Origin: an uncultured Flavobacterium sp. | GTDB taxonomy: Bacteria > Bacteroidota > Bacteroidia > Flavobacteriales > Flavobacteriaceae | Assembly (NCBI GenBank): GCA_964414655.1 | Contig: CAYPXI010000001.1 | Location: 2,984 to 66,983, forward strand | Direction: 5' to 3' | DNA: 64,000 nt | Shown: positions 1-64,000 of the stretch, piece by piece | Layout of the letters: each line of letters starts with the position of its first letter | How positions within the stretch are numbered: the stretch's first letter is position 1 | Translations under genes and position numbers: made by a program | The notes under the pieces: generated by a model | The model's input: only the letters and a program-made list of their open reading frames with translations | What the model was told of the DNA's origin: nothing | Databases searched by the model: none

Positions 1-1
1 A

Positions 2-265
2 AAAAAAGGACCTTTTGTACACTATAAATTAGATAAAAAAGTTCAAGAAAACATCGCCGGTGGAAATAAAGGAGTGGTTAAGACTTGGTCTAGAGCTTCT
101 ATGATTACACCCGATTTCGTAGGACAAACTATCGCAGTTCACAATGGTCGTCAATTTGTTCCAGTGTATGTAACTGAGAACATGGTAGGACACAAATTAG
201 GAGAATTTTCACCAACAAGATCGTTCAGAGGTCACGCTGGAGCAAAAAATAAAGGTAAAAAATAA
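2..265 (+). CDS. rpsS: 30S ribosomal protein S19 (5' end cut by window edge)
   Basis: Frame 2 reads [14 protein letters not shown]...[18 protein letters not shown], typical S19; it is first in the r-protein string. Confidence 0.95.
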
Positions 266-271
266 GAAGCA

Positions 272-682
272 ATGGGAGTTCGTAAAAGAGAAACAGCAGA
301 TGCGAGAAAAGAGGCTAATAAGTCGATTGCTTTCGCGAAATTGAATAACTGCCCTACTTCACCTAGAAAAATGCGCTTAGTAGCAGACTTGGTAAGAGGT
401 CAGAAAGTGGAAAGAGCTTTAAATATTTTAAGATTTAGCTCAAAAGAAGCTTCACGCAAATTAGAAAAACTATTATTATCGGCTATCAACAACTGGGAGC
501 AAAAGAATAGTGATGGTAATGTAGCAGAAGCAGGCTTATTTGTTAAAACAATCACTGTTGATGGTGGAATGATGTTAAAAAGACTTCGTCCAGCTCCACA
601 AGGAAGAGCACACAGAATTAGAAAACGTTCTAACCACGTTACTATCGTATTAGGACAATTAGATAACACACAAAGTAATTAA
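272..682 (+). CDS. rplV: 50S ribosomal protein L22
   Basis: 136 aa; ...[23 protein letters not shown]; lies between S19 and S3. Confidence 0.96.
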
Positions 683-690
683 TAAACAGT

Positions 691-1434
691 ATGGGACAAA
701 AGACAAATCCAATTGGAAATCGCCTTGGTATCATTAGAGGATGGGATTCAAACTGGTATGGTGGTAATGACTACGGTGATAAAATCGCTGAAGATTACAA
801 AATCAGAAAGTACATCCACGCTCGTTTATCAAAAGCTAGTGTATCAAAAGTAATCATCGAGAGAACTTTGAAACTTGTAACCGTTACTATCACTACTGCT
901 CGACCTGGTATCATTATCGGGAAAGGTGGTCAAGAGGTAGACAAGTTGAAAGAAGAACTTAAGAAAATTACAGACAAAGAGGTTCAAATTAACATCTTTG
1001 AAATTAAAAGACCTGAGTTAGATGCTTATTTAGTTGCAACAAGTATCGCTCGTCAAATTGAAAGTCGTATTTCATACAGAAGAGCTATTAAAATGGCTAT
1101 CGCAGCAGCAATGCGTATGAATGCTGAAGGTATCAAAGTGATGATTTCGGGTCGTTTGAATGGTGCTGAAATGGCACGTTCTGAAATGTTCAAAGAAGGT
1201 AGAATTCCTCTATCAACTTTCAGAGCCGACATCGACTATGCTTTAGGAGAAGCTCATACTACCTATGGTAGAATGGGTATCAAAGTATGGATCATGAAAG
1301 GTGAAGTTTACGGAAAACGTGATTTATCTCCACTTGTTGGAATGGATAAAAAACAAGCTTCTGCAGGTAAAGGTGGTGATGCTCCAAGAGGAGGAAAACC
1401 AAATGGTAAATCAAACCCTCGTAAAAGAAAGTAA
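691..1434 (+). CDS. rpsC: 30S ribosomal protein S3
   Basis: 247 aa; [14 protein letters not shown]..., [12 protein letters not shown]; K/G-rich tail. Confidence 0.97.
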
Positions 1435-1453
1435 TTTTTTAAATTAAAGAAAA

Positions 1454-1873
1454 ATGTTACAGCCTAAAAGAACAAAATACCGTAAGGTACAAAAAGGTAG
1501 AATGAAAGGTTTGGCTCAAAGAGGTCATATGCTTTCTAGCGGAATGTTCGGAATCAAATCAATGGATTCAGCATTTTTAACTTCTCGTCAAATTGAAGCA
1601 GCTCGTATCGCAGCAACTCGTTTTATGAAAAGAGAAGGTCAATTATGGATCAATATTTTTCCAGACAAGCCTATCACTAAGAAGCCTCTTGAAGTACGTA
1701 TGGGTAAAGGTAAAGGAGCAGTTGAGTATTGGGCTGCTGTTGTTAAACCCGGAAGAATTATGTTTGAAGTTGGAGGTGTTCCTTTGGCGGTTGCTAAAGA
1801 AGCATTGCGTTTAGCCGCTCAAAAACTTCCAGTTAAAACTAAGTTTGTTGTTGCTAGAGATTTCGAAGCATAA
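1454..1873 (+). CDS. rplP: 50S ribosomal protein L16
   Basis: 139 aa; [20 protein letters not shown]-terminus. Confidence 0.97.
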
Positions 1874-1886
1874 TATCAAGAAAATT

Positions 1887-2075
1887 ATGAAACAATCAGA
1901 AATTATTGGTCTGTCTACAGCTGAGTTACAAGAGAAACTTAGTCAGTTAAAAAAAACATATGCCGACTTAAGAACGGCTCACGCGATTTCACCAATCCAA
2001 AACCCATTGCAAATTAAATTTGTAAGAAGATCGGTAGCAAGATTGGTAACTGAATTAAGCAAAAGAGAACTATAA
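1887..2075 (+). CDS. rpmC: 50S ribosomal protein L29
   Basis: ATG at 1887 gives a 62-aa protein, [18 protein letters not shown]...; the ORF-track start at 1845 overlaps rplP and is unlikely. Confidence 0.9.
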
Positions 2076-2088
2076 TCTCGCTGAAAAG

Positions 2089-2346
2089 ATGGAAAAAAGA
2101 AATTTAAGAAAAGAAAGAATTGGTGTTGTAACCAGTAACAAAATGGAAAAATCTATTGTTGTTTCTGAAACTCGTAGAGTAAAACACCCATTATACGGTA
2201 AGTTCGTGTTAAAAACTAAAAAATACGTTGCACACGACGAAACAAACGACTGTAACATTGGCGATACAGTAAAGATCATGGAAACACGACCTTTATCAAA
2301 ATCAAAATGTTGGAGATTAGTTGAAATCATTGAAAGAGCGAAATAG
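2089..2346 (+). CDS. rpsQ: 30S ribosomal protein S17
   Basis: 85 aa; [17 protein letters not shown]...[15 protein letters not shown]. Confidence 0.96.
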
Positions 2347-2348
2347 TT

Positions 2349-2717
2349 ATGGTACAACAGGAATCAAGATTAAAAGTAGCAGATAACACAGGAGCAAAAG
2401 AAGTTTTGACTATCCGTGTTTTAGGAGGAACGAAACGTCGTTATGCCTCTGTTGGAGATAAAATTGTAGTTTCAATTAAAGACGCAACACCAAACGGAAA
2501 CGTGAAAAAAGGTGCTGTATCAACTGCAGTTGTTGTACGTACCAAAAAAGAAGTGAGAAGAGCTGATGGATCTTATATCAGATTTGACGATAACGCATGT
2601 GTATTGTTGAATGCTGCTGGTGAAATGAGAGGAACTCGTGTTTTTGGTCCGGTTGCCAGAGAACTTCGTGAAAAACAATTCATGAAAATTGTATCATTAG
2701 CACCTGAAGTGCTTTAA
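2349..2717 (+). CDS. rplN: 50S ribosomal protein L14
   Basis: 122 aa; [18 protein letters not shown]. Confidence 0.97.
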
Positions 2718-2725
2718 TTCGATTA

Positions 2726-3043
2726 ATGATGACAAAGTTAAAAATCAAAACTGGAGACGTTGTAAGAGTTATTGCTGGAGACCATAAAGGTGCTGAAGGT
2801 AAAGTTCTTAAAGTTGACCGTGAGAATAATAAAGCGATTGTTGAAGGTACTAATATGGTTTCAAAACACACGAAACCAAGTGCAAAAAAACCTCAAGGCG
2901 GAATCGTAAAGAAAGAAGCTCCTATTCATATTTCAAACTTGTCTTTGATAGATCCAAAATCTAAAAAAGCAACTAAAGTAGGTATGAAAACTGAAGGAGA
3001 TAAGAAAGTAAGATTTTCAAAAAAATCTAATCAAGTATTATAG
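2726..3043 (+). CDS. rplX: 50S ribosomal protein L24
   Basis: 105 aa KOW protein; [25 protein letters not shown]; the start is 2726 or 2729. Confidence 0.94.
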
Positions 3044-3045
3044 TT

Positions 3046-3597
3046 ATGGCATATATACCTAGACTAAAGGAAGAGTATAAGAGTAGAGTAATTGCTGCTC
3101 TTAAAGAAGAGTTCGGCTACAAAAATGTAATGCAAGTTCCTAAATTGGAAAAAATTGTTATTAGCCGTGGAGTAGGTGCAGCTGTGTCTGATAAAAAATT
3201 AGTGGACTACGCAGTAGAAGAACTAACAAAAATTACAGGTCAAAAAGCAGTAGCAACTATCTCTAAAAAAGACGTAGCGTCATTCAAACTAAGAAAAGGA
3301 ATGCCGATTGGTGCTAAAGTAACGCTTAGAGGTGAAAGAATGTATGAGTTTTTAGATCGACTTATTACTTCAGCTTTGCCACGTGTTAGAGATTTTAGCG
3401 GAATTAAGTCAACTGGTTTTGACGGTAGAGGTAACTATAACTTAGGTGTTTTGGAGCAAATCATTTTCCCAGAAATTGATATTGATAAAGTAAACAAAAT
3501 ATCAGGTATGGACATTACTTTTGTTACTACTGCAAAAACAGATACAGAAGCAAAATCATTATTAGCAGAATTAGGTTTACCTTTTAAAAAGAATTAA
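3046..3597 (+). CDS. rplE: 50S ribosomal protein L5
   Basis: 183 aa; [10 protein letters not shown]..., [15 protein letters not shown]. Confidence 0.97.
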
Positions 3598-3600
3598 GAT

Positions 3601-3870
3601 ATGGCTAAAGAATCAATGAAAGCCCGCGAGGTGAAAAGACAAAAAACGGTAGAAAAATACGCTGAAAAAAGAAAGGCTTTATTAGAAGCTGGAGATTATG
3701 AAGGCCTACAAAAATTACCGAAAAATGCTTCACCAGTTCGTTTACACAATCGTTGTAAATTAACAGGAAGACCAAGAGGGTATATGCGTCAATTCGGTAT
3801 TTCACGTGTAACTTTTCGTGAAATGGCTAACCAAGGATTAATTCCAGGTGTAAAAAAAGCTAGCTGGTAG
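3601..3870 (+). CDS. rpsN: 30S ribosomal protein S14 (long form)
   Basis: 89 aa; [26 protein letters not shown]...ASW. Confidence 0.96.
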
Positions 3871-3882
3871 TTAGTATATTTC

Positions 3883-3936
3883 AGCAGATAATTGTACATT
3901 TGCCGGATTTTTGCCGGTAACGTGCAATTATCTGCT
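3883..3936 (+). promoter_or_regulatory. Perfect 12-bp-stem hairpin inside an unusually long (140 bp) rpsN-rpsH spacer; candidate r-protein regulatory or processing structure
   Basis: AGCAGATAATTG (3883-3894) is the exact reverse complement of CAATTATCTGCT (3925-3936). The 30-nt loop contains GCCGG-ATTTTT-GCCGG, whose CCGG cores can pair. No clear U-tract follows. Confidence 0.4.
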
Positions 3937-4010
3937 TTAAAATAAGAGTTTAATGGCTTCAGGTTCAGTAGAATAGTTCTGTTGAAAACCGTTGCCACAA
4001 TTTAATAAAT

Positions 4011-4409
4011 ATGTATACAGATCCAATTGCAGATTATCTTACGAGAGTTAGAAATGCAGTGAGAGCTAACCACAAAGTGGTAGAGGTTCCAGCATCTAAC
4101 TTGAAAAAAGAAATCACAAAAATTTTATTTGATCAAGGGTATATCTTAAGCTACAAATTTGATGATAGTACTGTTCAAGGTACAATCAAAATCGCTCTAA
4201 AGTATGATAAAGATACTAAAGAGTCTGTAATTAAAGATATCCAAAGAATTAGTAAACCAGGTTTACGTAAGTACGCAGGTGCTTCAAAGTTGCCTAGAAT
4301 CCTTAACGGATTAGGTATTGCTATTGTTTCTACTTCAAAAGGTTTGATGACAGGAAAACAAGCTAAGCAATTAAATGTAGGTGGAGAAGTAATTTGTTAC
4401 GTATACTAA
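4011..4409 (+). CDS. rpsH: 30S ribosomal protein S8
   Basis: 132 aa; MYTDPIADYLTRVRNA. Confidence 0.97.
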   Translation: MYTDPIADYLTRVRNAVRANHKVVEVPASNLKKEITKILFDQGYILSYKFDDSTVQGTIKIALKYDKDTKESVIKDIQRISKPGLRKYAGASKLPRILNGLGIAIVSTSKGLMTGKQAKQLNVGGEVICYVY

Positions 4410-4423
4410 AAAACAGTTAAACA

Positions 4424-4966
4424 ATGTCAAGAATAGGTAAAAATCCAATTTCAATTCCTGCAGGTGTTACTGTTGATGTTAACGATAACACAGTTACTGT
4501 AAAAGGAAAATTAGGTCAACTTACGCAAGATTACGCAGATGTAACAGTGAAAGTTGAAGAAGGTCAAGTAGTTGTTGAAAGACCTTCTGATAGCAAAGAT
4601 CATAGATCGAAACACGGATTGTATCGTGCCTTAATCAATAACATGATTACAGGTGTGTCAACAGGTTTCACAAATGAATTAGAATTAGTAGGTGTAGGAT
4701 ATAGAGCATCTAATCAAGGTCAAAAACTTGATTTAGCTTTAGGTTTTTCTCATAATATCGTTTTAGAAGTGGCTCCAGAAGTTACTTTAGAAACTATTTC
4801 TGAAAAAGGTAAAAACCCTATCGTAAAACTTACATCATATGACAAACAACTTTTAGGTCAAATTACGGCTAAAATTAGAGGTTTCCGTAAACCAGAACCA
4901 TACAAAGGAAAAGGTATCAAGTTTGTAGGAGAAGAGTTAAGAAGAAAAGCAGGTAAATCAGCTTAA
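4424..4966 (+). CDS. rplF: 50S ribosomal protein L6
   Basis: 180 aa; [17 protein letters not shown]. Confidence 0.97.
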
Positions 4967-4977
4967 AAATTAAGATT

Positions 4978-5331
4978 ATGTCATTATCAAAATCTGAAAG
5001 AAGACAAAGAATCAAGTTTAGAATTAGAAAGATTGTTAGTGGTACTGCTACTAAACCAAGACTTTCGGTATTCAGAAGTAATAAAGAAATCTACGCCCAA
5101 CTTATTGACGATGTCAATGGAGTTACATTGTTAGCTGCCTCATCAAGAGATAAAGGAGTTAACTTGTCTGGAACAAACGTAGAGGTTGCAACTGAAGTAG
5201 GTAAACTTGTTGCTGAAAAAGCGTTAAAAGCTGGGATTGACACTGTAACTTTCGATAGAGGAGGTTATTTATATCACGGACGTATTAAATCATTAGCAGA
5301 AGGCGCTAGAGCAGCTGGACTTAAATTCTAA
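4978..5331 (+). CDS. rplR: 50S ribosomal protein L18
   Basis: 117 aa; [38 protein letters not shown]. Confidence 0.96.
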
Positions 5332-5337
5332 GAAATT

Positions 5338-5862
5338 ATGTATCATAAATACAAAAACGTAGAGTTAGTAAAACCGAGCGGTCTTGAATTAAAAGATCGT
5401 TTAGTAAGTGTAAATCGTGTTACCAAAGTAACAAAAGGAGGAAGAGCTTTTGGCTTTTCTGCTATTGTTGTTGTAGGTGATGAAAACGGAGTAGTTGGAC
5501 ACGGATTAGGAAAATCTAAAGATGTTTCTGAAGCTATTGCAAAAGCAGTAGAAGATGCAAAGAAAAACTTGGTTAGAATTCCTTTAAGTGGTCAATCTGT
5601 TCCTCACGAACAAAAGGGTAAATTTGGTGGAGCACGTGTATTCTTAATGCCTGCATCTCATGGTACAGGAGTTATTGCTGGTGGTGCTGTTCGTTCAGTA
5701 CTTGAATCAGTTGGTATTCACGATGTATTATCAAAATCTCAGGGATCATCTAACCCACATAACGTGGTAAAAGCAACTTTTGACGCATTACTTCAAATGA
5801 GAAGTGCTGTCACAGTTGCTAAACAAAGAGGTGTTTCTTTAGAAAAAGTATTTAAAGGTTAA
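5338..5862 (+). CDS. rpsE: 30S ribosomal protein S5
   Basis: 174 aa; [24 protein letters not shown]. Confidence 0.97.
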
Positions 5863-5873
5863 TTCAAGGAAAA

Positions 5874-6056
5874 ATGGCAAAGATTATAGTAAAACAAGTA
5901 AGAAGTCAAATTAATTGTCCTCAAACACAAAAGAGAACTTTAGTGGCTTTAGGTCTAAAAAGACTAGGACAAACTGTTGAGCATGATGCTTCTACAACTA
6001 TCCTTGGAATGGTAAATAAAGTAAAACACTTAGTTTCTGTAGAAGAAGCTAAATAA
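5874..6056 (+). CDS. rpmD: 50S ribosomal protein L30
   Basis: 60 aa; MAKIIVKQVRSQINCPQTQKRTL; lies between S5 and L15. Confidence 0.94.
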   Translation: MAKIIVKQVRSQINCPQTQKRTLVALGLKRLGQTVEHDASTTILGMVNKVKHLVSVEEAK

Positions 6057-6068
6057 TAGCAATAAACT

Positions 6069-6521
6069 ATGAATTTAAGTAACTTACAACCAGCAGAAGG
6101 TTCTACACACAACCAAAACAAAAGAGTAGGTAGAGGAGAAGGATCAGGTAAAGGCGGAACTGCTGCAAGAGGTCACAAAGGAGCTAAATCTCGTTCAGGA
6201 TATTCTAAAAAGATCGGTTTTGAAGGTGGACAAATGCCACTTCAAAGACGTGTTCCTAAATTTGGATTTAAAAACATTAATAGAGTAGAATATCAAGGTG
6301 TTAATCTTGATACACTTCAATCATTAGTCGACAACGGAATTGTTACTGATACTGTTGATTTTTCAGTATTAGTTGGTGCTCGTTTGGCCACTAAAAATGA
6401 GCTTGTAAAAGTTTTAGGTAGAGGTGAATTAAAATCAAAATTAAAAGTAACAGCTCACAAATTTACAGCAACTGCAAAAGCAGCTATTGAAGCAGCTGGC
6501 GGTGAAGCAGTAACATTATAA
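6069..6521 (+). CDS. rplO: 50S ribosomal protein L15
   Basis: 150 aa; GRGEGSGKGGTAARGHKGAKSRSG. Confidence 0.96.
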   Translation: MNLSNLQPAEGSTHNQNKRVGRGEGSGKGGTAARGHKGAKSRSGYSKKIGFEGGQMPLQRRVPKFGFKNINRVEYQGVNLDTLQSLVDNGIVTDTVDFSVLVGARLATKNELVKVLGRGELKSKLKVTAHKFTATAKAAIEAAGGEAVTL

Positions 6522-6533
6522 TTTTCTGACTAT

Positions 6534-7877
6534 ATGAAGAATTTTATCGAATCATTAAAAAATGTTTGGAAAATTGAAGAACTAAAGAATAGAATTCTTA
6601 TTACTTTAGGGTTACTTCTTGTTTACCGATTTGGTTCTCACGTTACCCTTCCAGGTATCGATGCAACTCAATTGGCTAATTTACAAGGACAAACTAAAGA
6701 TGGAATTGGTTCTATTCTTGATATGTTTACAGGTGGTTCATTCTCAAAGGCTTCTATTTTTGCCTTGGGGATTATGCCATACATATCAGCTTCAATCGTC
6801 GTACAATTAATGGGTATTGCTATTCCGTATTTGCAAAAATTGCAAAAAGATGGTGAAAGTGGTAGAAAAAAAATCAACCAAATTACACGTTGGTTGACTA
6901 TTGGTATCACTTTACTACAAGGACCAAGCTACATCTACAACTTGTACAGAACAATTCCAGATAGTGCCTTTTTATTAGGGTCAGATTCATTTCCATTCTT
7001 ATTTTCATCAGTATTAATCTTAACTACTGGAACAATTTTTGCCATGTGGTTGGGTGAGAAAATTACAGATAAAGGTATTGGGAATGGTATTTCACTTTTA
7101 ATTATGGTGGGAATTTTAGCAAGACTTCCACAATCTTTAATACAAGAATTTACTTCTAGAGTAACTAATAATAATGGTGGTATAATGTTGTTAGCCATTG
7201 AAGTTATAGTTTGGCTATTAGTAATAATAGCTTGTGTATTATTGGTAATGGCTATTAGAAAAATTCCTGTACAATACGCTCGCAGAACTACTGCAGGTGA
7301 TTTTGAACAAGATATGATGGGTGGTAACAGACAGTGGATTCCATTAAAGTTAAATTCTGCAGGTGTTATGCCTATCATTTTTGCGCAAGCAATTATGTTC
7401 ATTCCCGCAGCATTAGCTGGTCTTTCTAAGTCAGAAACCTCTCAATCTATTGCAGGTGCATTTAGTAATATGTTTGGTGTATGGTACAATTTAGTTTTTG
7501 CATTGTTAATCATCATCTTTACTTTTTTCTACACTGCTATCACTGTTCCAACTAATAAAATGGCAGATGATTTAAAAAGAAGCGGTGGCTTTATACCAGG
7601 TGTTAAACCAGGTGTTGAAACTTCTGATTTCTTAGATAAAGTTATGTCATTAATTACTTTCCCAGGTGCATTATTCTTAGCTTTAATTGCTGTGTTCCCA
7701 GCTTTAATTGTTAATATCGGTGTGCAACAATCATGGGCAATGTTCTATGGCGGAACTTCTTTAATCATTATGGTTGGAGTTGCAATTGATACTATTCAAC
7801 AAATTAATTCGTATCTGTTGAATAAACATTATGATGGTTTGATGAAAAGTGGTAAAAATAGAAAAGCAGTAGCTTAA
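6534..7877 (+). CDS. secY: Preprotein translocase subunit SecY
   Basis: 447 aa, about 10 TM helices; [23 protein letters not shown]; canonical position after rplO. Confidence 0.97.
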
Positions 7878-7882
7878 TTTTT

Positions 7883-8098
7883 ATGGCAAAACAATCAGCA
7901 ATAGAACAAGACGGATCAATCATCGAAGCACTTTCGAATGCAATGTTCCGTGTAGAATTAGAAAACGGACATATCGTTATCGCACACATCTCTGGAAAAA
8001 TGCGTATGCATTACATTAAATTGTTACCTGGTGACAAAGTAAAACTAGAAATGAGTCCTTACGATTTGTCAAAAGCAAGAATCACTTATAGATACTAA
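7883..8098 (+). CDS. infA: Translation initiation factor IF-1
   Basis: 71 aa; [38 protein letters not shown]. Confidence 0.97.
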
Positions 8099-8110
8099 TA
8101 GCTATTTAAT

Positions 8111-8227
8111 ATGAAAGTAAGAGCATCAGTAAAAAAACGTAGTGCAGAATGCATTATCGTTAGAAGAAAAGGTAGATTATACGTAATCAACAAAAAGAAT
8201 CCTAGATTTAAACAAAGACAAGGATAA
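8111..8227 (+). CDS. rpmJ: 50S ribosomal protein L36
   Basis: Absent from the ORF track (<60 aa). ATG 8111 to TAA 8225-8227 translates to [38 protein letters not shown]. Confidence 0.92.
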
Positions 8228-8229
8228 TT

Positions 8230-8604
8230 ATGGCAAGAATAGCAGGGGTAGATATACCTAAAAACAAGAGAGGTGTTATAGCACTAACCTATATCTTCGG
8301 AATAGGTAAAAGTAGAGCTATTGAGATTTTAGAAAAAGCTCAAGTTAGCCAAGATAAAAAAGTTCAAGATTGGAACGATGACGAAATCGGTGGAATCCGT
8401 GACGCTGTATCGTACTACAAAATTGAAGGAGAACTACGTTCTGAAACTTCATTAAACATCAAACGTTTAATGGATATCGGTTGTTACAGAGGAATTCGTC
8501 ATAGATCAGGTCTTCCATTACGTGGACAAAGAACTAAGAACAATTCTAGAACAAGAAAAGGTAAAAGAAAAACTGTTGCTAACAAGAAAAAAGCAACTAA
8601 ATAA
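8230..8604 (+). CDS. rpsM: 30S ribosomal protein S13
   Basis: 124 aa; [15 protein letters not shown]. Confidence 0.97.
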
Positions 8605-8612
8605 TTAGTAAT

Positions 8613-8996
8613 ATGGCTAAAGCAAGTACAAAAAAACGTAAAGTTATTATTGAATCTTCTGGCGAAGCGCATATTAATGCCACTTTCAATAACATTATCA
8701 TTTCGTTAACGAATAAAAAAGGTGAAGTTATTTCTTGGTCTTCAGCAGGTAAAATGGGTTTCAGAGGTTCGAAAAAGAACACTCCTTATGCAGCTCAAAT
8801 GGCAGCAGAAGATTGTGGTAAAGTAGCATTAGAAGCTGGTCTTAAAAAAGTAAAAGTTTACGTTAAAGGTCCAGGTAACGGAAGAGAATCTGCTATCAGA
8901 TCAATACACAATTCAGGAATTGAAGTAACTGAAATTATCGACGTTACTCCAATGCCACACAACGGATGTCGTCCTCCTAAAAGACGTAGAGTATAA
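8613..8996 (+). CDS. rpsK: 30S ribosomal protein S11
   Basis: 127 aa; [30 protein letters not shown]. Confidence 0.97.
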
Positions 8997-9114
8997 TGAT
9001 TGTTGAATTTATTTCAACATCTTTATAAATTTAATAAGTATAACAAAAGATAGAAACCAGATTATCGAAGGATTTAGACCTGAATTCATAATCTCTATCT
9101 AAAAACAATTTAAA
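8997..9114 (+). promoter_or_regulatory. Structured 118-nt rpsD 5' leader (candidate S4 autoregulatory leader)
   Basis: Hairpin TGTTGAA(9001-9007)/TTCAACA(9013-9019). Interrupted 13-bp helix: AGATAGA(9048-9054)+GATTAT(9060-9065) pairs with ATAATC(9088-9093)+TCTATCT(9094-9100), ending 14 nt before the rpsD ATG. Confidence 0.4.
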
Positions 9115-9720
9115 ATGGCAAGATATACTGGTCCAAGCACAAAAATTGCTCGTAAATTTGGCGAAGCAATATTCGGAGAAGACAAAGCCTTCGAAAAAAG
9201 AAATTACCCTCCAGGGCAACATGGTTTAGCAAAAAAGAGAGGTAAAAAATCAGAATACGCAGTACAGTTAATGGAAAAGCAAAAAGCTAAGTACACTTAC
9301 GGTATTCTCGAAAAACAATTCAGAAACTTATTCGAAAAAGCAGCAGCTTCTAAAGGGGTAACAGGTGAAATCCTTTTACAATTATGTGAGGCTCGTTTAG
9401 ACAACGTAGTTTTTAGAATGGGTATCGCTTCTTCAAGAAGAGCAGCTAGACAAATTGTTTCTCACAGACACATCACTGTAAACGGAGAGTTAGTAAACAT
9501 TCCATCGTACCACTTAAAAGCAGGAGATGTTGTTGCAGTTCGTGAAAAATCTAAATCTTTAGAATCTATCGAGCGCTCTTTGGCTAATGCTAAAAACGTG
9601 TACGAATGGATTACATGGAACAACGATACTAAAGAAGGTACTTTTGTTTCTGTTCCTGCTCGTTTGCAAATTCCAGAAAATATCAAAGAACAATTAATCG
9701 TAGAGTTGTACAACAAATAA
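9115..9720 (+). CDS. rpsD: 30S ribosomal protein S4
   Basis: 201 aa; [17 protein letters not shown]; S4 RNA-binding domain ([10 protein letters not shown]). Confidence 0.97.
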
Positions 9721-9741
9721 TAATTGACAGTAGTCTAAATT

Positions 9742-10734
9742 ATGGCAATATTTAATTTTCAGAAGCCCGATAAAGTTATCATGATCGATTCAACCGATTT
9801 TGAAGGTAAGTTTGAATTCAGACCTTTAGAACCTGGTTACGGATTGACCGTTGGTAATGCACTTAGAAGAGTTTTACTTTCTGCTTTAGAAGGTTATGCT
9901 ATCACTTCAACCAAAATTGAAGGTGTTGAGCATGAGTTTTCAACAATTTCTGGTGTAGTAGAAGACGTTACTGAAATTATCCTTAATCTAAAACAAGTAC
10001 GTTTCAAACGTCAAATCGAAGATATCGATAATGAGTCAGTTACTATTTCAATCACTGGAAAAGAACAAATTACTGCAGGTGATTTCCAAAAATTCATCTC
10101 TGGTTTTCAAGTCTTGAACCCAGAACTAGTAATTTGTAATCTTGAAAGCAAAGTTAATTTCAATATGGAATTAACCATTGAAAAAGGTAGAGGTTACGTA
10201 CCAGCTGAGGAAAATAAAAAGCAAAATGTTTCTATGGGAACCATTTTTACTGATTCTATTTTCACACCAGTTGTAAACGTGAAATACGCTATTGAAAATT
10301 TCCGTGTTGAACAAAAAACTGATTACGAAAAATTAGTTTTTGAAATCAAAACGGACGGTTCAATCAATCCAAAAGATGCTCTAACCGAAGCAGCTAAAGT
10401 TTTAATTCACCACTTCATGTTATTCTCTGATGAGAGAATCACTCTTGAGGCTGACGAAATTGCACAAACCGATTCCTACGACGAAGAATCATTACACATG
10501 AGACAATTGCTTAAAACTAAGCTTGTTGATATGGATTTATCGGTAAGAGCACTTAATTGCTTAAAAGCAGCTGAAGTTGATACATTAGGAGACCTAGTCT
10601 CTTTTAATAAACACGATTTAATGAAGTTCCGTAACTTCGGTAAAAAATCGCTAACTGAGTTAGACGAATTAGTAGCCAACAAAAACTTAACGTTCGGAAT
10701 GGATTTATCAAAATATAAATTAGATAAAGACTAG
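9742..10734 (+). CDS. rpoA: DNA-directed RNA polymerase subunit alpha
   Basis: 330 aa; NTD plus CTD ([22 protein letters not shown]). Confidence 0.97.
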
Positions 10735-10764
10735 TCGCTTTATCCAAATTAAAAAGCATTTAAA

Positions 10765-11292
10765 ATGAGACACGGAAAAAAAGTAAATCACTTAAGCAGA
10801 CAAACTGGACATAGAAAATCTATGTTAGCAAATATGGCTTGTTCTCTTATCGAGCACAAACGTATTAACACAACTGTCGCTAAAGCAAAAGCGCTTAAAC
10901 AATTCGTTGAGCCTTTAATCACCAAGTCAAAAGAAGATACTACTCACAACAGACGTATCGTTTTCGCATACTTACGTAACAAATACGCTGTAACTGAATT
11001 ATTCAGAGACGTTGCTGCCAAAGTAGGTGATCGTCCAGGTGGATATACTCGTATCATCAAAATGGGTAACCGTTTAGGAGATAACGCTGATATGGCCATG
11101 ATTGAGTTAGTGGATTTCAACGAACTGTACAACGGTGGTAAAAAAGAAGAGAAAAAATCAAAAAGCCGTCGTGGTGGTAAAGCGAAGAAAGCAGAATCAA
11201 CTCCTGCTCCAGAAGCTACTCCAGCACCAGAAGCAAAAGCACCTGAGGCTCCAGAAACTTCTTCAGAAGAAACTACAGAAAGCGCAGAATAA
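10765..11292 (+). CDS. rplQ: 50S ribosomal protein L17 with low-complexity C-terminal tail
   Basis: 175 aa; [24 protein letters not shown], plus a roughly 50-aa K/E/P/A-rich tail ([18 protein letters not shown]). Confidence 0.95.
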
Positions 11293-11315
11293 TGAAAACG
11301 CTCTTGTAAATACAA

Positions 11316-11350
11316 AGGATAAACTTTTTTTAAGTTTATCCTTTTTTTTT
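11316..11350 (+). terminator. Rho-independent terminator after rplQ
   Basis: GGATAAACTT / AAGTTTATCC stem followed by T9. Confidence 0.85.
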
Positions 11351-11384
11351 GGAGCAGAAATACAGATGTTCTTTACAACAGTTG

Positions 11385-11485
11385 TCCCGCTTTCCACAGT
11401 ATCTTTTATTGCTTTGTCACCCTGAGCGCAGTCAAAGGGCTTTTTCCCTAAGCAATAAAAGGATACTTGCTCCAATCGGGGCTAG
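11385..11485 (-). repeat. About 100-bp GC-rich structured intergenic element, copy 1 (inverted relative to copy 2)
   Basis: The reverse complement begins CTAGCCCCGATTG and ends GGAAAGCGGGA. Internal long hairpin GTATCTTTTATTGCTT / AAGCAATAAAAGGATAC. GC content is well above the flanks. Confidence 0.5.
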
Positions 11486-11549
11486 TCAAGAACCATAGTA
11501 ATGTTTATAACCTTTAATAAATCGGTTTTCTATTTTATAATGAATCATT

Positions 11550-11557
11550 TAAATTTG
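11550..11557 (+). promoter_or_regulatory. Bacteroidota-type -7 promoter box (TAnnTTTG) for carA
   Basis: TAAATTTG lies 30 nt upstream of the carA ATG; the same octamer occurs upstream of eno and gltA. Confidence 0.4.
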
Positions 11558-11586
11558 CACCACAACTAACTACACAACTCAACACA

Positions 11587-12708
11587 ATGAAGTACAACAC
11601 ACGTCCACAAGCTATTTTACTACTCGCAGACGGAACCATTTTCTATGGTAAATCCATCGGAATTTCAGGAACTACGTTCGGCGAAGTTTGCTTCAACACC
11701 GGAATGACAGGCTACCAAGAAATTTTTACCGATCCATCGTATTTCGGACAAATTATGGTCACCACTAATCCACACATTGGGAATTACGGAGTCAACGCCA
11801 ACGAAGTAGAATCCGACAAAATCATGATTGCTGGTTTGGTTTGTAAAAACTTTAGCTTCAATCATTCACGTCCCGATTCTGAAAGTAATTTATTCGATTA
11901 CTTTGAAAAACAAAATCTAGTTTGTATTTCTGATGTTGATACACGCGCATTGGTTAGTTACATCCGAGATCATGGCGCACAAAATGCTGTAATTTCAACC
12001 GACGGAACTTCAATCGAAGAATTGAAAAGCAAATTGGCCAATGTGCCTGATATGAAAGGTTTGGAACTAGCTTCTAAAGTATCGGCAACCGAACCCTATT
12101 TCTTTGGAAACGAAAATGCAACTTTCAAAATTGCAGCTCTAGATTTGGGTATCAAACGCAACATCTTACGTAATCTTGCCAAAAGGGATTGCTACATCAA
12201 AGTGTTTCCCTATGACACAAATTTTGCCGATTTAAAAACCTTTGAACCCGATGGTTATTTCTTATCCAATGGTCCAGGTGATCCAGAACCGTTAGAGCAA
12301 GTACAAGAAACGGCTCGCCAAATGATTGCTTCTGATAAACCTGTATTCGGAATTTGTCTCGGTCACCAAATCATCGGTTTGGCCAACGGAGTTTCTACGT
12401 ATAAAATGTTCAACGGTCACCGCGGTATCAATCATCCAGTAATGAATGTGTTGACAGGAAAAGGTGAAATCACTTCGCAAAACCACGGATTTGCAGTCAA
12501 CAGAGAAGAATTAGAAGCACACTCCGATTTAGAAATTACACATTATCACTTAAACGACAACACAGTTGCAGGAATGCGAATGAAATCGAAAAGTTGCTTT
12601 TCAGTACAATACCATCCTGAAGCTAGCCCAGGACCACACGATTCGTCGTATTTATTTGATGAGTTCATTGCCAATATCAAAAAAGCCAAAAGTTTACAAG
12701 AGGTTTAA
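11587..12708 (+). CDS. carA: Carbamoyl-phosphate synthase small (glutamine amidotransferase) subunit
   Basis: 373 aa; CPSase small-chain N-domain plus class I GATase (FGICLGHQ, QNHGFAV, QYHPEASPGPHD). Confidence 0.93.
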   Translation: MKYNTRPQAILLLADGTIFYGKSIGISGTTFGEVCFNTGMTGYQEIFTDPSYFGQIMVTTNPHIGNYGVNANEVESDKIMIAGLVCKNFSFNHSRPDSESNLFDYFEKQNLVCISDVDTRALVSYIRDHGAQNAVISTDGTSIEELKSKLANVPDMKGLELASKVSATEPYFFGNENATFKIAALDLGIKRNILRNLAKRDCYIKVFPYDTNFADLKTFEPDGYFLSNGPGDPEPLEQVQETARQMIASDKPVFGICLGHQIIGLANGVSTYKMFNGHRGINHPVMNVLTGKGEITSQNHGFAVNREELEAHSDLEITHYHLNDNTVAGMRMKSKSCFSVQYHPEASPGPHDSSYLFDEFIANIKKAKSLQEV

Positions 12709-12719
12709 GGTTGCTCTCT

Positions 12720-12814
12720 CTAGCCCTGATTGCTTCGCCAGTTCACTTCGCTCGTGTGGACGGAAAGCTTGTGTGCCCGAAACTTCGGGAACGCAACTTG
12801 GAGGGAAAGCAGGA
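12720..12814 (+). repeat. About 100-bp GC-rich structured intergenic element, copy 2
   Basis: Begins CTAGCCCTGATTG and ends GGAAAGCAGGA, the same termini as copy 1 in opposite orientation. Internal hairpin CCCGAA-AC-TTCGGG. Starts 12 nt after the carA stop. Confidence 0.5.
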
Positions 12815-12916
12815 AAATGGATTGCAAAAATGCTCAAGCCTTTTGCTTCAAAAAACACTAAATCGTTTGCGTTTATAAGTTTTTAGGATTTTTAAGGGTC
12901 TATTTTTAAGAATCCC

Positions 12917-12924
12917 TAAATTTG
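12917..12924 (+). promoter_or_regulatory. -7 promoter box (TAnnTTTG) for eno
   Basis: TAAATTTG lies 50 nt upstream of the eno ATG. Confidence 0.4.
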
Positions 12925-12955
12925 TAGTAATCAATTTAAAATTCAACATTTATAA

Positions 12956-14266
<1,311 letters not shown>

Positions 14267-14290
14267 AATATAAGACTTTCTTTTTTATTA

Positions 14291-14325
14291 ACCCTTTCAG
14301 AGTTTTAAACTCTGAAAGGGTTTTT
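14291..14325 (+). terminator. Rho-independent terminator after eno
   Basis: ACCCTTTCAGAGT-TTTAA-ACTCTGAAAGGGT followed by T5; near-identical arms recur at 46855. Confidence 0.85.
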
Positions 14326-14340
14326 CTTTAAAACTAATCA

Positions 14341-14406
14341 AATTCTAATTCAAAACCAGCGAATTCTAATTTTAAAAGCCTAGTTTGTAAGAAATTTATA
14401 TATTTA
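14341..14406 (+). promoter_or_regulatory. Candidate LytTR operator plus promoter of the stand-alone LRR gene
   Basis: AATTCTAAT at 14341-14349 and 14362-14370 (9-bp direct repeats with a 12-bp spacer, 21-bp phase). 28 nt downstream lies the -7-like TATATTTA (14399-14406); the ATG is at 14426. Confidence 0.55.
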
Positions 14407-14425
14407 CCATTTAAATTAATTTATT

Positions 14426-16786
14426 ATGAAAAAAATAGTATTCCTTTTGTTGTTTGTTTTTGGAGTAACAAATGCTCAAATTGTAAACATTCCGGATGCA
14501 AATTTTAAAGCGAAATTATTGTCGGCTACTGTTAATAATATTGTGGCTGGAGTTCAAAATTACTATTATTCTGAACCTTCTTGCACAGGAAACGATATAG
14601 GAACCCCAAGTGAACATGTTAAAATAGACACAAACAATGATGGTCAGATTCAATATTCAGAAGCCCAAGTAATTAAATCTCTTAATATTTCTGGTAGTAA
14701 TATAACAAATCTAACAGGAATAGAAGCTTTTACTAATTTACAAGTTTTAAGTTGTTCCCTTAACCAGTTAACTAGTTTGAATTTATCTCAAAATGTAAAT
14801 TTAAGAGTATTAGATTGTGGATTTAATCCAATAACAAATTTTGATGTGTCACAATATCCATCTTTATATTACCTTAATTGTTTTGGGTTACAAACTTCCA
14901 GTTTAGATATTTCCCAAAATTTAAACTTAAAGAGCTTAATATGTGGTAGTCAAATTTTGAGTAACTTAACTCTTTCTCAAAATTTAAAAGTGTTACAATG
15001 TTCTAATTCACCCTTACTAACATCGCTTAGTTTGTCTCAATGTACAAATTTAAAAAGAGTATACATTTCTTATGCCTCTTTAACAACTTTAAATGTTTCG
15101 CTAAATAGTAATTTGATTGATATAACAATATCAAATTTGCCAATATCAAATTTAGATGTTAGTCAAAATAGCTTGTTGTGTTATTTAGGTGTTCAGAACA
15201 CACAAATAGCAACGTTAGATCTTTCTAATAATACTAATTTAGGAAACATAAGTTGTAGTAATAATCAATTGTTGACTTATTTGAATATTAAAAACGGAAG
15301 TTCGCAATATGGATGGCCAGGATCATCAATTTATTCCAATCCAAATTTGCATTTTATTTGTGCAGATGACAATGAAGTTAGTTTTGCGCAAAGTTCTGTA
15401 GGTCCAAATGTTTTAGTAAGTTCCTATTGTTCATTTGTTCCAGGAGGAAATTACAATACAATATCGGGTTCAATATTATTTGATTCTGATTCTAATGGTT
15501 GTGACACATCAGATTTGGCATGGTCCAATATCAAAGTAACTATTAGTAACGGAACTAACCAAGGCTCAAGTTTTACAACCAATTCAGGAAATTATTCGTT
15601 TTTTACACAGTCAGGAAATTTTATTCTAACACCGAATATTGAGAATTCTACTTGGTTTAATTTTTCTCCCGTTACGGCTGAAGTTCCTTTCGCTAATAAT
15701 AACAATAATTCTTTTACTCAAAATTTTTGCCTTTCACCAAATGGTATTCATCAAGATGTTGAAGTAATCATTCTTGCTACTTCAATAATAAGAGCAGGAA
15801 ATAATTCTAATTATCGAATAGTATATAAGAACAAAGGAAATCAAACGCTTTCAGGTATTTTAGAGTTTAACTATAATGATGCTATATTTGATTATGTGTC
15901 TTCTACAGTTATTCCGAATAGTACTGCAACTGGAAGTTTAGGGTTTGATTATACTAATTTAATGCCTTTTGAAACTAGAAGTATAGATGTAACTTTAAAT
16001 TTAAACTCACCTACAGAAACACCTCCAGTAAATATCGGAGATATAATAAATTTGCTGGCTTCTATAACACCAGTTTCTGGTGATGAGATTCCTAATGATA
16101 ATTTATTTTCTTTCAATCAAAACGTTGTTGGCAGTTTAGATCCAAACGATAAAAATTGTTTAGAAGGAACCATTGTTGACTCATCCAAAATTGGTGATTA
16201 TTTGCATTACAATATCAACTTTGAAAATATTGGTAATGCAGCCGCAGAAAATATTGTTGTAAAAGATATGATTGATACCACAAAATTTGACATTACTTCT
16301 TTACAGATTATAAATTCATCACATTCAATGACAACTAGAATTACTGGTAATAAAGTCGAATTTGTATTTGATAACATCAACCTTGATCCAAGCCAACATG
16401 GAAACGTTGCATTCAAAATTAAAACAAAAACTACATTGGTTGAAGGAGATACTGTAACCAATAACGCAAATATTTATTTTGATTACAATTTTCCAATACA
16501 AACCAATATAGCTTCCACCACATTTCAAACGCTTACAAGTGGTCAATTTGAGATTGATAATTCAGTTGGAATTGCGCCTAATCCAACCAAAAACATTGTC
16601 AATATCAATTGTAATAACACTATCCAATCGGTCCAATTGTTTGATGTGCAAGGACGCATTTTGACTACGCAAATTGTAACTAATTCGCAATCAGTATTGG
16701 ATGTTTCTAATTACACTAATGGTATTTATTTTGTAAAAGTAACTACCGGAAAAGGAAGTAAAGTTGAGAAAATTATCAAGGAATAG
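14426..16786 (+). CDS. T9SS-sorted leucine-rich-repeat surface protein (LRR-1)
   Basis: 786 aa. Signal peptide (MKKIVFLLLFVFGVTNAQ), IPDANFKAKLL cap, EF-hand-like loop DTNNDGQIQYSE, about 22-aa LRRs (LxxLxCxxNxLTxLDLSxN), two DUF11-like beta-sandwich regions (YRIVYKNKGNQT; YLHYNINFENIGNAAAENIVVKD), and a C-terminal type A T9SS sorting domain (APNPTKNIVNI...GIYFVKV...KIIKE). Confidence 0.8.
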   Translation: MKKIVFLLLFVFGVTNAQIVNIPDANFKAKLLSATVNNIVAGVQNYYYSEPSCTGNDIGTPSEHVKIDTNNDGQIQYSEAQVIKSLNISGSNITNLTGIEAFTNLQVLSCSLNQLTSLNLSQNVNLRVLDCGFNPITNFDVSQYPSLYYLNCFGLQTSSLDISQNLNLKSLICGSQILSNLTLSQNLKVLQCSNSPLLTSLSLSQCTNLKRVYISYASLTTLNVSLNSNLIDITISNLPISNLDVSQNSLLCYLGVQNTQIATLDLSNNTNLGNISCSNNQLLTYLNIKNGSSQYGWPGSSIYSNPNLHFICADDNEVSFAQSSVGPNVLVSSYCSFVPGGNYNTISGSILFDSDSNGCDTSDLAWSNIKVTISNGTNQGSSFTTNSGNYSFFTQSGNFILTPNIENSTWFNFSPVTAEVPFANNNNNSFTQNFCLSPNGIHQDVEVIILATSIIRAGNNSNYRIVYKNKGNQTLSGILEFNYNDAIFDYVSSTVIPNSTATGSLGFDYTNLMPFETRSIDVTLNLNSPTETPPVNIGDIINLLASITPVSGDEIPNDNLFSFNQNVVGSLDPNDKNCLEGTIVDSSKIGDYLHYNINFENIGNAAAENIVVKDMIDTTKFDITSLQIINSSHSMTTRITGNKVEFVFDNINLDPSQHGNVAFKIKTKTTLVEGDTVTNNANIYFDYNFPIQTNIASTTFQTLTSGQFEIDNSVGIAPNPTKNIVNINCNNTIQSVQLFDVQGRILTTQIVTNSQSVLDVSNYTNGIYFVKVTTGKGSKVEKIIKE

Positions 16787-16805
16787 AGGTTGTTATTTCA
16801 ATTTA

Positions 16806-16839
16806 AAAACCTGATTAATTGTTTTAGTCAGGTTTTTTT
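16806..16839 (+). terminator. Rho-independent terminator after LRR-1
   Basis: AACCTGA / TCAGGTT stem followed by a T-run (runs into the stem's TT; 16833-16839). Confidence 0.8.
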
Positions 16840-16844
16840 ATGCG

Positions 16845-16910
16845 AATTCTAATTCAAAACCATTGAATTCTAAATCACTCTTTTTTCCGACAAATGAAAT
16901 AGTATCTTTG
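16845..16910 (+). promoter_or_regulatory. Candidate LytTR operator plus promoter of the HK1-RR1-LRR operon
   Basis: AATTCTAAT (16845-16853) and AATTCTAAA (16866-16874), 21-bp phase. 28 nt downstream lies a perfect TAnnTTTG box, TATCTTTG (16903-16910); the ATG is at 16928. Confidence 0.55.
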
Positions 16911-16927
16911 AGAAAGGTTTTTAGTTA

Positions 16928-18889
16928 ATGAAAAAACAACTCATTTTATTGTTTTTTTTTATTTCATCCTCTTTCATGTTGGCTCAAAATGAAAGAATGG
17001 ATAGTTTAAACATAGCTTTAAAAAGGGCAAAAAATGATATTGATAAAGTAGAAACACTCAATGCCATTGCTGATGAGTACAAAACTTCTGATCCTCAAAA
17101 AATGTTGCAGTTTGCACAACAAGCATTGCAACTAGCTATAAAAATTAAACACAAAGCGGCCGAAGGAAATGCTTATTTAAATATAGGAAATGCCAATATT
17201 ATTTCGGGAAATTATAGTATTGCATTGCAAAATTTCAATTCGGCTGCTTTTCTTTTTGAAAATCTAAGTAGCGCAAATCCAGAACAAGCCATTGCAATTA
17301 AAAAAGGTTTAGCCAAAGCCTACGGTAGTAAAGGAATCATTTTTTCTGAGCAAAGCAACTACACCAAAGCGTTGCATTTTTATTTGAAATCGGTAAAAAT
17401 CTACGAGGCACTCAATGACCAAGCTCGGTGCGCTACAATTTACAACAACATTGGAATTATTTTTAAATCGCAATCTTCCGATTTTAAAGCCTTAGAGTAT
17501 TTTGTTAAAGCACAAAAAATCAAAGAAAAATTAAATGATCCTACGATTAGCATTACCATTACTAACATAGCCAATTGTTACCTAAAACAAAAAAATTACG
17601 ACAAGGCTTTTGATTATTATATTCAAGCCAAAAAATGGTTTGATAAATTTCCTAATCCTCGTGGGTTAGGCGAGTGGTACAATAATTTTGGTTTGCTTTT
17701 TAAAGAAACAAATAATCACACCAAAGCCATAGAAAATTGGAATTTAGCTATTGCAACTTTTAAATCTATTGATGACAAATTTGGTGTGGCCGACACGTAT
17801 CTTCATTTAGGACAATTGTATTTAGAACAAAATCAGTCTGCAAAAGCAATTGAAATGGCCAAAACAGCCTTGCAGTTATCAACCGAGCTAGGTGTTTTGG
17901 AGCAGCAAATGTTGTCACAAAAATTGTTGAGTGATTGTTACTCCAAACAGAATAATGCTTCATTGGCCTTGTTGCATTACAAATTGTACAATACAGCAAA
18001 AGATAGTTTGGTTAATGAAGAAAATACCCGCAAAAGTGTTGAAGCAGAAATGAATTTTGAATTCGAAAAGCGCGAAGCCATTCATAAAAAAGAACTTGAA
18101 AACAAAGAACTTTTACTGAAAGAAGAATCCAAACGAAGCAAACTTCAGTTGTTTTTTGCGCTATTGTTTGGTGTGTTGTTATTTAGTGTAGGTTTTCTGA
18201 TTTACAGTCGAATTCAGTTGAAAAAAACACTCGTCTTGCAAAAAGAATTGGCCGAATACGAACAAAAAGCATTGCATTTGCAAATGAATCCACATTTTGT
18301 TTTCAATTGTTTGGGTTCAATTTCGAGCTTTATTGTCAATAATGGTAACGAATCGGCAATAAAATACTTGGCTAAGTTTTCAAAACTTATGCGACTGACT
18401 TTAGAATATTCGAAGGAATCCTTAATTCCAATAGACAAAGAAATTGAAGGGTTGCAAAATTACCTCGAACTTGAACAGTTGCGATTCAATAACAAATTTA
18501 GTTTTTCTATTAATAAAAGTAAAGCCATCGAAGACGATATGGCAATTCCACCCTTATTATTGCAACCTTTTGTAGAAAATGCCATCATACATGGAGTAAT
18601 TCCAAAGAAAGAATTGGGAACAATTGCTATTCATTTTTATATTGAAAAAGAACATTTAGTATGCACTGTTGAAGACAACGGAATTGGTTTTCAACAGTCG
18701 CAACTAAATAAAGAAAAAACAGTCGTAATTCATAAGTCAATGGCTCTGGATATTACAAAAAAACGCTTGCAAATGATAGAATCAACCACCAATCAAAAGG
18801 CTGATTTTACCATTGAAGAACTAGTACAAGAAAACCATATTAAAGGAACTAAGGTAGTATTGCATTTACCTATTCAATATTTAAACTAA
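16928..18889 (+). CDS. Exported-TPR sensor histidine kinase, LytS/His_kinase (PF06580-like) type (HK1)
   Basis: 653 aa. Signal-like N-terminus (LILLFFFISSSFMLAQ), about 380 aa of TPR-like repeats, a single TM (LQLFFALLFGVLLFSVGFLIY), LQMNPHFVFNCL motif, and an HATPase_c region (VEDNGIGF). Confidence 0.85.
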   Translation: MKKQLILLFFFISSSFMLAQNERMDSLNIALKRAKNDIDKVETLNAIADEYKTSDPQKMLQFAQQALQLAIKIKHKAAEGNAYLNIGNANIISGNYSIALQNFNSAAFLFENLSSANPEQAIAIKKGLAKAYGSKGIIFSEQSNYTKALHFYLKSVKIYEALNDQARCATIYNNIGIIFKSQSSDFKALEYFVKAQKIKEKLNDPTISITITNIANCYLKQKNYDKAFDYYIQAKKWFDKFPNPRGLGEWYNNFGLLFKETNNHTKAIENWNLAIATFKSIDDKFGVADTYLHLGQLYLEQNQSAKAIEMAKTALQLSTELGVLEQQMLSQKLLSDCYSKQNNASLALLHYKLYNTAKDSLVNEENTRKSVEAEMNFEFEKREAIHKKELENKELLLKEESKRSKLQLFFALLFGVLLFSVGFLIYSRIQLKKTLVLQKELAEYEQKALHLQMNPHFVFNCLGSISSFIVNNGNESAIKYLAKFSKLMRLTLEYSKESLIPIDKEIEGLQNYLELEQLRFNNKFSFSINKSKAIEDDMAIPPLLLQPFVENAIIHGVIPKKELGTIAIHFYIEKEHLVCTVEDNGIGFQQSQLNKEKTVVIHKSMALDITKKRLQMIESTTNQKADFTIEELVQENHIKGTKVVLHLPIQYLN

Positions 18890-18891
18890 TT

Positions 18892-19662
18892 ATGATCTCT
18901 GCAGTATTAATAGATGACGACGGCAACCTTCGCAATGGTATGAAAGGATTACTCAATTTGTACGCACCTCAAATTCAAATTTTGGGCGAGGCTGATAGTG
19001 TAGCAACTGGAATTACAGTCATTGACGAACTAAAACCAGAAGTTGTTTTTTTAGATATTCAGCTCAATGACGGTACTGGTTTTGACATTTTGGAGCAGTT
19101 GGCCTTAAAAAACGGAAAAATTACCTCGCATATAGTATTCATAACAGCTCACGAACAATACGCCATAAAAGCGTTCCGATTCAGTGCATTGGATTTTTTG
19201 CTAAAACCTGTTGACCCAGACGAGTTGAAAAAAGTAATCGGCAAAATCCATGAAGTTTTGGAAAAAAGCAACAACTACGCTCACATTGATTTACTGTTGG
19301 AAAACATCCGAAAGAAAGTCGACAAATTCCAACGGATTGCACTGTCCAATGCTGATGGAATTCATCTGTTTGAAGTAAGTGATATCATTCGGTGTGAAAG
19401 TGAAGACAATTATACCAAGTTTTACATCAAAAACAGTAAACCTATCCTGATTTCAAAAACCTTAAAAGAATACGAAGAATTGCTCACCGAGCACGGATTT
19501 GTCCGTATTCACCAATCGCATTTAATCAATTTGGCCTTTTTGAAATCATTTATTAAAAAAGACGGTGGTTATGTGATTATGGCTGATAATAGTAATTTGC
19601 CAATATCACAGCGCAAGAAAGACAGCCTACAAGAAATTTTAACCAAACAGTTGAACCATTAA
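18892..19662 (+). CDS. LytTR-family response regulator (RR1)
   Basis: 256 aa; receiver (VVFLDIQLNDGTGFD, FITAHEQYA) plus C-terminal LytTR domain (FVRIHQSHLINL); starts 2 nt after HK1. Confidence 0.9.
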   Translation: MISAVLIDDDGNLRNGMKGLLNLYAPQIQILGEADSVATGITVIDELKPEVVFLDIQLNDGTGFDILEQLALKNGKITSHIVFITAHEQYAIKAFRFSALDFLLKPVDPDELKKVIGKIHEVLEKSNNYAHIDLLLENIRKKVDKFQRIALSNADGIHLFEVSDIIRCESEDNYTKFYIKNSKPILISKTLKEYEELLTEHGFVRIHQSHLINLAFLKSFIKKDGGYVIMADNSNLPISQRKKDSLQEILTKQLNH

Positions 19663-19673
19663 TTCGAATCATT

Positions 19674-21929
19674 ATGAAAAAGTACATTTTATTACTAGTA
19701 ATGTTTGTATCGATGAATTCGTTTGCACAAATCGTAGACATTCCAGATGCGAATTTTAAAGCAAAGTTGTTGAGTGCTCAACCTTGGAATAATATTGCAA
19801 AAAATTTATCAGGTGTTTATTTTAAAATTGATTCTAATAACAATGGTCAAATTGAAATTAATGAGGCTCTTCAAGTAAGTTATTTAAGACTATATAATAA
19901 TTTTACACCTTCAATCACAAGTTTATCGGGAGTTGAAAGTTTTATTAATTTAATTCATTTAACTTGTTATAATGAACTTTTACAAACTTTGGACATTTCT
20001 AGTTTATCTTATCTTGAATATTTGAATTGTGGTTTTAATTCTATTAGCAATATTGACGTGTCAAATAATTTAAATTTAAAATATTTACAGTGCGATAGTA
20101 ATCCACCATTAAATAGTTTGAACTTAACTAATAATATAAACCTTGAAACATTATTTATTGAGCAAAATAATATACCTAATCTAAATCTTAATAGTAATGT
20201 TAATCTTAAATCGTTATATTGTTATAATATTAATGTTAATAGTTTGAATTTGAACAATAATATATTGTTGGAAAACTTATCCGTAGGAGCTGATAATTAC
20301 ACTACGCTAGATTTAAGTGAGAACATTAAACTTCATAATCTTAAAATTGTATATTCCCATGTGTCAAATTTAGACTTGAGTAATAATAATTTATTAACAA
20401 ATTTAGAATGTAATAATAATTATAATCTTAATACTTTAAATCTTAAAAATGGAAGTAACGAAAATTTAATTAATTTCACTAATAATTTTTTGAATAGAAT
20501 CTGTGTTGATGAATTACAAATAAATAATGTTTTATCACAAGTTAATTCAAATACTACAGTAAGTACTTATTGTTCGTTTACTCCAGGCGGAAACTACAAT
20601 ACCATCACAGGTTCAATGCTATTTGATGCAAATAATAACGGCTGTGATACCAACGACACACCACAAGCCAACATCAAAATCAACATTAACGATGGGATCA
20701 ATCAAGGAGCGACATTTACTAATAACACTGGAAATTATAATTTCTACACTCAAGCAGGAAGTTTTGATTTGACTCCAAATGTTGAAAACCCAACGTTTTT
20801 TAATTTTTCACCAACTTTAGCTACTATTCCTTTTGCAGATAATAACAATAACACTACAACTCAAAACTTTTGTATTTCTGCTAACGGAGTTCATCCTGAT
20901 GTTGAAGTAGTTATTGCACCCATAATACCAGCTCGACCAGGTTTTGATACGAAGTATCAAATTGTCTACAAAAACAAAGGTAATCTGACCGTTTCAGGTA
21001 ATATTACTTTTTTGTTTGATGATGAGGTTTTAGATTTTGTATTAGCCACCACTTCGCCCGACGCTCAAAGTCAAGGTCTGTTGAATTGGAATTACCAAAA
21101 CCTACAACCATTTGAGAACAGAAGTATTTATATAACTTTAAATGTCAATTCGCCTCAGGAAACTCCTGCAGTTAATATCAACGATCAATTACAATTTGGA
21201 GCAACAATAACCACCGATTTGGCCGACGAAAATAGTGAGGATAATATATTTGTATTCAATCAAACTGTAGTAGGTTCCTACGATCCTAACTATATTACTT
21301 GTATTGAAGGCGAAGTAGTTCCGCCGAGTGAAATTGGCGAGTATTTGCATTACATCATCAATTTTGAAAATACAGGCACAGCCGAAGCTGAAAATATCGT
21401 TGTAAAAGTTGAGGTTGATCCAACAAAATTTGATATTAATTCATTGCAAATGCTCAACACTTCCCACAATTCGTACATTCGTCAAGCGGGCAATAAAGTT
21501 GAATTTATCTTCCAAGAAATTTGGCTTGACACAGGCGGACACGGTAATGTATTGCTCAAAATTAAATCAAAAAATAATCTTTTAGAAGGCGACACTGTAG
21601 CCAAACAAGCCAATATTTACTTCGATTACAATTTCCCTATCGAAACCAATATTGCCAACACTACGTTTGAAGTTTTGAGCAATGGTAATTTTGCAATCGA
21701 TGAATCGATAACTGTTTTCCCTAATCCTACAAATTCAATTGTCAATATCAATTGCAATAACAATATCAAATCGGTCGAGATATACGATGTACAAGGGCGA
21801 TTGTTGCAAACTCAAATTGTAGATAACACTAGTGCAAGTTTGGATATTTCAAACCAAACAAACGGAATTTATTTCGCCAAAATCACTTCCGAAAATGGAG
21901 TAAAAGTCGAAAAAATCAGTAAAGAATAA
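19674..21929 (+). CDS. T9SS-sorted LRR surface protein (LRR-2)
   Basis: 751 aa with the same architecture as LRR-1 (IPDANFKAKLL, DSNNNGQIEINE, LRRs, DUF11-like domains, T9SS CTD); starts 11 nt after RR1. Confidence 0.8.
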   Translation: MKKYILLLVMFVSMNSFAQIVDIPDANFKAKLLSAQPWNNIAKNLSGVYFKIDSNNNGQIEINEALQVSYLRLYNNFTPSITSLSGVESFINLIHLTCYNELLQTLDISSLSYLEYLNCGFNSISNIDVSNNLNLKYLQCDSNPPLNSLNLTNNINLETLFIEQNNIPNLNLNSNVNLKSLYCYNINVNSLNLNNNILLENLSVGADNYTTLDLSENIKLHNLKIVYSHVSNLDLSNNNLLTNLECNNNYNLNTLNLKNGSNENLINFTNNFLNRICVDELQINNVLSQVNSNTTVSTYCSFTPGGNYNTITGSMLFDANNNGCDTNDTPQANIKININDGINQGATFTNNTGNYNFYTQAGSFDLTPNVENPTFFNFSPTLATIPFADNNNNTTTQNFCISANGVHPDVEVVIAPIIPARPGFDTKYQIVYKNKGNLTVSGNITFLFDDEVLDFVLATTSPDAQSQGLLNWNYQNLQPFENRSIYITLNVNSPQETPAVNINDQLQFGATITTDLADENSEDNIFVFNQTVVGSYDPNYITCIEGEVVPPSEIGEYLHYIINFENTGTAEAENIVVKVEVDPTKFDINSLQMLNTSHNSYIRQAGNKVEFIFQEIWLDTGGHGNVLLKIKSKNNLLEGDTVAKQANIYFDYNFPIETNIANTTFEVLSNGNFAIDESITVFPNPTNSIVNINCNNNIKSVEIYDVQGRLLQTQIVDNTSASLDISNQTNGIYFAKITSENGVKVEKISKE
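21141..21929 (+). repeat. 789-bp near-identical segment shared with 24097-24885 (3' ends of LRR-2 and LRR-3)
   Basis: Constant offset of 2956 bp through both stop codons. The last ~440 bp differ at only a handful of positions by eye. One divergent patch lies around 21418-21495. Confidence 0.9.
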
Positions 21930-21933
21930 TTGT

Positions 21934-24885
21934 ATGAAAAAGTTAATTTACATTTTATTGCTGTTGCCTTTTTGTGTAAATGCACAGATTGTAACTATTC
22001 CAGATGCGAATTTTAAAACTGCTTTAATTGCTCAAGGAGTTGACACCAATTCAGATGGTGAAATTCAAGAGATTGAGGCAATGAATGTTACTAGCTTAAC
22101 AGTAGTTAGCGCTGGTGTTGCTGATTTTACAGGGATTCAGAGTTTTACTAATTTGATCGATTTTTTTTGTCACAATAACTTGGCAACCAGTTTGGATGTT
22201 TCTAATTTGAACAACTTGCAACAATTGCGTTGTGAGAACAATTTGATAAGTACGTTAAATCTAACAGGTTGTGCTAGTTTAATGACTTTGGATTGTCATA
22301 ATAATTTGCTAACTAATTTAGATATTGCTGGACTTCAAAATTTAATCGATGTTTATTTGCAAAATAATCCTCAATTAGTGACTATTAATGCATCAGGGTG
22401 TTTAAGTTTAAATCTCTTGAGTTTGTATGAATCTAATGTTTCACCTTCAAGTTTCCCATCACTTCAATCCGTGGATATTTCGAATTGTTCGTCGTTAACT
22501 TATTTTCGAATTGTTGAACCCAATTTAGTCAATTTAAATACTTCGGGTTGTATTAGTTTGAATATAATGGTAATTCAAGACTCAAAGCTCACTTCATTAG
22601 ATTTTACAGATTTATTTGCTTTAAATTCACTTGATTGTTACAATAATTCTTTGTTAACATCTCTCAATTTATCGGGATTGATTTCCTTAACACAACTGAT
22701 TTGTGTAAATAATCAATTAACGACGTTAAATATAGATGGATGCATTAATTTGACTTATTTGGCTTGTTATGATAACCAATTAACCGGCACATTGAATGTG
22801 TCTAATTTTTCGCAATTGTTTGCTTTAGAATGCAATAATAACAATTTCTCATCTATTATTGCTTCCAATTGTGCGAGTTTGGAAACTGTAAATTATTCAC
22901 TAAATCAATTTTTGACTAGTGTTGATTTGTCTAATTGTCCAAGCTTATTAGCTGATGGAGGTTCTGCTGATGACATATCTCAATCGGCCTTACAATCCTT
23001 AAATTTGAGTAATTGTACTTCAATTGAACAAGTCAATGTTGCCACTCCTCAAATACAATCCCTTAATCTATCAGGTTGCGCAGCACTAACCATGGTTAAT
23101 TTATCAGGGTTAGTTTCGCTATCATCACTTGATCTTTCTGGATTGGCTAATTTACAAAATATTGTTGCCAATAATAATTCATTGACTTCGGTTAATTTGA
23201 GTGGATGCCTTAATTTGAATGCCGTTTTTTTCAGTAATAACAATTTGACTTCAATCAATTTTGTTGATTCACCCGCTATAACAGAGATTTATCTCGATAA
23301 CAATCAACTTTCAACATTAGACGTAAGTGGTAATCCCAATTTGCAACTACTTGGTCTTAGCAATAATCCTTTGGTAAATTTATTTGCTAAAAATGGGGCC
23401 AATGAAACAATTAGCTTTTCAGGAAATTCAAACCTTCAATTTGTTTGTGTTGATGAATCACAAGTTGCAACAGTCCAAGCCGATTTGAATAGTGTAGGTT
23501 TAACATCTACGGTTTGTAATTCATATTGTTCATTTACTCCAGGCGGAAATTACAATACTATTTCTGGAACCGTACGATACGATGCCAATAGTGACGGCTG
23601 CGATACTAATGATGCCCTACAATCGTTGGTTCGTATTAATGTTGGTAGTACAAACAACAATCAAGCTGTTTTTACCAATTCTTTAGGCCAGTACCAACGC
23701 TATGTTTTGCAAGGTGATTATAGTGTAACACCTATTTTAGAAAATTCAATTTGGTTTTTCTCAACTCCAACAGATGCAACGGTTTCTTTTCCCAATACCA
23801 ATAGCAACGTTGAGGTCATCGATTTTTGTATTGCGCCAACTCCACCGCATACGGATGTGGAAGTTGTAATTGCCCCGATTGTACCCGCGCGTCCAGGTTT
23901 TAATGCGACTTATTTGATTACTTATAAAAACAAAGGAAATACAATTGTAAATGGTCAAATAGCATTTAATTTTGATGATGCAGTTTTAGACTTTGTTTCA
24001 TCAACCGCAACTCTAACCACTCAAAATTTAGGAGTGTTATTATTTGATTATTCTAATTTACAACCCTTAGAAGTAAGGAGTTTTCAAATTACTTTAAACG
24101 TCAATTCGCCTCAGGAAATTCCTGCAGTCAATATCAATGATGTACTACAATTTGGAGCAATAATAACCACCGATTTGGCCGACGAAAATAGTGAGGATAA
24201 CATATTTGTATTCAATCAAACTGTGGTAGGTTCCTACGATCCTAACGATATTACTTGTATTGAAGGCGAAGTAGTTCCACCAAGTGAAATAGGCGAGTAT
24301 TTGCATTACATCATCAATTTTGAAAATACAGGTACTGCCGAAGCTGAAAATATAGTGGTAAAAGTTGAGGTTGATGAAAATCAGTTTGATATCGATTCAT
24401 TGCAGCTACTAAACACTTCTCATGGTGTTAATGCCAGAATTGATGGCAATAAAGTTGAATTTATCTTCCAAGAAATTTGGCTTGACACAGGCGGACACGG
24501 TAATGTATTGCTCAAAATTAAATCAAAAAATAATCTTTTAGAAGGCGACACTGTAGCCAAACAAGCCAATATTTACTTCGATTACAATTTCCCTATCGAA
24601 ACCAATATTGCCAACACTACGTTTGAAGTTTTGAGCAATGGTAATTTTGCAATCGATGAATCGATAACTGTTTTCCCTAATCCTACAAATTCAATTGTCA
24701 ATATCAATTGCAATAACAATATCAAATCGGTCGAGATATACGATGTACAAGGTCGATTGTTGCAAACTCAAATTGTAGATAACACTACCGCAAGTTTGGA
24801 TATTTCAAATAAAACAAACGGAATTTATTTCGCCAAAATCACTTCAGAAAATGGAGTAAAAGTCGAAAAAATCAGTAAAGAATAG
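21934..24885 (+). CDS. T9SS-sorted LRR surface protein, long LRR array (LRR-3)
   Basis: 983 aa; IPDANFKTALI, DTNSDGEIQEIE, about 20 LRRs, DUF11-like domains, T9SS CTD; starts 4 nt after LRR-2. Confidence 0.8.
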   Translation: MKKLIYILLLLPFCVNAQIVTIPDANFKTALIAQGVDTNSDGEIQEIEAMNVTSLTVVSAGVADFTGIQSFTNLIDFFCHNNLATSLDVSNLNNLQQLRCENNLISTLNLTGCASLMTLDCHNNLLTNLDIAGLQNLIDVYLQNNPQLVTINASGCLSLNLLSLYESNVSPSSFPSLQSVDISNCSSLTYFRIVEPNLVNLNTSGCISLNIMVIQDSKLTSLDFTDLFALNSLDCYNNSLLTSLNLSGLISLTQLICVNNQLTTLNIDGCINLTYLACYDNQLTGTLNVSNFSQLFALECNNNNFSSIIASNCASLETVNYSLNQFLTSVDLSNCPSLLADGGSADDISQSALQSLNLSNCTSIEQVNVATPQIQSLNLSGCAALTMVNLSGLVSLSSLDLSGLANLQNIVANNNSLTSVNLSGCLNLNAVFFSNNNLTSINFVDSPAITEIYLDNNQLSTLDVSGNPNLQLLGLSNNPLVNLFAKNGANETISFSGNSNLQFVCVDESQVATVQADLNSVGLTSTVCNSYCSFTPGGNYNTISGTVRYDANSDGCDTNDALQSLVRINVGSTNNNQAVFTNSLGQYQRYVLQGDYSVTPILENSIWFFSTPTDATVSFPNTNSNVEVIDFCIAPTPPHTDVEVVIAPIVPARPGFNATYLITYKNKGNTIVNGQIAFNFDDAVLDFVSSTATLTTQNLGVLLFDYSNLQPLEVRSFQITLNVNSPQEIPAVNINDVLQFGAIITTDLADENSEDNIFVFNQTVVGSYDPNDITCIEGEVVPPSEIGEYLHYIINFENTGTAEAENIVVKVEVDENQFDIDSLQLLNTSHGVNARIDGNKVEFIFQEIWLDTGGHGNVLLKIKSKNNLLEGDTVAKQANIYFDYNFPIETNIANTTFEVLSNGNFAIDESITVFPNPTNSIVNINCNNNIKSVEIYDVQGRLLQTQIVDNTTASLDISNKTNGIYFAKITSENGVKVEKISKE
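24097..24885 (+). repeat. Second copy of the 789-bp near-identical segment (see 21141-21929)
   Basis: Direct comparison of the two DNA stretches. Confidence 0.9.
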
Positions 24886-24898
24886 TTAGTTGGGTTAT

Positions 24899-24937
24899 CC
24901 GCAGATAGTGTAAGTTAGTCATTGTCTGCGGTTTTTT
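24899..24937 (+). terminator. Rho-independent terminator after LRR-3 (first of two in tandem)
   Basis: CCGCAGA / TCTGCGG stem followed by T6. Confidence 0.8.
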
Positions 24938-24957
24938 ATCCGTAATCAACAATAGTT

Positions 24958-24985
24958 AGCTTGGTGTATACATCAAGCTTTTTTT
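24958..24985 (+). terminator. Second tandem terminator
   Basis: AGCTTG-GTGTATACAT-CAAGCT followed by T7. Confidence 0.75.
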
Positions 24986-24999
24986 ATAGCTTTCAAACA

Positions 25000-25064
25000 A
25001 ATTCTCATTCAATCCAAGCAAATTCTCATTCGTAAATTTTGCACTAAATATTATTTTACATTTG
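25000..25064 (+). promoter_or_regulatory. Candidate LytTR operator (variant half-site) plus promoter of the HK2-RR2-LRR operon
   Basis: AATTCTCAT at 25000-25008 and 25021-25029 (the 12-mer AAATTCTCATTC is repeated perfectly), 21-bp phase. 27 nt downstream lies a perfect TAnnTTTG box, TACATTTG (25057-25064); the ATG is at 25087. Confidence 0.55.
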
Positions 25065-25086
25065 TTTAGAAATAAACTCAAAGCGA

Positions 25087-26988
25087 ATGCAATTCAAAAA
25101 AATATATTGTCTGTTTTTTTTAGTTTTTACCTTCTTTGGGTATTCTCAAAACGACACGGCTTCAATTGAAAGCCTGAAAAAACAATTTGATAATGAAAAA
25201 AACGAAGTAACTCGAGCTAAAGTTGCACTTCAAATTGCTGAGCAAATTAATTATACAAATGTGGATGAAGTGGTTTTTTATGCTCAAAAAGGATATGTAA
25301 TTGCCAAACAAAGCAATGATTTTGAGCAACAAGTAAAAGCTATTCAATTTTTAGGAAATGCAGCAATCATCAAAGGAAATTATAAACAAGCAACTCTTTT
25401 TTTTACCGAAGCAAAAAATATTTTCGAGAACCATCTTCCTCAAAATCAGGAAGGACTAATTAAAACTTTGGGTAGTTTGGGTGTAATAGCTTCTGAGCAA
25501 AGTGATTATAACAAAGCACTAGCGTATTATTTTCAAGGTAAAAAAATAGCCGACAAACACCAACTCGTTGCTTTGCAAATCATTTTGAATAATAATATTG
25601 GAGTGATTTATAAATCGACTAATCGCTACAAAGATGCTTTAAAAATATTGAACGAAACACAATTGTTGCAGCAAAAAACAAAGCATCCAGGAAGAGGGAC
25701 AACTTTGACAAATATTGCGACTATTTACGAACAATTGAACCAAAACAATCAAGCAAAAAAATACCTTGATTTAGCTGATGTCGAATTGAAAAATAGCCAA
25801 GATTATAGAGCAATAGGCGAGTGGAACAACAATATGGGTTCGTATTATTTTAAAACCAATGATGTTAGTAGTGCCGAAAAACATTGGAATGTAGCCTTGT
25901 CAAGTTTTGTTAAAATACAAGATCAATTTGGGAGTTTTGATACGTATTGGTATTTAGCCATTTTAAAAAAGAAACAAAATCAAATTAGTTTGGCATTGCA
26001 AATGGCGCTTAAAGCCAAAGAATTAGCCGATGCAACTCAGGTATTAGAACACCAAACCAAAGTTGAAAAACTCTTGAGCGAATTGTATGAGATGAACAAG
26101 GATGTAAACCTTGCTTTACAACATTTTAAAAAACATCAGGTGTTAAAAGACAGTTTGGTGAATCAAGAAAACATTCGAAAAATGGCGCAAGTCGAGATGG
26201 ATTTTACTTTCGAAAAAGAAAAATTGAACCACCAAGAAGCCTTGAATAAAGCCAATAACAAACAATGGTTTTGGGCATTGGGAATACTTATTTTAGTACT
26301 GCTATTTGGATTGTTTTACCTTCAAAATAAAAAAGAACAGCAAAAACAACAATTGCTACTCGAAAACCAATTGCTCGATTACAAACAAAAAGCCTTGCAT
26401 TTGCAGATGAATCCACACTTTTTGTTCAATTGTTTGGCGGCTATTTCTTCCTATATCATGCAAAATGAAAAAGAAGCTGCAGCAAAGTATTTGGCTATGT
26501 TTTCAAAATTGATGCGATTTACGTTAGAATCATCCAAAGAAAATTGGATTACGATGGATAAAGAGTTGGCGAGTTTAAACCAATATTTATCACTCGAACA
26601 ATTGCGATTAAAAAATGTATTCGATTTCACTATCAATCGTTCCACTTCAGTAGAAGACGATATGCTCGTTCCGCCCATGCTGATTCAACCTTTGGTAGAA
26701 AATGCGATTATTCACGGTATTTTACCCAAGCAAGCCAAAGGAAAAATTGAATTGTATTTTGATGTTCTAGAAGATCAATTGCAAGTAATAGTTAGTGATG
26801 ACGGAATTGGAATTGAAAAATCGATGGAAGAAAAACAAGAACAAGTCGAATTGCATAAATCATTGGCTTTGAGTATCATCAAAGAGCGACTGGAAATGTT
26901 GCAAAAAAACAGCCATCAAAAAACACGATTAGAATACCAACCAACAAGTATAGGAACAAAGGTTTTACTGGTAATTCCGATAAAATAA
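25087..26988 (+). CDS. Exported-TPR sensor histidine kinase, LytS/His_kinase type (HK2)
   Basis: 633 aa, paralogue of HK1. Signal-like N-terminus, TPR region, one TM (WFWALGILILVLLFGLFYL), LQMNPHFLFNCL motif, and an HATPase_c region (VSDDGIGI). Confidence 0.85.
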   Translation: MQFKKIYCLFFLVFTFFGYSQNDTASIESLKKQFDNEKNEVTRAKVALQIAEQINYTNVDEVVFYAQKGYVIAKQSNDFEQQVKAIQFLGNAAIIKGNYKQATLFFTEAKNIFENHLPQNQEGLIKTLGSLGVIASEQSDYNKALAYYFQGKKIADKHQLVALQIILNNNIGVIYKSTNRYKDALKILNETQLLQQKTKHPGRGTTLTNIATIYEQLNQNNQAKKYLDLADVELKNSQDYRAIGEWNNNMGSYYFKTNDVSSAEKHWNVALSSFVKIQDQFGSFDTYWYLAILKKKQNQISLALQMALKAKELADATQVLEHQTKVEKLLSELYEMNKDVNLALQHFKKHQVLKDSLVNQENIRKMAQVEMDFTFEKEKLNHQEALNKANNKQWFWALGILILVLLFGLFYLQNKKEQQKQQLLLENQLLDYKQKALHLQMNPHFLFNCLAAISSYIMQNEKEAAAKYLAMFSKLMRFTLESSKENWITMDKELASLNQYLSLEQLRLKNVFDFTINRSTSVEDDMLVPPMLIQPLVENAIIHGILPKQAKGKIELYFDVLEDQLQVIVSDDGIGIEKSMEEKQEQVELHKSLALSIIKERLEMLQKNSHQKTRLEYQPTSIGTKVLLVIPIK

Positions 26989-26995
26989 TAGTAAA

Positions 26996-27751
26996 ATGAT
27001 AAAAGCCATTCTCATAGAAGACGACGAAATTCTTCGCAAAGGATTACACCAAATGTTGCAGTTGTATGCGCCTAATTTTGAGGTGATTGCTGAGGCTGAT
27101 ACGGTGGCTAATGCAGTTGAAATTTTATCAAAAAACGAACCCGATGTTGTTTTTTTAGACGTTATGCTTATTGGAGGAACTGGTTTTGATGTGTTGAAAA
27201 AATACCAAGAGAAAATCGGTTTTCCGAAGTTTCAATTGGTTTTTATCACGGCTTTTGAAGAATATGCAATTAAAGCATTTCGTATGAGCGCATTAGATTA
27301 TTTGTTAAAACCTATTGATCCCGATGAGTTGAAAGAAGTAATTAGAAAAATTGAAAAGATAAAAGCGCTCAGTCCTGTATCCTTTGAGTTATTGGTGGAT
27401 CAACTGAGCAAGCAAAACACGAACAAAAAAATAGCTTTAGCCACAGCAGAAGGCATTCACATTGTTTTAATTGATGATATCGTTTATGCGCAAGCGGACA
27501 ACAATTACACCACGATTGTGCTCCATAATAAAAAGCAAATTATAGTCTCAAAACCACTAAAAGAATACGAAGATTTATTAGCCGATAAAGGGTTCTTGCG
27601 CATTCATCAATCGTATTTAGTTAACATTCAATACGCACAGTTTTTTGATAAAATGGAACACATGTTACAACTCAACACCAACGATCTTCTGCCAGTGGCA
27701 AGCCGTAAAAAAGAAGTATTGTTGCAAACCATAACCAAATTAACAAGATAG
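26996..27751 (+). CDS. LytTR-family response regulator (RR2)
   Basis: 251 aa; receiver (VVFLDVMLIGGTGFD) plus LytTR domain (FLRIHQSYLVNI). Confidence 0.9.
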   Translation: MIKAILIEDDEILRKGLHQMLQLYAPNFEVIAEADTVANAVEILSKNEPDVVFLDVMLIGGTGFDVLKKYQEKIGFPKFQLVFITAFEEYAIKAFRMSALDYLLKPIDPDELKEVIRKIEKIKALSPVSFELLVDQLSKQNTNKKIALATAEGIHIVLIDDIVYAQADNNYTTIVLHNKKQIIVSKPLKEYEDLLADKGFLRIHQSYLVNIQYAQFFDKMEHMLQLNTNDLLPVASRKKEVLLQTITKLTR

Positions 27752-27776
27752 AAACATAAATAATAAAATAAAGCCT

Positions 27777-29921
27777 ATGAAAACAATTTTCAAACTCATC
27801 GTCTTTTTGTTTTTAGCAAATAGTGTACAAGCCCAAATCATCAATTTCCCAGATGTGAATTTTAAATCAATATTGCTGCAAGCAAGCATTATCAATGAGA
27901 TTGCCTACACTACGTCTAATAATTTTAACAGGATTGACACCAATAATAATGGTGAAATTGAGGTGAGCGAGGCAGCTCTTATTAAACGATTGTATGTTGG
28001 ATCATCTGGCATCACCTCATTGGAAGGAATATCAAGTTTTGTGAACTTGGAATTTATAAGCTGTGGTTATAATTTTATTTCAACCATAGATTTGTCGGGT
28101 TTAAACCAACTAACAGCTATTTGGGCAGATCATAATCAATTGACTAGTATTAATGTAGCTGCATTTCAAAATTTAACAACGCTTTATTTGGGAAATAATC
28201 AACTTCAATCCTTAGATGTATCCAACAATGTTAATCTTAATTATTTGTATATTGAAAATAATCAAATTCAAAGTCTTGATTTATCGAATCTGACCAGTTT
28301 AATAAGATTAGATTTTAGCAATAATCTGATTCAATCCATTGATTTGTCTAACAATGCTACAGCTATGCCTCAATTATTTGGTGCTAATAATAGTCAGTTA
28401 ACCACTTTGTTATTAAAAAACGGATTTACAGAAAACGATGGACTTGTTTTGACGAATTGTCCAAATTTGACCTACATTTGTGGTGATAATGCAGATTTAA
28501 ATTTCCTTCAAGCGTATGTACAAAACATTCTAGGATTGACAAATTGTACTGTAAATTCTTATTGCTCTTTTACGCCAGGTGGCAATTACAACACCATCAC
28601 AGGTGTAACTACTTTTGATAGTGATACTAACGGTTGTGATGTGAACGATTTACCTAAACCCAACATCAAACTCAACATCAACGACGGATCCAATCAAGGT
28701 GTTACTTTTACTAATAATTCGGGAAATTACAATTTTTATACTCAAGCAGGAAGTTTTACTTTAACACCCAATATCGAAAATCCTACTTGGTTTAATTTCT
28801 CGCCAGCAACGGCTACTATTCCTTTTGCCAACAACAATAACAATACAATCACCCAAAACTTTTGCATCGCTCCCATTGGCGTTCACAACGATTTAGAAGT
28901 GGTTATTGCTCCTGTTACACCTGCACGCCCTGGTTTTGATGCAACTTATAAAATAGCATATAAAAACAAAGGTAACCAAACGCTTTCCGGAAATGTAAGT
29001 TTAACATTTGATGATGATAAAACGGACTTTGTTTCTTCCAATCCGAATCCAGATAACTTAAATCTTAACTCACTTTCGTGGAATTATACCAACTTATTGC
29101 CGTTTGAAAATAGAGAAATCCTGTTAACTTTAAATGTAAATGGTCCAACCGAAACTCCAGCAGTCAATATTGGAGATGTATTGTATTTTACAACCGCAAT
29201 AAGTCCAATTGTTGGTGATGAATTACCAAATGATAATGCATTTAACTATGTACAAACGATTGTCGGAAGCTTTGATCCTAACAATATTGAATGTCTCGAA
29301 GGTGAAGTAGTGGCTCCAAGTTATATCGGACAATATTTGCATTATGCAGTCAATTTTGAAAACACAGGCAATTATCCAGCCGAAAATATCGTGGTTAAAA
29401 TAGTCATTGATACCACTAAATACAATATAAATTCGTTGCAATTGCTCAATGTTTCGCATAATTCGTATACTCGAATTTCGGGTAATGTAGTGGAAGTTAT
29501 TTTTCAGCAAATTAATTTAGATTCTGGCGGTCATGGTAATTTATTATTCAAAATTAGAACCAACAACAATCTAGTTCAAGGTAATGCTGTTGCCAAACGC
29601 GCCGATATTTTCTTTGATTACAACGCACCAATTGACACCGGAATGGCCAACACTACTTTTGAAGTGTTAAATAATAGTGTTTTTGAAATTGATAATTCCA
29701 TCTCGATTTATCCCAATCCTACTAATGGAAATGTCAATATCAATTGCAATAATACAATCAAAACAATTGAGTTGTATGATGTACAAGGTCGATTATTACA
29801 AACTCAATTAATCAATCAAGTGCAAACTACAATTGATATTTCGGAAAAATCAAATGGTATTTATTTCCTTAAAATAACTTCAGATAAAGGAAGTAAAGTT
29901 GAAAAAATTATAAAAGACTAA
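27777..29921 (+). CDS. T9SS-sorted LRR surface protein (LRR-4)
   Basis: 714 aa; FPDVNFKSILL, DTNNNGEIEVSE, LRRs, DUF11-like domains, T9SS CTD (YPNPTNGNVNI...GIYFLKI...KIIKD); starts 25 nt after RR2. Confidence 0.8.
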   Translation: MKTIFKLIVFLFLANSVQAQIINFPDVNFKSILLQASIINEIAYTTSNNFNRIDTNNNGEIEVSEAALIKRLYVGSSGITSLEGISSFVNLEFISCGYNFISTIDLSGLNQLTAIWADHNQLTSINVAAFQNLTTLYLGNNQLQSLDVSNNVNLNYLYIENNQIQSLDLSNLTSLIRLDFSNNLIQSIDLSNNATAMPQLFGANNSQLTTLLLKNGFTENDGLVLTNCPNLTYICGDNADLNFLQAYVQNILGLTNCTVNSYCSFTPGGNYNTITGVTTFDSDTNGCDVNDLPKPNIKLNINDGSNQGVTFTNNSGNYNFYTQAGSFTLTPNIENPTWFNFSPATATIPFANNNNNTITQNFCIAPIGVHNDLEVVIAPVTPARPGFDATYKIAYKNKGNQTLSGNVSLTFDDDKTDFVSSNPNPDNLNLNSLSWNYTNLLPFENREILLTLNVNGPTETPAVNIGDVLYFTTAISPIVGDELPNDNAFNYVQTIVGSFDPNNIECLEGEVVAPSYIGQYLHYAVNFENTGNYPAENIVVKIVIDTTKYNINSLQLLNVSHNSYTRISGNVVEVIFQQINLDSGGHGNLLFKIRTNNNLVQGNAVAKRADIFFDYNAPIDTGMANTTFEVLNNSVFEIDNSISIYPNPTNGNVNINCNNTIKTIELYDVQGRLLQTQLINQVQTTIDISEKSNGIYFLKITSDKGSKVEKIIKD

Positions 29922-29940
29922 ACAAGTTTAAAATTACTAA

Positions 29941-29966
29941 AAGCGTTCTTCGGAGCGCTTTTTTTT
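29941..29966 (+). terminator. Rho-independent terminator after LRR-4
   Basis: GCGTTC-TTCG-GAGCGC stem (one G-U pair, UUCG loop) followed by T8. Confidence 0.8.
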
Positions 29967-30048
29967 GAGCTATACCAATCTTGCATTTTTTATAAAAAAA
30001 TTAACGATTTCGTTGTCATATTTGTTTTTTAATTCATTTGGAATTCCA

Positions 30049-30056
30049 TAAATTTG
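30049..30056 (+). promoter_or_regulatory. -7 promoter box (TAnnTTTG) for gltA
   Basis: TAAATTTG lies 41 nt upstream of the ATG. Confidence 0.4.
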
Positions 30057-30096
30057 TTAAATTATTATTTATGAGACTTAATTTCCATATTATATC

Positions 30097-31380
30097 ATGT
30101 CAAAAACAGCAATATTAGAATACGATGGTAACAAGTATGAGTTTCCTGTAATCGTAGGAAGCGAAAACGAACCAGCCATTGATATCGAAAAATTACGTGC
30201 TTTAACGGGCGCCATTACGCTTGATCCAGGTTATAAAAACTCTGGTTCTTGTAAAAGTGATATCACTTTCCTTGACGGAGAAGAAGGAATTCTTCGTTAC
30301 CGTGGTTATGCTATTGAAGATTTAGCCGAGAAAGCCGATTTCCTAGAAGTTTCTTATTTGGTAATTTTTGGTGAATTGCCAACTAAAACGCAATTAGCGC
30401 AATTCGAAACCGATATCAGAAAGTATACTTTGGTCAACGAAGAGATGAAGAATATCATTGACGGTTTCCCAAAAACGGCGCATCCAATGGGCGTTTTGTC
30501 CTCTTTAACATCAGCATTGACCGCTTTCAATCCGAAAGTTGTTAATGTAGATAACGAAAAAGAAATGTATGAAGCAGTTTGCAAAACAATGGGAAAATTC
30601 CTTGTAATTGCTACTTGGACGTACCGCAAAATGATGGGTTATCCGTTGAATTATTATGATAATACCAAAGGTTATGTTGAAAACTTCATGCGTTTAATGT
30701 TTGAATTACCAACCGGACCTTACACTTCAAATCCAAAAGTAATTGATGCTTTAGATAAGTTATTTATTTTACACGCTGATCACGAACAAAACTGTTCTAC
30801 TTCAACTGTACGAATTGTTGGTTCTTCACACGCTGGTTTATTCGCTTCAATTTCTGCAGGAGTTTCAGCACTTTGGGGCCCATTGCACGGTGGAGCAAAT
30901 CAAGCCGTATTAGAAATGTTGGAAGATATTCAAAAAGACGGTGGTGATGCTGATAAGTATTTAGCGAAAGCCAAAGATAAAGATGATCCGTTCCGTTTGA
31001 TGGGATTTGGACATAGAGTATACAAAAACTTTGATCCAAGAGCTAAGATTATTAAAAAAGCTGCCGATGAAGTATTAAATACTTTGGGTGTTGATGATCC
31101 TATTTTGCAAATTGCCAAAAAATTAGAAGAATCAGCCTTGGTTGATGATTACTTTGTATCAAGAAAATTATATCCAAATGTAGATTTCTATTCAGGTATC
31201 ATTTATCGTGCATTAGGAATACCAACCGATATGTTCACCGTTCTTTTTGCTATTGGTCGTTTGCCAGGTTGGATTGCGCAATGGAAAGAAATGCGAATCA
31301 ATAAAGAACCAATTGGAAGACCTCGACAAGTTTACACAGGATATCCGTTAAGAGATTTTGTGGCGATGGAAAATCGATAA
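30097..31380 (+). CDS. gltA: Citrate synthase
   Basis: 427 aa; GFGHRVYKNFDPRA, HADHEQNCSTSTVR. Confidence 0.96.
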   Translation: MSKTAILEYDGNKYEFPVIVGSENEPAIDIEKLRALTGAITLDPGYKNSGSCKSDITFLDGEEGILRYRGYAIEDLAEKADFLEVSYLVIFGELPTKTQLAQFETDIRKYTLVNEEMKNIIDGFPKTAHPMGVLSSLTSALTAFNPKVVNVDNEKEMYEAVCKTMGKFLVIATWTYRKMMGYPLNYYDNTKGYVENFMRLMFELPTGPYTSNPKVIDALDKLFILHADHEQNCSTSTVRIVGSSHAGLFASISAGVSALWGPLHGGANQAVLEMLEDIQKDGGDADKYLAKAKDKDDPFRLMGFGHRVYKNFDPRAKIIKKAADEVLNTLGVDDPILQIAKKLEESALVDDYFVSRKLYPNVDFYSGIIYRALGIPTDMFTVLFAIGRLPGWIAQWKEMRINKEPIGRPRQVYTGYPLRDFVAMENR

Positions 31381-31401
31381 GAATAATTTAAATAAAAAAA
31401 A

Positions 31402-31431
31402 ACGACTTCAAATTGGAGTCGTTTTTTTTTT
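31402..31431 (+). terminator. Rho-independent terminator after gltA
   Basis: ACGACTTC / GGAGTCGT stem followed by T10, preceded by an A-run. Confidence 0.85.
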
Positions 31432-31750
31432 GCATATCTAATTCAAAAAAAATAAGAAAATACGTATATAATATATTAAAATTATGTATTTCAACGATTA
31501 TATGTGTGTTTAATGGATTTTTTTTGAAAAAATAAATATACATTTGAAATGTAGAATCACCCTAAATTCTACACTGTTTAAAAGTTTGACGAATCCCTAC
31601 AATGTTGAACTTTAATAAATAAAAATTTTGTGTTGTAATACCCTATAAATCAACACCAAATCAAAATAAAACTCGCTTATAAATTAGTGCAACTGATTTT
31701 GCGTAAACATAATATTTGATTGATTTATTAACCTACTAAATTTTGCAACT

Positions 31751-34639
31751 ATGAAATTAAAATTACTCTTTTATCTATCCGTTTTTATTTTCTTAAGCTG
31801 TGTTTCGAGCAGTAGAGCACAACAAAACAACACAGCTGTTGGAAATGGAACAGCAGCCACTACGAATGGTGCAAACAATTCTTTTTTTGGTGAGAATTCG
31901 GGTCAGAATAACCAAGTTGGAAAGTTTAATTCAGCATTTGGAAGCAATACATTAAGCAACAGTATTGATGGAAATAATAATGTTGCAATTGGAAGCGAAT
32001 CACTCAGAATGCTAATTGGTACAGACGGAATTCAAAATGGAGGTTCCAACAATACAGCCGTTGGATATCGCTCTATGGGAAGTTCCTTTCGTGCAACAAA
32101 TAGTGTAGCTATTGGCTATGAATGTATGGCGATGTCGTTGGTTAGTAACCAAAGTATAGGTATTGGTTATCAATCCTTATACTCTAACAATGCAATTAAC
32201 ATCGGAATTGGTTATCGCGCTGGGTTTTTAAATAATACGGGAACACGAAACATATTTTTGGGTTGGATGTCGGGTTATGTTAATGAAGGTTCAGATAATA
32301 CTTTTTTAGGCAACTCAAGTTTTAAAAACAACACCACTGGAAGCAACAATATCGGTGTTGGAAATTTAGCTGGCTTTGCAAATACAACAGGATCAAATAA
32401 TATCTTTTTAGGTAAAGGGCATTATGCTTATAACGAAGGCGGAACAGGTTCAGGTAACATTGTAATAGGAAATAATATCGTTTTACCTGATTACTCAGCA
32501 GATAACTGTATCATGTTGGGTGATGGCGGACACAACAAAAACGCAGGAACGATCCGTTTTTTTATCAATAATCTTGGAAATGCAGGAATAGGTACAGTAA
32601 CTCCAAAATCAAGGTTGGAAATTAAGAGTGACTTCAACAGTCCTTCGCCTTCGGGTTTACGATTAACTAATTTAACAAGCAACTTTGTGCCAGCTGCTAA
32701 TCAAACAAGCGGAAAGTTTTTGACTGTTGACGAAAATGGCGATGTTGTTTTAAGATATGCAACTAATACCAACTTAACGAACTCGTTGAGCTCTGTGGAC
32801 AACACAATGACTAGTCAAGTAAATGCAATTTCTTCATCGGCGAGTATTGTAAATTCTATTTCAAACACAATAACAGCAACCAATCAATTAATTACCAAAG
32901 TAAATGGTGTTGCAAGTAATCCAGTTAATTTACCAGTTCCAACATTTACCGAAGTTGATGGTAGTGTAACCAACGAATTGCAAACATTAACTCAAACGGG
33001 AAATACAATTTCGCTTTCCAATGGTGGCGGTTCATTTACTTTACCTGTTGATACTGATAATCAAACCTTAGCATTAACTGGAAATACATTATCAATTGCA
33101 GATGGAAATTCGGTAGTGCTTCCAACTACACATGTAATCGCAGGGACCAATGTTACCGTTACCGGAAATGGAACTACAGCATCGCCATTCCAAATTGCAG
33201 CCCAAGATGACGACGAACAATCGCTTACATTAGTAGGTAATAATCTTTCTATCTCTAACGGAAATACTGTAGTTTTACCCTCATTTACTGAGGTTGACGG
33301 AAGTGTAACCAACGAATTGCAAACATTAACTCAAACGGGAAATACAATTTCGCTTTCCAATGGTGGCGGTTCATTTACTTTGCCAGTTGATACAGACAAT
33401 CAAACCTTAGCCTTAGCTGGAAATACATTATCAATTGCAGATGGAAACTCGGTTGTTCTTCCAACTACTCATGTAATTGCAGGCACAAATGTTACCGTTA
33501 CCGGAAATGGAACTACAGCATCGCCTTTTCAAATTGCAGCCCAAGATGACGACGAACAATCGCTTACATTAGTAGGCAACAATCTTTCTATTTCTAACGG
33601 AAATACAGTAGTTTTACCAACGTTTACCGAAGTTGACGGAAGTGTAACCAACGAATTGCAAACATTAACTCAAACGGGAAACACAATTTCGCTTTCCAAT
33701 GGTGGAGGATCATTTACTTTGCCAGTTGATACAGACAATCAAACCTTAGCATTAACCGGAAATACATTGTCAATTGCTGATGGAAATTCGGTAGTGCTTC
33801 CAACCACTCATGTAATTGCGGGTACTAATGTTACCGTTACCGGAAATGGAACTACAACATCGCCATTCCAAATTGCAGCCCAAGATGACGACGAACAATC
33901 GCTTACATTAGTAGGCAACAATCTTTCTATCTCTAATGGAAATACGGTAGTTTTACCAACTTACACCGATACTGATGCGCAGTCGTTAACATTAACTGGA
34001 AATAATTTGACCATTTCAAACGGAAATTCAGTAACACTTCCAACAACGAATGTAACAGCAGGGACCAACGTAATTGTTTCGGGAGCAGGAACAGTAGCAA
34101 GCCCATTTGTAATTGCAGCTAATGATACCAGTTTGTATAGTGCTAATGGTACCATCAACCCAGCAACAACAACCAACAACAACCGAATTGTGAACATGAA
34201 CAATCGAAATATTTGGTTCAATACATCAACAAGTTCTTCTAATGGCAAAATTTACATTGGCTCAACACCCAATTATCCTTCAACAACTGGTGATTATAAG
34301 TTGTTTGTAGAAGGTGGAATATTGACTGAAAAAGTAAAAGTTGCTTTACGTTCTACAGGCAATTGGGCGGATTATGTATTTGATGAAAATTATCGGTTAA
34401 TGCCATTAACAGAAGTTGAACAATTTATAGCAACTAACAAGCATTTACCTGGAATTGATTCGGCAGAAACGTTACATAAAAACGGAATTGATATTGCTGA
34501 TATGCAAGCCAAACAAATGGAAAAAATTGAAGAGTTGACACTATACGTTATTAGTCAAAATAAAGCCATTGAATCTCAAAACAAAGAGATTGAAGCATTG
34601 AAATTACAAGTAAAAGCACTAATCGAAAAAACAAAATAA
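31751..34639 (+). CDS. Large secreted fibre-like protein: beta-roll head repeats, 3x113-aa tandem repeats, conserved coiled-coil C-terminal module (A1)
   Basis: 962 aa. Signal peptide, possibly with a lipobox (FIFLSC). Reiterated NN.A.G..S/A motifs (NNVAIGSESL, NTAVGYRSMG, NSVAIGYECM) resemble YadA-head or tail-fibre beta-rolls. C-terminus: GNWADYVFDENYRLMPLTEVEQFIATNKHLPGIDSA...IEELTLYVISQNK plus a heptad coiled coil. No T9SS CTD recognised. Confidence 0.65.
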   Translation: MKLKLLFYLSVFIFLSCVSSSRAQQNNTAVGNGTAATTNGANNSFFGENSGQNNQVGKFNSAFGSNTLSNSIDGNNNVAIGSESLRMLIGTDGIQNGGSNNTAVGYRSMGSSFRATNSVAIGYECMAMSLVSNQSIGIGYQSLYSNNAINIGIGYRAGFLNNTGTRNIFLGWMSGYVNEGSDNTFLGNSSFKNNTTGSNNIGVGNLAGFANTTGSNNIFLGKGHYAYNEGGTGSGNIVIGNNIVLPDYSADNCIMLGDGGHNKNAGTIRFFINNLGNAGIGTVTPKSRLEIKSDFNSPSPSGLRLTNLTSNFVPAANQTSGKFLTVDENGDVVLRYATNTNLTNSLSSVDNTMTSQVNAISSSASIVNSISNTITATNQLITKVNGVASNPVNLPVPTFTEVDGSVTNELQTLTQTGNTISLSNGGGSFTLPVDTDNQTLALTGNTLSIADGNSVVLPTTHVIAGTNVTVTGNGTTASPFQIAAQDDDEQSLTLVGNNLSISNGNTVVLPSFTEVDGSVTNELQTLTQTGNTISLSNGGGSFTLPVDTDNQTLALAGNTLSIADGNSVVLPTTHVIAGTNVTVTGNGTTASPFQIAAQDDDEQSLTLVGNNLSISNGNTVVLPTFTEVDGSVTNELQTLTQTGNTISLSNGGGSFTLPVDTDNQTLALTGNTLSIADGNSVVLPTTHVIAGTNVTVTGNGTTTSPFQIAAQDDDEQSLTLVGNNLSISNGNTVVLPTYTDTDAQSLTLTGNNLTISNGNSVTLPTTNVTAGTNVIVSGAGTVASPFVIAANDTSLYSANGTINPATTTNNNRIVNMNNRNIWFNTSTSSSNGKIYIGSTPNYPSTTGDYKLFVEGGILTEKVKVALRSTGNWADYVFDENYRLMPLTEVEQFIATNKHLPGIDSAETLHKNGIDIADMQAKQMEKIEELTLYVISQNKAIESQNKEIEALKLQVKALIEKTK
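32942..33958 (+). repeat. Three in-frame tandem repeats of 339 bp (113 aa) inside A1
   Basis: Units start at 32942, 33281 and 33620 (TFTEVDGSVTNELQTLTQTGNTISLSNGGGSFTLPVDTDNQTLAL...). The DNA is nearly identical between units. A degenerate partial fourth unit follows. Confidence 0.92.
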
Positions 34640-34640
34640 G

Positions 34641-36611
34641 ATGATTAGAACAATTCAAATAGTGATCATTTGCTGTTGTTGCTTTTCCTCAAGTATTCTT
34701 TCTGCTCAACTCAACGAGTATATCGAATCGGAGAACAATAGAATTTTAATTTCTGAAAAGACAGAAATCGAAATTGAAAGTTTTATTAAGCAAAATTTCA
34801 ATAACTACAAATTATCCAAAGAAAATACAGCTCATATAATTGGTCATCTCCGAAAAGAGGAAAATTTCACAGATGCTGAGCTAGAAGTGGCAATGGTTAA
34901 TGCCAAAAAGCACGAGTTAAGAAAGTTGTTTTTCGCCAAAAATCCAGATAAAAAAGAGAATTACATTGCACCACCTGTTCCGTTTTCGGTTTCAGAGTTA
35001 TGTGCCAATGGCGACTTCGAATCGGGAACAGCAGGTTACTCATTTTGGTCTGATATGCATGCGCAACCGCAATCAGGAACTAATTTTTTTATGTCATGTG
35101 CTACACCAACTGCGCTATCAGCAACCAACGTAATGACGCCTACAACCAATAATTTTAACTCAAGAGTAACTGTTATTAATAGTGCCGCGAGCGGATACCA
35201 ACAATTTGATCCAGTGCTTGCGGGCTTAGGTGTAAATGTTCCAACTCTAAATACCAACGGAGGAAATCGTTGTGTAAAACTGAATAATCAAGGTGGTTTT
35301 GGTTCGTCTGATTTGTCATCCATGTCGCGTTCATTTACAACAATAAACCAACCAACAATTGATTTCAATTTTTCATTGGTAATGGACAACAAACCGCAAC
35401 ACGGGCAAGACATTCAACCTTATTTTAGAGTAAGAGCTTACGACCAAAATAATAATGTAGTGGATGAAATATGCATCATTGCTAACCCCGAAAATTGCTT
35501 ATTCAATATTATTTATGTCAATGATGAACGAAGAGTACTTTACACAGGTTGGATTTGTGCTCGTTTAAATGTAGGTGAAATCTTAAACCAACCTGGAAGA
35601 ATTGAGTTCAGTGTTAGCGATTGTCAGCCATCAGCACATTTTGGGACAGTATATATTGACAATATTTGTGGTTTGGTTTGTGCTAATCCGCAATTAGGGG
35701 CATTAAACTTAAATCCAGAACAATACAATTGCCCCGATATTTACAATAATACTCCAATTGAAGTATGCGGAACTTATCAGCCACCAGTTAATGCAACTTT
35801 AAGTACTTTAGTATTGGATATTGTGCAAAACGGAACTGTTGTTGGAACTATTAATGCGCCAACACAATTGACCGCTACTACATTTTGTTTTAGTGTTGCT
35901 CCAGGTTTATTTGGAACCAATCCTTCGGGTGATTTTGAATTTCAAATTCATGCCAATTTCGAAACCAATTGCCCAGCGGGAACCTTTATTTATGAAATTT
36001 CTGATTATTCTTCTGCCATTGGTCCTGACGTAACATTCATCAATTGTTGTACGCCAACTTTAACCTTGACTTCACCAGCTGATGATACGGATAATTTAGC
36101 ACCACTAATTGTCAAACAACGCGAACGCTCGGATTGGATCAAAGCGTCCAATGTTATTGCAGTTGGAGATAATGCGTTGTCCAATGGAGTAGTGTATCAT
36201 GCTGAAAATTACGTCGAACTCAATCCAGGTTTTGAAGCTGTTTTAGGTGCTCAATTTGCCGCATATCCAGAAGGTTGTACGGAAAACTTTTTGTACCGTC
36301 AACCCAATGAAACTACGAGTTCACAGGTTCAGGAAATATTCGAAATTGATACTATTAATTTAATTCAACTTTCAGGAAGTTTTGCCATCGTTCCCAATCC
36401 GTCCAGTTCAACTATTGAGCTGGTTATGAAAGACGCTAAATTCAATAAAGTAGAAATAATCTCCATTGACGGCAAACTGGTTTTCAACAAAACTTTTGAA
36501 ACCACAGACAAAGTCAAAATAGACATTAGTGATTATAAAGAAGGTGTTTATATAGTTAATATAGCCTCTGAAAACGGTCAATCACTTTCAGAAAAATTAG
36601 TTAAAAATTAA
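34641..36611 (+). CDS. T9SS-sorted secreted protein with jelly-roll-like Cys-rich region (B1)
   Basis: 656 aa. Signal peptide, CANGDFESGT...W (CBM/jelly-roll-like start), a penultimate LxPGFxA module (VVYHAENYVELNPGFEAVLGAQFAAY), and a T9SS type A CTD (VPNPSSSTIEL...GVYIVNI...KLVKN). Starts 1 nt after the A1 stop. Confidence 0.7.
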   Translation: MIRTIQIVIICCCCFSSSILSAQLNEYIESENNRILISEKTEIEIESFIKQNFNNYKLSKENTAHIIGHLRKEENFTDAELEVAMVNAKKHELRKLFFAKNPDKKENYIAPPVPFSVSELCANGDFESGTAGYSFWSDMHAQPQSGTNFFMSCATPTALSATNVMTPTTNNFNSRVTVINSAASGYQQFDPVLAGLGVNVPTLNTNGGNRCVKLNNQGGFGSSDLSSMSRSFTTINQPTIDFNFSLVMDNKPQHGQDIQPYFRVRAYDQNNNVVDEICIIANPENCLFNIIYVNDERRVLYTGWICARLNVGEILNQPGRIEFSVSDCQPSAHFGTVYIDNICGLVCANPQLGALNLNPEQYNCPDIYNNTPIEVCGTYQPPVNATLSTLVLDIVQNGTVVGTINAPTQLTATTFCFSVAPGLFGTNPSGDFEFQIHANFETNCPAGTFIYEISDYSSAIGPDVTFINCCTPTLTLTSPADDTDNLAPLIVKQRERSDWIKASNVIAVGDNALSNGVVYHAENYVELNPGFEAVLGAQFAAYPEGCTENFLYRQPNETTSSQVQEIFEIDTINLIQLSGSFAIVPNPSSSTIELVMKDAKFNKVEIISIDGKLVFNKTFETTDKVKIDISDYKEGVYIVNIASENGQSLSEKLVKN

Positions 36612-36635
36612 AATTTTTGTAGTTAGTTAAAAAAG

Positions 36636-36665
36636 AAAGCTTCTCGTAATTGGGAAGCTTTTTTG
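36636..36665 (+). terminator. Rho-independent terminator after B1 (duplicated at 40096)
   Basis: AAAGCTTC-TCGTAATTGG-GAAGCTTT followed by a T-run. Confidence 0.8.
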
Positions 36666-36750
36666 TTTTCCAAAATTTACCATAAACACGGTATACTATT
36701 TCATTTTGAGGGGCTTAATTTTGATTATCAATAACTTAAATCGATTAATT

Positions 36751-38382
36751 ATGAAAACAAAAAATCTTTTTTTAGTCACAATGGCAGCGCTATTTGGTGC
36801 GGTAGTGGAGAGTAGTGGGCAAAATTATTCTGAACCTGCAAGTGCAGGAGATGGTGGATATAACAATGTGTTTTTAGGTCCTAGTTCAGGGGCTAATACT
36901 ACCAGTACTTCAGGTCAAAATGCAGCTGTTGGCTTTTTTTCATTAAAAAATAATACAATTGGGGCTTTTAATACTGCTTTAGGAGCTTATTCTTTAACGG
37001 GTAACACAAGTGGAAATAACAATGTAGCAATTGGTAGATATGCGTTAGGGTTTAATGTTGATGGGTCAGAAAACATTGCTATAAGTGGGACATCACTAGA
37101 AGCAAATGTTTCAGGAAATGGAAATATGGCTATTGGAAAATGGGCTTTAAGGGATAATATTGAGGGAAGTAACAACATTGGATTTGGTAATTCAGCAGGG
37201 AAAGGTTCAAAGGGTAATTTTAACTGTTATATTGGAGAAGGGGCTGGTATTAGTTCAAGTACAGGTAGTTATAATTATTTTTCAGGATTTTACTCAGGTT
37301 ATGGTGTAACTTCTGGAGAAAATAATTTGTTTATTGGACGAGCAACTGGATATAGTCCAACACCGCATTCTAGTACTAACAACACTTACATAGGATATAC
37401 ATCAGGTCAAGGAGTATTGACAGGAAATTATAATACTTTTTTGGGTTCAGCTAAAGTAGTGCCAAATTCTCCATCAACTGCAAGTTTGGCGGGTACAGAT
37501 ACGAGTAATACTATTATTTTGGCGGATGGTGAAGGGAATCAAAGGTTGTTTATTCACGGAGGAGATCCTAGTCATATAAAAAATGGTTATACCGGTATTG
37601 CTCTCGGAAACAATCAAATTCCTCAAAACAGATTGGAAATAAATTCTGTTGGATCAGTAGCTGGAACTACAGGATTGCGTTTTAGAGGATTTAATAACAC
37701 GTTAGCTAATCCCAACGGAAAGGTTCTAACACTTAATAGTAATGGCGATGTAGTACTAACTACTGACCAAGGTTCAGGTGGTTCTACTCTTATTCAAGCA
37801 GGAACGAATGTTACTGTTAATGGTTCGGGAGTTGTAGGTGATCCTTACACAATTGCTGCTTGTAACTTATATTCTTGTGATGGAACTTTATCAAGTAATA
37901 GATTAGTTAATATGAATAATAATCATTTGATATTTAATACTGGAGGAAGTACAACAACAACTGGAGGAAGAGTATACATTGGTAATACCAGTCAATTTAC
38001 ATCAGGTGCTGGAGGTAATTTTGTAACGTTTAATGATATTAATCCTGAAAATGTTAGAGATTATAGATTATATGTTGAAGGGGGACTATTAACAGAAAGA
38101 GTTAAAGTAGCTTTAAGAAATACTGGAAACTGGGCGGATTATGTTTTTAATAAAGACTATAAATTAATGCCATTAAGTGAAGTAGAAGTTTTCGTAAAAG
38201 AAAACAATCATTTACCAGGTATTGATTCGGCTAATGATTTGGTTAAAAAGGGTCTTGATGTTGCCGAAATGCAAGCTAAACAAATGGCTAAAATTGAAGA
38301 GCTTACTTTGTATGTAATTGATCAAAACAAAGAGATTGAAGAACTAAAAGCACAAGTGAAAGCTTTGTTAGAAAGAAAATAA
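36751..38382 (+). CDS. Secreted fibre-like protein, shorter paralogue of A1 (A2)
   Basis: ATG at 36751 (MKTKNLFLVTMAALFGAVV signal); the ORF-track TTG start at 36706 is less likely. Same NN.A.G beta-roll repeats and the same C-terminal module (GNWADYVFNKDYKLMPLSEVEVFVKENNHLPGIDSA...IEELTLYVIDQNKEIEELKAQVKALLERK). Confidence 0.65.
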   Translation: MKTKNLFLVTMAALFGAVVESSGQNYSEPASAGDGGYNNVFLGPSSGANTTSTSGQNAAVGFFSLKNNTIGAFNTALGAYSLTGNTSGNNNVAIGRYALGFNVDGSENIAISGTSLEANVSGNGNMAIGKWALRDNIEGSNNIGFGNSAGKGSKGNFNCYIGEGAGISSSTGSYNYFSGFYSGYGVTSGENNLFIGRATGYSPTPHSSTNNTYIGYTSGQGVLTGNYNTFLGSAKVVPNSPSTASLAGTDTSNTIILADGEGNQRLFIHGGDPSHIKNGYTGIALGNNQIPQNRLEINSVGSVAGTTGLRFRGFNNTLANPNGKVLTLNSNGDVVLTTDQGSGGSTLIQAGTNVTVNGSGVVGDPYTIAACNLYSCDGTLSSNRLVNMNNNHLIFNTGGSTTTTGGRVYIGNTSQFTSGAGGNFVTFNDINPENVRDYRLYVEGGLLTERVKVALRNTGNWADYVFNKDYKLMPLSEVEVFVKENNHLPGIDSANDLVKKGLDVAEMQAKQMAKIEELTLYVIDQNKEIEELKAQVKALLERK

Positions 38383-38409
38383 TATAAGTTTAATTTAAAT
38401 CAATTAATT

Positions 38410-40071
38410 ATGAAAAACTTATATTTATTTATAGTCTTTTTGTTTTTTGCAAAAAGTTTTTCGCAACAAGATTTGCAGAATGCCAATTGGGTTTTTGGAG
38501 ATAATCTATGGTTAAATTTTGACAATACAGGTGTCCAAAATCAAACTGTTCTTCCTCCCAATAGCATTGATAGTCAGGAAGGTGTAGCTTCTGTGTCTGA
38601 TTTAGATGGTAATCTTCTTTTTTGGACAGATGGAACCAGAGTTTATTGGCTTAATGGCGCAACTGTTAATGTTTACAATAGTCCTGCTCTTTTATTTGGT
38701 AATGGAAGTTCTTTTCAGAATGTGGTTATCACACCTCGACCTAATCATCCTGGCAGGTATTATATTTTTTACATAAGCGGTTACACATCAACTCAAGCAA
38801 ATCAGGTAACGGGTTTGTATCGTGCGGAAGTTGATACTGTTAATCATGTTGTTTTGAATCCAAACACACCCTTGTTAGATGCTTTTGGCACACCAATTAA
38901 TAATGCTTATGGTAATTTATGTGAAGCATTAACGACCGCACCGGCAACTAATGGGGATTATTGGTTGATTACTCATGTTCAGAATTTAACTAGATCTTTT
39001 ATATATAGTTATAGAATAGCTGAAAATACTATTCAAAATGAATTTCAGCTAAATTTTGTTAACAACATTGATAACCCTTCTTTGGCAATTAAGATTTCAT
39101 CAAATCTTGATAGGATTGCATTGACTAGAGATGGAGTAAACCCTGTTCTTGGAAATTTTGACCCTGCAAATGGTTTTATAACAAATCTAAATTTGATTGG
39201 ACAAGTTCCTCCTACTGGTATTTATAATTACTGTAATGGTTTAGAGTTTTCGCCAACAGGAAATAATCTTTTTTTCAAGAGAGCATTTGATCTTATGGTT
39301 GTTTCAGTTGCCAATCCTACAGTAGAGTTCACTATTAATAACGACATTTTATCTGCAGGAGCTATACAAAGGGCAATCGATGGAAATTTATATGTTGCTA
39401 GGAAAGGGGATAATTTTTTATCAGTCATTAATAATCCTGATTTTCCGGTATTAAATCAAGCTACTATTACACATGATTTAGATTTCGATAGTGATTTTCC
39501 TATTGAAGAGCGATGCATAACAGGCTTACCTCAATGGGTTTGGCAAAATTGTAATCAAACATTAACCAGTGCAATTACAATACCTATTATCCTTCATGAA
39601 GAAAGATCGGACTGGATTAGTTCCAGAGATGTTATTACTTTTGGCAATGCATCAACTAATGATGGTGTAATCTATCATGCAGGCAATTTCATTGATTTAC
39701 TGCCTGGTTTTGAATCAAGAACTACATCTAATTTTGCAGCCTATATTCAGGGTTGTACCGAACCGCAAAGTTATGTTTACAAACAATCAAGTTCGAATAA
39801 TGACTCAGATTCAACAAGTTTGGTAAATGATTTAGGAGCAGTAAGGATATATCCCAATCCATCTTCAAGTTCAATTGAAATTCAAACAAGTAACATCCAA
39901 TTCAACAAAGTGCAAATCATCTCCATTGATGGCAAACTGGTTTTCAACAATACTTTTGAAACCACAGACAAAGTCATGATAGACATTAGTGATTACAAAG
40001 AGGGTGTTTATATTGTCAATATCACTTCTGAAAACGGTCAATCTCTTTCTGGGAAATTGGTTAAAAATTAA
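38410..40071 (+). CDS. T9SS-sorted secreted protein, probable beta-propeller N-region (B2)
   Basis: 553 aa. Signal peptide, NANWVFGDNLWLNFD...EGVASVSDLDGNLLFWTDG (motif seen at the start of many Bacteroidota surface proteins), LxPGFxS module, and a T9SS CTD almost identical to that of B1. Confidence 0.7.
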   Translation: MKNLYLFIVFLFFAKSFSQQDLQNANWVFGDNLWLNFDNTGVQNQTVLPPNSIDSQEGVASVSDLDGNLLFWTDGTRVYWLNGATVNVYNSPALLFGNGSSFQNVVITPRPNHPGRYYIFYISGYTSTQANQVTGLYRAEVDTVNHVVLNPNTPLLDAFGTPINNAYGNLCEALTTAPATNGDYWLITHVQNLTRSFIYSYRIAENTIQNEFQLNFVNNIDNPSLAIKISSNLDRIALTRDGVNPVLGNFDPANGFITNLNLIGQVPPTGIYNYCNGLEFSPTGNNLFFKRAFDLMVVSVANPTVEFTINNDILSAGAIQRAIDGNLYVARKGDNFLSVINNPDFPVLNQATITHDLDFDSDFPIEERCITGLPQWVWQNCNQTLTSAITIPIILHEERSDWISSRDVITFGNASTNDGVIYHAGNFIDLLPGFESRTTSNFAAYIQGCTEPQSYVYKQSSSNNDSDSTSLVNDLGAVRIYPNPSSSSIEIQTSNIQFNKVQIISIDGKLVFNNTFETTDKVMIDISDYKEGVYIVNITSENGQSLSGKLVKN

Positions 40072-40095
40072 AATTTTTGTAGTTAGTTAAAAAAG

Positions 40096-40130
40096 AAAGC
40101 TTCTCGTAATTGGGAAGCTTTTTATTTTTT
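40096..40130 (+). terminator. Terminator after B2; identical copy of the 36636 hairpin, overlapping the stop of the convergent gene
   Basis: Same AAAGCTTC...GAAGCTTT hairpin followed by a T-rich run. Confidence 0.8.
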
Positions 40131-41051
40131 TAATTGATAAAATTCATTTAACAACTCTTTTGGCGTTCGTTGAATGGTATCTTTTTGAAAAGTAAACGCA
40201 TAACCTTTAGGCATTGTAACTGTTCTTTTGTTGAGATGCGGTTGCAGCTTGTCCAAATACTTCATCCAGCCAAGTAGTATTCTCGTTACAAACAGCCAGC
40301 CGCTTCTAATAATTCCAATAGAACTTACATTGACCAAATAATTGGAAATGGTTACAGCAACTATTGAAGCATTTCCCTCGGTAATTGAACTTTCCACTAC
40401 TTTGCATTTTGGAAATAAACTTCGCATGCCTGTAAAAGTAAATCGGAAAAAATCATACGGTTCGGCATGGTAAGGAAAACTTTGTGGTGCTTCCACCTGC
40501 AACAATCCGCCTACTTTGGTCACGCGTTGCATTTCACTACAAAATAACCACGGATTAATAGTGTGCTCGATTACTTGAGCGGCCAAAACCATATCAAAAC
40601 ACTCGTCTTGAAAAGGAATAGCATGTCCGTCAAAAACAAAATCGGGTTGAAAAGAATTGTGAACATCAGAAGTAATGACTTCACAATGGGGAAATAAATT
40701 CTTGTAATAGAGTTTTTTTTCACCTGTTCCTAAAATTAGCAATTTGCTACCTGATGCCAAACGCTTCGATAGGGTTTTATATCTCTTTTGCACATCAAAG
40801 TCATTACACAATGAAGGGAGTAATTTTCTTCTTACAAAGTTTTTGAAGTTCTTAGTGTCTAAATGCTTTGCATCTTGCGTAGTGGTTTTGTTGTTCAAGA
40901 TTTCACTTTCATCAAAAATGGAATCTTTTCCAAACAAAATGGGAGTTCCATTATGAATGGTGAATTGTGTTCCATCTTCAAACAAAATATAGGTTTCTGT
41001 CTTTGAAGAAAATTTAGCTTTGGTGTCAGGATTGGTTAAATTAGAATACAA
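40122..41051 (-). CDS. Class I SAM-dependent methyltransferase
   Basis: 309 aa; LLILGTGEK...FDMVLAAQVIEHTINPWLFCSEMQRVTKVGGLL (Methyltransf_11-like). Confidence 0.75.
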   Translation of the reverse strand: MYSNLTNPDTKAKFSSKTETYILFEDGTQFTIHNGTPILFGKDSIFDESEILNNKTTTQDAKHLDTKNFKNFVRRKLLPSLCNDFDVQKRYKTLSKRLASGSKLLILGTGEKKLYYKNLFPHCEVITSDVHNSFQPDFVFDGHAIPFQDECFDMVLAAQVIEHTINPWLFCSEMQRVTKVGGLLQVEAPQSFPYHAEPYDFFRFTFTGMRSLFPKCKVVESSITEGNASIVAVTISNYLVNVSSIGIIRSGWLFVTRILLGWMKYLDKLQPHLNKRTVTMPKGYAFTFQKDTIQRTPKELLNEFYQLKK

Positions 41052-41196
41052 AATTTAAGTAAGTTTTTTCAAAATTAAATTTTTAAATTTTATATTCCTA
41101 TACATTCAATATAAATTTCAATACTTCTCAACAAAAGCTTCGCCATTCAGCGGAGCTTTTTTATATTTGCTCCATAAGGTAAATGATCTTTGCAGT

Positions 41197-41991
41197 ATGG
41201 TCTCAATTGTTATACGAAATAAAAACGAAGCCGTAGCACTCGAAAAAGTGTTGCAAATTTTGCATAGCCAATACCAAAATGATTTTTCCGAAATTATTAT
41301 TGTAGATAATAATTCTACCGATAATAGCTTGCAAATAGCACAAAACTACGGTTGTAAAATTGTCCCAATAAAAGATTTTACTTACGGTAAAGCAACCAAT
41401 CTAGGCATTCAAAACGCCAGTTCCAATTATGTTCTTCTTTTGAGTGCTCATGCCATTCCTGTTGGAAATAGTTTCTTTAAGGATTCACTTGTAGTGATGC
41501 AATCCAACGAGAATATTGCGGGTTTACGTTATATCAATAGTTTAGCTAATTACACTCGCGCTATCGAAAATAATTTTGTCATCAATAATCCGATTCAATA
41601 TGGCTTAATGACAGCTTGCGCCATGATCAATAAAGTTGCTTGGCAAAGAATTAAGTTTGATGAAGAAATGGTATTTAGCGAAGATAAAGATTGGTCCAAA
41701 CGAGTTGTTGACGCTGGATTTCAATTGAAAGACATTAACCAAACCTTCTTTTATTTTGCTAAACCAACCCCAACAGGATTAATCAATCGCTACAAAAACG
41801 AAACCATTGCGCACTATCAATTAAACAATCAAATCGGGCCTTCGTCAGGAAAGATTATTTTATCATTCTTAAAGAAAACAATGGTAACCAACGTAGTAAC
41901 TTTCTTCACAACATTTCAAAAGGATGTCACTTTATTAAAAACAAAGTTCGAAATCAGAAACCGACTCAAATCGTATGCAAAAAACAAATAA
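41197..41991 (+). CDS. Family 2 glycosyltransferase
   Basis: ATG at 41197 (MVSIVIRNKNEA...IIIVDNNSTDNS); the ORF-track TTG start at 41167 is less likely. Confidence 0.8.
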   Translation: MVSIVIRNKNEAVALEKVLQILHSQYQNDFSEIIIVDNNSTDNSLQIAQNYGCKIVPIKDFTYGKATNLGIQNASSNYVLLLSAHAIPVGNSFFKDSLVVMQSNENIAGLRYINSLANYTRAIENNFVINNPIQYGLMTACAMINKVAWQRIKFDEEMVFSEDKDWSKRVVDAGFQLKDINQTFFYFAKPTPTGLINRYKNETIAHYQLNNQIGPSSGKIILSFLKKTMVTNVVTFFTTFQKDVTLLKTKFEIRNRLKSYAKNK

Positions 41992-42862
41992 ACTGTCTAA
42001 TCTTTACCGCCTAAATACCAAATCTGCTTTAGTTGTCTTGGTTTATTTATGCAAAAAAGTACTTCGAGTTAAAGTCAGCTCAACCGAAAATGAAATGTAC
42101 ATTTTGTATAATTATCTATTGAAAAATGACGGTTATCTCAAAGAGGAAACCGCTACTTCCTATACTTGTATTTTTAAAAAAAATAGAGAAAAAAAGATAA
42201 TTTTACGCAAAAATCCATCCAGCGATTTGGCTGTGTTTAATCAAGTATATGGCTGGTTAGAATACCAAAAAGTAGTAGAAACTTACAAAAATAGTTTCAA
42301 TTTTAATCCTGAAAATGAAATCAATATTATTGATGCAGGAAGCAATATAGGTTTGACTAGTTTGTACTTTTTAGATTATTTCAAACAAGTAAACCTCATT
42401 AGCGTTGAACCCGAAAAAGAAAACTTTAAAGTATTGCAAGCCAATCTTCAAAACTTGCCTAAACAATGTCAAACGCAACAAATCAATGGAGGTATTTGGA
42501 GTTCGGATACTTTTCTGAAAATTGTGAGCGATTTCAGAGATCAATCCGATTGGTCATTCCGAGTAGAAGAAACCAATAACCCCAATGATATCAAAGCGTA
42601 TAGTATCAATAGCTTACTAAAAAGTAACAATTGGAATAGTATTGATATTTTAAAAATTGACATAGAAGGTTCAGAAAAACAAATTTTCGATGTGCAAAAT
42701 TCGGACGTAAGCTTTTTAAGCAAAACCAAATGCATTGCCATTGAAATTCACGACGAATTTAACTGTAGAGAAATGATATACCAAGTACTATCTGACTATA
42801 ATTTTACCTATTTTAATAATGGAGAATTGACGATTGGTGTGAATCAAAATATTGTCAACTAG
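41975..42862 (+). CDS. FkbM-family methyltransferase
   Basis: 295 aa; IIDAGSNIGLTSLYFL...LISVEPEKENFKVLQANL, DILKIDIEGSE. Confidence 0.75.
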   Translation: MQKTNKLSNLYRLNTKSALVVLVYLCKKVLRVKVSSTENEMYILYNYLLKNDGYLKEETATSYTCIFKKNREKKIILRKNPSSDLAVFNQVYGWLEYQKVVETYKNSFNFNPENEINIIDAGSNIGLTSLYFLDYFKQVNLISVEPEKENFKVLQANLQNLPKQCQTQQINGGIWSSDTFLKIVSDFRDQSDWSFRVEETNNPNDIKAYSINSLLKSNNWNSIDILKIDIEGSEKQIFDVQNSDVSFLSKTKCIAIEIHDEFNCREMIYQVLSDYNFTYFNNGELTIGVNQNIVN

Positions 42863-42971
42863 TTCAAAAACAGTACGTTTGTTTCCTTTATAATGGACAA
42901 AATTAAATAAGGTTATTAACAGACAAATCCCATTGCATTTTCTATATTTGCCAAATGCCAAAAGCAATTTT

Positions 42972-43886
42972 ATGTTACAATTAAACGTCAAAAACGAAAC
43001 CTCAAGATTACGAGCTGTTGTGCTAGGTTCGGCTGTAAATAATGGGCCAACACCAACGGCAGAAGAAGCTTATGATCCAAAATCATTGGAACACATTTTA
43101 GCAGGAACTTATCCAATTGAAGCTGATATGGTAGCTGAAATGGAAGCCTTTAATCAAGTGTTTCAAAAATACGATGTCAAAGTGTATCGCCCCGAAATGA
43201 TCGAGAACTACAACCAAATTTTTACGCGCGATATCGGTTTTGTGATTGATGATGTTTTCATTAAAGCGAATATTTTGCCCGATAGAAACCGTGAACTCGA
43301 AGCAATTCAGTACGTCATCGACCAAATCGATCCCAAAAAAGTAGTGCGTCCACCTGATGATGTTCATATTGAAGGCGGCGATGTAATGCTATGGAACGAC
43401 TATATCTTTATTGGAACTTACAAAGGCTCAGACTATTCGTCGTTTATTACAGCTCGAACCAATATGGCTGGTGTGAATTACATTAAAGAGTTATTTCCAA
43501 ACAAAATCGTGAAAGAGTTCGATTTAGTAAAATCAAAACTAGAAGCAAGAGATAATGCGTTGCACCTTGATTGTTGCTTTCAACCAGTCGGAAAAAACAA
43601 AGGAATCATTTACAAAAGTGGTTTCCGTGAAGAAGCTGATTACGTCTATTTGGTCAACCTTTTCGGTAAGGAAAATCTCTTTCACATTACGCGCGACGAA
43701 ATGTACCACATGAATTCGAATGTTTTTTCAATTGATGAAAATGTAGTCGTTTCCGAACGCAATTTCACTCGATTAAACAATTGGTTGCGCGATAATGGTT
43801 TTACAGTAGAAGAAATTCCCTATGCCGAAATCGCCAAACAGGAAGGATTGTTGCGCTGTTCAACTTTGCCATTGATAAGAGATTAA
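42972..43886 (+). CDS. Amidinotransferase / dimethylarginine dimethylaminohydrolase-fold enzyme
   Basis: ATG at 42972 (MLQLNVKNETSRLRAVVLG). HIEGGDVM, ALHLDCCFQP, and a C-terminal nucleophile motif LLRCSTLPL typical of the guanidino-group-modifying superfamily. Confidence 0.7.
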   Translation: MLQLNVKNETSRLRAVVLGSAVNNGPTPTAEEAYDPKSLEHILAGTYPIEADMVAEMEAFNQVFQKYDVKVYRPEMIENYNQIFTRDIGFVIDDVFIKANILPDRNRELEAIQYVIDQIDPKKVVRPPDDVHIEGGDVMLWNDYIFIGTYKGSDYSSFITARTNMAGVNYIKELFPNKIVKEFDLVKSKLEARDNALHLDCCFQPVGKNKGIIYKSGFREEADYVYLVNLFGKENLFHITRDEMYHMNSNVFSIDENVVVSERNFTRLNNWLRDNGFTVEEIPYAEIAKQEGLLRCSTLPLIRD

Positions 43887-43968
43887 ATAGGTTTATAGTT
43901 TAGGGTTTAGGGTTCTCAAAAGAGCCAAAACAATAAACTACAAACAATAAACTATAAACAAAATAACC

Positions 43969-44905
43969 ATGAACCAAACCACCAATTCCATCCTCATGAT
44001 TCGCCCTGTCGCGTTTCGAATGAACGAGCAAACTGCCGTTAATAATTACTATCAAAAAGTACTCGACGGATTAACGCCAGAAACGGTCAATGCCAAAGCC
44101 CAAGCTGAATTCGATGCTTTTGTGCAAAAATTACGCATGGTTGGGGTAGATGTAACTGTTGTGGATGACACGCTTGATCCAGATACTCCCGATAGTATTT
44201 TTCCAAACAATTGGATATCATTTCACGAAAGTGGCGATGTGGCTTTGTATCCAATGTTTGCCGAAAATCGTCGTAGCGAAAGAAGAGAAGATATCTTAGA
44301 CATTTTGGAAGACAAAGGTTTTGTCATCAACGAAATCATGGACTATACTTCGGCTGAAGAAGATGAGGTTTTTTTTGGAAGGAACGGGAAGTTTGTTGCT
44401 CGATCGCGAAAATGGTAAAGCGTATTGTGCACTTTCACCTCGTGCCGACGAAGAGCTGATGATTGAATTTTGCGAAGATTTTGAATTTACACCGGTTATT
44501 TTCGAAGCGTTTCAAACGGTAAATGGCGAACGAAAATTAATCTATCATACCAACGTGATGATGTGTTTGGGCGATACGTTTGCTGTAATTTGTGCTGATT
44601 GTATCGATGATAAAAAAGAGCGCAAAATGGTACTCGATAGTTTGCGTGGTGACGAAAAAGAAATCATTCTCATTAGCGAGGATCAAGTAAACAATTTTGC
44701 TGGAAACATGCTGGAAGTAAAAGGCTCAGATGATCGACGCTACTTAGTAATGAGTACATCAGCGTTTAATAGTTTAACCAAAAAACAAATTGCACAATTG
44801 GAAGAACACATTACGATTTTGCATTCGAGCCTAGACACAATTGAAGCTTGTGGTGGTGGAAGCGCTCGTTGCATGATGGCCGAAATCTTCTTGCCAAAAG
44901 AATAG
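43969..44905 (+). pseudogene. Arginine-deiminase-related / CtlX-like amidinotransferase-fold gene, split by a +1 frameshift in a T8 run
   Basis: ORF 43969-44418 (MNQTTNSILMIRPVAFRMNEQTAVNNYYQ...) and ORF 44321-44905 (...FLEGTGSLLLDRENGKAYCALSPRADEE...GGGSARCMMAEIF) read as one protein if the T8 tract at 44369-44376 is T7. Confidence 0.75.
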
Positions 44906-44917
44906 AGGTAAAAATTC

Positions 44918-44983
44918 CAAATAACAAAAAGCAAATAACAAATAACAAAAAGCAAATAACAAAAAACAAATAACAAAAAAAAA
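44918..44983. repeat. CAAATAA-based A-rich heptamer/14-mer array
   Basis: CAAATAACAAAAAG-like units start at 44918, 44939, 44953 and 44967. Confidence 0.8.
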
Positions 44984-45008
44984 CAAGTTCAATCGAACTT
45001 GTTTTTTT
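44983..45008. terminator. Bidirectional-looking terminator between convergent genes
   Basis: ACAAGTTC-AATC-GAACTTGT, flanked by A9 upstream and T7 downstream. Confidence 0.75.
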
Positions 45009-45014
45009 AAATAT

Positions 45015-45078
45015 TCTAACTTCTAAAATCTAACTTCTAAAATCTAACTTCTAAAATCTAACTTCTAAAATCTAACTT
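45015..45078. repeat. 4.5 tandem copies of the 14-bp unit TCTAACTTCTAAAA (two TCTAAnn heptamers)
   Basis: Units start at 45015, 45029, 45043 and 45057, with a partial unit at 45071; the array abuts the stop codon of the minus-strand gene at 45077. Confidence 0.95.
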
Positions 45079-45694
45079 AATACTTAACGAATTCATAACC
45101 GCCTTTTTCTGCGCCCCAAACCTGTTTATCGTTCTTGTCAAAACCTTGATCCCACGACAAAATTTCATTTTCTGTTACAGTTACTTTTGAAGTGGCATAA
45201 CTAGCACCTCTCAATTCACTTGGGCAAGTTTTAACTCCGGTTTGTCCTGCAAATTTATTTTTACCAATACGTTTTAGCACCACTTCACAACCTTGTTTTA
45301 GTTCAATATCGTTTTCAGTTAAAGCATCGAATGCTTCGGGAGTTTTCCATTTTCCAATCCAATCCTTCTCGTTTTTTAAGGTGTGAATTTCGCTCACAAA
45401 CTCGTCGCCACGTTGTGAAACTTTATAAATTCGTACACGATAAGGCTTTTCTTGTTTGCTGAACATGGCTTGTTCCACATACAAATAATGACCTTTATCT
45501 TTCCAAATAGGAACCATTCGAAGCGAAATATTAAAATAACTCGTGTCTTTTTTAGATTGCGCTTCTGACGAATACTGTCCTTGCATGATGGTGACTAATT
45601 CATCCAAATTTGCAACTGATTTGTCAGTACTTGTCTTAGTTGATTTGCAACTAATAATAACTACAGTTAACAATAACAAAATACTATTTTTCAT
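45077..45694 (-). CDS. CpcT/CpeT (bilin-lyase family, DUF1001)-like lipoprotein
   Basis: 205 aa. Lipoprotein signal (LLLTVVIISCKS). GQYSSEAQ...YLYVEQAMFSKQEKPYRVRIYKV...GCEVVLKRIGKNKFAGQT...VWGAEKGGYEFVKY parallels the conserved CpcT blocks. Confidence 0.7.
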   Translation of the reverse strand: MKNSILLLLTVVIISCKSTKTSTDKSVANLDELVTIMQGQYSSEAQSKKDTSYFNISLRMVPIWKDKGHYLYVEQAMFSKQEKPYRVRIYKVSQRGDEFVSEIHTLKNEKDWIGKWKTPEAFDALTENDIELKQGCEVVLKRIGKNKFAGQTGVKTCPSELRGASYATSKVTVTENEILSWDQGFDKNDKQVWGAEKGGYEFVKY

Positions 45695-45698
45695 ATCT

Positions 45699-45746
45699 CT
45701 AATTTCTAATTTCTAATTTCTAACTTCTAATTTCTAATTTCTAAAT
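45699..45746. repeat. About 7 tandem copies of the heptamer CTAATTT (one copy is CTAACTT)
   Basis: Fills the entire 46-nt spacer between the MarC stop (45741) and the CpcT-like start (45694). Confidence 0.95.
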
Positions 45747-46376
45747 CCCTCTAATAATAGTTAACACCGCACTAATGATGTATTGTATTCCAATTGCCAC
45801 AGTCAAAAAACCTACAATGCGTGAAATTGCTACAATACCAGATGCTCCTAAGTATTTAGCCAAATAATGTGCGCTTCGTAAGATCAAAAAGATAACCAAC
45901 GAAACCACAAATATTGAAAAAGTCGAAGCCAACATTTCATTGGTGTTATGATGATCTTGATTGAACGCAATTAACAACGAAATCGATCCAGGCCCAGCTA
46001 ACATTGGCATAGCTAAAGGAGTTAAGGCAATTGAATTACGATTTTGTAAATCTTCTTCTACTTCTTTGCTAATTCCTTTGCGTTTCTTCGGATTGGCGTT
46101 GAGTAAACCAAATCCAGAACTCGCTATCAAAATACCACCAGCAATACGCAAAGCTGAAATTGTAATACCAAAAAAGCGCAACACGTATTCGCCGACAAAA
46201 AAAGCAATCAATAATATAATGCAAACGTTAATAGCCGTCCATAGCGACACTCGCGAACGCTCAGGTTTGCTGTAATCTTGTGTCAAACCTACAAAAAAAG
46301 GAATGGCTCCAAACGGATTCAAAACTGAAAATAGTGCGCCCAATAAAACAAAAAAAGTATTAAAAAAAACATCCAT
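45741..46376 (-). CDS. MarC-family (UPF0056) integral membrane protein
   Basis: ATG at 46376 (MDVFFNTFFVLLGALFSVLNPFGAIPFFVGL); the ORF-track TTG at 46406 is possible; about 6 TM helices. Confidence 0.8.
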   Translation of the reverse strand: MDVFFNTFFVLLGALFSVLNPFGAIPFFVGLTQDYSKPERSRVSLWTAINVCIILLIAFFVGEYVLRFFGITISALRIAGGILIASSGFGLLNANPKKRKGISKEVEEDLQNRNSIALTPLAMPMLAGPGSISLLIAFNQDHHNTNEMLASTFSIFVVSLVIFLILRSAHYLAKYLGASGIVAISRIVGFLTVAIGIQYIISAVLTIIRGI

Positions 46377-46466
46377 TTTGTGCGAAATAAAGTTAATTTT
46401 AGGCAAAGATACTCAAACAAAAATTTTTCAAGTTAAATTAAAAATAGTAATTTGTAAATTTGCGCT

Positions 46467-46832
46467 ATGAAAAATAAAAAAACACTCGTTCTCGGTGCTT
46501 CCACCAAACCCGATCGGTATGCATTTAAAGCGATTACTATGCTCACTGAAAAAGGGCATTCGGTTATTGCTATTGGACAAAATAGCGGAGAAGTTGCAGG
46601 AGTTAAAATCAACACCAAAACCATTCCACTCAAAAATATTGATACTGTTACACTTTACCTGAATCCAATTCGTCAACGGGAGTATTATAACTACATTCTT
46701 GAAACCAAACCCAAAAGAGTAGTGTTTAATCCAGGTACTGAAAATCCTGAGTTTTATCAACTATTAAAAGCTAATGGGATTGAAGTTGAAGTCTCTTGTA
46801 CGTTGGTTTTGTTGGCTACGAATCAATATTAA
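46467..46832 (+). CDS. CoA-binding domain protein (YccU-like)
   Basis: 121 aa; KTLVLGASTKPDRYAFKAITMLTEKGHSVIAIG. Confidence 0.75.
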   Translation: MKNKKTLVLGASTKPDRYAFKAITMLTEKGHSVIAIGQNSGEVAGVKINTKTIPLKNIDTVTLYLNPIRQREYYNYILETKPKRVVFNPGTENPEFYQLLKANGIEVEVSCTLVLLATNQY

Positions 46833-46854
46833 AGTATAATCAATTTATAATAGA

Positions 46855-46897
46855 AACCCTTTCATAGTTACAACTCTGAAAGGGTTATTATTTTTTT
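46855..46897. terminator. Shared terminator between convergent genes; same hairpin family as 14291
   Basis: AACCCTTTCA-TAGTTACAACTC-TGAAAGGGTT followed by ATTA and T7. Confidence 0.7.
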
Positions 46898-48413
46898 AAA
46901 ACCTTGTCTCCGAAGTTGCTGGTTTGCTAATTAGCAGTAACCCCAAAAAGGTAATCAATCCATTTACAATAATCAGTTCGTTATCAATGATATAATTTCC
47001 GAATAAATCAGCCGAATGTTTATTAATAAAAAAACAAACAGCGGGCGATAAAGCACAAATAATAGGGACTAACTTGTCGTGAACCGTTTTGGTTTTCACA
47101 AACAAACCAAAAGCATACAAACCCAAAAGTGGACCGTAGGTGTAACTTGCCACTTTAAAAATCATCGTCACTACTGATTTGTCGTTGAGCGAATTGAAAA
47201 TTACAATCACCAAAAACATCAAAACCGAAAATCCAATATGAACAAGGTGGCGTGTTCTTTTTAGTTTTTTTTCAGCAACCAACTGCTGACTGCTTTCTGC
47301 TGACTGCTTTTTGTCCATACCTAAAAAATCCACACAAAAAGACGTTGTTAAAGCCGTTAAAGCAGAATCAGTTGTAGCAAAAGTCGCTGCCGTCAATCCG
47401 AGTAAAAATACTACCGACGGAATCATACTCAAATGATTAAATGCAATTTCGGGAAACAATAAATCCGTACGTTTTACATCATCCACCATCGGAATTGCGA
47501 TACCATTTTTCTCAGCATACAAATACAGTAAAGCACCAACACTCAAAAAGAAAATATTGATAATGACAAAAATTCCAGTAAACGTAAACATATTCTTTTG
47601 CGCTTCACTAATGTTTTTGCAACTGAGGTTTTTCTGCATCAAATCTTGATCCAATCCAACCATTGCGATAGTAACAAACATGCCTCCCAAAATTTGTTTT
47701 ACCACAAAATTACCTTTCAAATAATCTTCATAGAAAAATACTTTAGAGTAATTACTGTTTTTCACTGCTTCAAAAGCCTCTACAAAACTGTAATCCAAAC
47801 TCTGGCAAATAAAAATAATGGTCAAAAACACAGACGAAACTAGAAAAAATGTTTGTAAAGTATCTGTAATAATTATCGTTTTCAATCCGCCGCGATACGT
47901 ATAGGCAAATATTAATCCGAGCGAAATTAAAACCGTAATAGCAAAAGGAACGTTGTAATCGTCAAATACAAATTTTTGCAAAACAATTACCACCAAATAC
48001 AATCGAAAAGCCGAACCAATTGTTCTACTTATCAAGAAAATAGTAGCCGCAGTTTTATAACTCACAACTCCAAGTCGCTGCTCAATATAACTGTAAATCG
48101 AAGTCAAATTCATCCGGTAGTACAACGGAAGCAGAACGGTTGCAATAATGATAAACCCGAGTGCATTTCCGAGTACAAACTGAAAATATTTAAACTGCAA
48201 ATCAGGATTTCCCACTTCGCCTGGAACCGAAATAAAGGTTACTCCTGAAAGCGCAGTTCCAATCATTCCAAAAGCTACCAAATACCATTTTGAGTTTTTA
48301 TTGGCTTTGAAAAACGCGTCATTGCTACTGTCTTTTTTACTGATTACGTTAGAGATGAAAATCAAAACCCCAAAATAAATGATGATAATGGTTAAAATAG
48401 CCGTTGATGACAT
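46896..48413 (-). CDS. Sodium:solute symporter family transporter
   Basis: About 505 aa from the ATG at 48413 (MSSTAILTIIIIYFG...); the ORF-track TTG at 48437 is possible; about 13 TM helices; SSF-like GMIGTALSGVTFISVPG. Confidence 0.8.
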   Translation of the reverse strand: MSSTAILTIIIIYFGVLIFISNVISKKDSSNDAFFKANKNSKWYLVAFGMIGTALSGVTFISVPGEVGNPDLQFKYFQFVLGNALGFIIIATVLLPLYYRMNLTSIYSYIEQRLGVVSYKTAATIFLISRTIGSAFRLYLVVIVLQKFVFDDYNVPFAITVLISLGLIFAYTYRGGLKTIIITDTLQTFFLVSSVFLTIIFICQSLDYSFVEAFEAVKNSNYSKVFFYEDYLKGNFVVKQILGGMFVTIAMVGLDQDLMQKNLSCKNISEAQKNMFTFTGIFVIINIFFLSVGALLYLYAEKNGIAIPMVDDVKRTDLLFPEIAFNHLSMIPSVVFLLGLTAATFATTDSALTALTTSFCVDFLGMDKKQSAESSQQLVAEKKLKRTRHLVHIGFSVLMFLVIVIFNSLNDKSVVTMIFKVASYTYGPLLGLYAFGLFVKTKTVHDKLVPIICALSPAVCFFINKHSADLFGNYIIDNELIIVNGLITFLGLLLISKPATSETRF

Positions 48414-48531
48414 AAATGAATTTTTTGTTTGTGCCAAAATACGAAATTAATGTCTCAATTTGTAAATCAAATAGTGAATTAATTTTCAAATTTTCAAATA
48501 ATCTCATTTTCAAATTAGTTACTTTTGCACC

Positions 48532-49149
48532 ATGGAATTTTCTTCAAAACTTTTGGAAAAAGCCGTTAACGAAATGGCGCAATTACCAGGCATTGGAAAG
48601 CGAACGGCTTTACGATTAGTATTGCATTTACTCAAACAACCTAGTGAGCAAACACAGTATCTTTCGCAAGCTTTGACTGTTATGCGTGAGGAAGTAAAAT
48701 ACTGTAATAATTGCCACAATATTTCCGATGTTGAAGTGTGTGAAATTTGTTCCAATCCAAGTCGAAACCACAAAATTATTTGCATTGTTGAAGATATTCG
48801 CGATGTAATGGCGATTGAGAATACAAACCAATTCAAAGGTGTTTATCATGTGTTAGGTGGAAAAATTTCACCAATAGATGGCGTGGGTCCAAGTCAGTTG
48901 AACATCATTACTTTGGTCGAAAAAGTGAAATCGGGCACAATTGAAGAAATTATTTTTGCTTTGAGTTCTACTATGGAAGGCGACACGACCAATTTTTATC
49001 TGTTCAAACAAATCAAAGATTTTAATGTAAAAACCTCTACAATCGCACGCGGAATAGCAGTTGGCGACGAATTAGAATACGCTGATGAGGTAACGTTAGG
49101 AAGAAGTATTTTACAACGTGTTCCTTTTGAAAATTCTTTTTATAAATAA
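48532..49149 (+). CDS. recR: Recombination protein RecR
   Basis: 205 aa; HhH ([12 protein letters not shown]), C4 zinc finger ([16 protein letters not shown]), Toprim. Confidence 0.95.
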
Positions 49150-49170
49150 TCAAGTATTTCGGCAAGTTCT

Positions 49171-49200
49171 TTTGTTTTTTGAATTGAAAAACTATCTTTG
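49171..49200 (+). promoter_or_regulatory. Bacteroidota-type promoter for the polysaccharide locus (-33 TTTG, -7 TAnnTTTG)
   Basis: TTTG at 49171-49174, an 18-nt spacer, TATCTTTG at 49193-49200; lies 23 nt upstream of the wza-like ATG. Confidence 0.45.
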
Positions 49201-49222
49201 TTTGCTAAATTTAATTTCGACC

Positions 49223-50011
49223 ATGAATAAGATTCTTTTCTATATATTTTGCCTTAGTTTGCTTGTTACTTCTTGTGTTCCAACCAAAGATTTGGTATAT
49301 CTTCAAAACAAAGAAAATTCGGCTAATTCAAATATTAACGAGTTAAAAAACAAACCATACCGACTCCAAACCAACGATGTTATTAGCATCAATATCAAAG
49401 CACTTGATTCAAAATTGGTTGAGATTTTTAATAGTTCTAGCAATCAAAATCAAACGGCAACTACAGCTGATATACTCTATTTTGTAGGATATACAGTAGA
49501 CGATCATGGGAATGTGAGAATTCCAATTTTGGGTGAAGTCAATGTTTTAGGAAGTACTTTGGAAGAAGTGCGAAAAAAAATTGAAACAGAATTACTCAAT
49601 CAATATTTCAAAAAAGAAGCAGAGTTGTTTGTTACTGTAAAATTAGCTGGTTTCAGATACACCGTCAATGGGGAAGTAGGGAATCCAGGTTCTAAAGTAT
49701 TGTACCAAGATCGCGTTAATATTTTTGAAGCCATTGCAAATTCAGGAGATATTACAATTGTTGGCGACAGAAAAGATGTTAAGATTATGCGTCAATTTCC
49801 TAGTGGAACCGAAATTTTCAGTATCGATTTGACGGATGGTAAAGCAATGACATCACCTTATTTTTATTTGCAACCTAATGATTACGTTTATATTAAGCCT
49901 TTGAAACAAAAATCATGGGGTACAGGAAAAACAGGTGTAGAATCATTAGGAACAATTATTACTATTTTGTCTTTAGCTACGACAACTTTTTTACTGTTAA
50001 AAAACAATTAA
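49223..50011 (+). CDS. Polysaccharide export outer-membrane protein (Wza-like, Poly_export/SLBB)
   Basis: ATG at 49223 (MNKILFYIFCLSLLVTSCVPTKDLVYLQ, lipobox). YRLQTNDVISINI, GEVGNPG. The ORF-track start at 49118 overlaps recR. Confidence 0.85.
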   Translation: MNKILFYIFCLSLLVTSCVPTKDLVYLQNKENSANSNINELKNKPYRLQTNDVISINIKALDSKLVEIFNSSSNQNQTATTADILYFVGYTVDDHGNVRIPILGEVNVLGSTLEEVRKKIETELLNQYFKKEAELFVTVKLAGFRYTVNGEVGNPGSKVLYQDRVNIFEAIANSGDITIVGDRKDVKIMRQFPSGTEIFSIDLTDGKAMTSPYFYLQPNDYVYIKPLKQKSWGTGKTGVESLGTIITILSLATTTFLLLKNN

Positions 50012-50023
50012 TTTCTTCTCAAA

Positions 50024-52486
50024 ATGTTAGACGTAAAAGATTTTTCTTTTTTTGAAAACCAAAATAGTTTTGATTTTAAAGGATTTTTAATCAAAACAGG
50101 AAGTTATTGGAGGTGGTTTTTATTGGGTTTGATCGTCTGCTTAACTATTGCGCATCAAATTAATATTAGAAAACAAAAAATATATTCCTTAGAAACCACC
50201 ATTGCTGTCAAAGAAGAAAACAATCCATTCTTTACTTCCAACACGAGTTTGGTATTCAATTGGGGCGGAACTTCAGATCAAGTTCAAGCTTTATCAACAA
50301 CATTAAAGTCACGCTCACATAACGAATTGGTAGTTGATAAGCTCCAATTTTATATTGAATATTTACAACAACAAAAGTATTTTATTCAAGATGTTTACGG
50401 AAGTACTCCTTTTGTAGTAAATATAGATAAATCGAAAAATCAGGTATTAAATACTCCAATTAATATCAAGTTTATATCACCTAGCGAATACGAATTACGC
50501 ATTACTAATAAATCGAATTCACTTGCGGTAATGAACTATTTGAATTTCCAAAAAGAAGTAGTTTTAGTTACAAGCGGTGATTTCGTCAAGCGATACAAAG
50601 TAGGGCAACCAGTGATGTTGCCATTTTTGAACTGGATACTTGAAATCAAAGGAATTCAAAACGGTTATGTGGGTAGCGAATATATCATTCGATTCAATAA
50701 TTTTGATGATGTTGTTACGCGTTACAAAAACTTAAAAATTAATGTCGACGAAAAAGCAGGTTCCATTTTAAAACTATCACAAGAAGGAACTAACAAAGCC
50801 AGAATTGTTGATTATCTTAATGAAACAGTAGCAACATTAATAAAAAGACAACTCGATAATAAAAACCTCTTTGCTGAAAATACCATTAAGTTTATTGATA
50901 CGACTTTAAAAATAATGGAAGATGATTTAAAGGCGGCCAACAACGAATTAAAAGATTTTAGTAGAAAGAATAATGTTATTGATCTCAAATCGGGAAGCAC
51001 AGCTTTGCAATCGCAATTGTTGGAGTTTGATTTGCAAAAAGACCAAGTTGACCGAAAGTTAAATTATTACAATTCATTAAGTAGTTATTTAAGAAGTAGT
51101 AATGATTATTCCAAATTACCTGCGCCAGCTGTAGCTGGGATTGACGATCCAAATATTATTGGAAATGTTGCCAATTTGATCGCATTATCAGTAAGAAGGT
51201 CAGAAATGGCTTATTCGGTTAAAAATGGCGATATGTTTAATAGTATCGATAACGAAATTTCTGCTATTAAAAGAGTATTATTAGAAAATATTAATTCAGC
51301 AAAATCAGCTGTTTTGTTTGAAAATAATCAAGTGCAAGGAAAACTTAATGAAGCAGAAGGAAAGTTGAGAGTTCTTCCTGAAGGAGAACAAGAATTAGCA
51401 AAAATAATTCGAAAATACGATTTGAGTAATGGTATTTATCAGTCGTATCTTCAAAAAAGAAACGAAGCTTTAATAGTCAAAGCGGCAAACTTATCAGACA
51501 TTCAGTTTATTGATCCCGCAAAAGATATTGGTGGCGGTTTGATCGGACCAAGAACAGGGGTGAATTATGTAATAGCAATTTTCATGGGATTACTAATTCC
51601 GTTGTTAATAGTGTTTTTAATTTTCTTTATCAATAATGCTATTCAAAACACTGACGATATTAGTAACCTTACTAAAATTCCACTTATTGGGGTTATTGGG
51701 GTAAAACACACCGATACGAATTTATCCGTTTTTGAAAAACCAAAATCAGCGTTATCAGAATCTTTTAGGGCAATTCGTTCGTCATTACAGTTTTTGTATA
51801 AAAAACAAAATCTCGAGGGATCCAAAACATTGATGCTTACGTCATCTGTCAGTGGAGAAGGTAAAACATTTTGCTCAGTTAATATTGCAACTGTTTTTGC
51901 CATGAGTGAAAAGAAAACAGTAATTGTTGGTTTTGACCTTAGAAAGCCAAAAATATTTGATGATTTTAATCTTAAAAATGACGTTGGTGTAGTAAATTAT
52001 CTAATTGGTCAAAAGTCGATGGATGAAATTATTCACAAAACACAAATACCACACTTGGATGTCATTATTTCGGGTCCAGTTCCACCTAATCCTTCTGAAC
52101 TAATTATGGGAGAATCAATGGTGAAGTTCATGAATGAGTTAAAAGATAGATACGATTATGTAATTCTAGATACTCCACCAGTTGGATTAGTAACTGATGC
52201 TGTCGAACTTTCACAATATGCTGATGTTACGCTCTATATTACAAGACAAAATTTCACCAAAAAAGAAATGATTAACCTATTGAACAATAGAGTTAACAGA
52301 GAGGAACTTCGCAACGTAAGTATTATATTGAATGGTTTTGAAAATAAAGCTAAATACGGAGCAGGTTATGGATATGGATATGGTTACGGTTATGGAGCTT
52401 ATTCGAACGGTTACCATGAAGAAGATGAACCAAAAAATATTTTTATAAAATGGTTCAAAAAGATTAAAAAAAGTATATTTAAATAG
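50024..52486 (+). CDS. Polysaccharide co-polymerase / tyrosine autokinase (Wzc-like)
   Basis: 820 aa; Wzz-like periplasmic region between two TM helices, Walker A (SSVSGEGKT), Tyr-rich tail (GYGYGYGYGYGAYSNGY). Confidence 0.9.
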   Translation: MLDVKDFSFFENQNSFDFKGFLIKTGSYWRWFLLGLIVCLTIAHQINIRKQKIYSLETTIAVKEENNPFFTSNTSLVFNWGGTSDQVQALSTTLKSRSHNELVVDKLQFYIEYLQQQKYFIQDVYGSTPFVVNIDKSKNQVLNTPINIKFISPSEYELRITNKSNSLAVMNYLNFQKEVVLVTSGDFVKRYKVGQPVMLPFLNWILEIKGIQNGYVGSEYIIRFNNFDDVVTRYKNLKINVDEKAGSILKLSQEGTNKARIVDYLNETVATLIKRQLDNKNLFAENTIKFIDTTLKIMEDDLKAANNELKDFSRKNNVIDLKSGSTALQSQLLEFDLQKDQVDRKLNYYNSLSSYLRSSNDYSKLPAPAVAGIDDPNIIGNVANLIALSVRRSEMAYSVKNGDMFNSIDNEISAIKRVLLENINSAKSAVLFENNQVQGKLNEAEGKLRVLPEGEQELAKIIRKYDLSNGIYQSYLQKRNEALIVKAANLSDIQFIDPAKDIGGGLIGPRTGVNYVIAIFMGLLIPLLIVFLIFFINNAIQNTDDISNLTKIPLIGVIGVKHTDTNLSVFEKPKSALSESFRAIRSSLQFLYKKQNLEGSKTLMLTSSVSGEGKTFCSVNIATVFAMSEKKTVIVGFDLRKPKIFDDFNLKNDVGVVNYLIGQKSMDEIIHKTQIPHLDVIISGPVPPNPSELIMGESMVKFMNELKDRYDYVILDTPPVGLVTDAVELSQYADVTLYITRQNFTKKEMINLLNNRVNREELRNVSIILNGFENKAKYGAGYGYGYGYGYGAYSNGYHEEDEPKNIFIKWFKKIKKSIFK

Positions 52487-53458
52487 ATGTCGAAAGCAAT
52501 TTTAATAACAGGAGGAGCAGGGTTTATAGGTTCCAATTTATGTGAATATTTTATATCCAAGGGAGATAAAGTGGTTTGCCTAGATAACTTTGCAACTGGA
52601 CACAGACATAACATTCAGCATTTAATCGGACATTCCAATTTTACTTTAATAGAAGGTGATATTCGTAACATTGATGACTGTCAGAAAGCGGTTCAAAATG
52701 TTGACTTTGTTCTCCATCAAGCAGCTTTAGGCTCTGTACCTCGCTCAATTAATGATCCAATTACAACCAACGATGTTAATGTGTCTGGATTTTTAAATAT
52801 GCTAGTGGCTTCACGAGACGCGAATGTAAAACGATTTGTATATGCAGCCAGTTCTTCCACGTACGGGGATTCTGAAAGTTTGCCAAAAGTAGAAGACAAA
52901 ATTGGAAAACCACTTTCTCCATATGCTATTACTAAGTATGTCAACGAATTGTACGCTGAAATCTTCAGTAGAACCTACGGATTAGAAACTATTGGATTAC
53001 GTTATTTTAATGTTTTTGGACGAAAACAAGATCCTAATGGAGCTTATGCAGCAGTAATTCCAAAGTTTGTTCAGCAACTAGTAAAAGGTGAAAGCCCAAT
53101 TATCAATGGTGATGGAAATTTCTCAAGAGATTTTACTTACATTGACAATGTTATTCAAATGAATGAATTAGCAATGCTAACACAAAATAGTGAAGCCGTC
53201 AACACGGTATATAATACGGCTTATGGAGATCGAACTACTTTAAACGACTTAGTGCACAATCTAAAAGCATTTTTATCTGAGTTTGATCATTCAATCAAAG
53301 ATATTCCTATCATTCATGGACCTAATAGAGCTGGAGATATTCCGCATTCATTGGCGAGTATTAATAAGGCTAAAAAATTATTAAACTATAATCCTCAATT
53401 CTCATTTAAAGAAGGCTTGAAAGAAGCCGTTAAATGGTATTGGGAAAATTTGAAATAA
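52487..53458 (+). CDS. NAD-dependent nucleotide-sugar 4-epimerase (TviC/WbpP-like)
   Basis: 323 aa; ILITGGAGFIGSNL, LDNFATGHRHNI, SPYAITKYVNE. Confidence 0.8.
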   Translation: MSKAILITGGAGFIGSNLCEYFISKGDKVVCLDNFATGHRHNIQHLIGHSNFTLIEGDIRNIDDCQKAVQNVDFVLHQAALGSVPRSINDPITTNDVNVSGFLNMLVASRDANVKRFVYAASSSTYGDSESLPKVEDKIGKPLSPYAITKYVNELYAEIFSRTYGLETIGLRYFNVFGRKQDPNGAYAAVIPKFVQQLVKGESPIINGDGNFSRDFTYIDNVIQMNELAMLTQNSEAVNTVYNTAYGDRTTLNDLVHNLKAFLSEFDHSIKDIPIIHGPNRAGDIPHSLASINKAKKLLNYNPQFSFKEGLKEAVKWYWENLK

Positions 53459-53467
53459 ATTAAATTA

Positions 53468-54859
53468 ATGAAAATTACAAATGTTTGCTGTATTGGAGCT
53501 GGATATGTGGGAGGACCAACTATGGCTATTATTGCTCAAAAATGCCCACACATTAAAGTTACTGTTGTCGATTTGAATTCAGATCGAATAGAAAAATGGA
53601 ATGATGTAGACACCAACAATATTCCAGTTTATGAGCCAGGGTTGGCTGAAATTGTTCAACAAGCAAGAGGTAGAAATTTATTTTTTTCTACTGAAGTTGA
53701 TAAAGCCATTGATGAAGCTGAATTGATTTTTATTTCAGTAAATACACCAACCAAAACTTATGGTACTGGTAAAGGGATGGCGGCTGATTTAAAATACATT
53801 GAACTTTGCGCTAGACAAATTGCAAGAGTCGCAAAAAATAATAAAATAGTTGTTGAAAAATCAACGCTACCAGTTCGTACTGCAGAAGCAATTAAAAATA
53901 TTTTAGATCATACTGGAAACGGAGTGCAATTCCAAATTCTTTCTAATCCTGAATTTTTAGCCGAGGGAACTGCAGTTGAAGATTTATTAAATCCAGATCG
54001 AGTTCTTATAGGTGGCGATACAACTCCTGAAGGGAAAGTTGCGATTAATGCACTTGTCGAAGTATATGCAAATTGGGTAGATAAAAGTCAAATTTTAACC
54101 ACAAATGTGTGGTCTTCGGAATTGTCAAAGTTGACAGCAAATGCTTTTTTAGCACAACGTGTATCTTCAATCAATGCTATTTCAGAGCTTTGTGAAAAAA
54201 CGGGTGCAGATGTTAACGAGGTAGGAAAAGCCATCGGTATGGATAGTAGAATTGGTCCAAAATTTTTAAAAGCATCAGTTGGATTTGGAGGTTCTTGTTT
54301 TCAAAAAGATATTCTTAATTTAGTATATATAGCAAAATCATTCGGTTTAAATGAAGTAGCCGATTATTGGGAACAAGTAATTATAATGAATAATCACCAA
54401 AAAAGAAGATTCTCCAAAAATATTGTGACTACATTGTACAATACTGTTGCCGATAAAAAAATCGCTTTTTTAGGCTGGGCTTTCAAGAAAGATACTAATG
54501 ATACTAGAGAATCTGCGGCTATATATGTAGCTGATGACTTAATTTTCGAAAGGGCAAAAATAGCAGTCTATGATCCAAAAGTAGATTATGACCAAATGCT
54601 TTTCGATTTAAATTACCTCGAAACGCGAACATCAGATCAAAACAAATATTATTTAAGTACTTATGAAAACCCTTATGAAGTTTGCAAAGATGCTCACGCC
54701 ATTGCAATCCTAACAGAATGGGACGAATTTAAAGAATACGATTGGAAAAAAATATACGACAGTATGTTAAAACCAGCTTTCATTTTTGATGGAAGAAATA
54801 TTTTAAATGCTGACAAGTTAAAAGAAATAGGATTTATATATCAAGCCATTGGTTCTTGA
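53468..54859 (+). CDS. ugd: UDP-glucose 6-dehydrogenase (long, eukaryote-like type)
   Basis: 463 aa; [28 protein letters not shown]. Confidence 0.88.
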
Positions 54860-54874
54860 TTAAAATAGTTTCAA

Positions 54875-56155
54875 ATGAATACAAAAATTGGAGTTATAGG
54901 GTTAGGTTATGTTGGATTACCTCTTGCAAGATTGTTTGCAACAAAATATCCTGTGGTAGGTTTCGATATCAATCAAAATCGTGTAAACGAACTCAATTCA
55001 GGAAATGATTTTACACTCGAAATCAGTAAAGAGTTGTTGCAAAGTGTAATCGTTGAAAAGCCATCTGATGCCAATGGTTTGTATTGTTCAACCAATATTG
55101 AAGATATTAAAGATTGTAATTATTATATCGTGACGGTTCCAACCCCAGTTGATAAAAACAACAGACCTGATTTAACTCCGTTATACAAATCAAGTGAAAC
55201 GGTTGGGAAAGTACTAAAAAAAGGTGATATTGTAGTTTACGAATCTACAGTATATCCTGGTTTAACAGAAGAAGAGTGTGTGCCCGTCTTAGAAAAAATT
55301 AGTGGATTAAAATTTAATGTCGACTTTTTTGCAGGGTATTCTCCTGAACGAATTAATCCCGGAGATAAAGAACATACCGTAGAGAAAATACTAAAAATTA
55401 CCGCTGGTTCCACGCCCGAAATTGGCATCAAAGTCAATAATTTATACAATTCAGTGATTACTGCTGGAACACATTTAGCGCCATCTATCAAAGTAGCTGA
55501 AGCAGCCAAAGTAATCGAAAATTCACAGCGCGATATCAATATTGCCTTTGTCAACGAATTGGCAAAAATTTTTAATATTCTCGACATCGATACACATGCA
55601 GTTTTAGAAGCTGCTGGAACCAAATGGAATTTCCTCAACTTCAAACCAGGTTTGGTGGGCGGTCATTGCATAGGTGTTGATCCTTATTATTTAGCTCAAA
55701 AAGCACAAGAAGCAGGTTACCATCCTGAAATTATTCTTGCCGGAAGAAGGTTGAATGATAGTATGGGAGAATACGTAGCTTCTCGAGTGGTTAAGTTGAT
55801 GATCAAAAACGAAATTCCAGTTAATAATTCCAAATTATTGATGCTCGGAATTACATTTAAAGAAAATTGCCCTGATGTGCGTAATACCAAAATTGTTGAC
55901 GTAATTTCAGCGCTAAAAGATTACGGAATTAAAGTTGAAATATATGATCCATGGGCAAACCCTGCCGAAGTTAATCACGAATACAAATTGTCAACTTCGA
56001 ATGTTTTACCCGATAATAAATACGACGCTATCGTTTTGGGCGTTTCACACAAAGAATTCTTAAACCTAGATTTAACACCATTAAAAAAATCAAAATCAAT
56101 AGTGTATGATGTAAAAGGAGTTTTACAAAATGATGCTATTGACGGAAAATTATAG
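54875..56155 (+). CDS. UDP-N-acetylhexosamine 6-dehydrogenase-type nucleotide-sugar dehydrogenase (TviB/WbpO/CapL-like)
   Basis: 426 aa; IGVIGLGYVGLPLA, LVGGHCIGVDPYYL. Confidence 0.8.
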   Translation: MNTKIGVIGLGYVGLPLARLFATKYPVVGFDINQNRVNELNSGNDFTLEISKELLQSVIVEKPSDANGLYCSTNIEDIKDCNYYIVTVPTPVDKNNRPDLTPLYKSSETVGKVLKKGDIVVYESTVYPGLTEEECVPVLEKISGLKFNVDFFAGYSPERINPGDKEHTVEKILKITAGSTPEIGIKVNNLYNSVITAGTHLAPSIKVAEAAKVIENSQRDINIAFVNELAKIFNILDIDTHAVLEAAGTKWNFLNFKPGLVGGHCIGVDPYYLAQKAQEAGYHPEIILAGRRLNDSMGEYVASRVVKLMIKNEIPVNNSKLLMLGITFKENCPDVRNTKIVDVISALKDYGIKVEIYDPWANPAEVNHEYKLSTSNVLPDNKYDAIVLGVSHKEFLNLDLTPLKKSKSIVYDVKGVLQNDAIDGKL

Positions 56156-56159
56156 TAGT

Positions 56160-57206
56160 ATGAAAAAACTATTAATAACAGGAGGCGCAGGTTTTATTGG
56201 CTCTCACGTAGTTCGATTGTTGGTAAACAAATACCCAAATTACCAAATATTCAATTTGGACGCCTTGACGTACGCTGGGAATCTTGAAAATATTGCCGAC
56301 ATTCAGCATGCACCCAATTATTCGTTCATTAAAGGCGATATAGTCGATGCGGATTTTATAAATGATTTATTTGATAAATACCAATTTGATGGTGTATTGC
56401 ATTTAGCAGCCGAATCTCACGTAGATCGTTCTATAACTGATCCTTTAGCATTTGTTAAGACCAATGTAATTGGAACAATGAATTTGCTCAACGCAGCCAA
56501 AAATTCATGGAAAGATAATTATGAAGGTAAGCGCTTCTACCATATTTCAACAGATGAAGTGTATGGAAGTTTAGGCGAAACAGGTTTGTTTACAGAAACT
56601 ACGGCCTACGACCCAAACTCACCTTACTCTGCTTCTAAAGCGAGCTCAGATCATTTTGTTCGTGCTTATGGCGAAACGTATGGTTTGCCTTATGTAATTA
56701 CGAATTGTTCCAATAATTACGGGCCAAACCATTTTCCTGAAAAATTAATTCCACTTTTTATCAATAATATTATTCAGAAAAAACCATTGCCTGTTTATGG
56801 TGACGGAAAATACACTCGCGATTGGCTTTTTGTAGAAGATCACGCGGTTGCTATCGACTTAGTTTTCCACAAAGGGAAAAACCACGAAACCTACAATATT
56901 GGTGGCTTCAACGAATGGCAAAATATCAACTTGGTCAAACTTTTGTGCCAACAAATGGACAAAAAGTTGGGTAGAAGTGAAGGCGAGTCTGAACAATTAA
57001 TCACTTACGTAAAAGATCGTCCAGGTCACGACTTACGTTACGCCATTGACGCATCCAAAATTAATACAGAATTAGGTTGGAAACCATCAGTTACCTTTGA
57101 ACAAGGACTTGAAAAAACCATCGATTGGTATTTGGCAAACGAAGAATGGCTCAAAAATGTCACTTCGGGCGAATACCAAAAGTATTACCAAAAACAGTAT
57201 AGCTAA
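56160..57206 (+). CDS. rfbB: dTDP-glucose 4,6-dehydratase
   Basis: ATG at 56160 (MKKLLITGGAGFIGSHVVR...); HLAAESHVDRS, YSASKASSDHFVRAY, RPGHDLRYAID. Confidence 0.92.
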   Translation: MKKLLITGGAGFIGSHVVRLLVNKYPNYQIFNLDALTYAGNLENIADIQHAPNYSFIKGDIVDADFINDLFDKYQFDGVLHLAAESHVDRSITDPLAFVKTNVIGTMNLLNAAKNSWKDNYEGKRFYHISTDEVYGSLGETGLFTETTAYDPNSPYSASKASSDHFVRAYGETYGLPYVITNCSNNYGPNHFPEKLIPLFINNIIQKKPLPVYGDGKYTRDWLFVEDHAVAIDLVFHKGKNHETYNIGGFNEWQNINLVKLLCQQMDKKLGRSEGESEQLITYVKDRPGHDLRYAIDASKINTELGWKPSVTFEQGLEKTIDWYLANEEWLKNVTSGEYQKYYQKQYS

Positions 57207-57212
57207 ACCCAA

Positions 57213-57581
57213 ATGAATCCTTATCTGTACATATTTGGCACTTTGTTTTTTACGGTTTATGGCCAAATAATTCTGAAATGGCGACTGTCTTCATTGAAAG
57301 TCGAACTTCCAGAAAGTATGATGGATAAGATTATTTATTTGGTAAAATTAGTGTTTGATCCTTTTGTGTTTTCAGGGTTTGCAGCAGCTTTTATTGCCTC
57401 ACTTTTTTGGATGGCAGCCATGACCAAATTCGAAATCACCAAAGCGTATCCTTTTATGAGTTTGGCGCCAGCTTTGGTTTTTGTTATCGGAATGTTGTTT
57501 CTCGGCGAACAGTTTACTCTTGGTAAATTAATAGGATTAGTTTTTATTATGATTGGAATTTGGGTAACCGTAAAATTTTAA
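57213..57581 (+). CDS. Small 4-TM EamA/SMR-like membrane protein (ArnE/ArnF-like candidate lipid-linked-sugar flippase)
   Basis: 122 aa, four hydrophobic helices; YGQIILKWRLS near the N-terminus; sits within the nucleotide-sugar context. Confidence 0.55.
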   Translation: MNPYLYIFGTLFFTVYGQIILKWRLSSLKVELPESMMDKIIYLVKLVFDPFVFSGFAAAFIASLFWMAAMTKFEITKAYPFMSLAPALVFVIGMLFLGEQFTLGKLIGLVFIMIGIWVTVKF

Positions 57582-57591
57582 AAGTTGGTAT

Positions 57592-58437
57592 TTGAAGAAA
57601 ACTATATTAATATCAGGTGTTAAAGGTTTTTTAGCTAGCAATTTACTGCACTTGTTAAGAGAAGAATATACTATATATGGAGTTGGGAAAATAGCAGAAA
57701 ATTGGAATGGTATTACTGTTTTTTCTTCCTCTGAAATAGACAAAATTACAATTCAACCCGATTATTTAATTCTTTGTCATGCTTCCATTTCATCAGGACA
57801 AACATCGGCTAAACTTGAAGAGCTTTTTCAAGTTAATGTAAAAATAACTGAACAACTCGTTCAAAAGTTCACAACTGCTGCTGTAATATACATTTCCTCT
57901 GCGTCAATCTATGATAATAGTGGGCTTATCAAAGAAGACTCACCAATCTTTCCAAAATCAGATTATGCAATTTCTAAACTTTGGGGCGAACAAATGGCTC
58001 TTAAAAATAGTAATGCTGTCATAATTAGATTGTCATCATTATTCGGAATTGGAATGAAAGAAAATACAATTATTCCAAATTATGTTAATCAAGCCTTGTT
58101 AAATGGCGAAATTCAAGTTTGGGGGAAAGGCGAAAGAATGCAAAATTACATTCATGTTGAAGACGTTGTTTCTTGCATCAATTCAGTCATTAATAATTTT
58201 GAAAAAGGGAATAGAAAAGTACTTTTAGCAGTGCATTCAATTGAATATTCAAATGCTAAACTCGCCCAAATTATTGCAGAAAAAACAAATGCCAAATTGA
58301 CTTTTATCAATGAGGATCATTCAAAATCATGGTATTATAATAATAATTTAACGCAGAAATTGTTAAATTGGTCTCCGAAAATCGATTTTAAAGAAGCCAT
58401 TTTCAACTACATTCAATGGAAAAAAGAACAGTTTTAG
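57592..58437 (+). CDS. NAD(P)-dependent epimerase/dehydratase-family (SDR) protein
   Basis: 281 aa, TTG start; ILISGVKGFLASNL, YAISKLWGEQ. Confidence 0.65.
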   Translation: MKKTILISGVKGFLASNLLHLLREEYTIYGVGKIAENWNGITVFSSSEIDKITIQPDYLILCHASISSGQTSAKLEELFQVNVKITEQLVQKFTTAAVIYISSASIYDNSGLIKEDSPIFPKSDYAISKLWGEQMALKNSNAVIIRLSSLFGIGMKENTIIPNYVNQALLNGEIQVWGKGERMQNYIHVEDVVSCINSVINNFEKGNRKVLLAVHSIEYSNAKLAQIIAEKTNAKLTFINEDHSKSWYYNNNLTQKLLNWSPKIDFKEAIFNYIQWKKEQF

Positions 58438-59393
58438 TTACCGGAATTGGTGGAAATGTTGGCCAAGGTATTTTACGAAATATTGCTTCGTTGGATTTGC
58501 CAATTCGTTTGATAGGAACCGATATTGCAAGTTTTTCACCAGGAAATCACTTGTGTCATCAATCGTATAAAGTACCTTATTCCTATGATGAGAATTACAT
58601 TCCAACTATTCAATCCATAATTGAAAGCGAAAAAGTTGATTTGATTTTACCTTCAACAGATTATGAAGTTTATTATTTGTCAGAAAATAAAAATAAGCTG
58701 AAAACAAAAGTTGTGGCGAGTGATGCTAAAACAGCCAAAATTTACCTTGATAAATATGAAACGTATTTGTATTTATCCCAAAATAAAATACCTTTTGCTA
58801 AGTCATGGATTGCCAGCGAATATGATTTTTCTGAAAAAGAAATTATTGCAAAACCACGAGAAGGGCGCGGTTCACGCGGTATTATTCTTAATCCTGAGAA
58901 CCCTACGCAATTACCAGAAGGCTATATGATTCAATCGCTTCATCGTGGAATTGAAATTACAACAGCTGTATATGTTACCAATGAAGGAAAACTTCACGGT
59001 TTATTTACCATGGAACGATCATTAACCAACGGAACAACAACAGAGTCAAAAGTGGTTTTTCAATACGATAAAATAGTTAGTGAAATGGCACAAAAAATGA
59101 TTGATTTAGGCGGATTAGTTGGTAGTTTCAATATACAAAGTATTGTAACTTCAAGTGGTGAAATTGTTCCTTTTGAAATCAATTGTCGCATTTCTGGAAC
59201 CAATTCGATTCGTCATAATCTAGGTTTTCAAGATGTAAAATATGCCATTCAAGAATATTTATTGAATGAAAAACCGGACGAGCCAAAACCAATTGAAGGA
59301 ATTGCAACCCGAATTTTAATGGATGTGGTGTACCCAAATGCCAAAAGTTTTGAGGATTTAAATAACAACGCTGTTTCACACATTATTTATTAA
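58416..59393 (+). CDS. ATP-grasp domain protein
   Basis: 325 aa; VLVTGIGGNVGQGILRNI, IAKPREGRGSRGI, FEINCRISG. Confidence 0.65.
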   Translation: MEKRTVLVTGIGGNVGQGILRNIASLDLPIRLIGTDIASFSPGNHLCHQSYKVPYSYDENYIPTIQSIIESEKVDLILPSTDYEVYYLSENKNKLKTKVVASDAKTAKIYLDKYETYLYLSQNKIPFAKSWIASEYDFSEKEIIAKPREGRGSRGIILNPENPTQLPEGYMIQSLHRGIEITTAVYVTNEGKLHGLFTMERSLTNGTTTESKVVFQYDKIVSEMAQKMIDLGGLVGSFNIQSIVTSSGEIVPFEINCRISGTNSIRHNLGFQDVKYAIQEYLLNEKPDEPKPIEGIATRILMDVVYPNAKSFEDLNNNAVSHIIY

Positions 59394-59395
59394 GT

Positions 59396-60031
59396 ATGAT
59401 ACAATACATTTTTTTCGATGTTGCTGGAACTCTGTTGGGAAAACCAACCTTGTATTCTAATATTCAAAAGTCAATAAGTGAATTTGGCTTTGAAGTAGCG
59501 TTGGAAGAAATTAAAAGCAAACATAAGCTATTGTCTGAAGTCATTCATTTTCCCGATAGAACAGATGAAGATTTTTACAAAAAATTCAATTCAGAATTAC
59601 TGTATTTACTCGGAATTGTTCCTAATGAAAACATACTAAACACTATTTTTAAAAATTGCACTTATTTGCCTTGGCAAGCTTTTGACGATGCCGAAATAGT
59701 AAGCAAATTGCCATTGCCAATAGGCGTAATATCCAACTTTAATTCAACTTTAAAAGAAAAATTAGAGTCGTTTTTCGGACCTGTTTTTCAGGATGTTTTT
59801 GTTTCCGAAGAACTCGGAGTAGCCAAACCTAATATTGAATTTTACAAAAAAGCAATGGATAAAATTCCGTTCGAAGCGAACCAAATTTTGTACATTGGTG
59901 ATTCCATCAAACTCGATTTGAAACCAGCTACAGAGCTCGGTTGGAATGCTTTAATCATTGATAGAGATAATTTTTATCCTAATTTGAACAATAAAATTTC
60001 TAATTTAGCAGAAATTACAAAATTCTTATAA
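59396..60031 (+). CDS. HAD-superfamily hydrolase
   Basis: 211 aa; motif I FFDVAGTL, motif III-IV (YIGDSIKLD). Confidence 0.75.
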   Translation: MIQYIFFDVAGTLLGKPTLYSNIQKSISEFGFEVALEEIKSKHKLLSEVIHFPDRTDEDFYKKFNSELLYLLGIVPNENILNTIFKNCTYLPWQAFDDAEIVSKLPLPIGVISNFNSTLKEKLESFFGPVFQDVFVSEELGVAKPNIEFYKKAMDKIPFEANQILYIGDSIKLDLKPATELGWNALIIDRDNFYPNLNNKISNLAEITKFL

Positions 60032-60954
60032 TGAAGAAACTATCTCTTGTTGTCCCAGTGTATTACGAACAAGAAGTTATTCTTCAGTTTCTCAAAGAAA
60101 CGAAAGAAGAGCTAGAAAAACTTCCCATTACCTACGAATATATATTTGTAGACGATGGAAGTAAAGACAAAACAGTTGAAATTATTAAAGAACAAGCCCA
60201 GTTGGATGATCGAATAAAGTTGGTGGTTTTTTCCTATAACCATGGAAAAGCATCTGCGGTTTCGGCTGCAATTGCGCATGCTTCAGGCGATTATCTTCTG
60301 TATATGGATCCTGATTTGCAAGATCCTCCTATTGAGATACCTCGTTTTTACAATGAAATAGAAAAAGGCTACGATTTGGTTTGGGGAATTCGAAAAGAAA
60401 AGATGGATTCGTTCGTAAACAAGCAATTTTCTAAAATATTTTGGGGAACTTTAAACAAATTTACGGGTTTGAATATTCCAAAGGGAATTGCAGTCATGCG
60501 CATGTTTAATCGCGAATTTGCGGATGAATTCTTAAAATACAACGAAACCAATCGCTTTATAGAAGGTATTTTTATTAATATTTCGAAAAATTGGACTACC
60601 ATCGAAATTGGTCAACGCGAGCGATTTGCTGGAACTTCAAAATTCAATTTTAAACGCAAAATGCAATTAGCCTTTGATGCTATTTTTGACTTTTCAGAAT
60701 TACCACTTAAAATGACCGTAAAATTCGGAATGATGCTGATAGGATTGGGATTAATAGGACTTTTTGTACTTTTAATTTTAAAATTATTTTTCATCGAGTT
60801 TCAAGCTGGCTGGCCTTCAATTATTGCATCAATAGTTACGGTATTTGGTTTGCAATTGTTTTTTATGGGAATTATTTCACTCTATATTGGGCGCATTTAC
60901 AAAGAGGTTAAACGCCGTCCTTTGTATTCTGTGAAAGATAAAGTCAATTTGTAA
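60031..60954 (+). CDS. Polyprenyl-phosphate glycosyltransferase, GT2 with two C-terminal TM helices (ArnC/GtrB/DPM1-like)
   Basis: 307 aa; LSLVVPVYYEQE, FVDDGSKD, YMDPDLQDPP, C-terminal TM pair, and the ...GRIYKEVKRRPLY tail typical of this group. Confidence 0.8.
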   Translation: MKKLSLVVPVYYEQEVILQFLKETKEELEKLPITYEYIFVDDGSKDKTVEIIKEQAQLDDRIKLVVFSYNHGKASAVSAAIAHASGDYLLYMDPDLQDPPIEIPRFYNEIEKGYDLVWGIRKEKMDSFVNKQFSKIFWGTLNKFTGLNIPKGIAVMRMFNREFADEFLKYNETNRFIEGIFINISKNWTTIEIGQRERFAGTSKFNFKRKMQLAFDAIFDFSELPLKMTVKFGMMLIGLGLIGLFVLLILKLFFIEFQAGWPSIIASIVTVFGLQLFFMGIISLYIGRIYKEVKRRPLYSVKDKVNL

Positions 60955-61586
60955 TGAGTAAAACGTTAGCTATTATTGGTTCAGGTCATTTAGGACAACA
61001 AATTGCGCATTATGCGATTACTGATGGTCATTATACCAATGTGGTTTTCTTTGATGATTTTTCTATCGAAAAACAAGTTAATGGTTTTTCAGTTATTGGT
61101 AACTCAAATAATGTTGAGAGTGAATTTGCTAATCATTCGTTTGATGAACTGCTAATAGGAATTGGCTATAAGCATTTGCTTGTTCGGAAACAATTATTCG
61201 ACCGTTTTTCAAAAATAATTCCATTCGGAAAAATGATTCACTCATCCTGTTGGGTTGATCCAACAGCTGTTGTTGAAGAAGGATGCGTTATTTACCCTTC
61301 ATGTTCAATTGATGCTTACGCAGTTATTGGTAGAAATACAATTTTGAATATTGATTGTACCATTGCACATGATACTAAAGTGGGGCAACATTGTTTTTTG
61401 TCTCCAAGAGTAGCTTTGGCCGGATTTATAAGCATTGAGGAGCAATGTATAATTGGAATTAACTCAACTATTATCGATAATATTTCTATTGTTTCCAACA
61501 CGCAAATTGGTGGAGGAACAGTAGTTATAGAAAATATTACACAACACGGATTATATGTTGGTAATCCACAACGATTTATACGCTAA
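60954..61586 (+). CDS. Sugar N-acetyltransferase, left-handed beta-helix (PglD/NeuD-like)
   Basis: 210 aa; Rossmann-like N-domain (LAIIGSGHLGQQIA) plus hexapeptide repeats. Confidence 0.75.
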   Translation: MSKTLAIIGSGHLGQQIAHYAITDGHYTNVVFFDDFSIEKQVNGFSVIGNSNNVESEFANHSFDELLIGIGYKHLLVRKQLFDRFSKIIPFGKMIHSSCWVDPTAVVEEGCVIYPSCSIDAYAVIGRNTILNIDCTIAHDTKVGQHCFLSPRVALAGFISIEEQCIIGINSTIIDNISIVSNTQIGGGTVVIENITQHGLYVGNPQRFIR

Positions 61587-61588
61587 AC

Positions 61589-62710
61589 ATGATACCTTTT
61601 AATAAACCTTATCTCACAGGAAAAGAGACACATTATATTTACGATGCGGTAAGCTCGGGCAAAATTTCGGGCAACGGAATTTATACGCAAAAATGCCAAG
61701 CCTTTTTTGAAAAAGAATACGGTTTCAAGAAAGTATTGCTCACAACTTCATGTACAGATGCTTTAGAAATGTGTGCCATGTTGGCCAATATTGGTCCGGG
61801 CGATGAAGTAATTGTACCTAGTTTTACCTTCGTTTCAACCGCTATTGCTTTTGTAAGACAAGGAGCGAAAATCGTTTTTGCCGATTCGTACAGCGATAAT
61901 CCCAACATTGATGCCGATAAAATTGAAAGCTTAATTACTGATAAAACAAAAGCAATTGTCCCAGTACATTATGCTGGTGTGGCTTGCGATATGGGAAAAA
62001 TTATGGCATTGGCTAATAAATATAATTTACTCGTTATTGAAGATGCTGCTCAAGCCATCGATAGTTTTTACATAGACGAAAATGGCAATCAAAAAGCGCT
62101 TGGTAGTATTGGTCATTTGGCCGCTTTCTCGTTTCATGAAACCAAAAACATCATCGCTGGCGAAGGCGGAATGCTAGCCATCAACGACGAACGATTTATT
62201 CATAGAGCCGAAATAATTTGGGAAAAAGGAACCAATAGAGCAGAATTTTTTAGAGGCGAAGTCAACAAATACGGTTGGGTTGACACTGGATCGTCGTTTC
62301 TTCCTTCAGAAGTTATTGCGGCTTTCCTTTGGGCACAAATCGAAAACATTCAAGACATTCAAGCCAAACGCAAAGTGTTGTGGGAAACGTATCGTTCCAA
62401 CTTAAAAACACCTAACATTCAATTGCCTAATATTCCAAGTTATGCGACCAATAATGCGCACATGTTTTATATTACAGCACGTAATTTAGAACACCGAACG
62501 CAACTTATTAATGCGTTGAAAGAAAAAGGTTTTCATGCTGTTTTTCATTATATTTCGTTGCATTCAAGTGATTATTACCAAAGCAAACACGATGGTCGTG
62601 AATTAGTCAATTCTGACAATTTTACCGATTGCTTGCTTCGTTTGCCTATGTTTTACGAACTCAGTGTTGAAAATGTAAAATCAATAGCCGACTGTATCAA
62701 TGAATTCTAA
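61589..62710 (+). CDS. wecE: dTDP-4-amino-4,6-dideoxyhexose (Fuc4N-type) aminotransferase, DegT/WecE family
   Basis: 373 aa; collinear by eye with E. coli WecE (IPFNKPYLTGKE, PSFTFVSTA, VPVHYAGVACDM, FSFHETKNI, EKGTNR..FFRG.V.KY.W). Confidence 0.82.
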   Translation: MIPFNKPYLTGKETHYIYDAVSSGKISGNGIYTQKCQAFFEKEYGFKKVLLTTSCTDALEMCAMLANIGPGDEVIVPSFTFVSTAIAFVRQGAKIVFADSYSDNPNIDADKIESLITDKTKAIVPVHYAGVACDMGKIMALANKYNLLVIEDAAQAIDSFYIDENGNQKALGSIGHLAAFSFHETKNIIAGEGGMLAINDERFIHRAEIIWEKGTNRAEFFRGEVNKYGWVDTGSSFLPSEVIAAFLWAQIENIQDIQAKRKVLWETYRSNLKTPNIQLPNIPSYATNNAHMFYITARNLEHRTQLINALKEKGFHAVFHYISLHSSDYYQSKHDGRELVNSDNFTDCLLRLPMFYELSVENVKSIADCINEF

Positions 62711-64000
62711 TCTAAATAAAGTTCTTAATGTACTGACTGTAGGAGTTTTTCTGCTGATTGCTGTGCTGATAACTAACTTTATTTTGTATCCAATTGTAAG
62801 TGCTGATTCAGGTTATTATTTGGCCATTGCACGCGAATTTTACCAAGGGAAAACCTATTTTGTTGATATTGGAACAATCTACAATCCATTAGCAATTGTA
62901 ACTATTGGACTTCCTTTTTTGTTTGATACAAATCCCGATATTCGCTATCATATTCTGATCAATATCGGAATCATTATTCTAGCGGGTTTTTGTTTTTACA
63001 AGCTTTCAACTTCCTTCTTAAAGAAAAAAGAATGGAACTATTTACTCACAGGTTTTTTTGTGCTTTTGCTTTTGTATAACGATGGCCGACATGTGATATT
63101 AGAACCTTTGTCTGTCGTTTTTCAACTATTGGCTTTAATTTTTTATTTGAATTACCTCAAAACGCATGCTGTTTCACGTTTGTTTGTAATGGGAGTTTGC
63201 ATAAGTTTAGCATTTTTGTCTAAACAATACGGTCTATTTATTGCAATTCCAATTGGTTTGTCAATGTTGATGAACAGAAGAGCTTTGTTAATTCAAATCG
63301 TTGTTACTGCTATCGGTTGCCTAATTCCGCTAACTGTTTTTTACATTTCTATTCACAACAATAATTATTCAATTGCCGATTTTGTACAAAGTATTTTAGG
63401 CAAAGGATTTGAAATTGACAACGGAAACGGAACAGGATTGGAACTCGACTTTAAATCCCGAATGCTGTTTTTACTCATTTTTATTGCGACCAATTTGTAT
63501 TTGGTTTTATTTCCATTTTACCTTAACAGAGCCTTAAATACTAAGCATTTTGTAATGATAGTAGTTGCCTTGTTTTCGTCTTTTATGGTATTGTTGTTTG
63601 CTTTTTATCAGCACTATTTTATTTATGTAATTCCTTATCTTTTGCTACTCTTTGCTTTGATAATCGATCAAACGCATACCCACTTATTGCAATGGAAAGC
63701 TTTGATTTTAGTCACAATTTCCATCGGATTAATGACCTACAGTTTCGCTTCTTCATTCAATAGTAAAAGAGAAATTTATCAATCACAACTTGATTATGCC
63801 AAACAGTTGAACGCAATTGTTCCACCCAATTCCAAAGTATATTTATCAGGAATTATGCCTTCTTTTTATTACAGTTGCCAATTCAATTCCATCGATTCTA
63901 AAAAAGTGAGTTATGCTTTTTCGGGCTATTTGTTTACATCAACCATTGTAAACTATTTAGATAAAGGCGAATATTTAGTAGTTTCCAAAAACAGTTACAA
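62700..64000 (+). CDS. Multi-pass membrane GT-C-like glycosyltransferase (ArnT/PMT_2-like), 3' end beyond the window
   Basis: Not in the ORF track (open to the window edge). ATG at 62700 overlaps the wecE stop by 11 nt. MNSNLNKVLNVLTVGVFLLIAVL...SADSGYYLAIAREFYQGK; at least 10 hydrophobic helices. Confidence 0.6.
   Translation, partial: MNSNLNKVLNVLTVGVFLLIAVLITNFILYPIVSADSGYYLAIAREFYQGKTYFVDIGTIYNPLAIVTIGLPFLFDTNPDIRYHILINIGIIILAGFCFYKLSTSFLKKKEWNYLLTGFFVLLLLYNDGRHVILEPLSVVFQLLALIFYLNYLKTHAVSRLFVMGVCISLAFLSKQYGLFIAIPIGLSMLMNRRALLIQIVVTAIGCLIPLTVFYISIHNNNYSIADFVQSILGKGFEIDNGNGTGLELDFKSRMLFLLIFIATNLYLVLFPFYLNRALNTKHFVMIVVALFSSFMVLLFAFYQHYFIYVIPYLLLLFALIIDQTHTHLLQWKALILVTISIGLMTYSFASSFNSKREIYQSQLDYAKQLNAIVPPNSKVYLSGIMPSFYYSCQFNSIDSKKVSYAFSGYLFTSTIVNYLDKGEYLVVSKNSY

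Follow-up and report, generated by a model that had tools for sequence, protein, structure and literature searches.

Based on the sequence of a 64-kb stretch of DNA from an uncultured Flavobacterium sp. (hereafter the window), we propose that the two kinase-regulator pairs encoded between eno and gltA form two-component circuits, which would activate their own operons and the accompanying genes for T9SS-secreted adhesins through a common operator. We regard this as the best explanation of the locus and hold it with considerable confidence.

Organisation of the locus

The left syntenic boundary is eno (enolase, recognised by translation; 12974..14266) and the right one is gltA (citrate synthase; 30097..31380), and carA-eno is kept upstream in related loci as well. 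All genes, operators and -7 boxes are on the + strand, as are the terminators that follow LRR-1, LRR-3 and LRR-4. A terminator after eno (14290-14322; -21.9 kcal/mol, z -7.5 by hairpin folding) is followed by operator copy 1 (14339..14373, CAAATTCTAATTCAAAACCAGCGAATTCTAATTTT; an exact bipartite match with a PWM score of 44.6) and, 25 nt past it, by a Bacteroidota -7 promoter box at 14399..14406 (TATATTTA; TAnnTTTG with one mismatch). These precede LRR-1 (14426..16786), a monocistronic gene for an internalin-like T9SS adhesin of 786 aa, which ends in an intrinsic terminator (16805..16841; -16 kcal/mol, z -5.9, then a U-run). Operator copy 2 (16843..16877, CGAATTCTAATTCAAAACCATTGAATTCTAAATCA; PWM score 43.4) and, again 25 nt further, an exact TAnnTTTG box (16903..16910, TATCTTTG) stand before the HK1 operon. 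It comprises the sensor kinase gene HK1 (16928..18889; TPR, TM helix, PF06580, HATPase), the response regulator gene RR1 (18892..19662; REC with D55, and LytTR) and two genes for T9SS LRR adhesins, LRR-2 (19674..21929) and LRR-3 (21934..24885; 983 aa), the latter closing the operon ahead of two tandem intrinsic terminators (24899..24986, consisting of 24899-24937 and 24958-24986). The HK2 operon starts with operator copy 3 (24998..25032, CAAATTCTCATTCAATCCAAGCAAATTCTCATTCG; PWM score 38.7) and an exact TAnnTTTG box 24 nt past it (25057..25064, TACATTTG), followed by HK2 (25087..26988), encoding a deeply diverged TPR/PF06580 sensor kinase, RR2 (26996..27751; REC and LytTR), the T9SS LRR adhesin gene LRR-4 (27777..29921) and an intrinsic terminator found by hairpin folding (29939..29966).

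The intergenic gaps measure 2 nt (HK1/RR1), 11 nt (RR1/LRR-2), 4 nt (LRR-2/LRR-3), 7 nt (HK2/RR2) and 25 nt (RR2/LRR-4). Folding of the RR/LRR junctions gave no hairpin, and no operator was present in the 11-nt gap before LRR-2. Terminator hairpins with U-runs stand after eno, LRR-1, LRR-3 (two) and LRR-4, with folding z-scores from -2.6 to -7.5. Since terminators separate the units and the junctions of 2-25 nt contain neither a hairpin nor room for a promoter, we predict three transcription units (P-LRR1, P-HK1-RR1-LRR2-LRR3 and P-HK2-RR2-LRR4), each of which would be read from an activator-dependent sigma-A promoter. LRR-4 would thus be co-transcribed with HK2-RR2, and LRR-2 and LRR-3 would belong to the HK1 operon. 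The eight open reading frames with their coordinates, gaps and terminators agreed exactly with those of the first-pass annotation.

Kinases and regulators

Both kinases gave several TPR matches together with PF06580 His_kinase (79.4 bits for HK1 and 75.6 for HK2, cut-off 25.2) and HATPase_c in Pfam and NCBIfam. For HATPase_c in Pfam, HK2 scored 28.0 bits, above the cut-off of 26.4, and HK1 24.6 bits, just under it; this region of HK1 has an alpha/beta fold in the AlphaFold model (pLDDT 82). The same model of HK1 shows eight TPR helix pairs at residues 22-340, or about 320 aa, followed by a helical stalk of about 60 aa, and the PF06580 H-box spans 445-524. The kinase architecture described earlier stood overall, apart from the length of the TPR region, which had been put at 380 aa. 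In an alignment of 70 kinases H450/H456, N551, D583/G585/G587 and G640 were invariant, as was the motif LQMNPHFxFNCL, which reads LQMNPHF(V/L)FNCL in the window kinases. The N-termini of HK1 and HK2 are short, hydrophobic and followed by Q, hence signal-peptide-like, and each protein has a single TM helix (404-431 in HK1, 392-415 in HK2). As the kinase core requires cytoplasmic ATP, this arrangement suggests that the TPR domain faces the periplasm, in line with the earlier reading. Orthologs of HK1 with 59-79% identity occur in 80 genomes. The copy of HK1 in the database begins at Met17, and a look-up with the exact window sequence returned no match. PDB sequence searches with HK1 and RR1 yielded only generic TPR, REC and LytTR relatives.

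The two regulators matched Response_reg with 68.6 and 74.7 bits and LytTR with 66 and 63.5 bits (cut-off 22.6; Pfam), and in RR1 and RR2 alike the phospho-acceptor D55 lies within a VVFLD motif. With PF06580, the N, G1 and G2 boxes of HATPase_c, a REC Asp joined to LytTR and repeat-type sites, the pairs have the features of LytS/LytTR systems. One TM helix and a TPR array set HK1 and HK2 apart from the multi-pass sensors of the LytS/BtsS/YpdA type, and the regulators scored far under equivalog level against the NCBIfam models for BtsR (123, cut-off 246) and LytR (103-117, cut-off 375).

Cargo proteins

LRR-1 to LRR-4 are predicted to be T9SS type A cargo that becomes attached to the cell surface. 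The type A CTD was found in all four proteins by TIGR04183 (51-56 bits, cut-off 23) and by Por_Secre_tail PF18962 (52.6-60.7 bits, cut-off 27), and DUF7619 (PF24595) was likewise present in all four (134.8-158.4 bits, cut-off 27; Pfam). Their N-termini are hydrophobic and end in A-Q (NAQ, FAQ, NAQ and QAQ), and in Bacteroidota, substrates of signal peptidase I typically have Q at +1. Pfam LRR matches were sub-threshold and absent in LRR-2. The AlphaFold model of LRR-1 (pLDDT 87) is an LRR solenoid, with Listeria InlJ as its best Foldseek match (3bz5, E 9e-15) and a resemblance also to InlA and InlB. LRR-1 has a signal peptide, a cap with the motif IPDANFK, an EF-like loop and an LRR with a Cys ladder, its cysteines lying at intervals of about 21 residues (110, 131, 152, 173 and 192), as well as three beta-domains (344-438, 445-566 and 575-701) and the type A CTD; of the beta-domains only the last matches DUF7619 (AlphaFold, Pfam). 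The signal peptide, LRR and type A CTD of the first-pass annotation were thus retained, three beta-domains replace the two DUF11-like ones that it listed, and the IPDANFK cap, which it gave as common to all four, is FPDVNFK in LRR-4. The strict PROSITE EF-hand pattern (PS00018) did not match the cargo proteins, as positions 1-12 of the loop fit and position 13 is Ala in all four. The last 830 nt of LRR-3 are 92.5% identical to LRR-2.

DUF7619 is a predicted CnaA-like isopeptide domain with a Lys-Asp-Asn triad (PMC12617251). By alignment position only, K576, D614 and N688 of LRR-1 fall on the published triad sites (PMC12617251), and in the other three proteins the first two of these sites are occupied by Ile and Val/Ile. 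Among homologs, K occurred together with D in 25 out of 25.

Operator and promoter

The operator is a 35-nt bipartite direct repeat of 10-nt AATTCTMATT half-sites with a 21-nt period and an 11-nt spacer. A scan of the 64 kb for AATTCTNAWT-N11-AATTCTNAWT without mismatches returned exactly three sites, all on the + strand and located in the promoter regions of LRR-1, HK1 and HK2. The operator noted before is thus real, and LRR-1 has a copy of it. We predict that the operator is the binding site of the LytTR regulators. Target sites of such regulators are two repeats of 9-11 nt placed 11-13 nt apart beside a promoter (PMC4847170), and the predicted sites, with 10-nt repeats and an 11-nt spacer next to the promoter, fit this description. 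A scan for sigma-70 consensus promoters was uninformative (80 sites, 79 expected); this consensus type differs from Bacteroidota promoters.

Conservation of operator and gene order

For comparison we used 80 Flavobacterium loci that were chosen for their HK1 orthologs and on which the PWM was trained; owing to this choice, the independent tests are 636 non-target genes and a metagenome scan. With the window added to the 80 loci, the PWM located 147 sites; shuffled sequence gave none. Within the 80 loci, 76 sites were upstream of kinase genes and 51 upstream of T9SS cargo genes, namely 49 before LRR/DUF7619/CTD genes and two before GBD_T9SS_assoc+CTD genes. The 636 other genes had none upstream, and neither did eno, gltA and carA. 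Of the 87 kinase genes, 72 had an operator in the 200 nt before them, the remaining 15 having no site above threshold. At 102 of 113 sites the TAnnTTTG -7 box stood 25-26 nt beyond the end of the operator.

In the 80 loci an LRR/DUF7619/CTD gene followed every testable regulator gene, meaning one for which the sequence extended 3 kb or further downstream (67/67). This is the adjacency that the first-pass annotation had set as a check on its proposal. Where the gap between regulator and LRR gene exceeded 60 nt it contained an operator in 43 of 50 cases, with no site above threshold in the other seven; gaps of 60 nt or less contained none (0/17). The operator also precedes cargo genes on the opposite strand (L054, L068). 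The triad of kinase, regulator and cargo recurs with its operator at three further genomic locations and in two genera besides Flavobacterium: near rnpA in L082, and beside pyrF in a Psychroserpens (L087) and a Lacinutrix (L086).

The metagenome scan gave no matches with the initial, over-specific operator pattern. A relaxed pattern retrieved 120 stretches; most were chance matches that lacked a -7 box and scored low with the PWM. All 17 strong matches were at promoters of kinase, LRR or other T9SS-CTD genes in such clusters, or at eno-side contig ends. Elsewhere, the same operator is found before cargo genes with unlike heads (FIDD, GBD_T9SS_assoc and Cleaved_Adhesin/GEVED). In Winogradskyella schleiferi and Psychroserpens luteolus, eno-LRR-gltA occurs without the kinase-regulator pair and without the operator. 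As the cargo gene is present without the system in these other genera, the system is not required for the cargo as such, and the adhesin site between eno and gltA is ancient.

The link of the operator to kinase and T9SS-cargo promoters is exclusive and conserved. Together with the constant adjacency and the retention of the triad after relocation and in other genera, it strongly supports the earlier proposal of a dedicated LytTR circuit for the neighbouring T9SS LRR proteins, as far as genome comparison can indicate.

Relation of the two cassettes

HK2 is 41% identical to HK1, and RR2 45% identical to RR1. No orthologs of HK2/RR2 were found among the 80 HK1-type loci. In L083 only a cassette of the HK2 type is present at eno-gltA, and RR2 forms a cluster of its own with L082 and L083. 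The second cassettes of L024, L028, L034, L035, L041, L049 and L051 were considered as counterparts of HK2/RR2 and rejected, their regulators clustering with the RR1 type. The identity of only 41-45% and the solitary HK2 type at the same site elsewhere argue against a recent tandem duplication. A duplication with diverged operators had earlier been taken as a sign of two insulated circuits. The operator cores in the window differ only at half-site position 7 (A or C), inside the range of variation of HK1-type operators, and HK2-type orthologs have the same core as operator copy 3. As both cassettes share a core, their DNA sites give no sign of insulated circuits.

A wider and rather speculative possibility, to which we give a low probability, is that eno-gltA is a hot spot of interchangeable cassettes of TPR kinase, LytTR regulator and T9SS adhesins, each TPR type having its own cue. 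At least two deep TPR types, 41% identical, would then each serve a different periplasmic peptide or protein cue, which might be a fragment of the cassette's own cargo or of the colonised surface. Through their shared operators the cassettes would cross-activate, so that several cues would be integrated into one variable adhesin coat.

Proposed mechanism and alternatives

In the circuit that we favour, the inner-membrane kinase would sense a probably conserved periplasmic ligand via its eight TPR pairs and autophosphorylate in the PF06580 core, after which the phosphate would be passed to Asp55 of the cognate REC-LytTR regulator. The phosphorylated regulator, as a dimer, would bind the two 10-bp direct repeats (AATTCTMATT), spaced at 21 bp, just upstream of the -33 region. 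Binding would then activate transcription of its own operon, a positive autoregulation, and of the internalin-like adhesin genes. With their Cys-ladder LRR head, Ig-like stalk and type A CTD, the adhesins would leave the cytoplasm through Sec, and the T9SS would then secrete them and attach them to the surface. The cell would thus be predicted to display a variable set of adhesins in a switch-like manner, depending on the signal.

The ligand could instead be the cargo, with the periplasmic TPR domain binding LRR adhesins that await the T9SS (by N-cap, stalk or CTD) and the circuit gauging the secretion load. TPR domain and cargo would both be periplasmic, the partners of TPR domains are usually proteins or peptides (PMC11053733), and kinase, regulator and cargo move as one unit. 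However, the sensor is fairly conserved, with 57% identity between orthologs, and the LRR heads by contrast are hypervariable (identity of 28-40%, with a variable number of repeats); the stalk and CTD regions of the cargo did not cluster by cassette type in a co-clustering test, and the one operator serves cargo with quite different heads. The TPR-LRR contact during transit suggested by the first-pass annotation is therefore mildly disfavoured, and we consider such feedback improbable.

It is less probable still that the regulator acts as a repressor, or that another factor binds the repeats and the true targets are elsewhere. Some LytTR proteins can repress, and the AgrA site at bsaA lies downstream of the promoter (PMC4227749), but the sites here keep a constant distance of 25-26 nt to the -7 box that follows them and hence lie upstream of the -33 region, which is the position of an activator. 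Another factor fits poorly with an operator whose presence tracks the kinase-regulator pair across genera and whose repeat geometry is canonical for LytTR (PMC4847170). Inherited synteny without any regulatory link, in which the pair merely sits beside an old adhesin gene at eno-gltA, would agree with the LRR gene found there in genera without the two-component system, but it is very improbable and already largely refuted by the triads intact at three other genomic sites, and kinase and cargo promoters, including those of cargo genes on the opposite strand, have the operator in common.

Comparison with known systems

The E. coli systems YpdA/YpdB and BtsS/BtsR resemble the predicted circuit in the PF06580 and HATPase kinase, the REC-LytTR regulator and the small dedicated regulon. 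YpdB occupies a pair of 10-bp direct repeats, spaced by 11 bp, directly before its target promoter (PMC4847170), and the promoter-proximal geometry found here, with a 10-nt repeat and 11-nt spacer, fits the sites of both YpdB (PMC4847170) and AgrA (PMC4227749). YpdA and BtsS, however, sense pyruvate via multi-pass membrane domains and have transporter targets, whereas the kinases described here have a signal-peptide-like N-terminus, a single TM helix and a TPR region of about 320 aa that is predicted to be periplasmic, and their operons are predicted to be autoregulated and to have T9SS adhesins as targets.

FimS of Porphyromonas gingivalis is an inner-membrane kinase with a periplasmic sensor of about 340 aa and 8 TPR motifs, and FimS/FimR positively controls a gene cluster for cell-surface fimbriae (PMC11053733). 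FimS and the present kinases are Bacteroidota TPR-sensor kinases with surface adhesin genes as targets, predicted ones in the present case, but the present system has a PF06580 transmitter and a LytTR regulator, and T9SS cargo rather than type V pili. The NCBIfam FimS model (NF053520) matched the TPR region only (91.8 and 47.4 bits, cut-off 600), and the kinases are not FimS. In Staphylococcus aureus AgrC/AgrA and related Gram-positive LytTR quorum-sensing circuits, a LytTR dimer on paired direct repeats just upstream of promoters exerts positive autoregulation with colonisation factors as output (PMC4227749). The LytTR regulator with paired repeats is alike, as are the autoregulation and the surface or secreted output predicted here; AgrC, however, is an HPK10 kinase with a membrane-embedded peptide sensor, in contrast to PF06580 and a predicted periplasmic sensor in a Gram-negative envelope. 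No gene for an autoinducer peptide was seen at the locus.

The cargo resembles Listeria InlJ and other internalins and the T9SS LRR proteins of oral Bacteroidota in its capped Cys-ladder LRR solenoid, Ig-like stalk and predicted surface display. All four proteins matched the NCBIfam internalin-J model (NF033187) with at most 83 bits against a cut-off of 1700, and they have neither an internalin-family equivalog match nor an LPXTG/GW anchor. Internalins are anchored by LPXTG and sortase, whereas these proteins carry a T9SS type A CTD and a stalk that includes DUF7619. A tandem LRR array in Flavobacterium psychrophilum encodes T9SS-related surface proteins that respond together to the environment, with induction both by fish plasma and during stationary phase (PMC9723704, supplement). 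Its proteins are shorter (about 330-530 aa), and the 17-gene array was rejected as the same locus: gltA is about 2.2 Mb away, there is no adjacent two-component system, and the one flanking gene shown per side encodes a glycosyltransferase and a transmembrane protein, respectively. In the literature found, no regulator was assigned to this array.

Implications

PF06580/LytTR pairs whose TPR sensors are periplasmic are very numerous in Bacteroidota genomes, and in the literature searched we found no assigned regulon for any of them. The system described here would be a new variant of the LytS/LytTR two-component systems with a predicted regulon, giving this widespread class of TPR sensors its first predicted target genes. 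One conserved subfamily now has a defined operator and promoter layout, and its predicted targets are surface proteins with a T9SS CTD, internalin-like or otherwise; genomes with the cargo and no system offer natural controls. The biology thereby becomes directly testable. To our knowledge, the regulators described so far all concern the secretion machinery itself. Such regulators are PorX/PorY, which act on the T9SS machinery (PMC5445135), whereas the predicted circuit connects signalling with the selection of T9SS cargo. It may help to explain the condition-dependent expression of adhesins in fish-pathogenic and environmental flavobacteria.

Organization of the locus

Eight ORFs were found on the + strand between eno (12974..14266) and gltA (30097..31380), at the positions previously assigned: the cargo gene LRR-1 (14426-16786), the sensor kinase gene HK1 (16928-18889), the response regulator gene RR1 (18892-19662), LRR-2 (19674-21929) and LRR-3 (21934-24885), followed by HK2 (25087-26988), RR2 (26996-27751) and LRR-4 (27777-29921), with intra-operon gaps of 2, 11, 4, 7 and 25 nt. 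RNA folding gave strong hairpins with U-tails 3' of eno, LRR-1 and LRR-4 (one each) and of LRR-3 (two), in agreement with the terminators that the first-pass annotation had placed behind LRR-3 and LRR-4, and no hairpin at the regulator/cargo junctions in the window. Therefore, the locus consists of three transcription units between eno and gltA, namely LRR-1 alone, HK1-RR1-LRR2-LRR3 and HK2-RR2-LRR4. The domain architectures that had been proposed for the kinases, regulators and cargo were likewise recovered as Pfam and NCBIfam matches.

LRR-2 and LRR-3 were 92.5% identical at the DNA level over their last 830 nt (window 21103-21929 and 24059-24885), which cover the end of the stalk, DUF7619 and the type IX secretion C-terminal domain (CTD), and their N-terminal LRR parts shared only about 31% protein identity. 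This indicates that the neighbouring cargo genes recently underwent gene conversion or a partial duplication. Just after gltA (31751-34639) there is a 962-aa ORF of G/N/T-rich, tail-fibre-like composition with a C-terminal coiled coil, in which a 339-nt (113-aa) unit is repeated three times in tandem, nearly unchanged (32939-33960, 92% match); in the corresponding region of L083, a related locus, a Peptidase_S74+CTD protein is encoded two genes downstream of gltA. Two ORFs on the - strand (45077-45694 and 45741-46406) are flanked by three heptanucleotide-based tandem arrays (44918-45744; CAAATAA x8.6, TCTAACTTCTAAAA x4.6 and TCTAATT x6.7), which may act as phase-variable or regulatory elements.

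Conservation of the gene neighbourhood

Orthologs of HK1 with 59-79% identity were found across the genus Flavobacterium, and 80 of their loci were taken with 10-kb flanks, after which the window proteins were mapped onto each. The order carA-eno-[LRR]n-HK-RR-LRR[n]-gltA was nearly universal, with one to at least five cargo genes per locus and a second kinase-regulator cassette in 8 of the 80 loci. The adjacency of the kinase-regulator pair to LRR genes, which the first-pass annotation had proposed to look for in related genomes, was kept throughout: an LRR/DUF7619/CTD gene followed the regulator on the same strand in all 67 testable cases, these being the 67 of 79 regulator genes with at least 3 kb of DNA downstream.

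The triad of kinase, regulator and cargo also occurred in other settings. An HK2-type cassette stood alone at the eno-gltA site in one assembly (L083), and at an unrelated site (L082) such a cassette had an operator upstream and a 1281-aa LRR/DUF7619/CTD gene after it. A triad with operator adjoined pyrF in a Psychroserpens MAG (L087) and in Lacinutrix salivirga (L086), and a 49%-identical kinase was followed by a regulator and then a FIDD+DUF7619+CTD protein. In L. salivirga the kinase operator was intact and only a 43-aa ORF was present at the expected place of the regulator gene between kinase and cargo (L086 8956-9087), so that this triad may be a decaying system. In Winogradskyella schleiferi and Psychroserpens luteolus an LRR/DUF7619/CTD gene lay between eno and gltA, with neither a kinase-regulator pair nor an operator.

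A conserved operator and the predicted regulon

The bipartite direct repeat AATTCT(A/C)A(T/A)T-N11-AATTCT(A/C)A(T/A)T (repeat 10 nt, spacer 11 nt, period 21 nt) had three zero-mismatch copies in the 64-kb window, all on the + strand and only in the intergenic regions upstream of LRR-1, HK1 and HK2; the operator claimed to be shared by LRR-1 and the first module is present at both, and at HK2 too. These copies end 25, 25 and 24 nt from a TAnnTTTG box, the Bacteroidota -7 promoter element (boxes at 14399, 16903 and 25057). A repeat of 10 nt with a spacer of 11 nt has been described for LytTR regulators generally and for YpdB in particular, whose sites thus share the geometry of the window operator (PMC4847170), and the sites bound by AgrA are likewise direct repeats in pairs, located immediately upstream of its promoters (PMC4227749).

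A 35-nt weight matrix was built from pattern matches in the 80 HK1-ortholog loci. Scanned over both strands of these loci and of the window, about 1.6 Mb in all, it gave 147 sites, as compared to zero in shuffled sequence. Within the 80 loci, 76 sites were upstream of kinase genes and 49 upstream of LRR/DUF7619/CTD genes; two preceded other T9SS cargo with eight GBD_T9SS_assoc domains and a CTD, two preceded frameshifted LRR fragments, and 14 lay at contig ends or mis-called starts. By the same matrix, the operator was absent upstream of 636 unrelated genes and of eno, gltA and carA in these loci. Two regularities of the sites support the predicted regulatory role. The operator ended 25-26 nt from the TAnnTTTG box in 102 of 113 strong sites, a distance at which the proximal repeat would directly precede the -33 region, as expected for the site of an activator. 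Cargo genes more than 60 nt from the regulator had an operator of their own in 43 of 50 cases among the related loci, as compared to 0/17 with a gap of at most 60 nt, as in the window; the latter are predicted to be fused into the kinase operon. The operators of the 'second' cassettes in three loci (L028 5-60, L035 2906-2961 and L049 3942-3997) consist of three tandem half-sites at 21-nt spacing with the variant core AATACTAA.

Metagenome contigs were scanned for the operator pattern independently of genes, which gave 120 stretches; the majority are chance matches that scored low on the matrix and lacked a -7 box. Strong matches (matrix score of at least 35) numbered 17 and belonged to four kinase, two LRR, three GBD_T9SS_assoc+CTD and two Cleaved_Adhesin+GEVED+CTD genes, three copies of a gene for a 376-aa CxxCH lipoprotein, and three contig ends, of which two directly followed eno. 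All strong matches with enough flank were in or next to a kinase-regulator-LRR cluster or the region of carA and eno. From this distribution of the operator, in the loci and in the metagenome scan, we infer a core regulon of the kinase operon and the LRR adhesins, with other T9SS cargo recruited in some lineages.

The 376-aa lipoprotein (L138 3380-4510, L189, L194 2231-3361) is conserved, contains the CxxCH motif twice and matches no Pfam family. In some metagenomic clusters its gene, preceded by a -7 box and a strong operator of its own, lies directly downstream of the LRR gene; in L194 it is followed by genes for FG-GAP/ASPIC+CTD and small CTD proteins. It is predicted to be an unexpected non-CTD member of the regulon. 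In L098 (876-3700), a PF06580/LytTR pair of only distant similarity (about 36% identity) is followed by an operator-like repeat, with a -7 box at 26 nt, and next by the gene for a 419-aa lipoprotein. Such a layout of kinase, regulator, operator and secreted target may apply to pairs of this kind throughout Bacteroidota.

Two cassettes of separate type

The two cassettes had been regarded as a tandem duplication with diverged operators, forming two insulated parallel circuits. They are not recent tandem duplicates: HK2 and RR2 are 41% and 45% identical to HK1 and RR1, had no ortholog among the 80 HK1-type loci, and the type-2 regulators group apart from type 1, with 47% identity between the clusters. 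In close relatives of the window genome, at HK1 identities as low as about 76%, both cassettes appear to be carried on single contigs, whereas L001 (79%) has just one. Divergence of the operators did not hold either, as both types have the same core and type-1 operators themselves vary freely in the A-vs-C position, often from one half-site to the other; the spacer alone differs by type, with TCAAAAC conserved in type 1 and not in the three type-2 examples. Since the operators share one core, insulation at the DNA level is not indicated, and it is possible at the kinase-regulator step.

Kinases and cargo proteins

Both kinases matched multiple TPRs, HATPase_c and the PF06580 His_kinase domain (79 and 76 bits for HK1 and HK2, cut-off 25), and RR1 and RR2 each matched Response_reg and LytTR. 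In the AlphaFold model of HK1 (pLDDT 82) an N-terminal hydrophobic helix comes first and the ATPase domain last. Residues 22-340 form sixteen helices, or eight TPR pairs (pLDDT >90), preceded by a signal-peptide-like N-terminus ending in A/S-Q, and residues 344-471 a single continuous helix that runs through the sole TM segment (404-431) into the H-box. The TPR sensor is predicted to be periplasmic, because the kinase core must be cytoplasmic, one TM segment lies between them and the N-terminus is signal-peptide-like. FimS of P. gingivalis resembles HK1 in that its sensor (about 340 aa) is periplasmic with eight TPR motifs; it controls fimbrial genes and its signal is unknown (PMC11053733). 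A database copy of HK1 (P0001, 637 aa, 100% identical) begins at Met17 (HK1 start, window 16928-16975), dropping the signal-peptide-like N-terminus that is conserved in orthologs, by which the TPR domain would look cytoplasmic.

Each of the four cargo proteins combines DUF7619 (135-158 bits) with a T9SS type A CTD and gave a match to the NCBIfam internalin-J model that stayed under the cut-off; the LRR matches in Pfam were sub-threshold, with none for LRR-2. The LRR-1 model (pLDDT 87) shows a cap helix, an LRR solenoid (about 75-332), three beta-domains (344-438, 445-566 and 575-701) and the CTD. Its best PDB match was the cysteine-ladder internalin InlJ of Listeria (E 9e-15), followed by InlA, InlB and InlH, and its stalk resembles Gram-positive pilins. 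DUF7619 has been predicted to be an isopeptide domain of the CnaA-like type (PMC12617251). By position, the predicted triad would correspond to K576, D614 and N688 in LRR-1 (14426-16786), with K576 and N688 as the predicted partners of the isopeptide bond, and of the window cargo only LRR-1 keeps the Lys and Asp, with Ile and Val/Ile in LRR-2, LRR-3 and LRR-4. Among 49 homologs, Lys was accompanied by Asp in 25/25, whereas Asp was kept in only 7/24 having Ile or Val at the Lys position, which suggests two sub-classes, cross-linked and not cross-linked.

The first-pass annotation had further proposed that the TPR domain may also monitor the LRR cargo. The evidence is mildly against this: the sensor is conserved while the LRR heads are hypervariable (28-40% identity), the cargo C-termini show no cassette-specific clustering, and the same operator serves cargo with unrelated heads. 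Mean identity to HK1 among the 80 orthologs was 57% in the TPR region, 92% in the PF06580 domain and 65% in the ATPase.

Relation to known systems

LytS/LytTR two-component systems with direct-repeat operators and autoregulation are already known, as are T9SS-secreted internalin-like LRR proteins as cargo. F. psychrophilum has a 17-gene LRR array that is induced by fish plasma (PMC9723704); it was considered as a counterpart locus and rejected, being at another position with no two-component system adjacent. Full-text literature searches returned no paper in which LytTR systems are connected with T9SS cargo or LRR proteins in Flavobacteriia. What is new, as judged throughout from comparative evidence, is the combination of a putative periplasmic TPR sensor and LytTR output with a defined, deeply conserved predicted regulon of T9SS adhesins and its operator.
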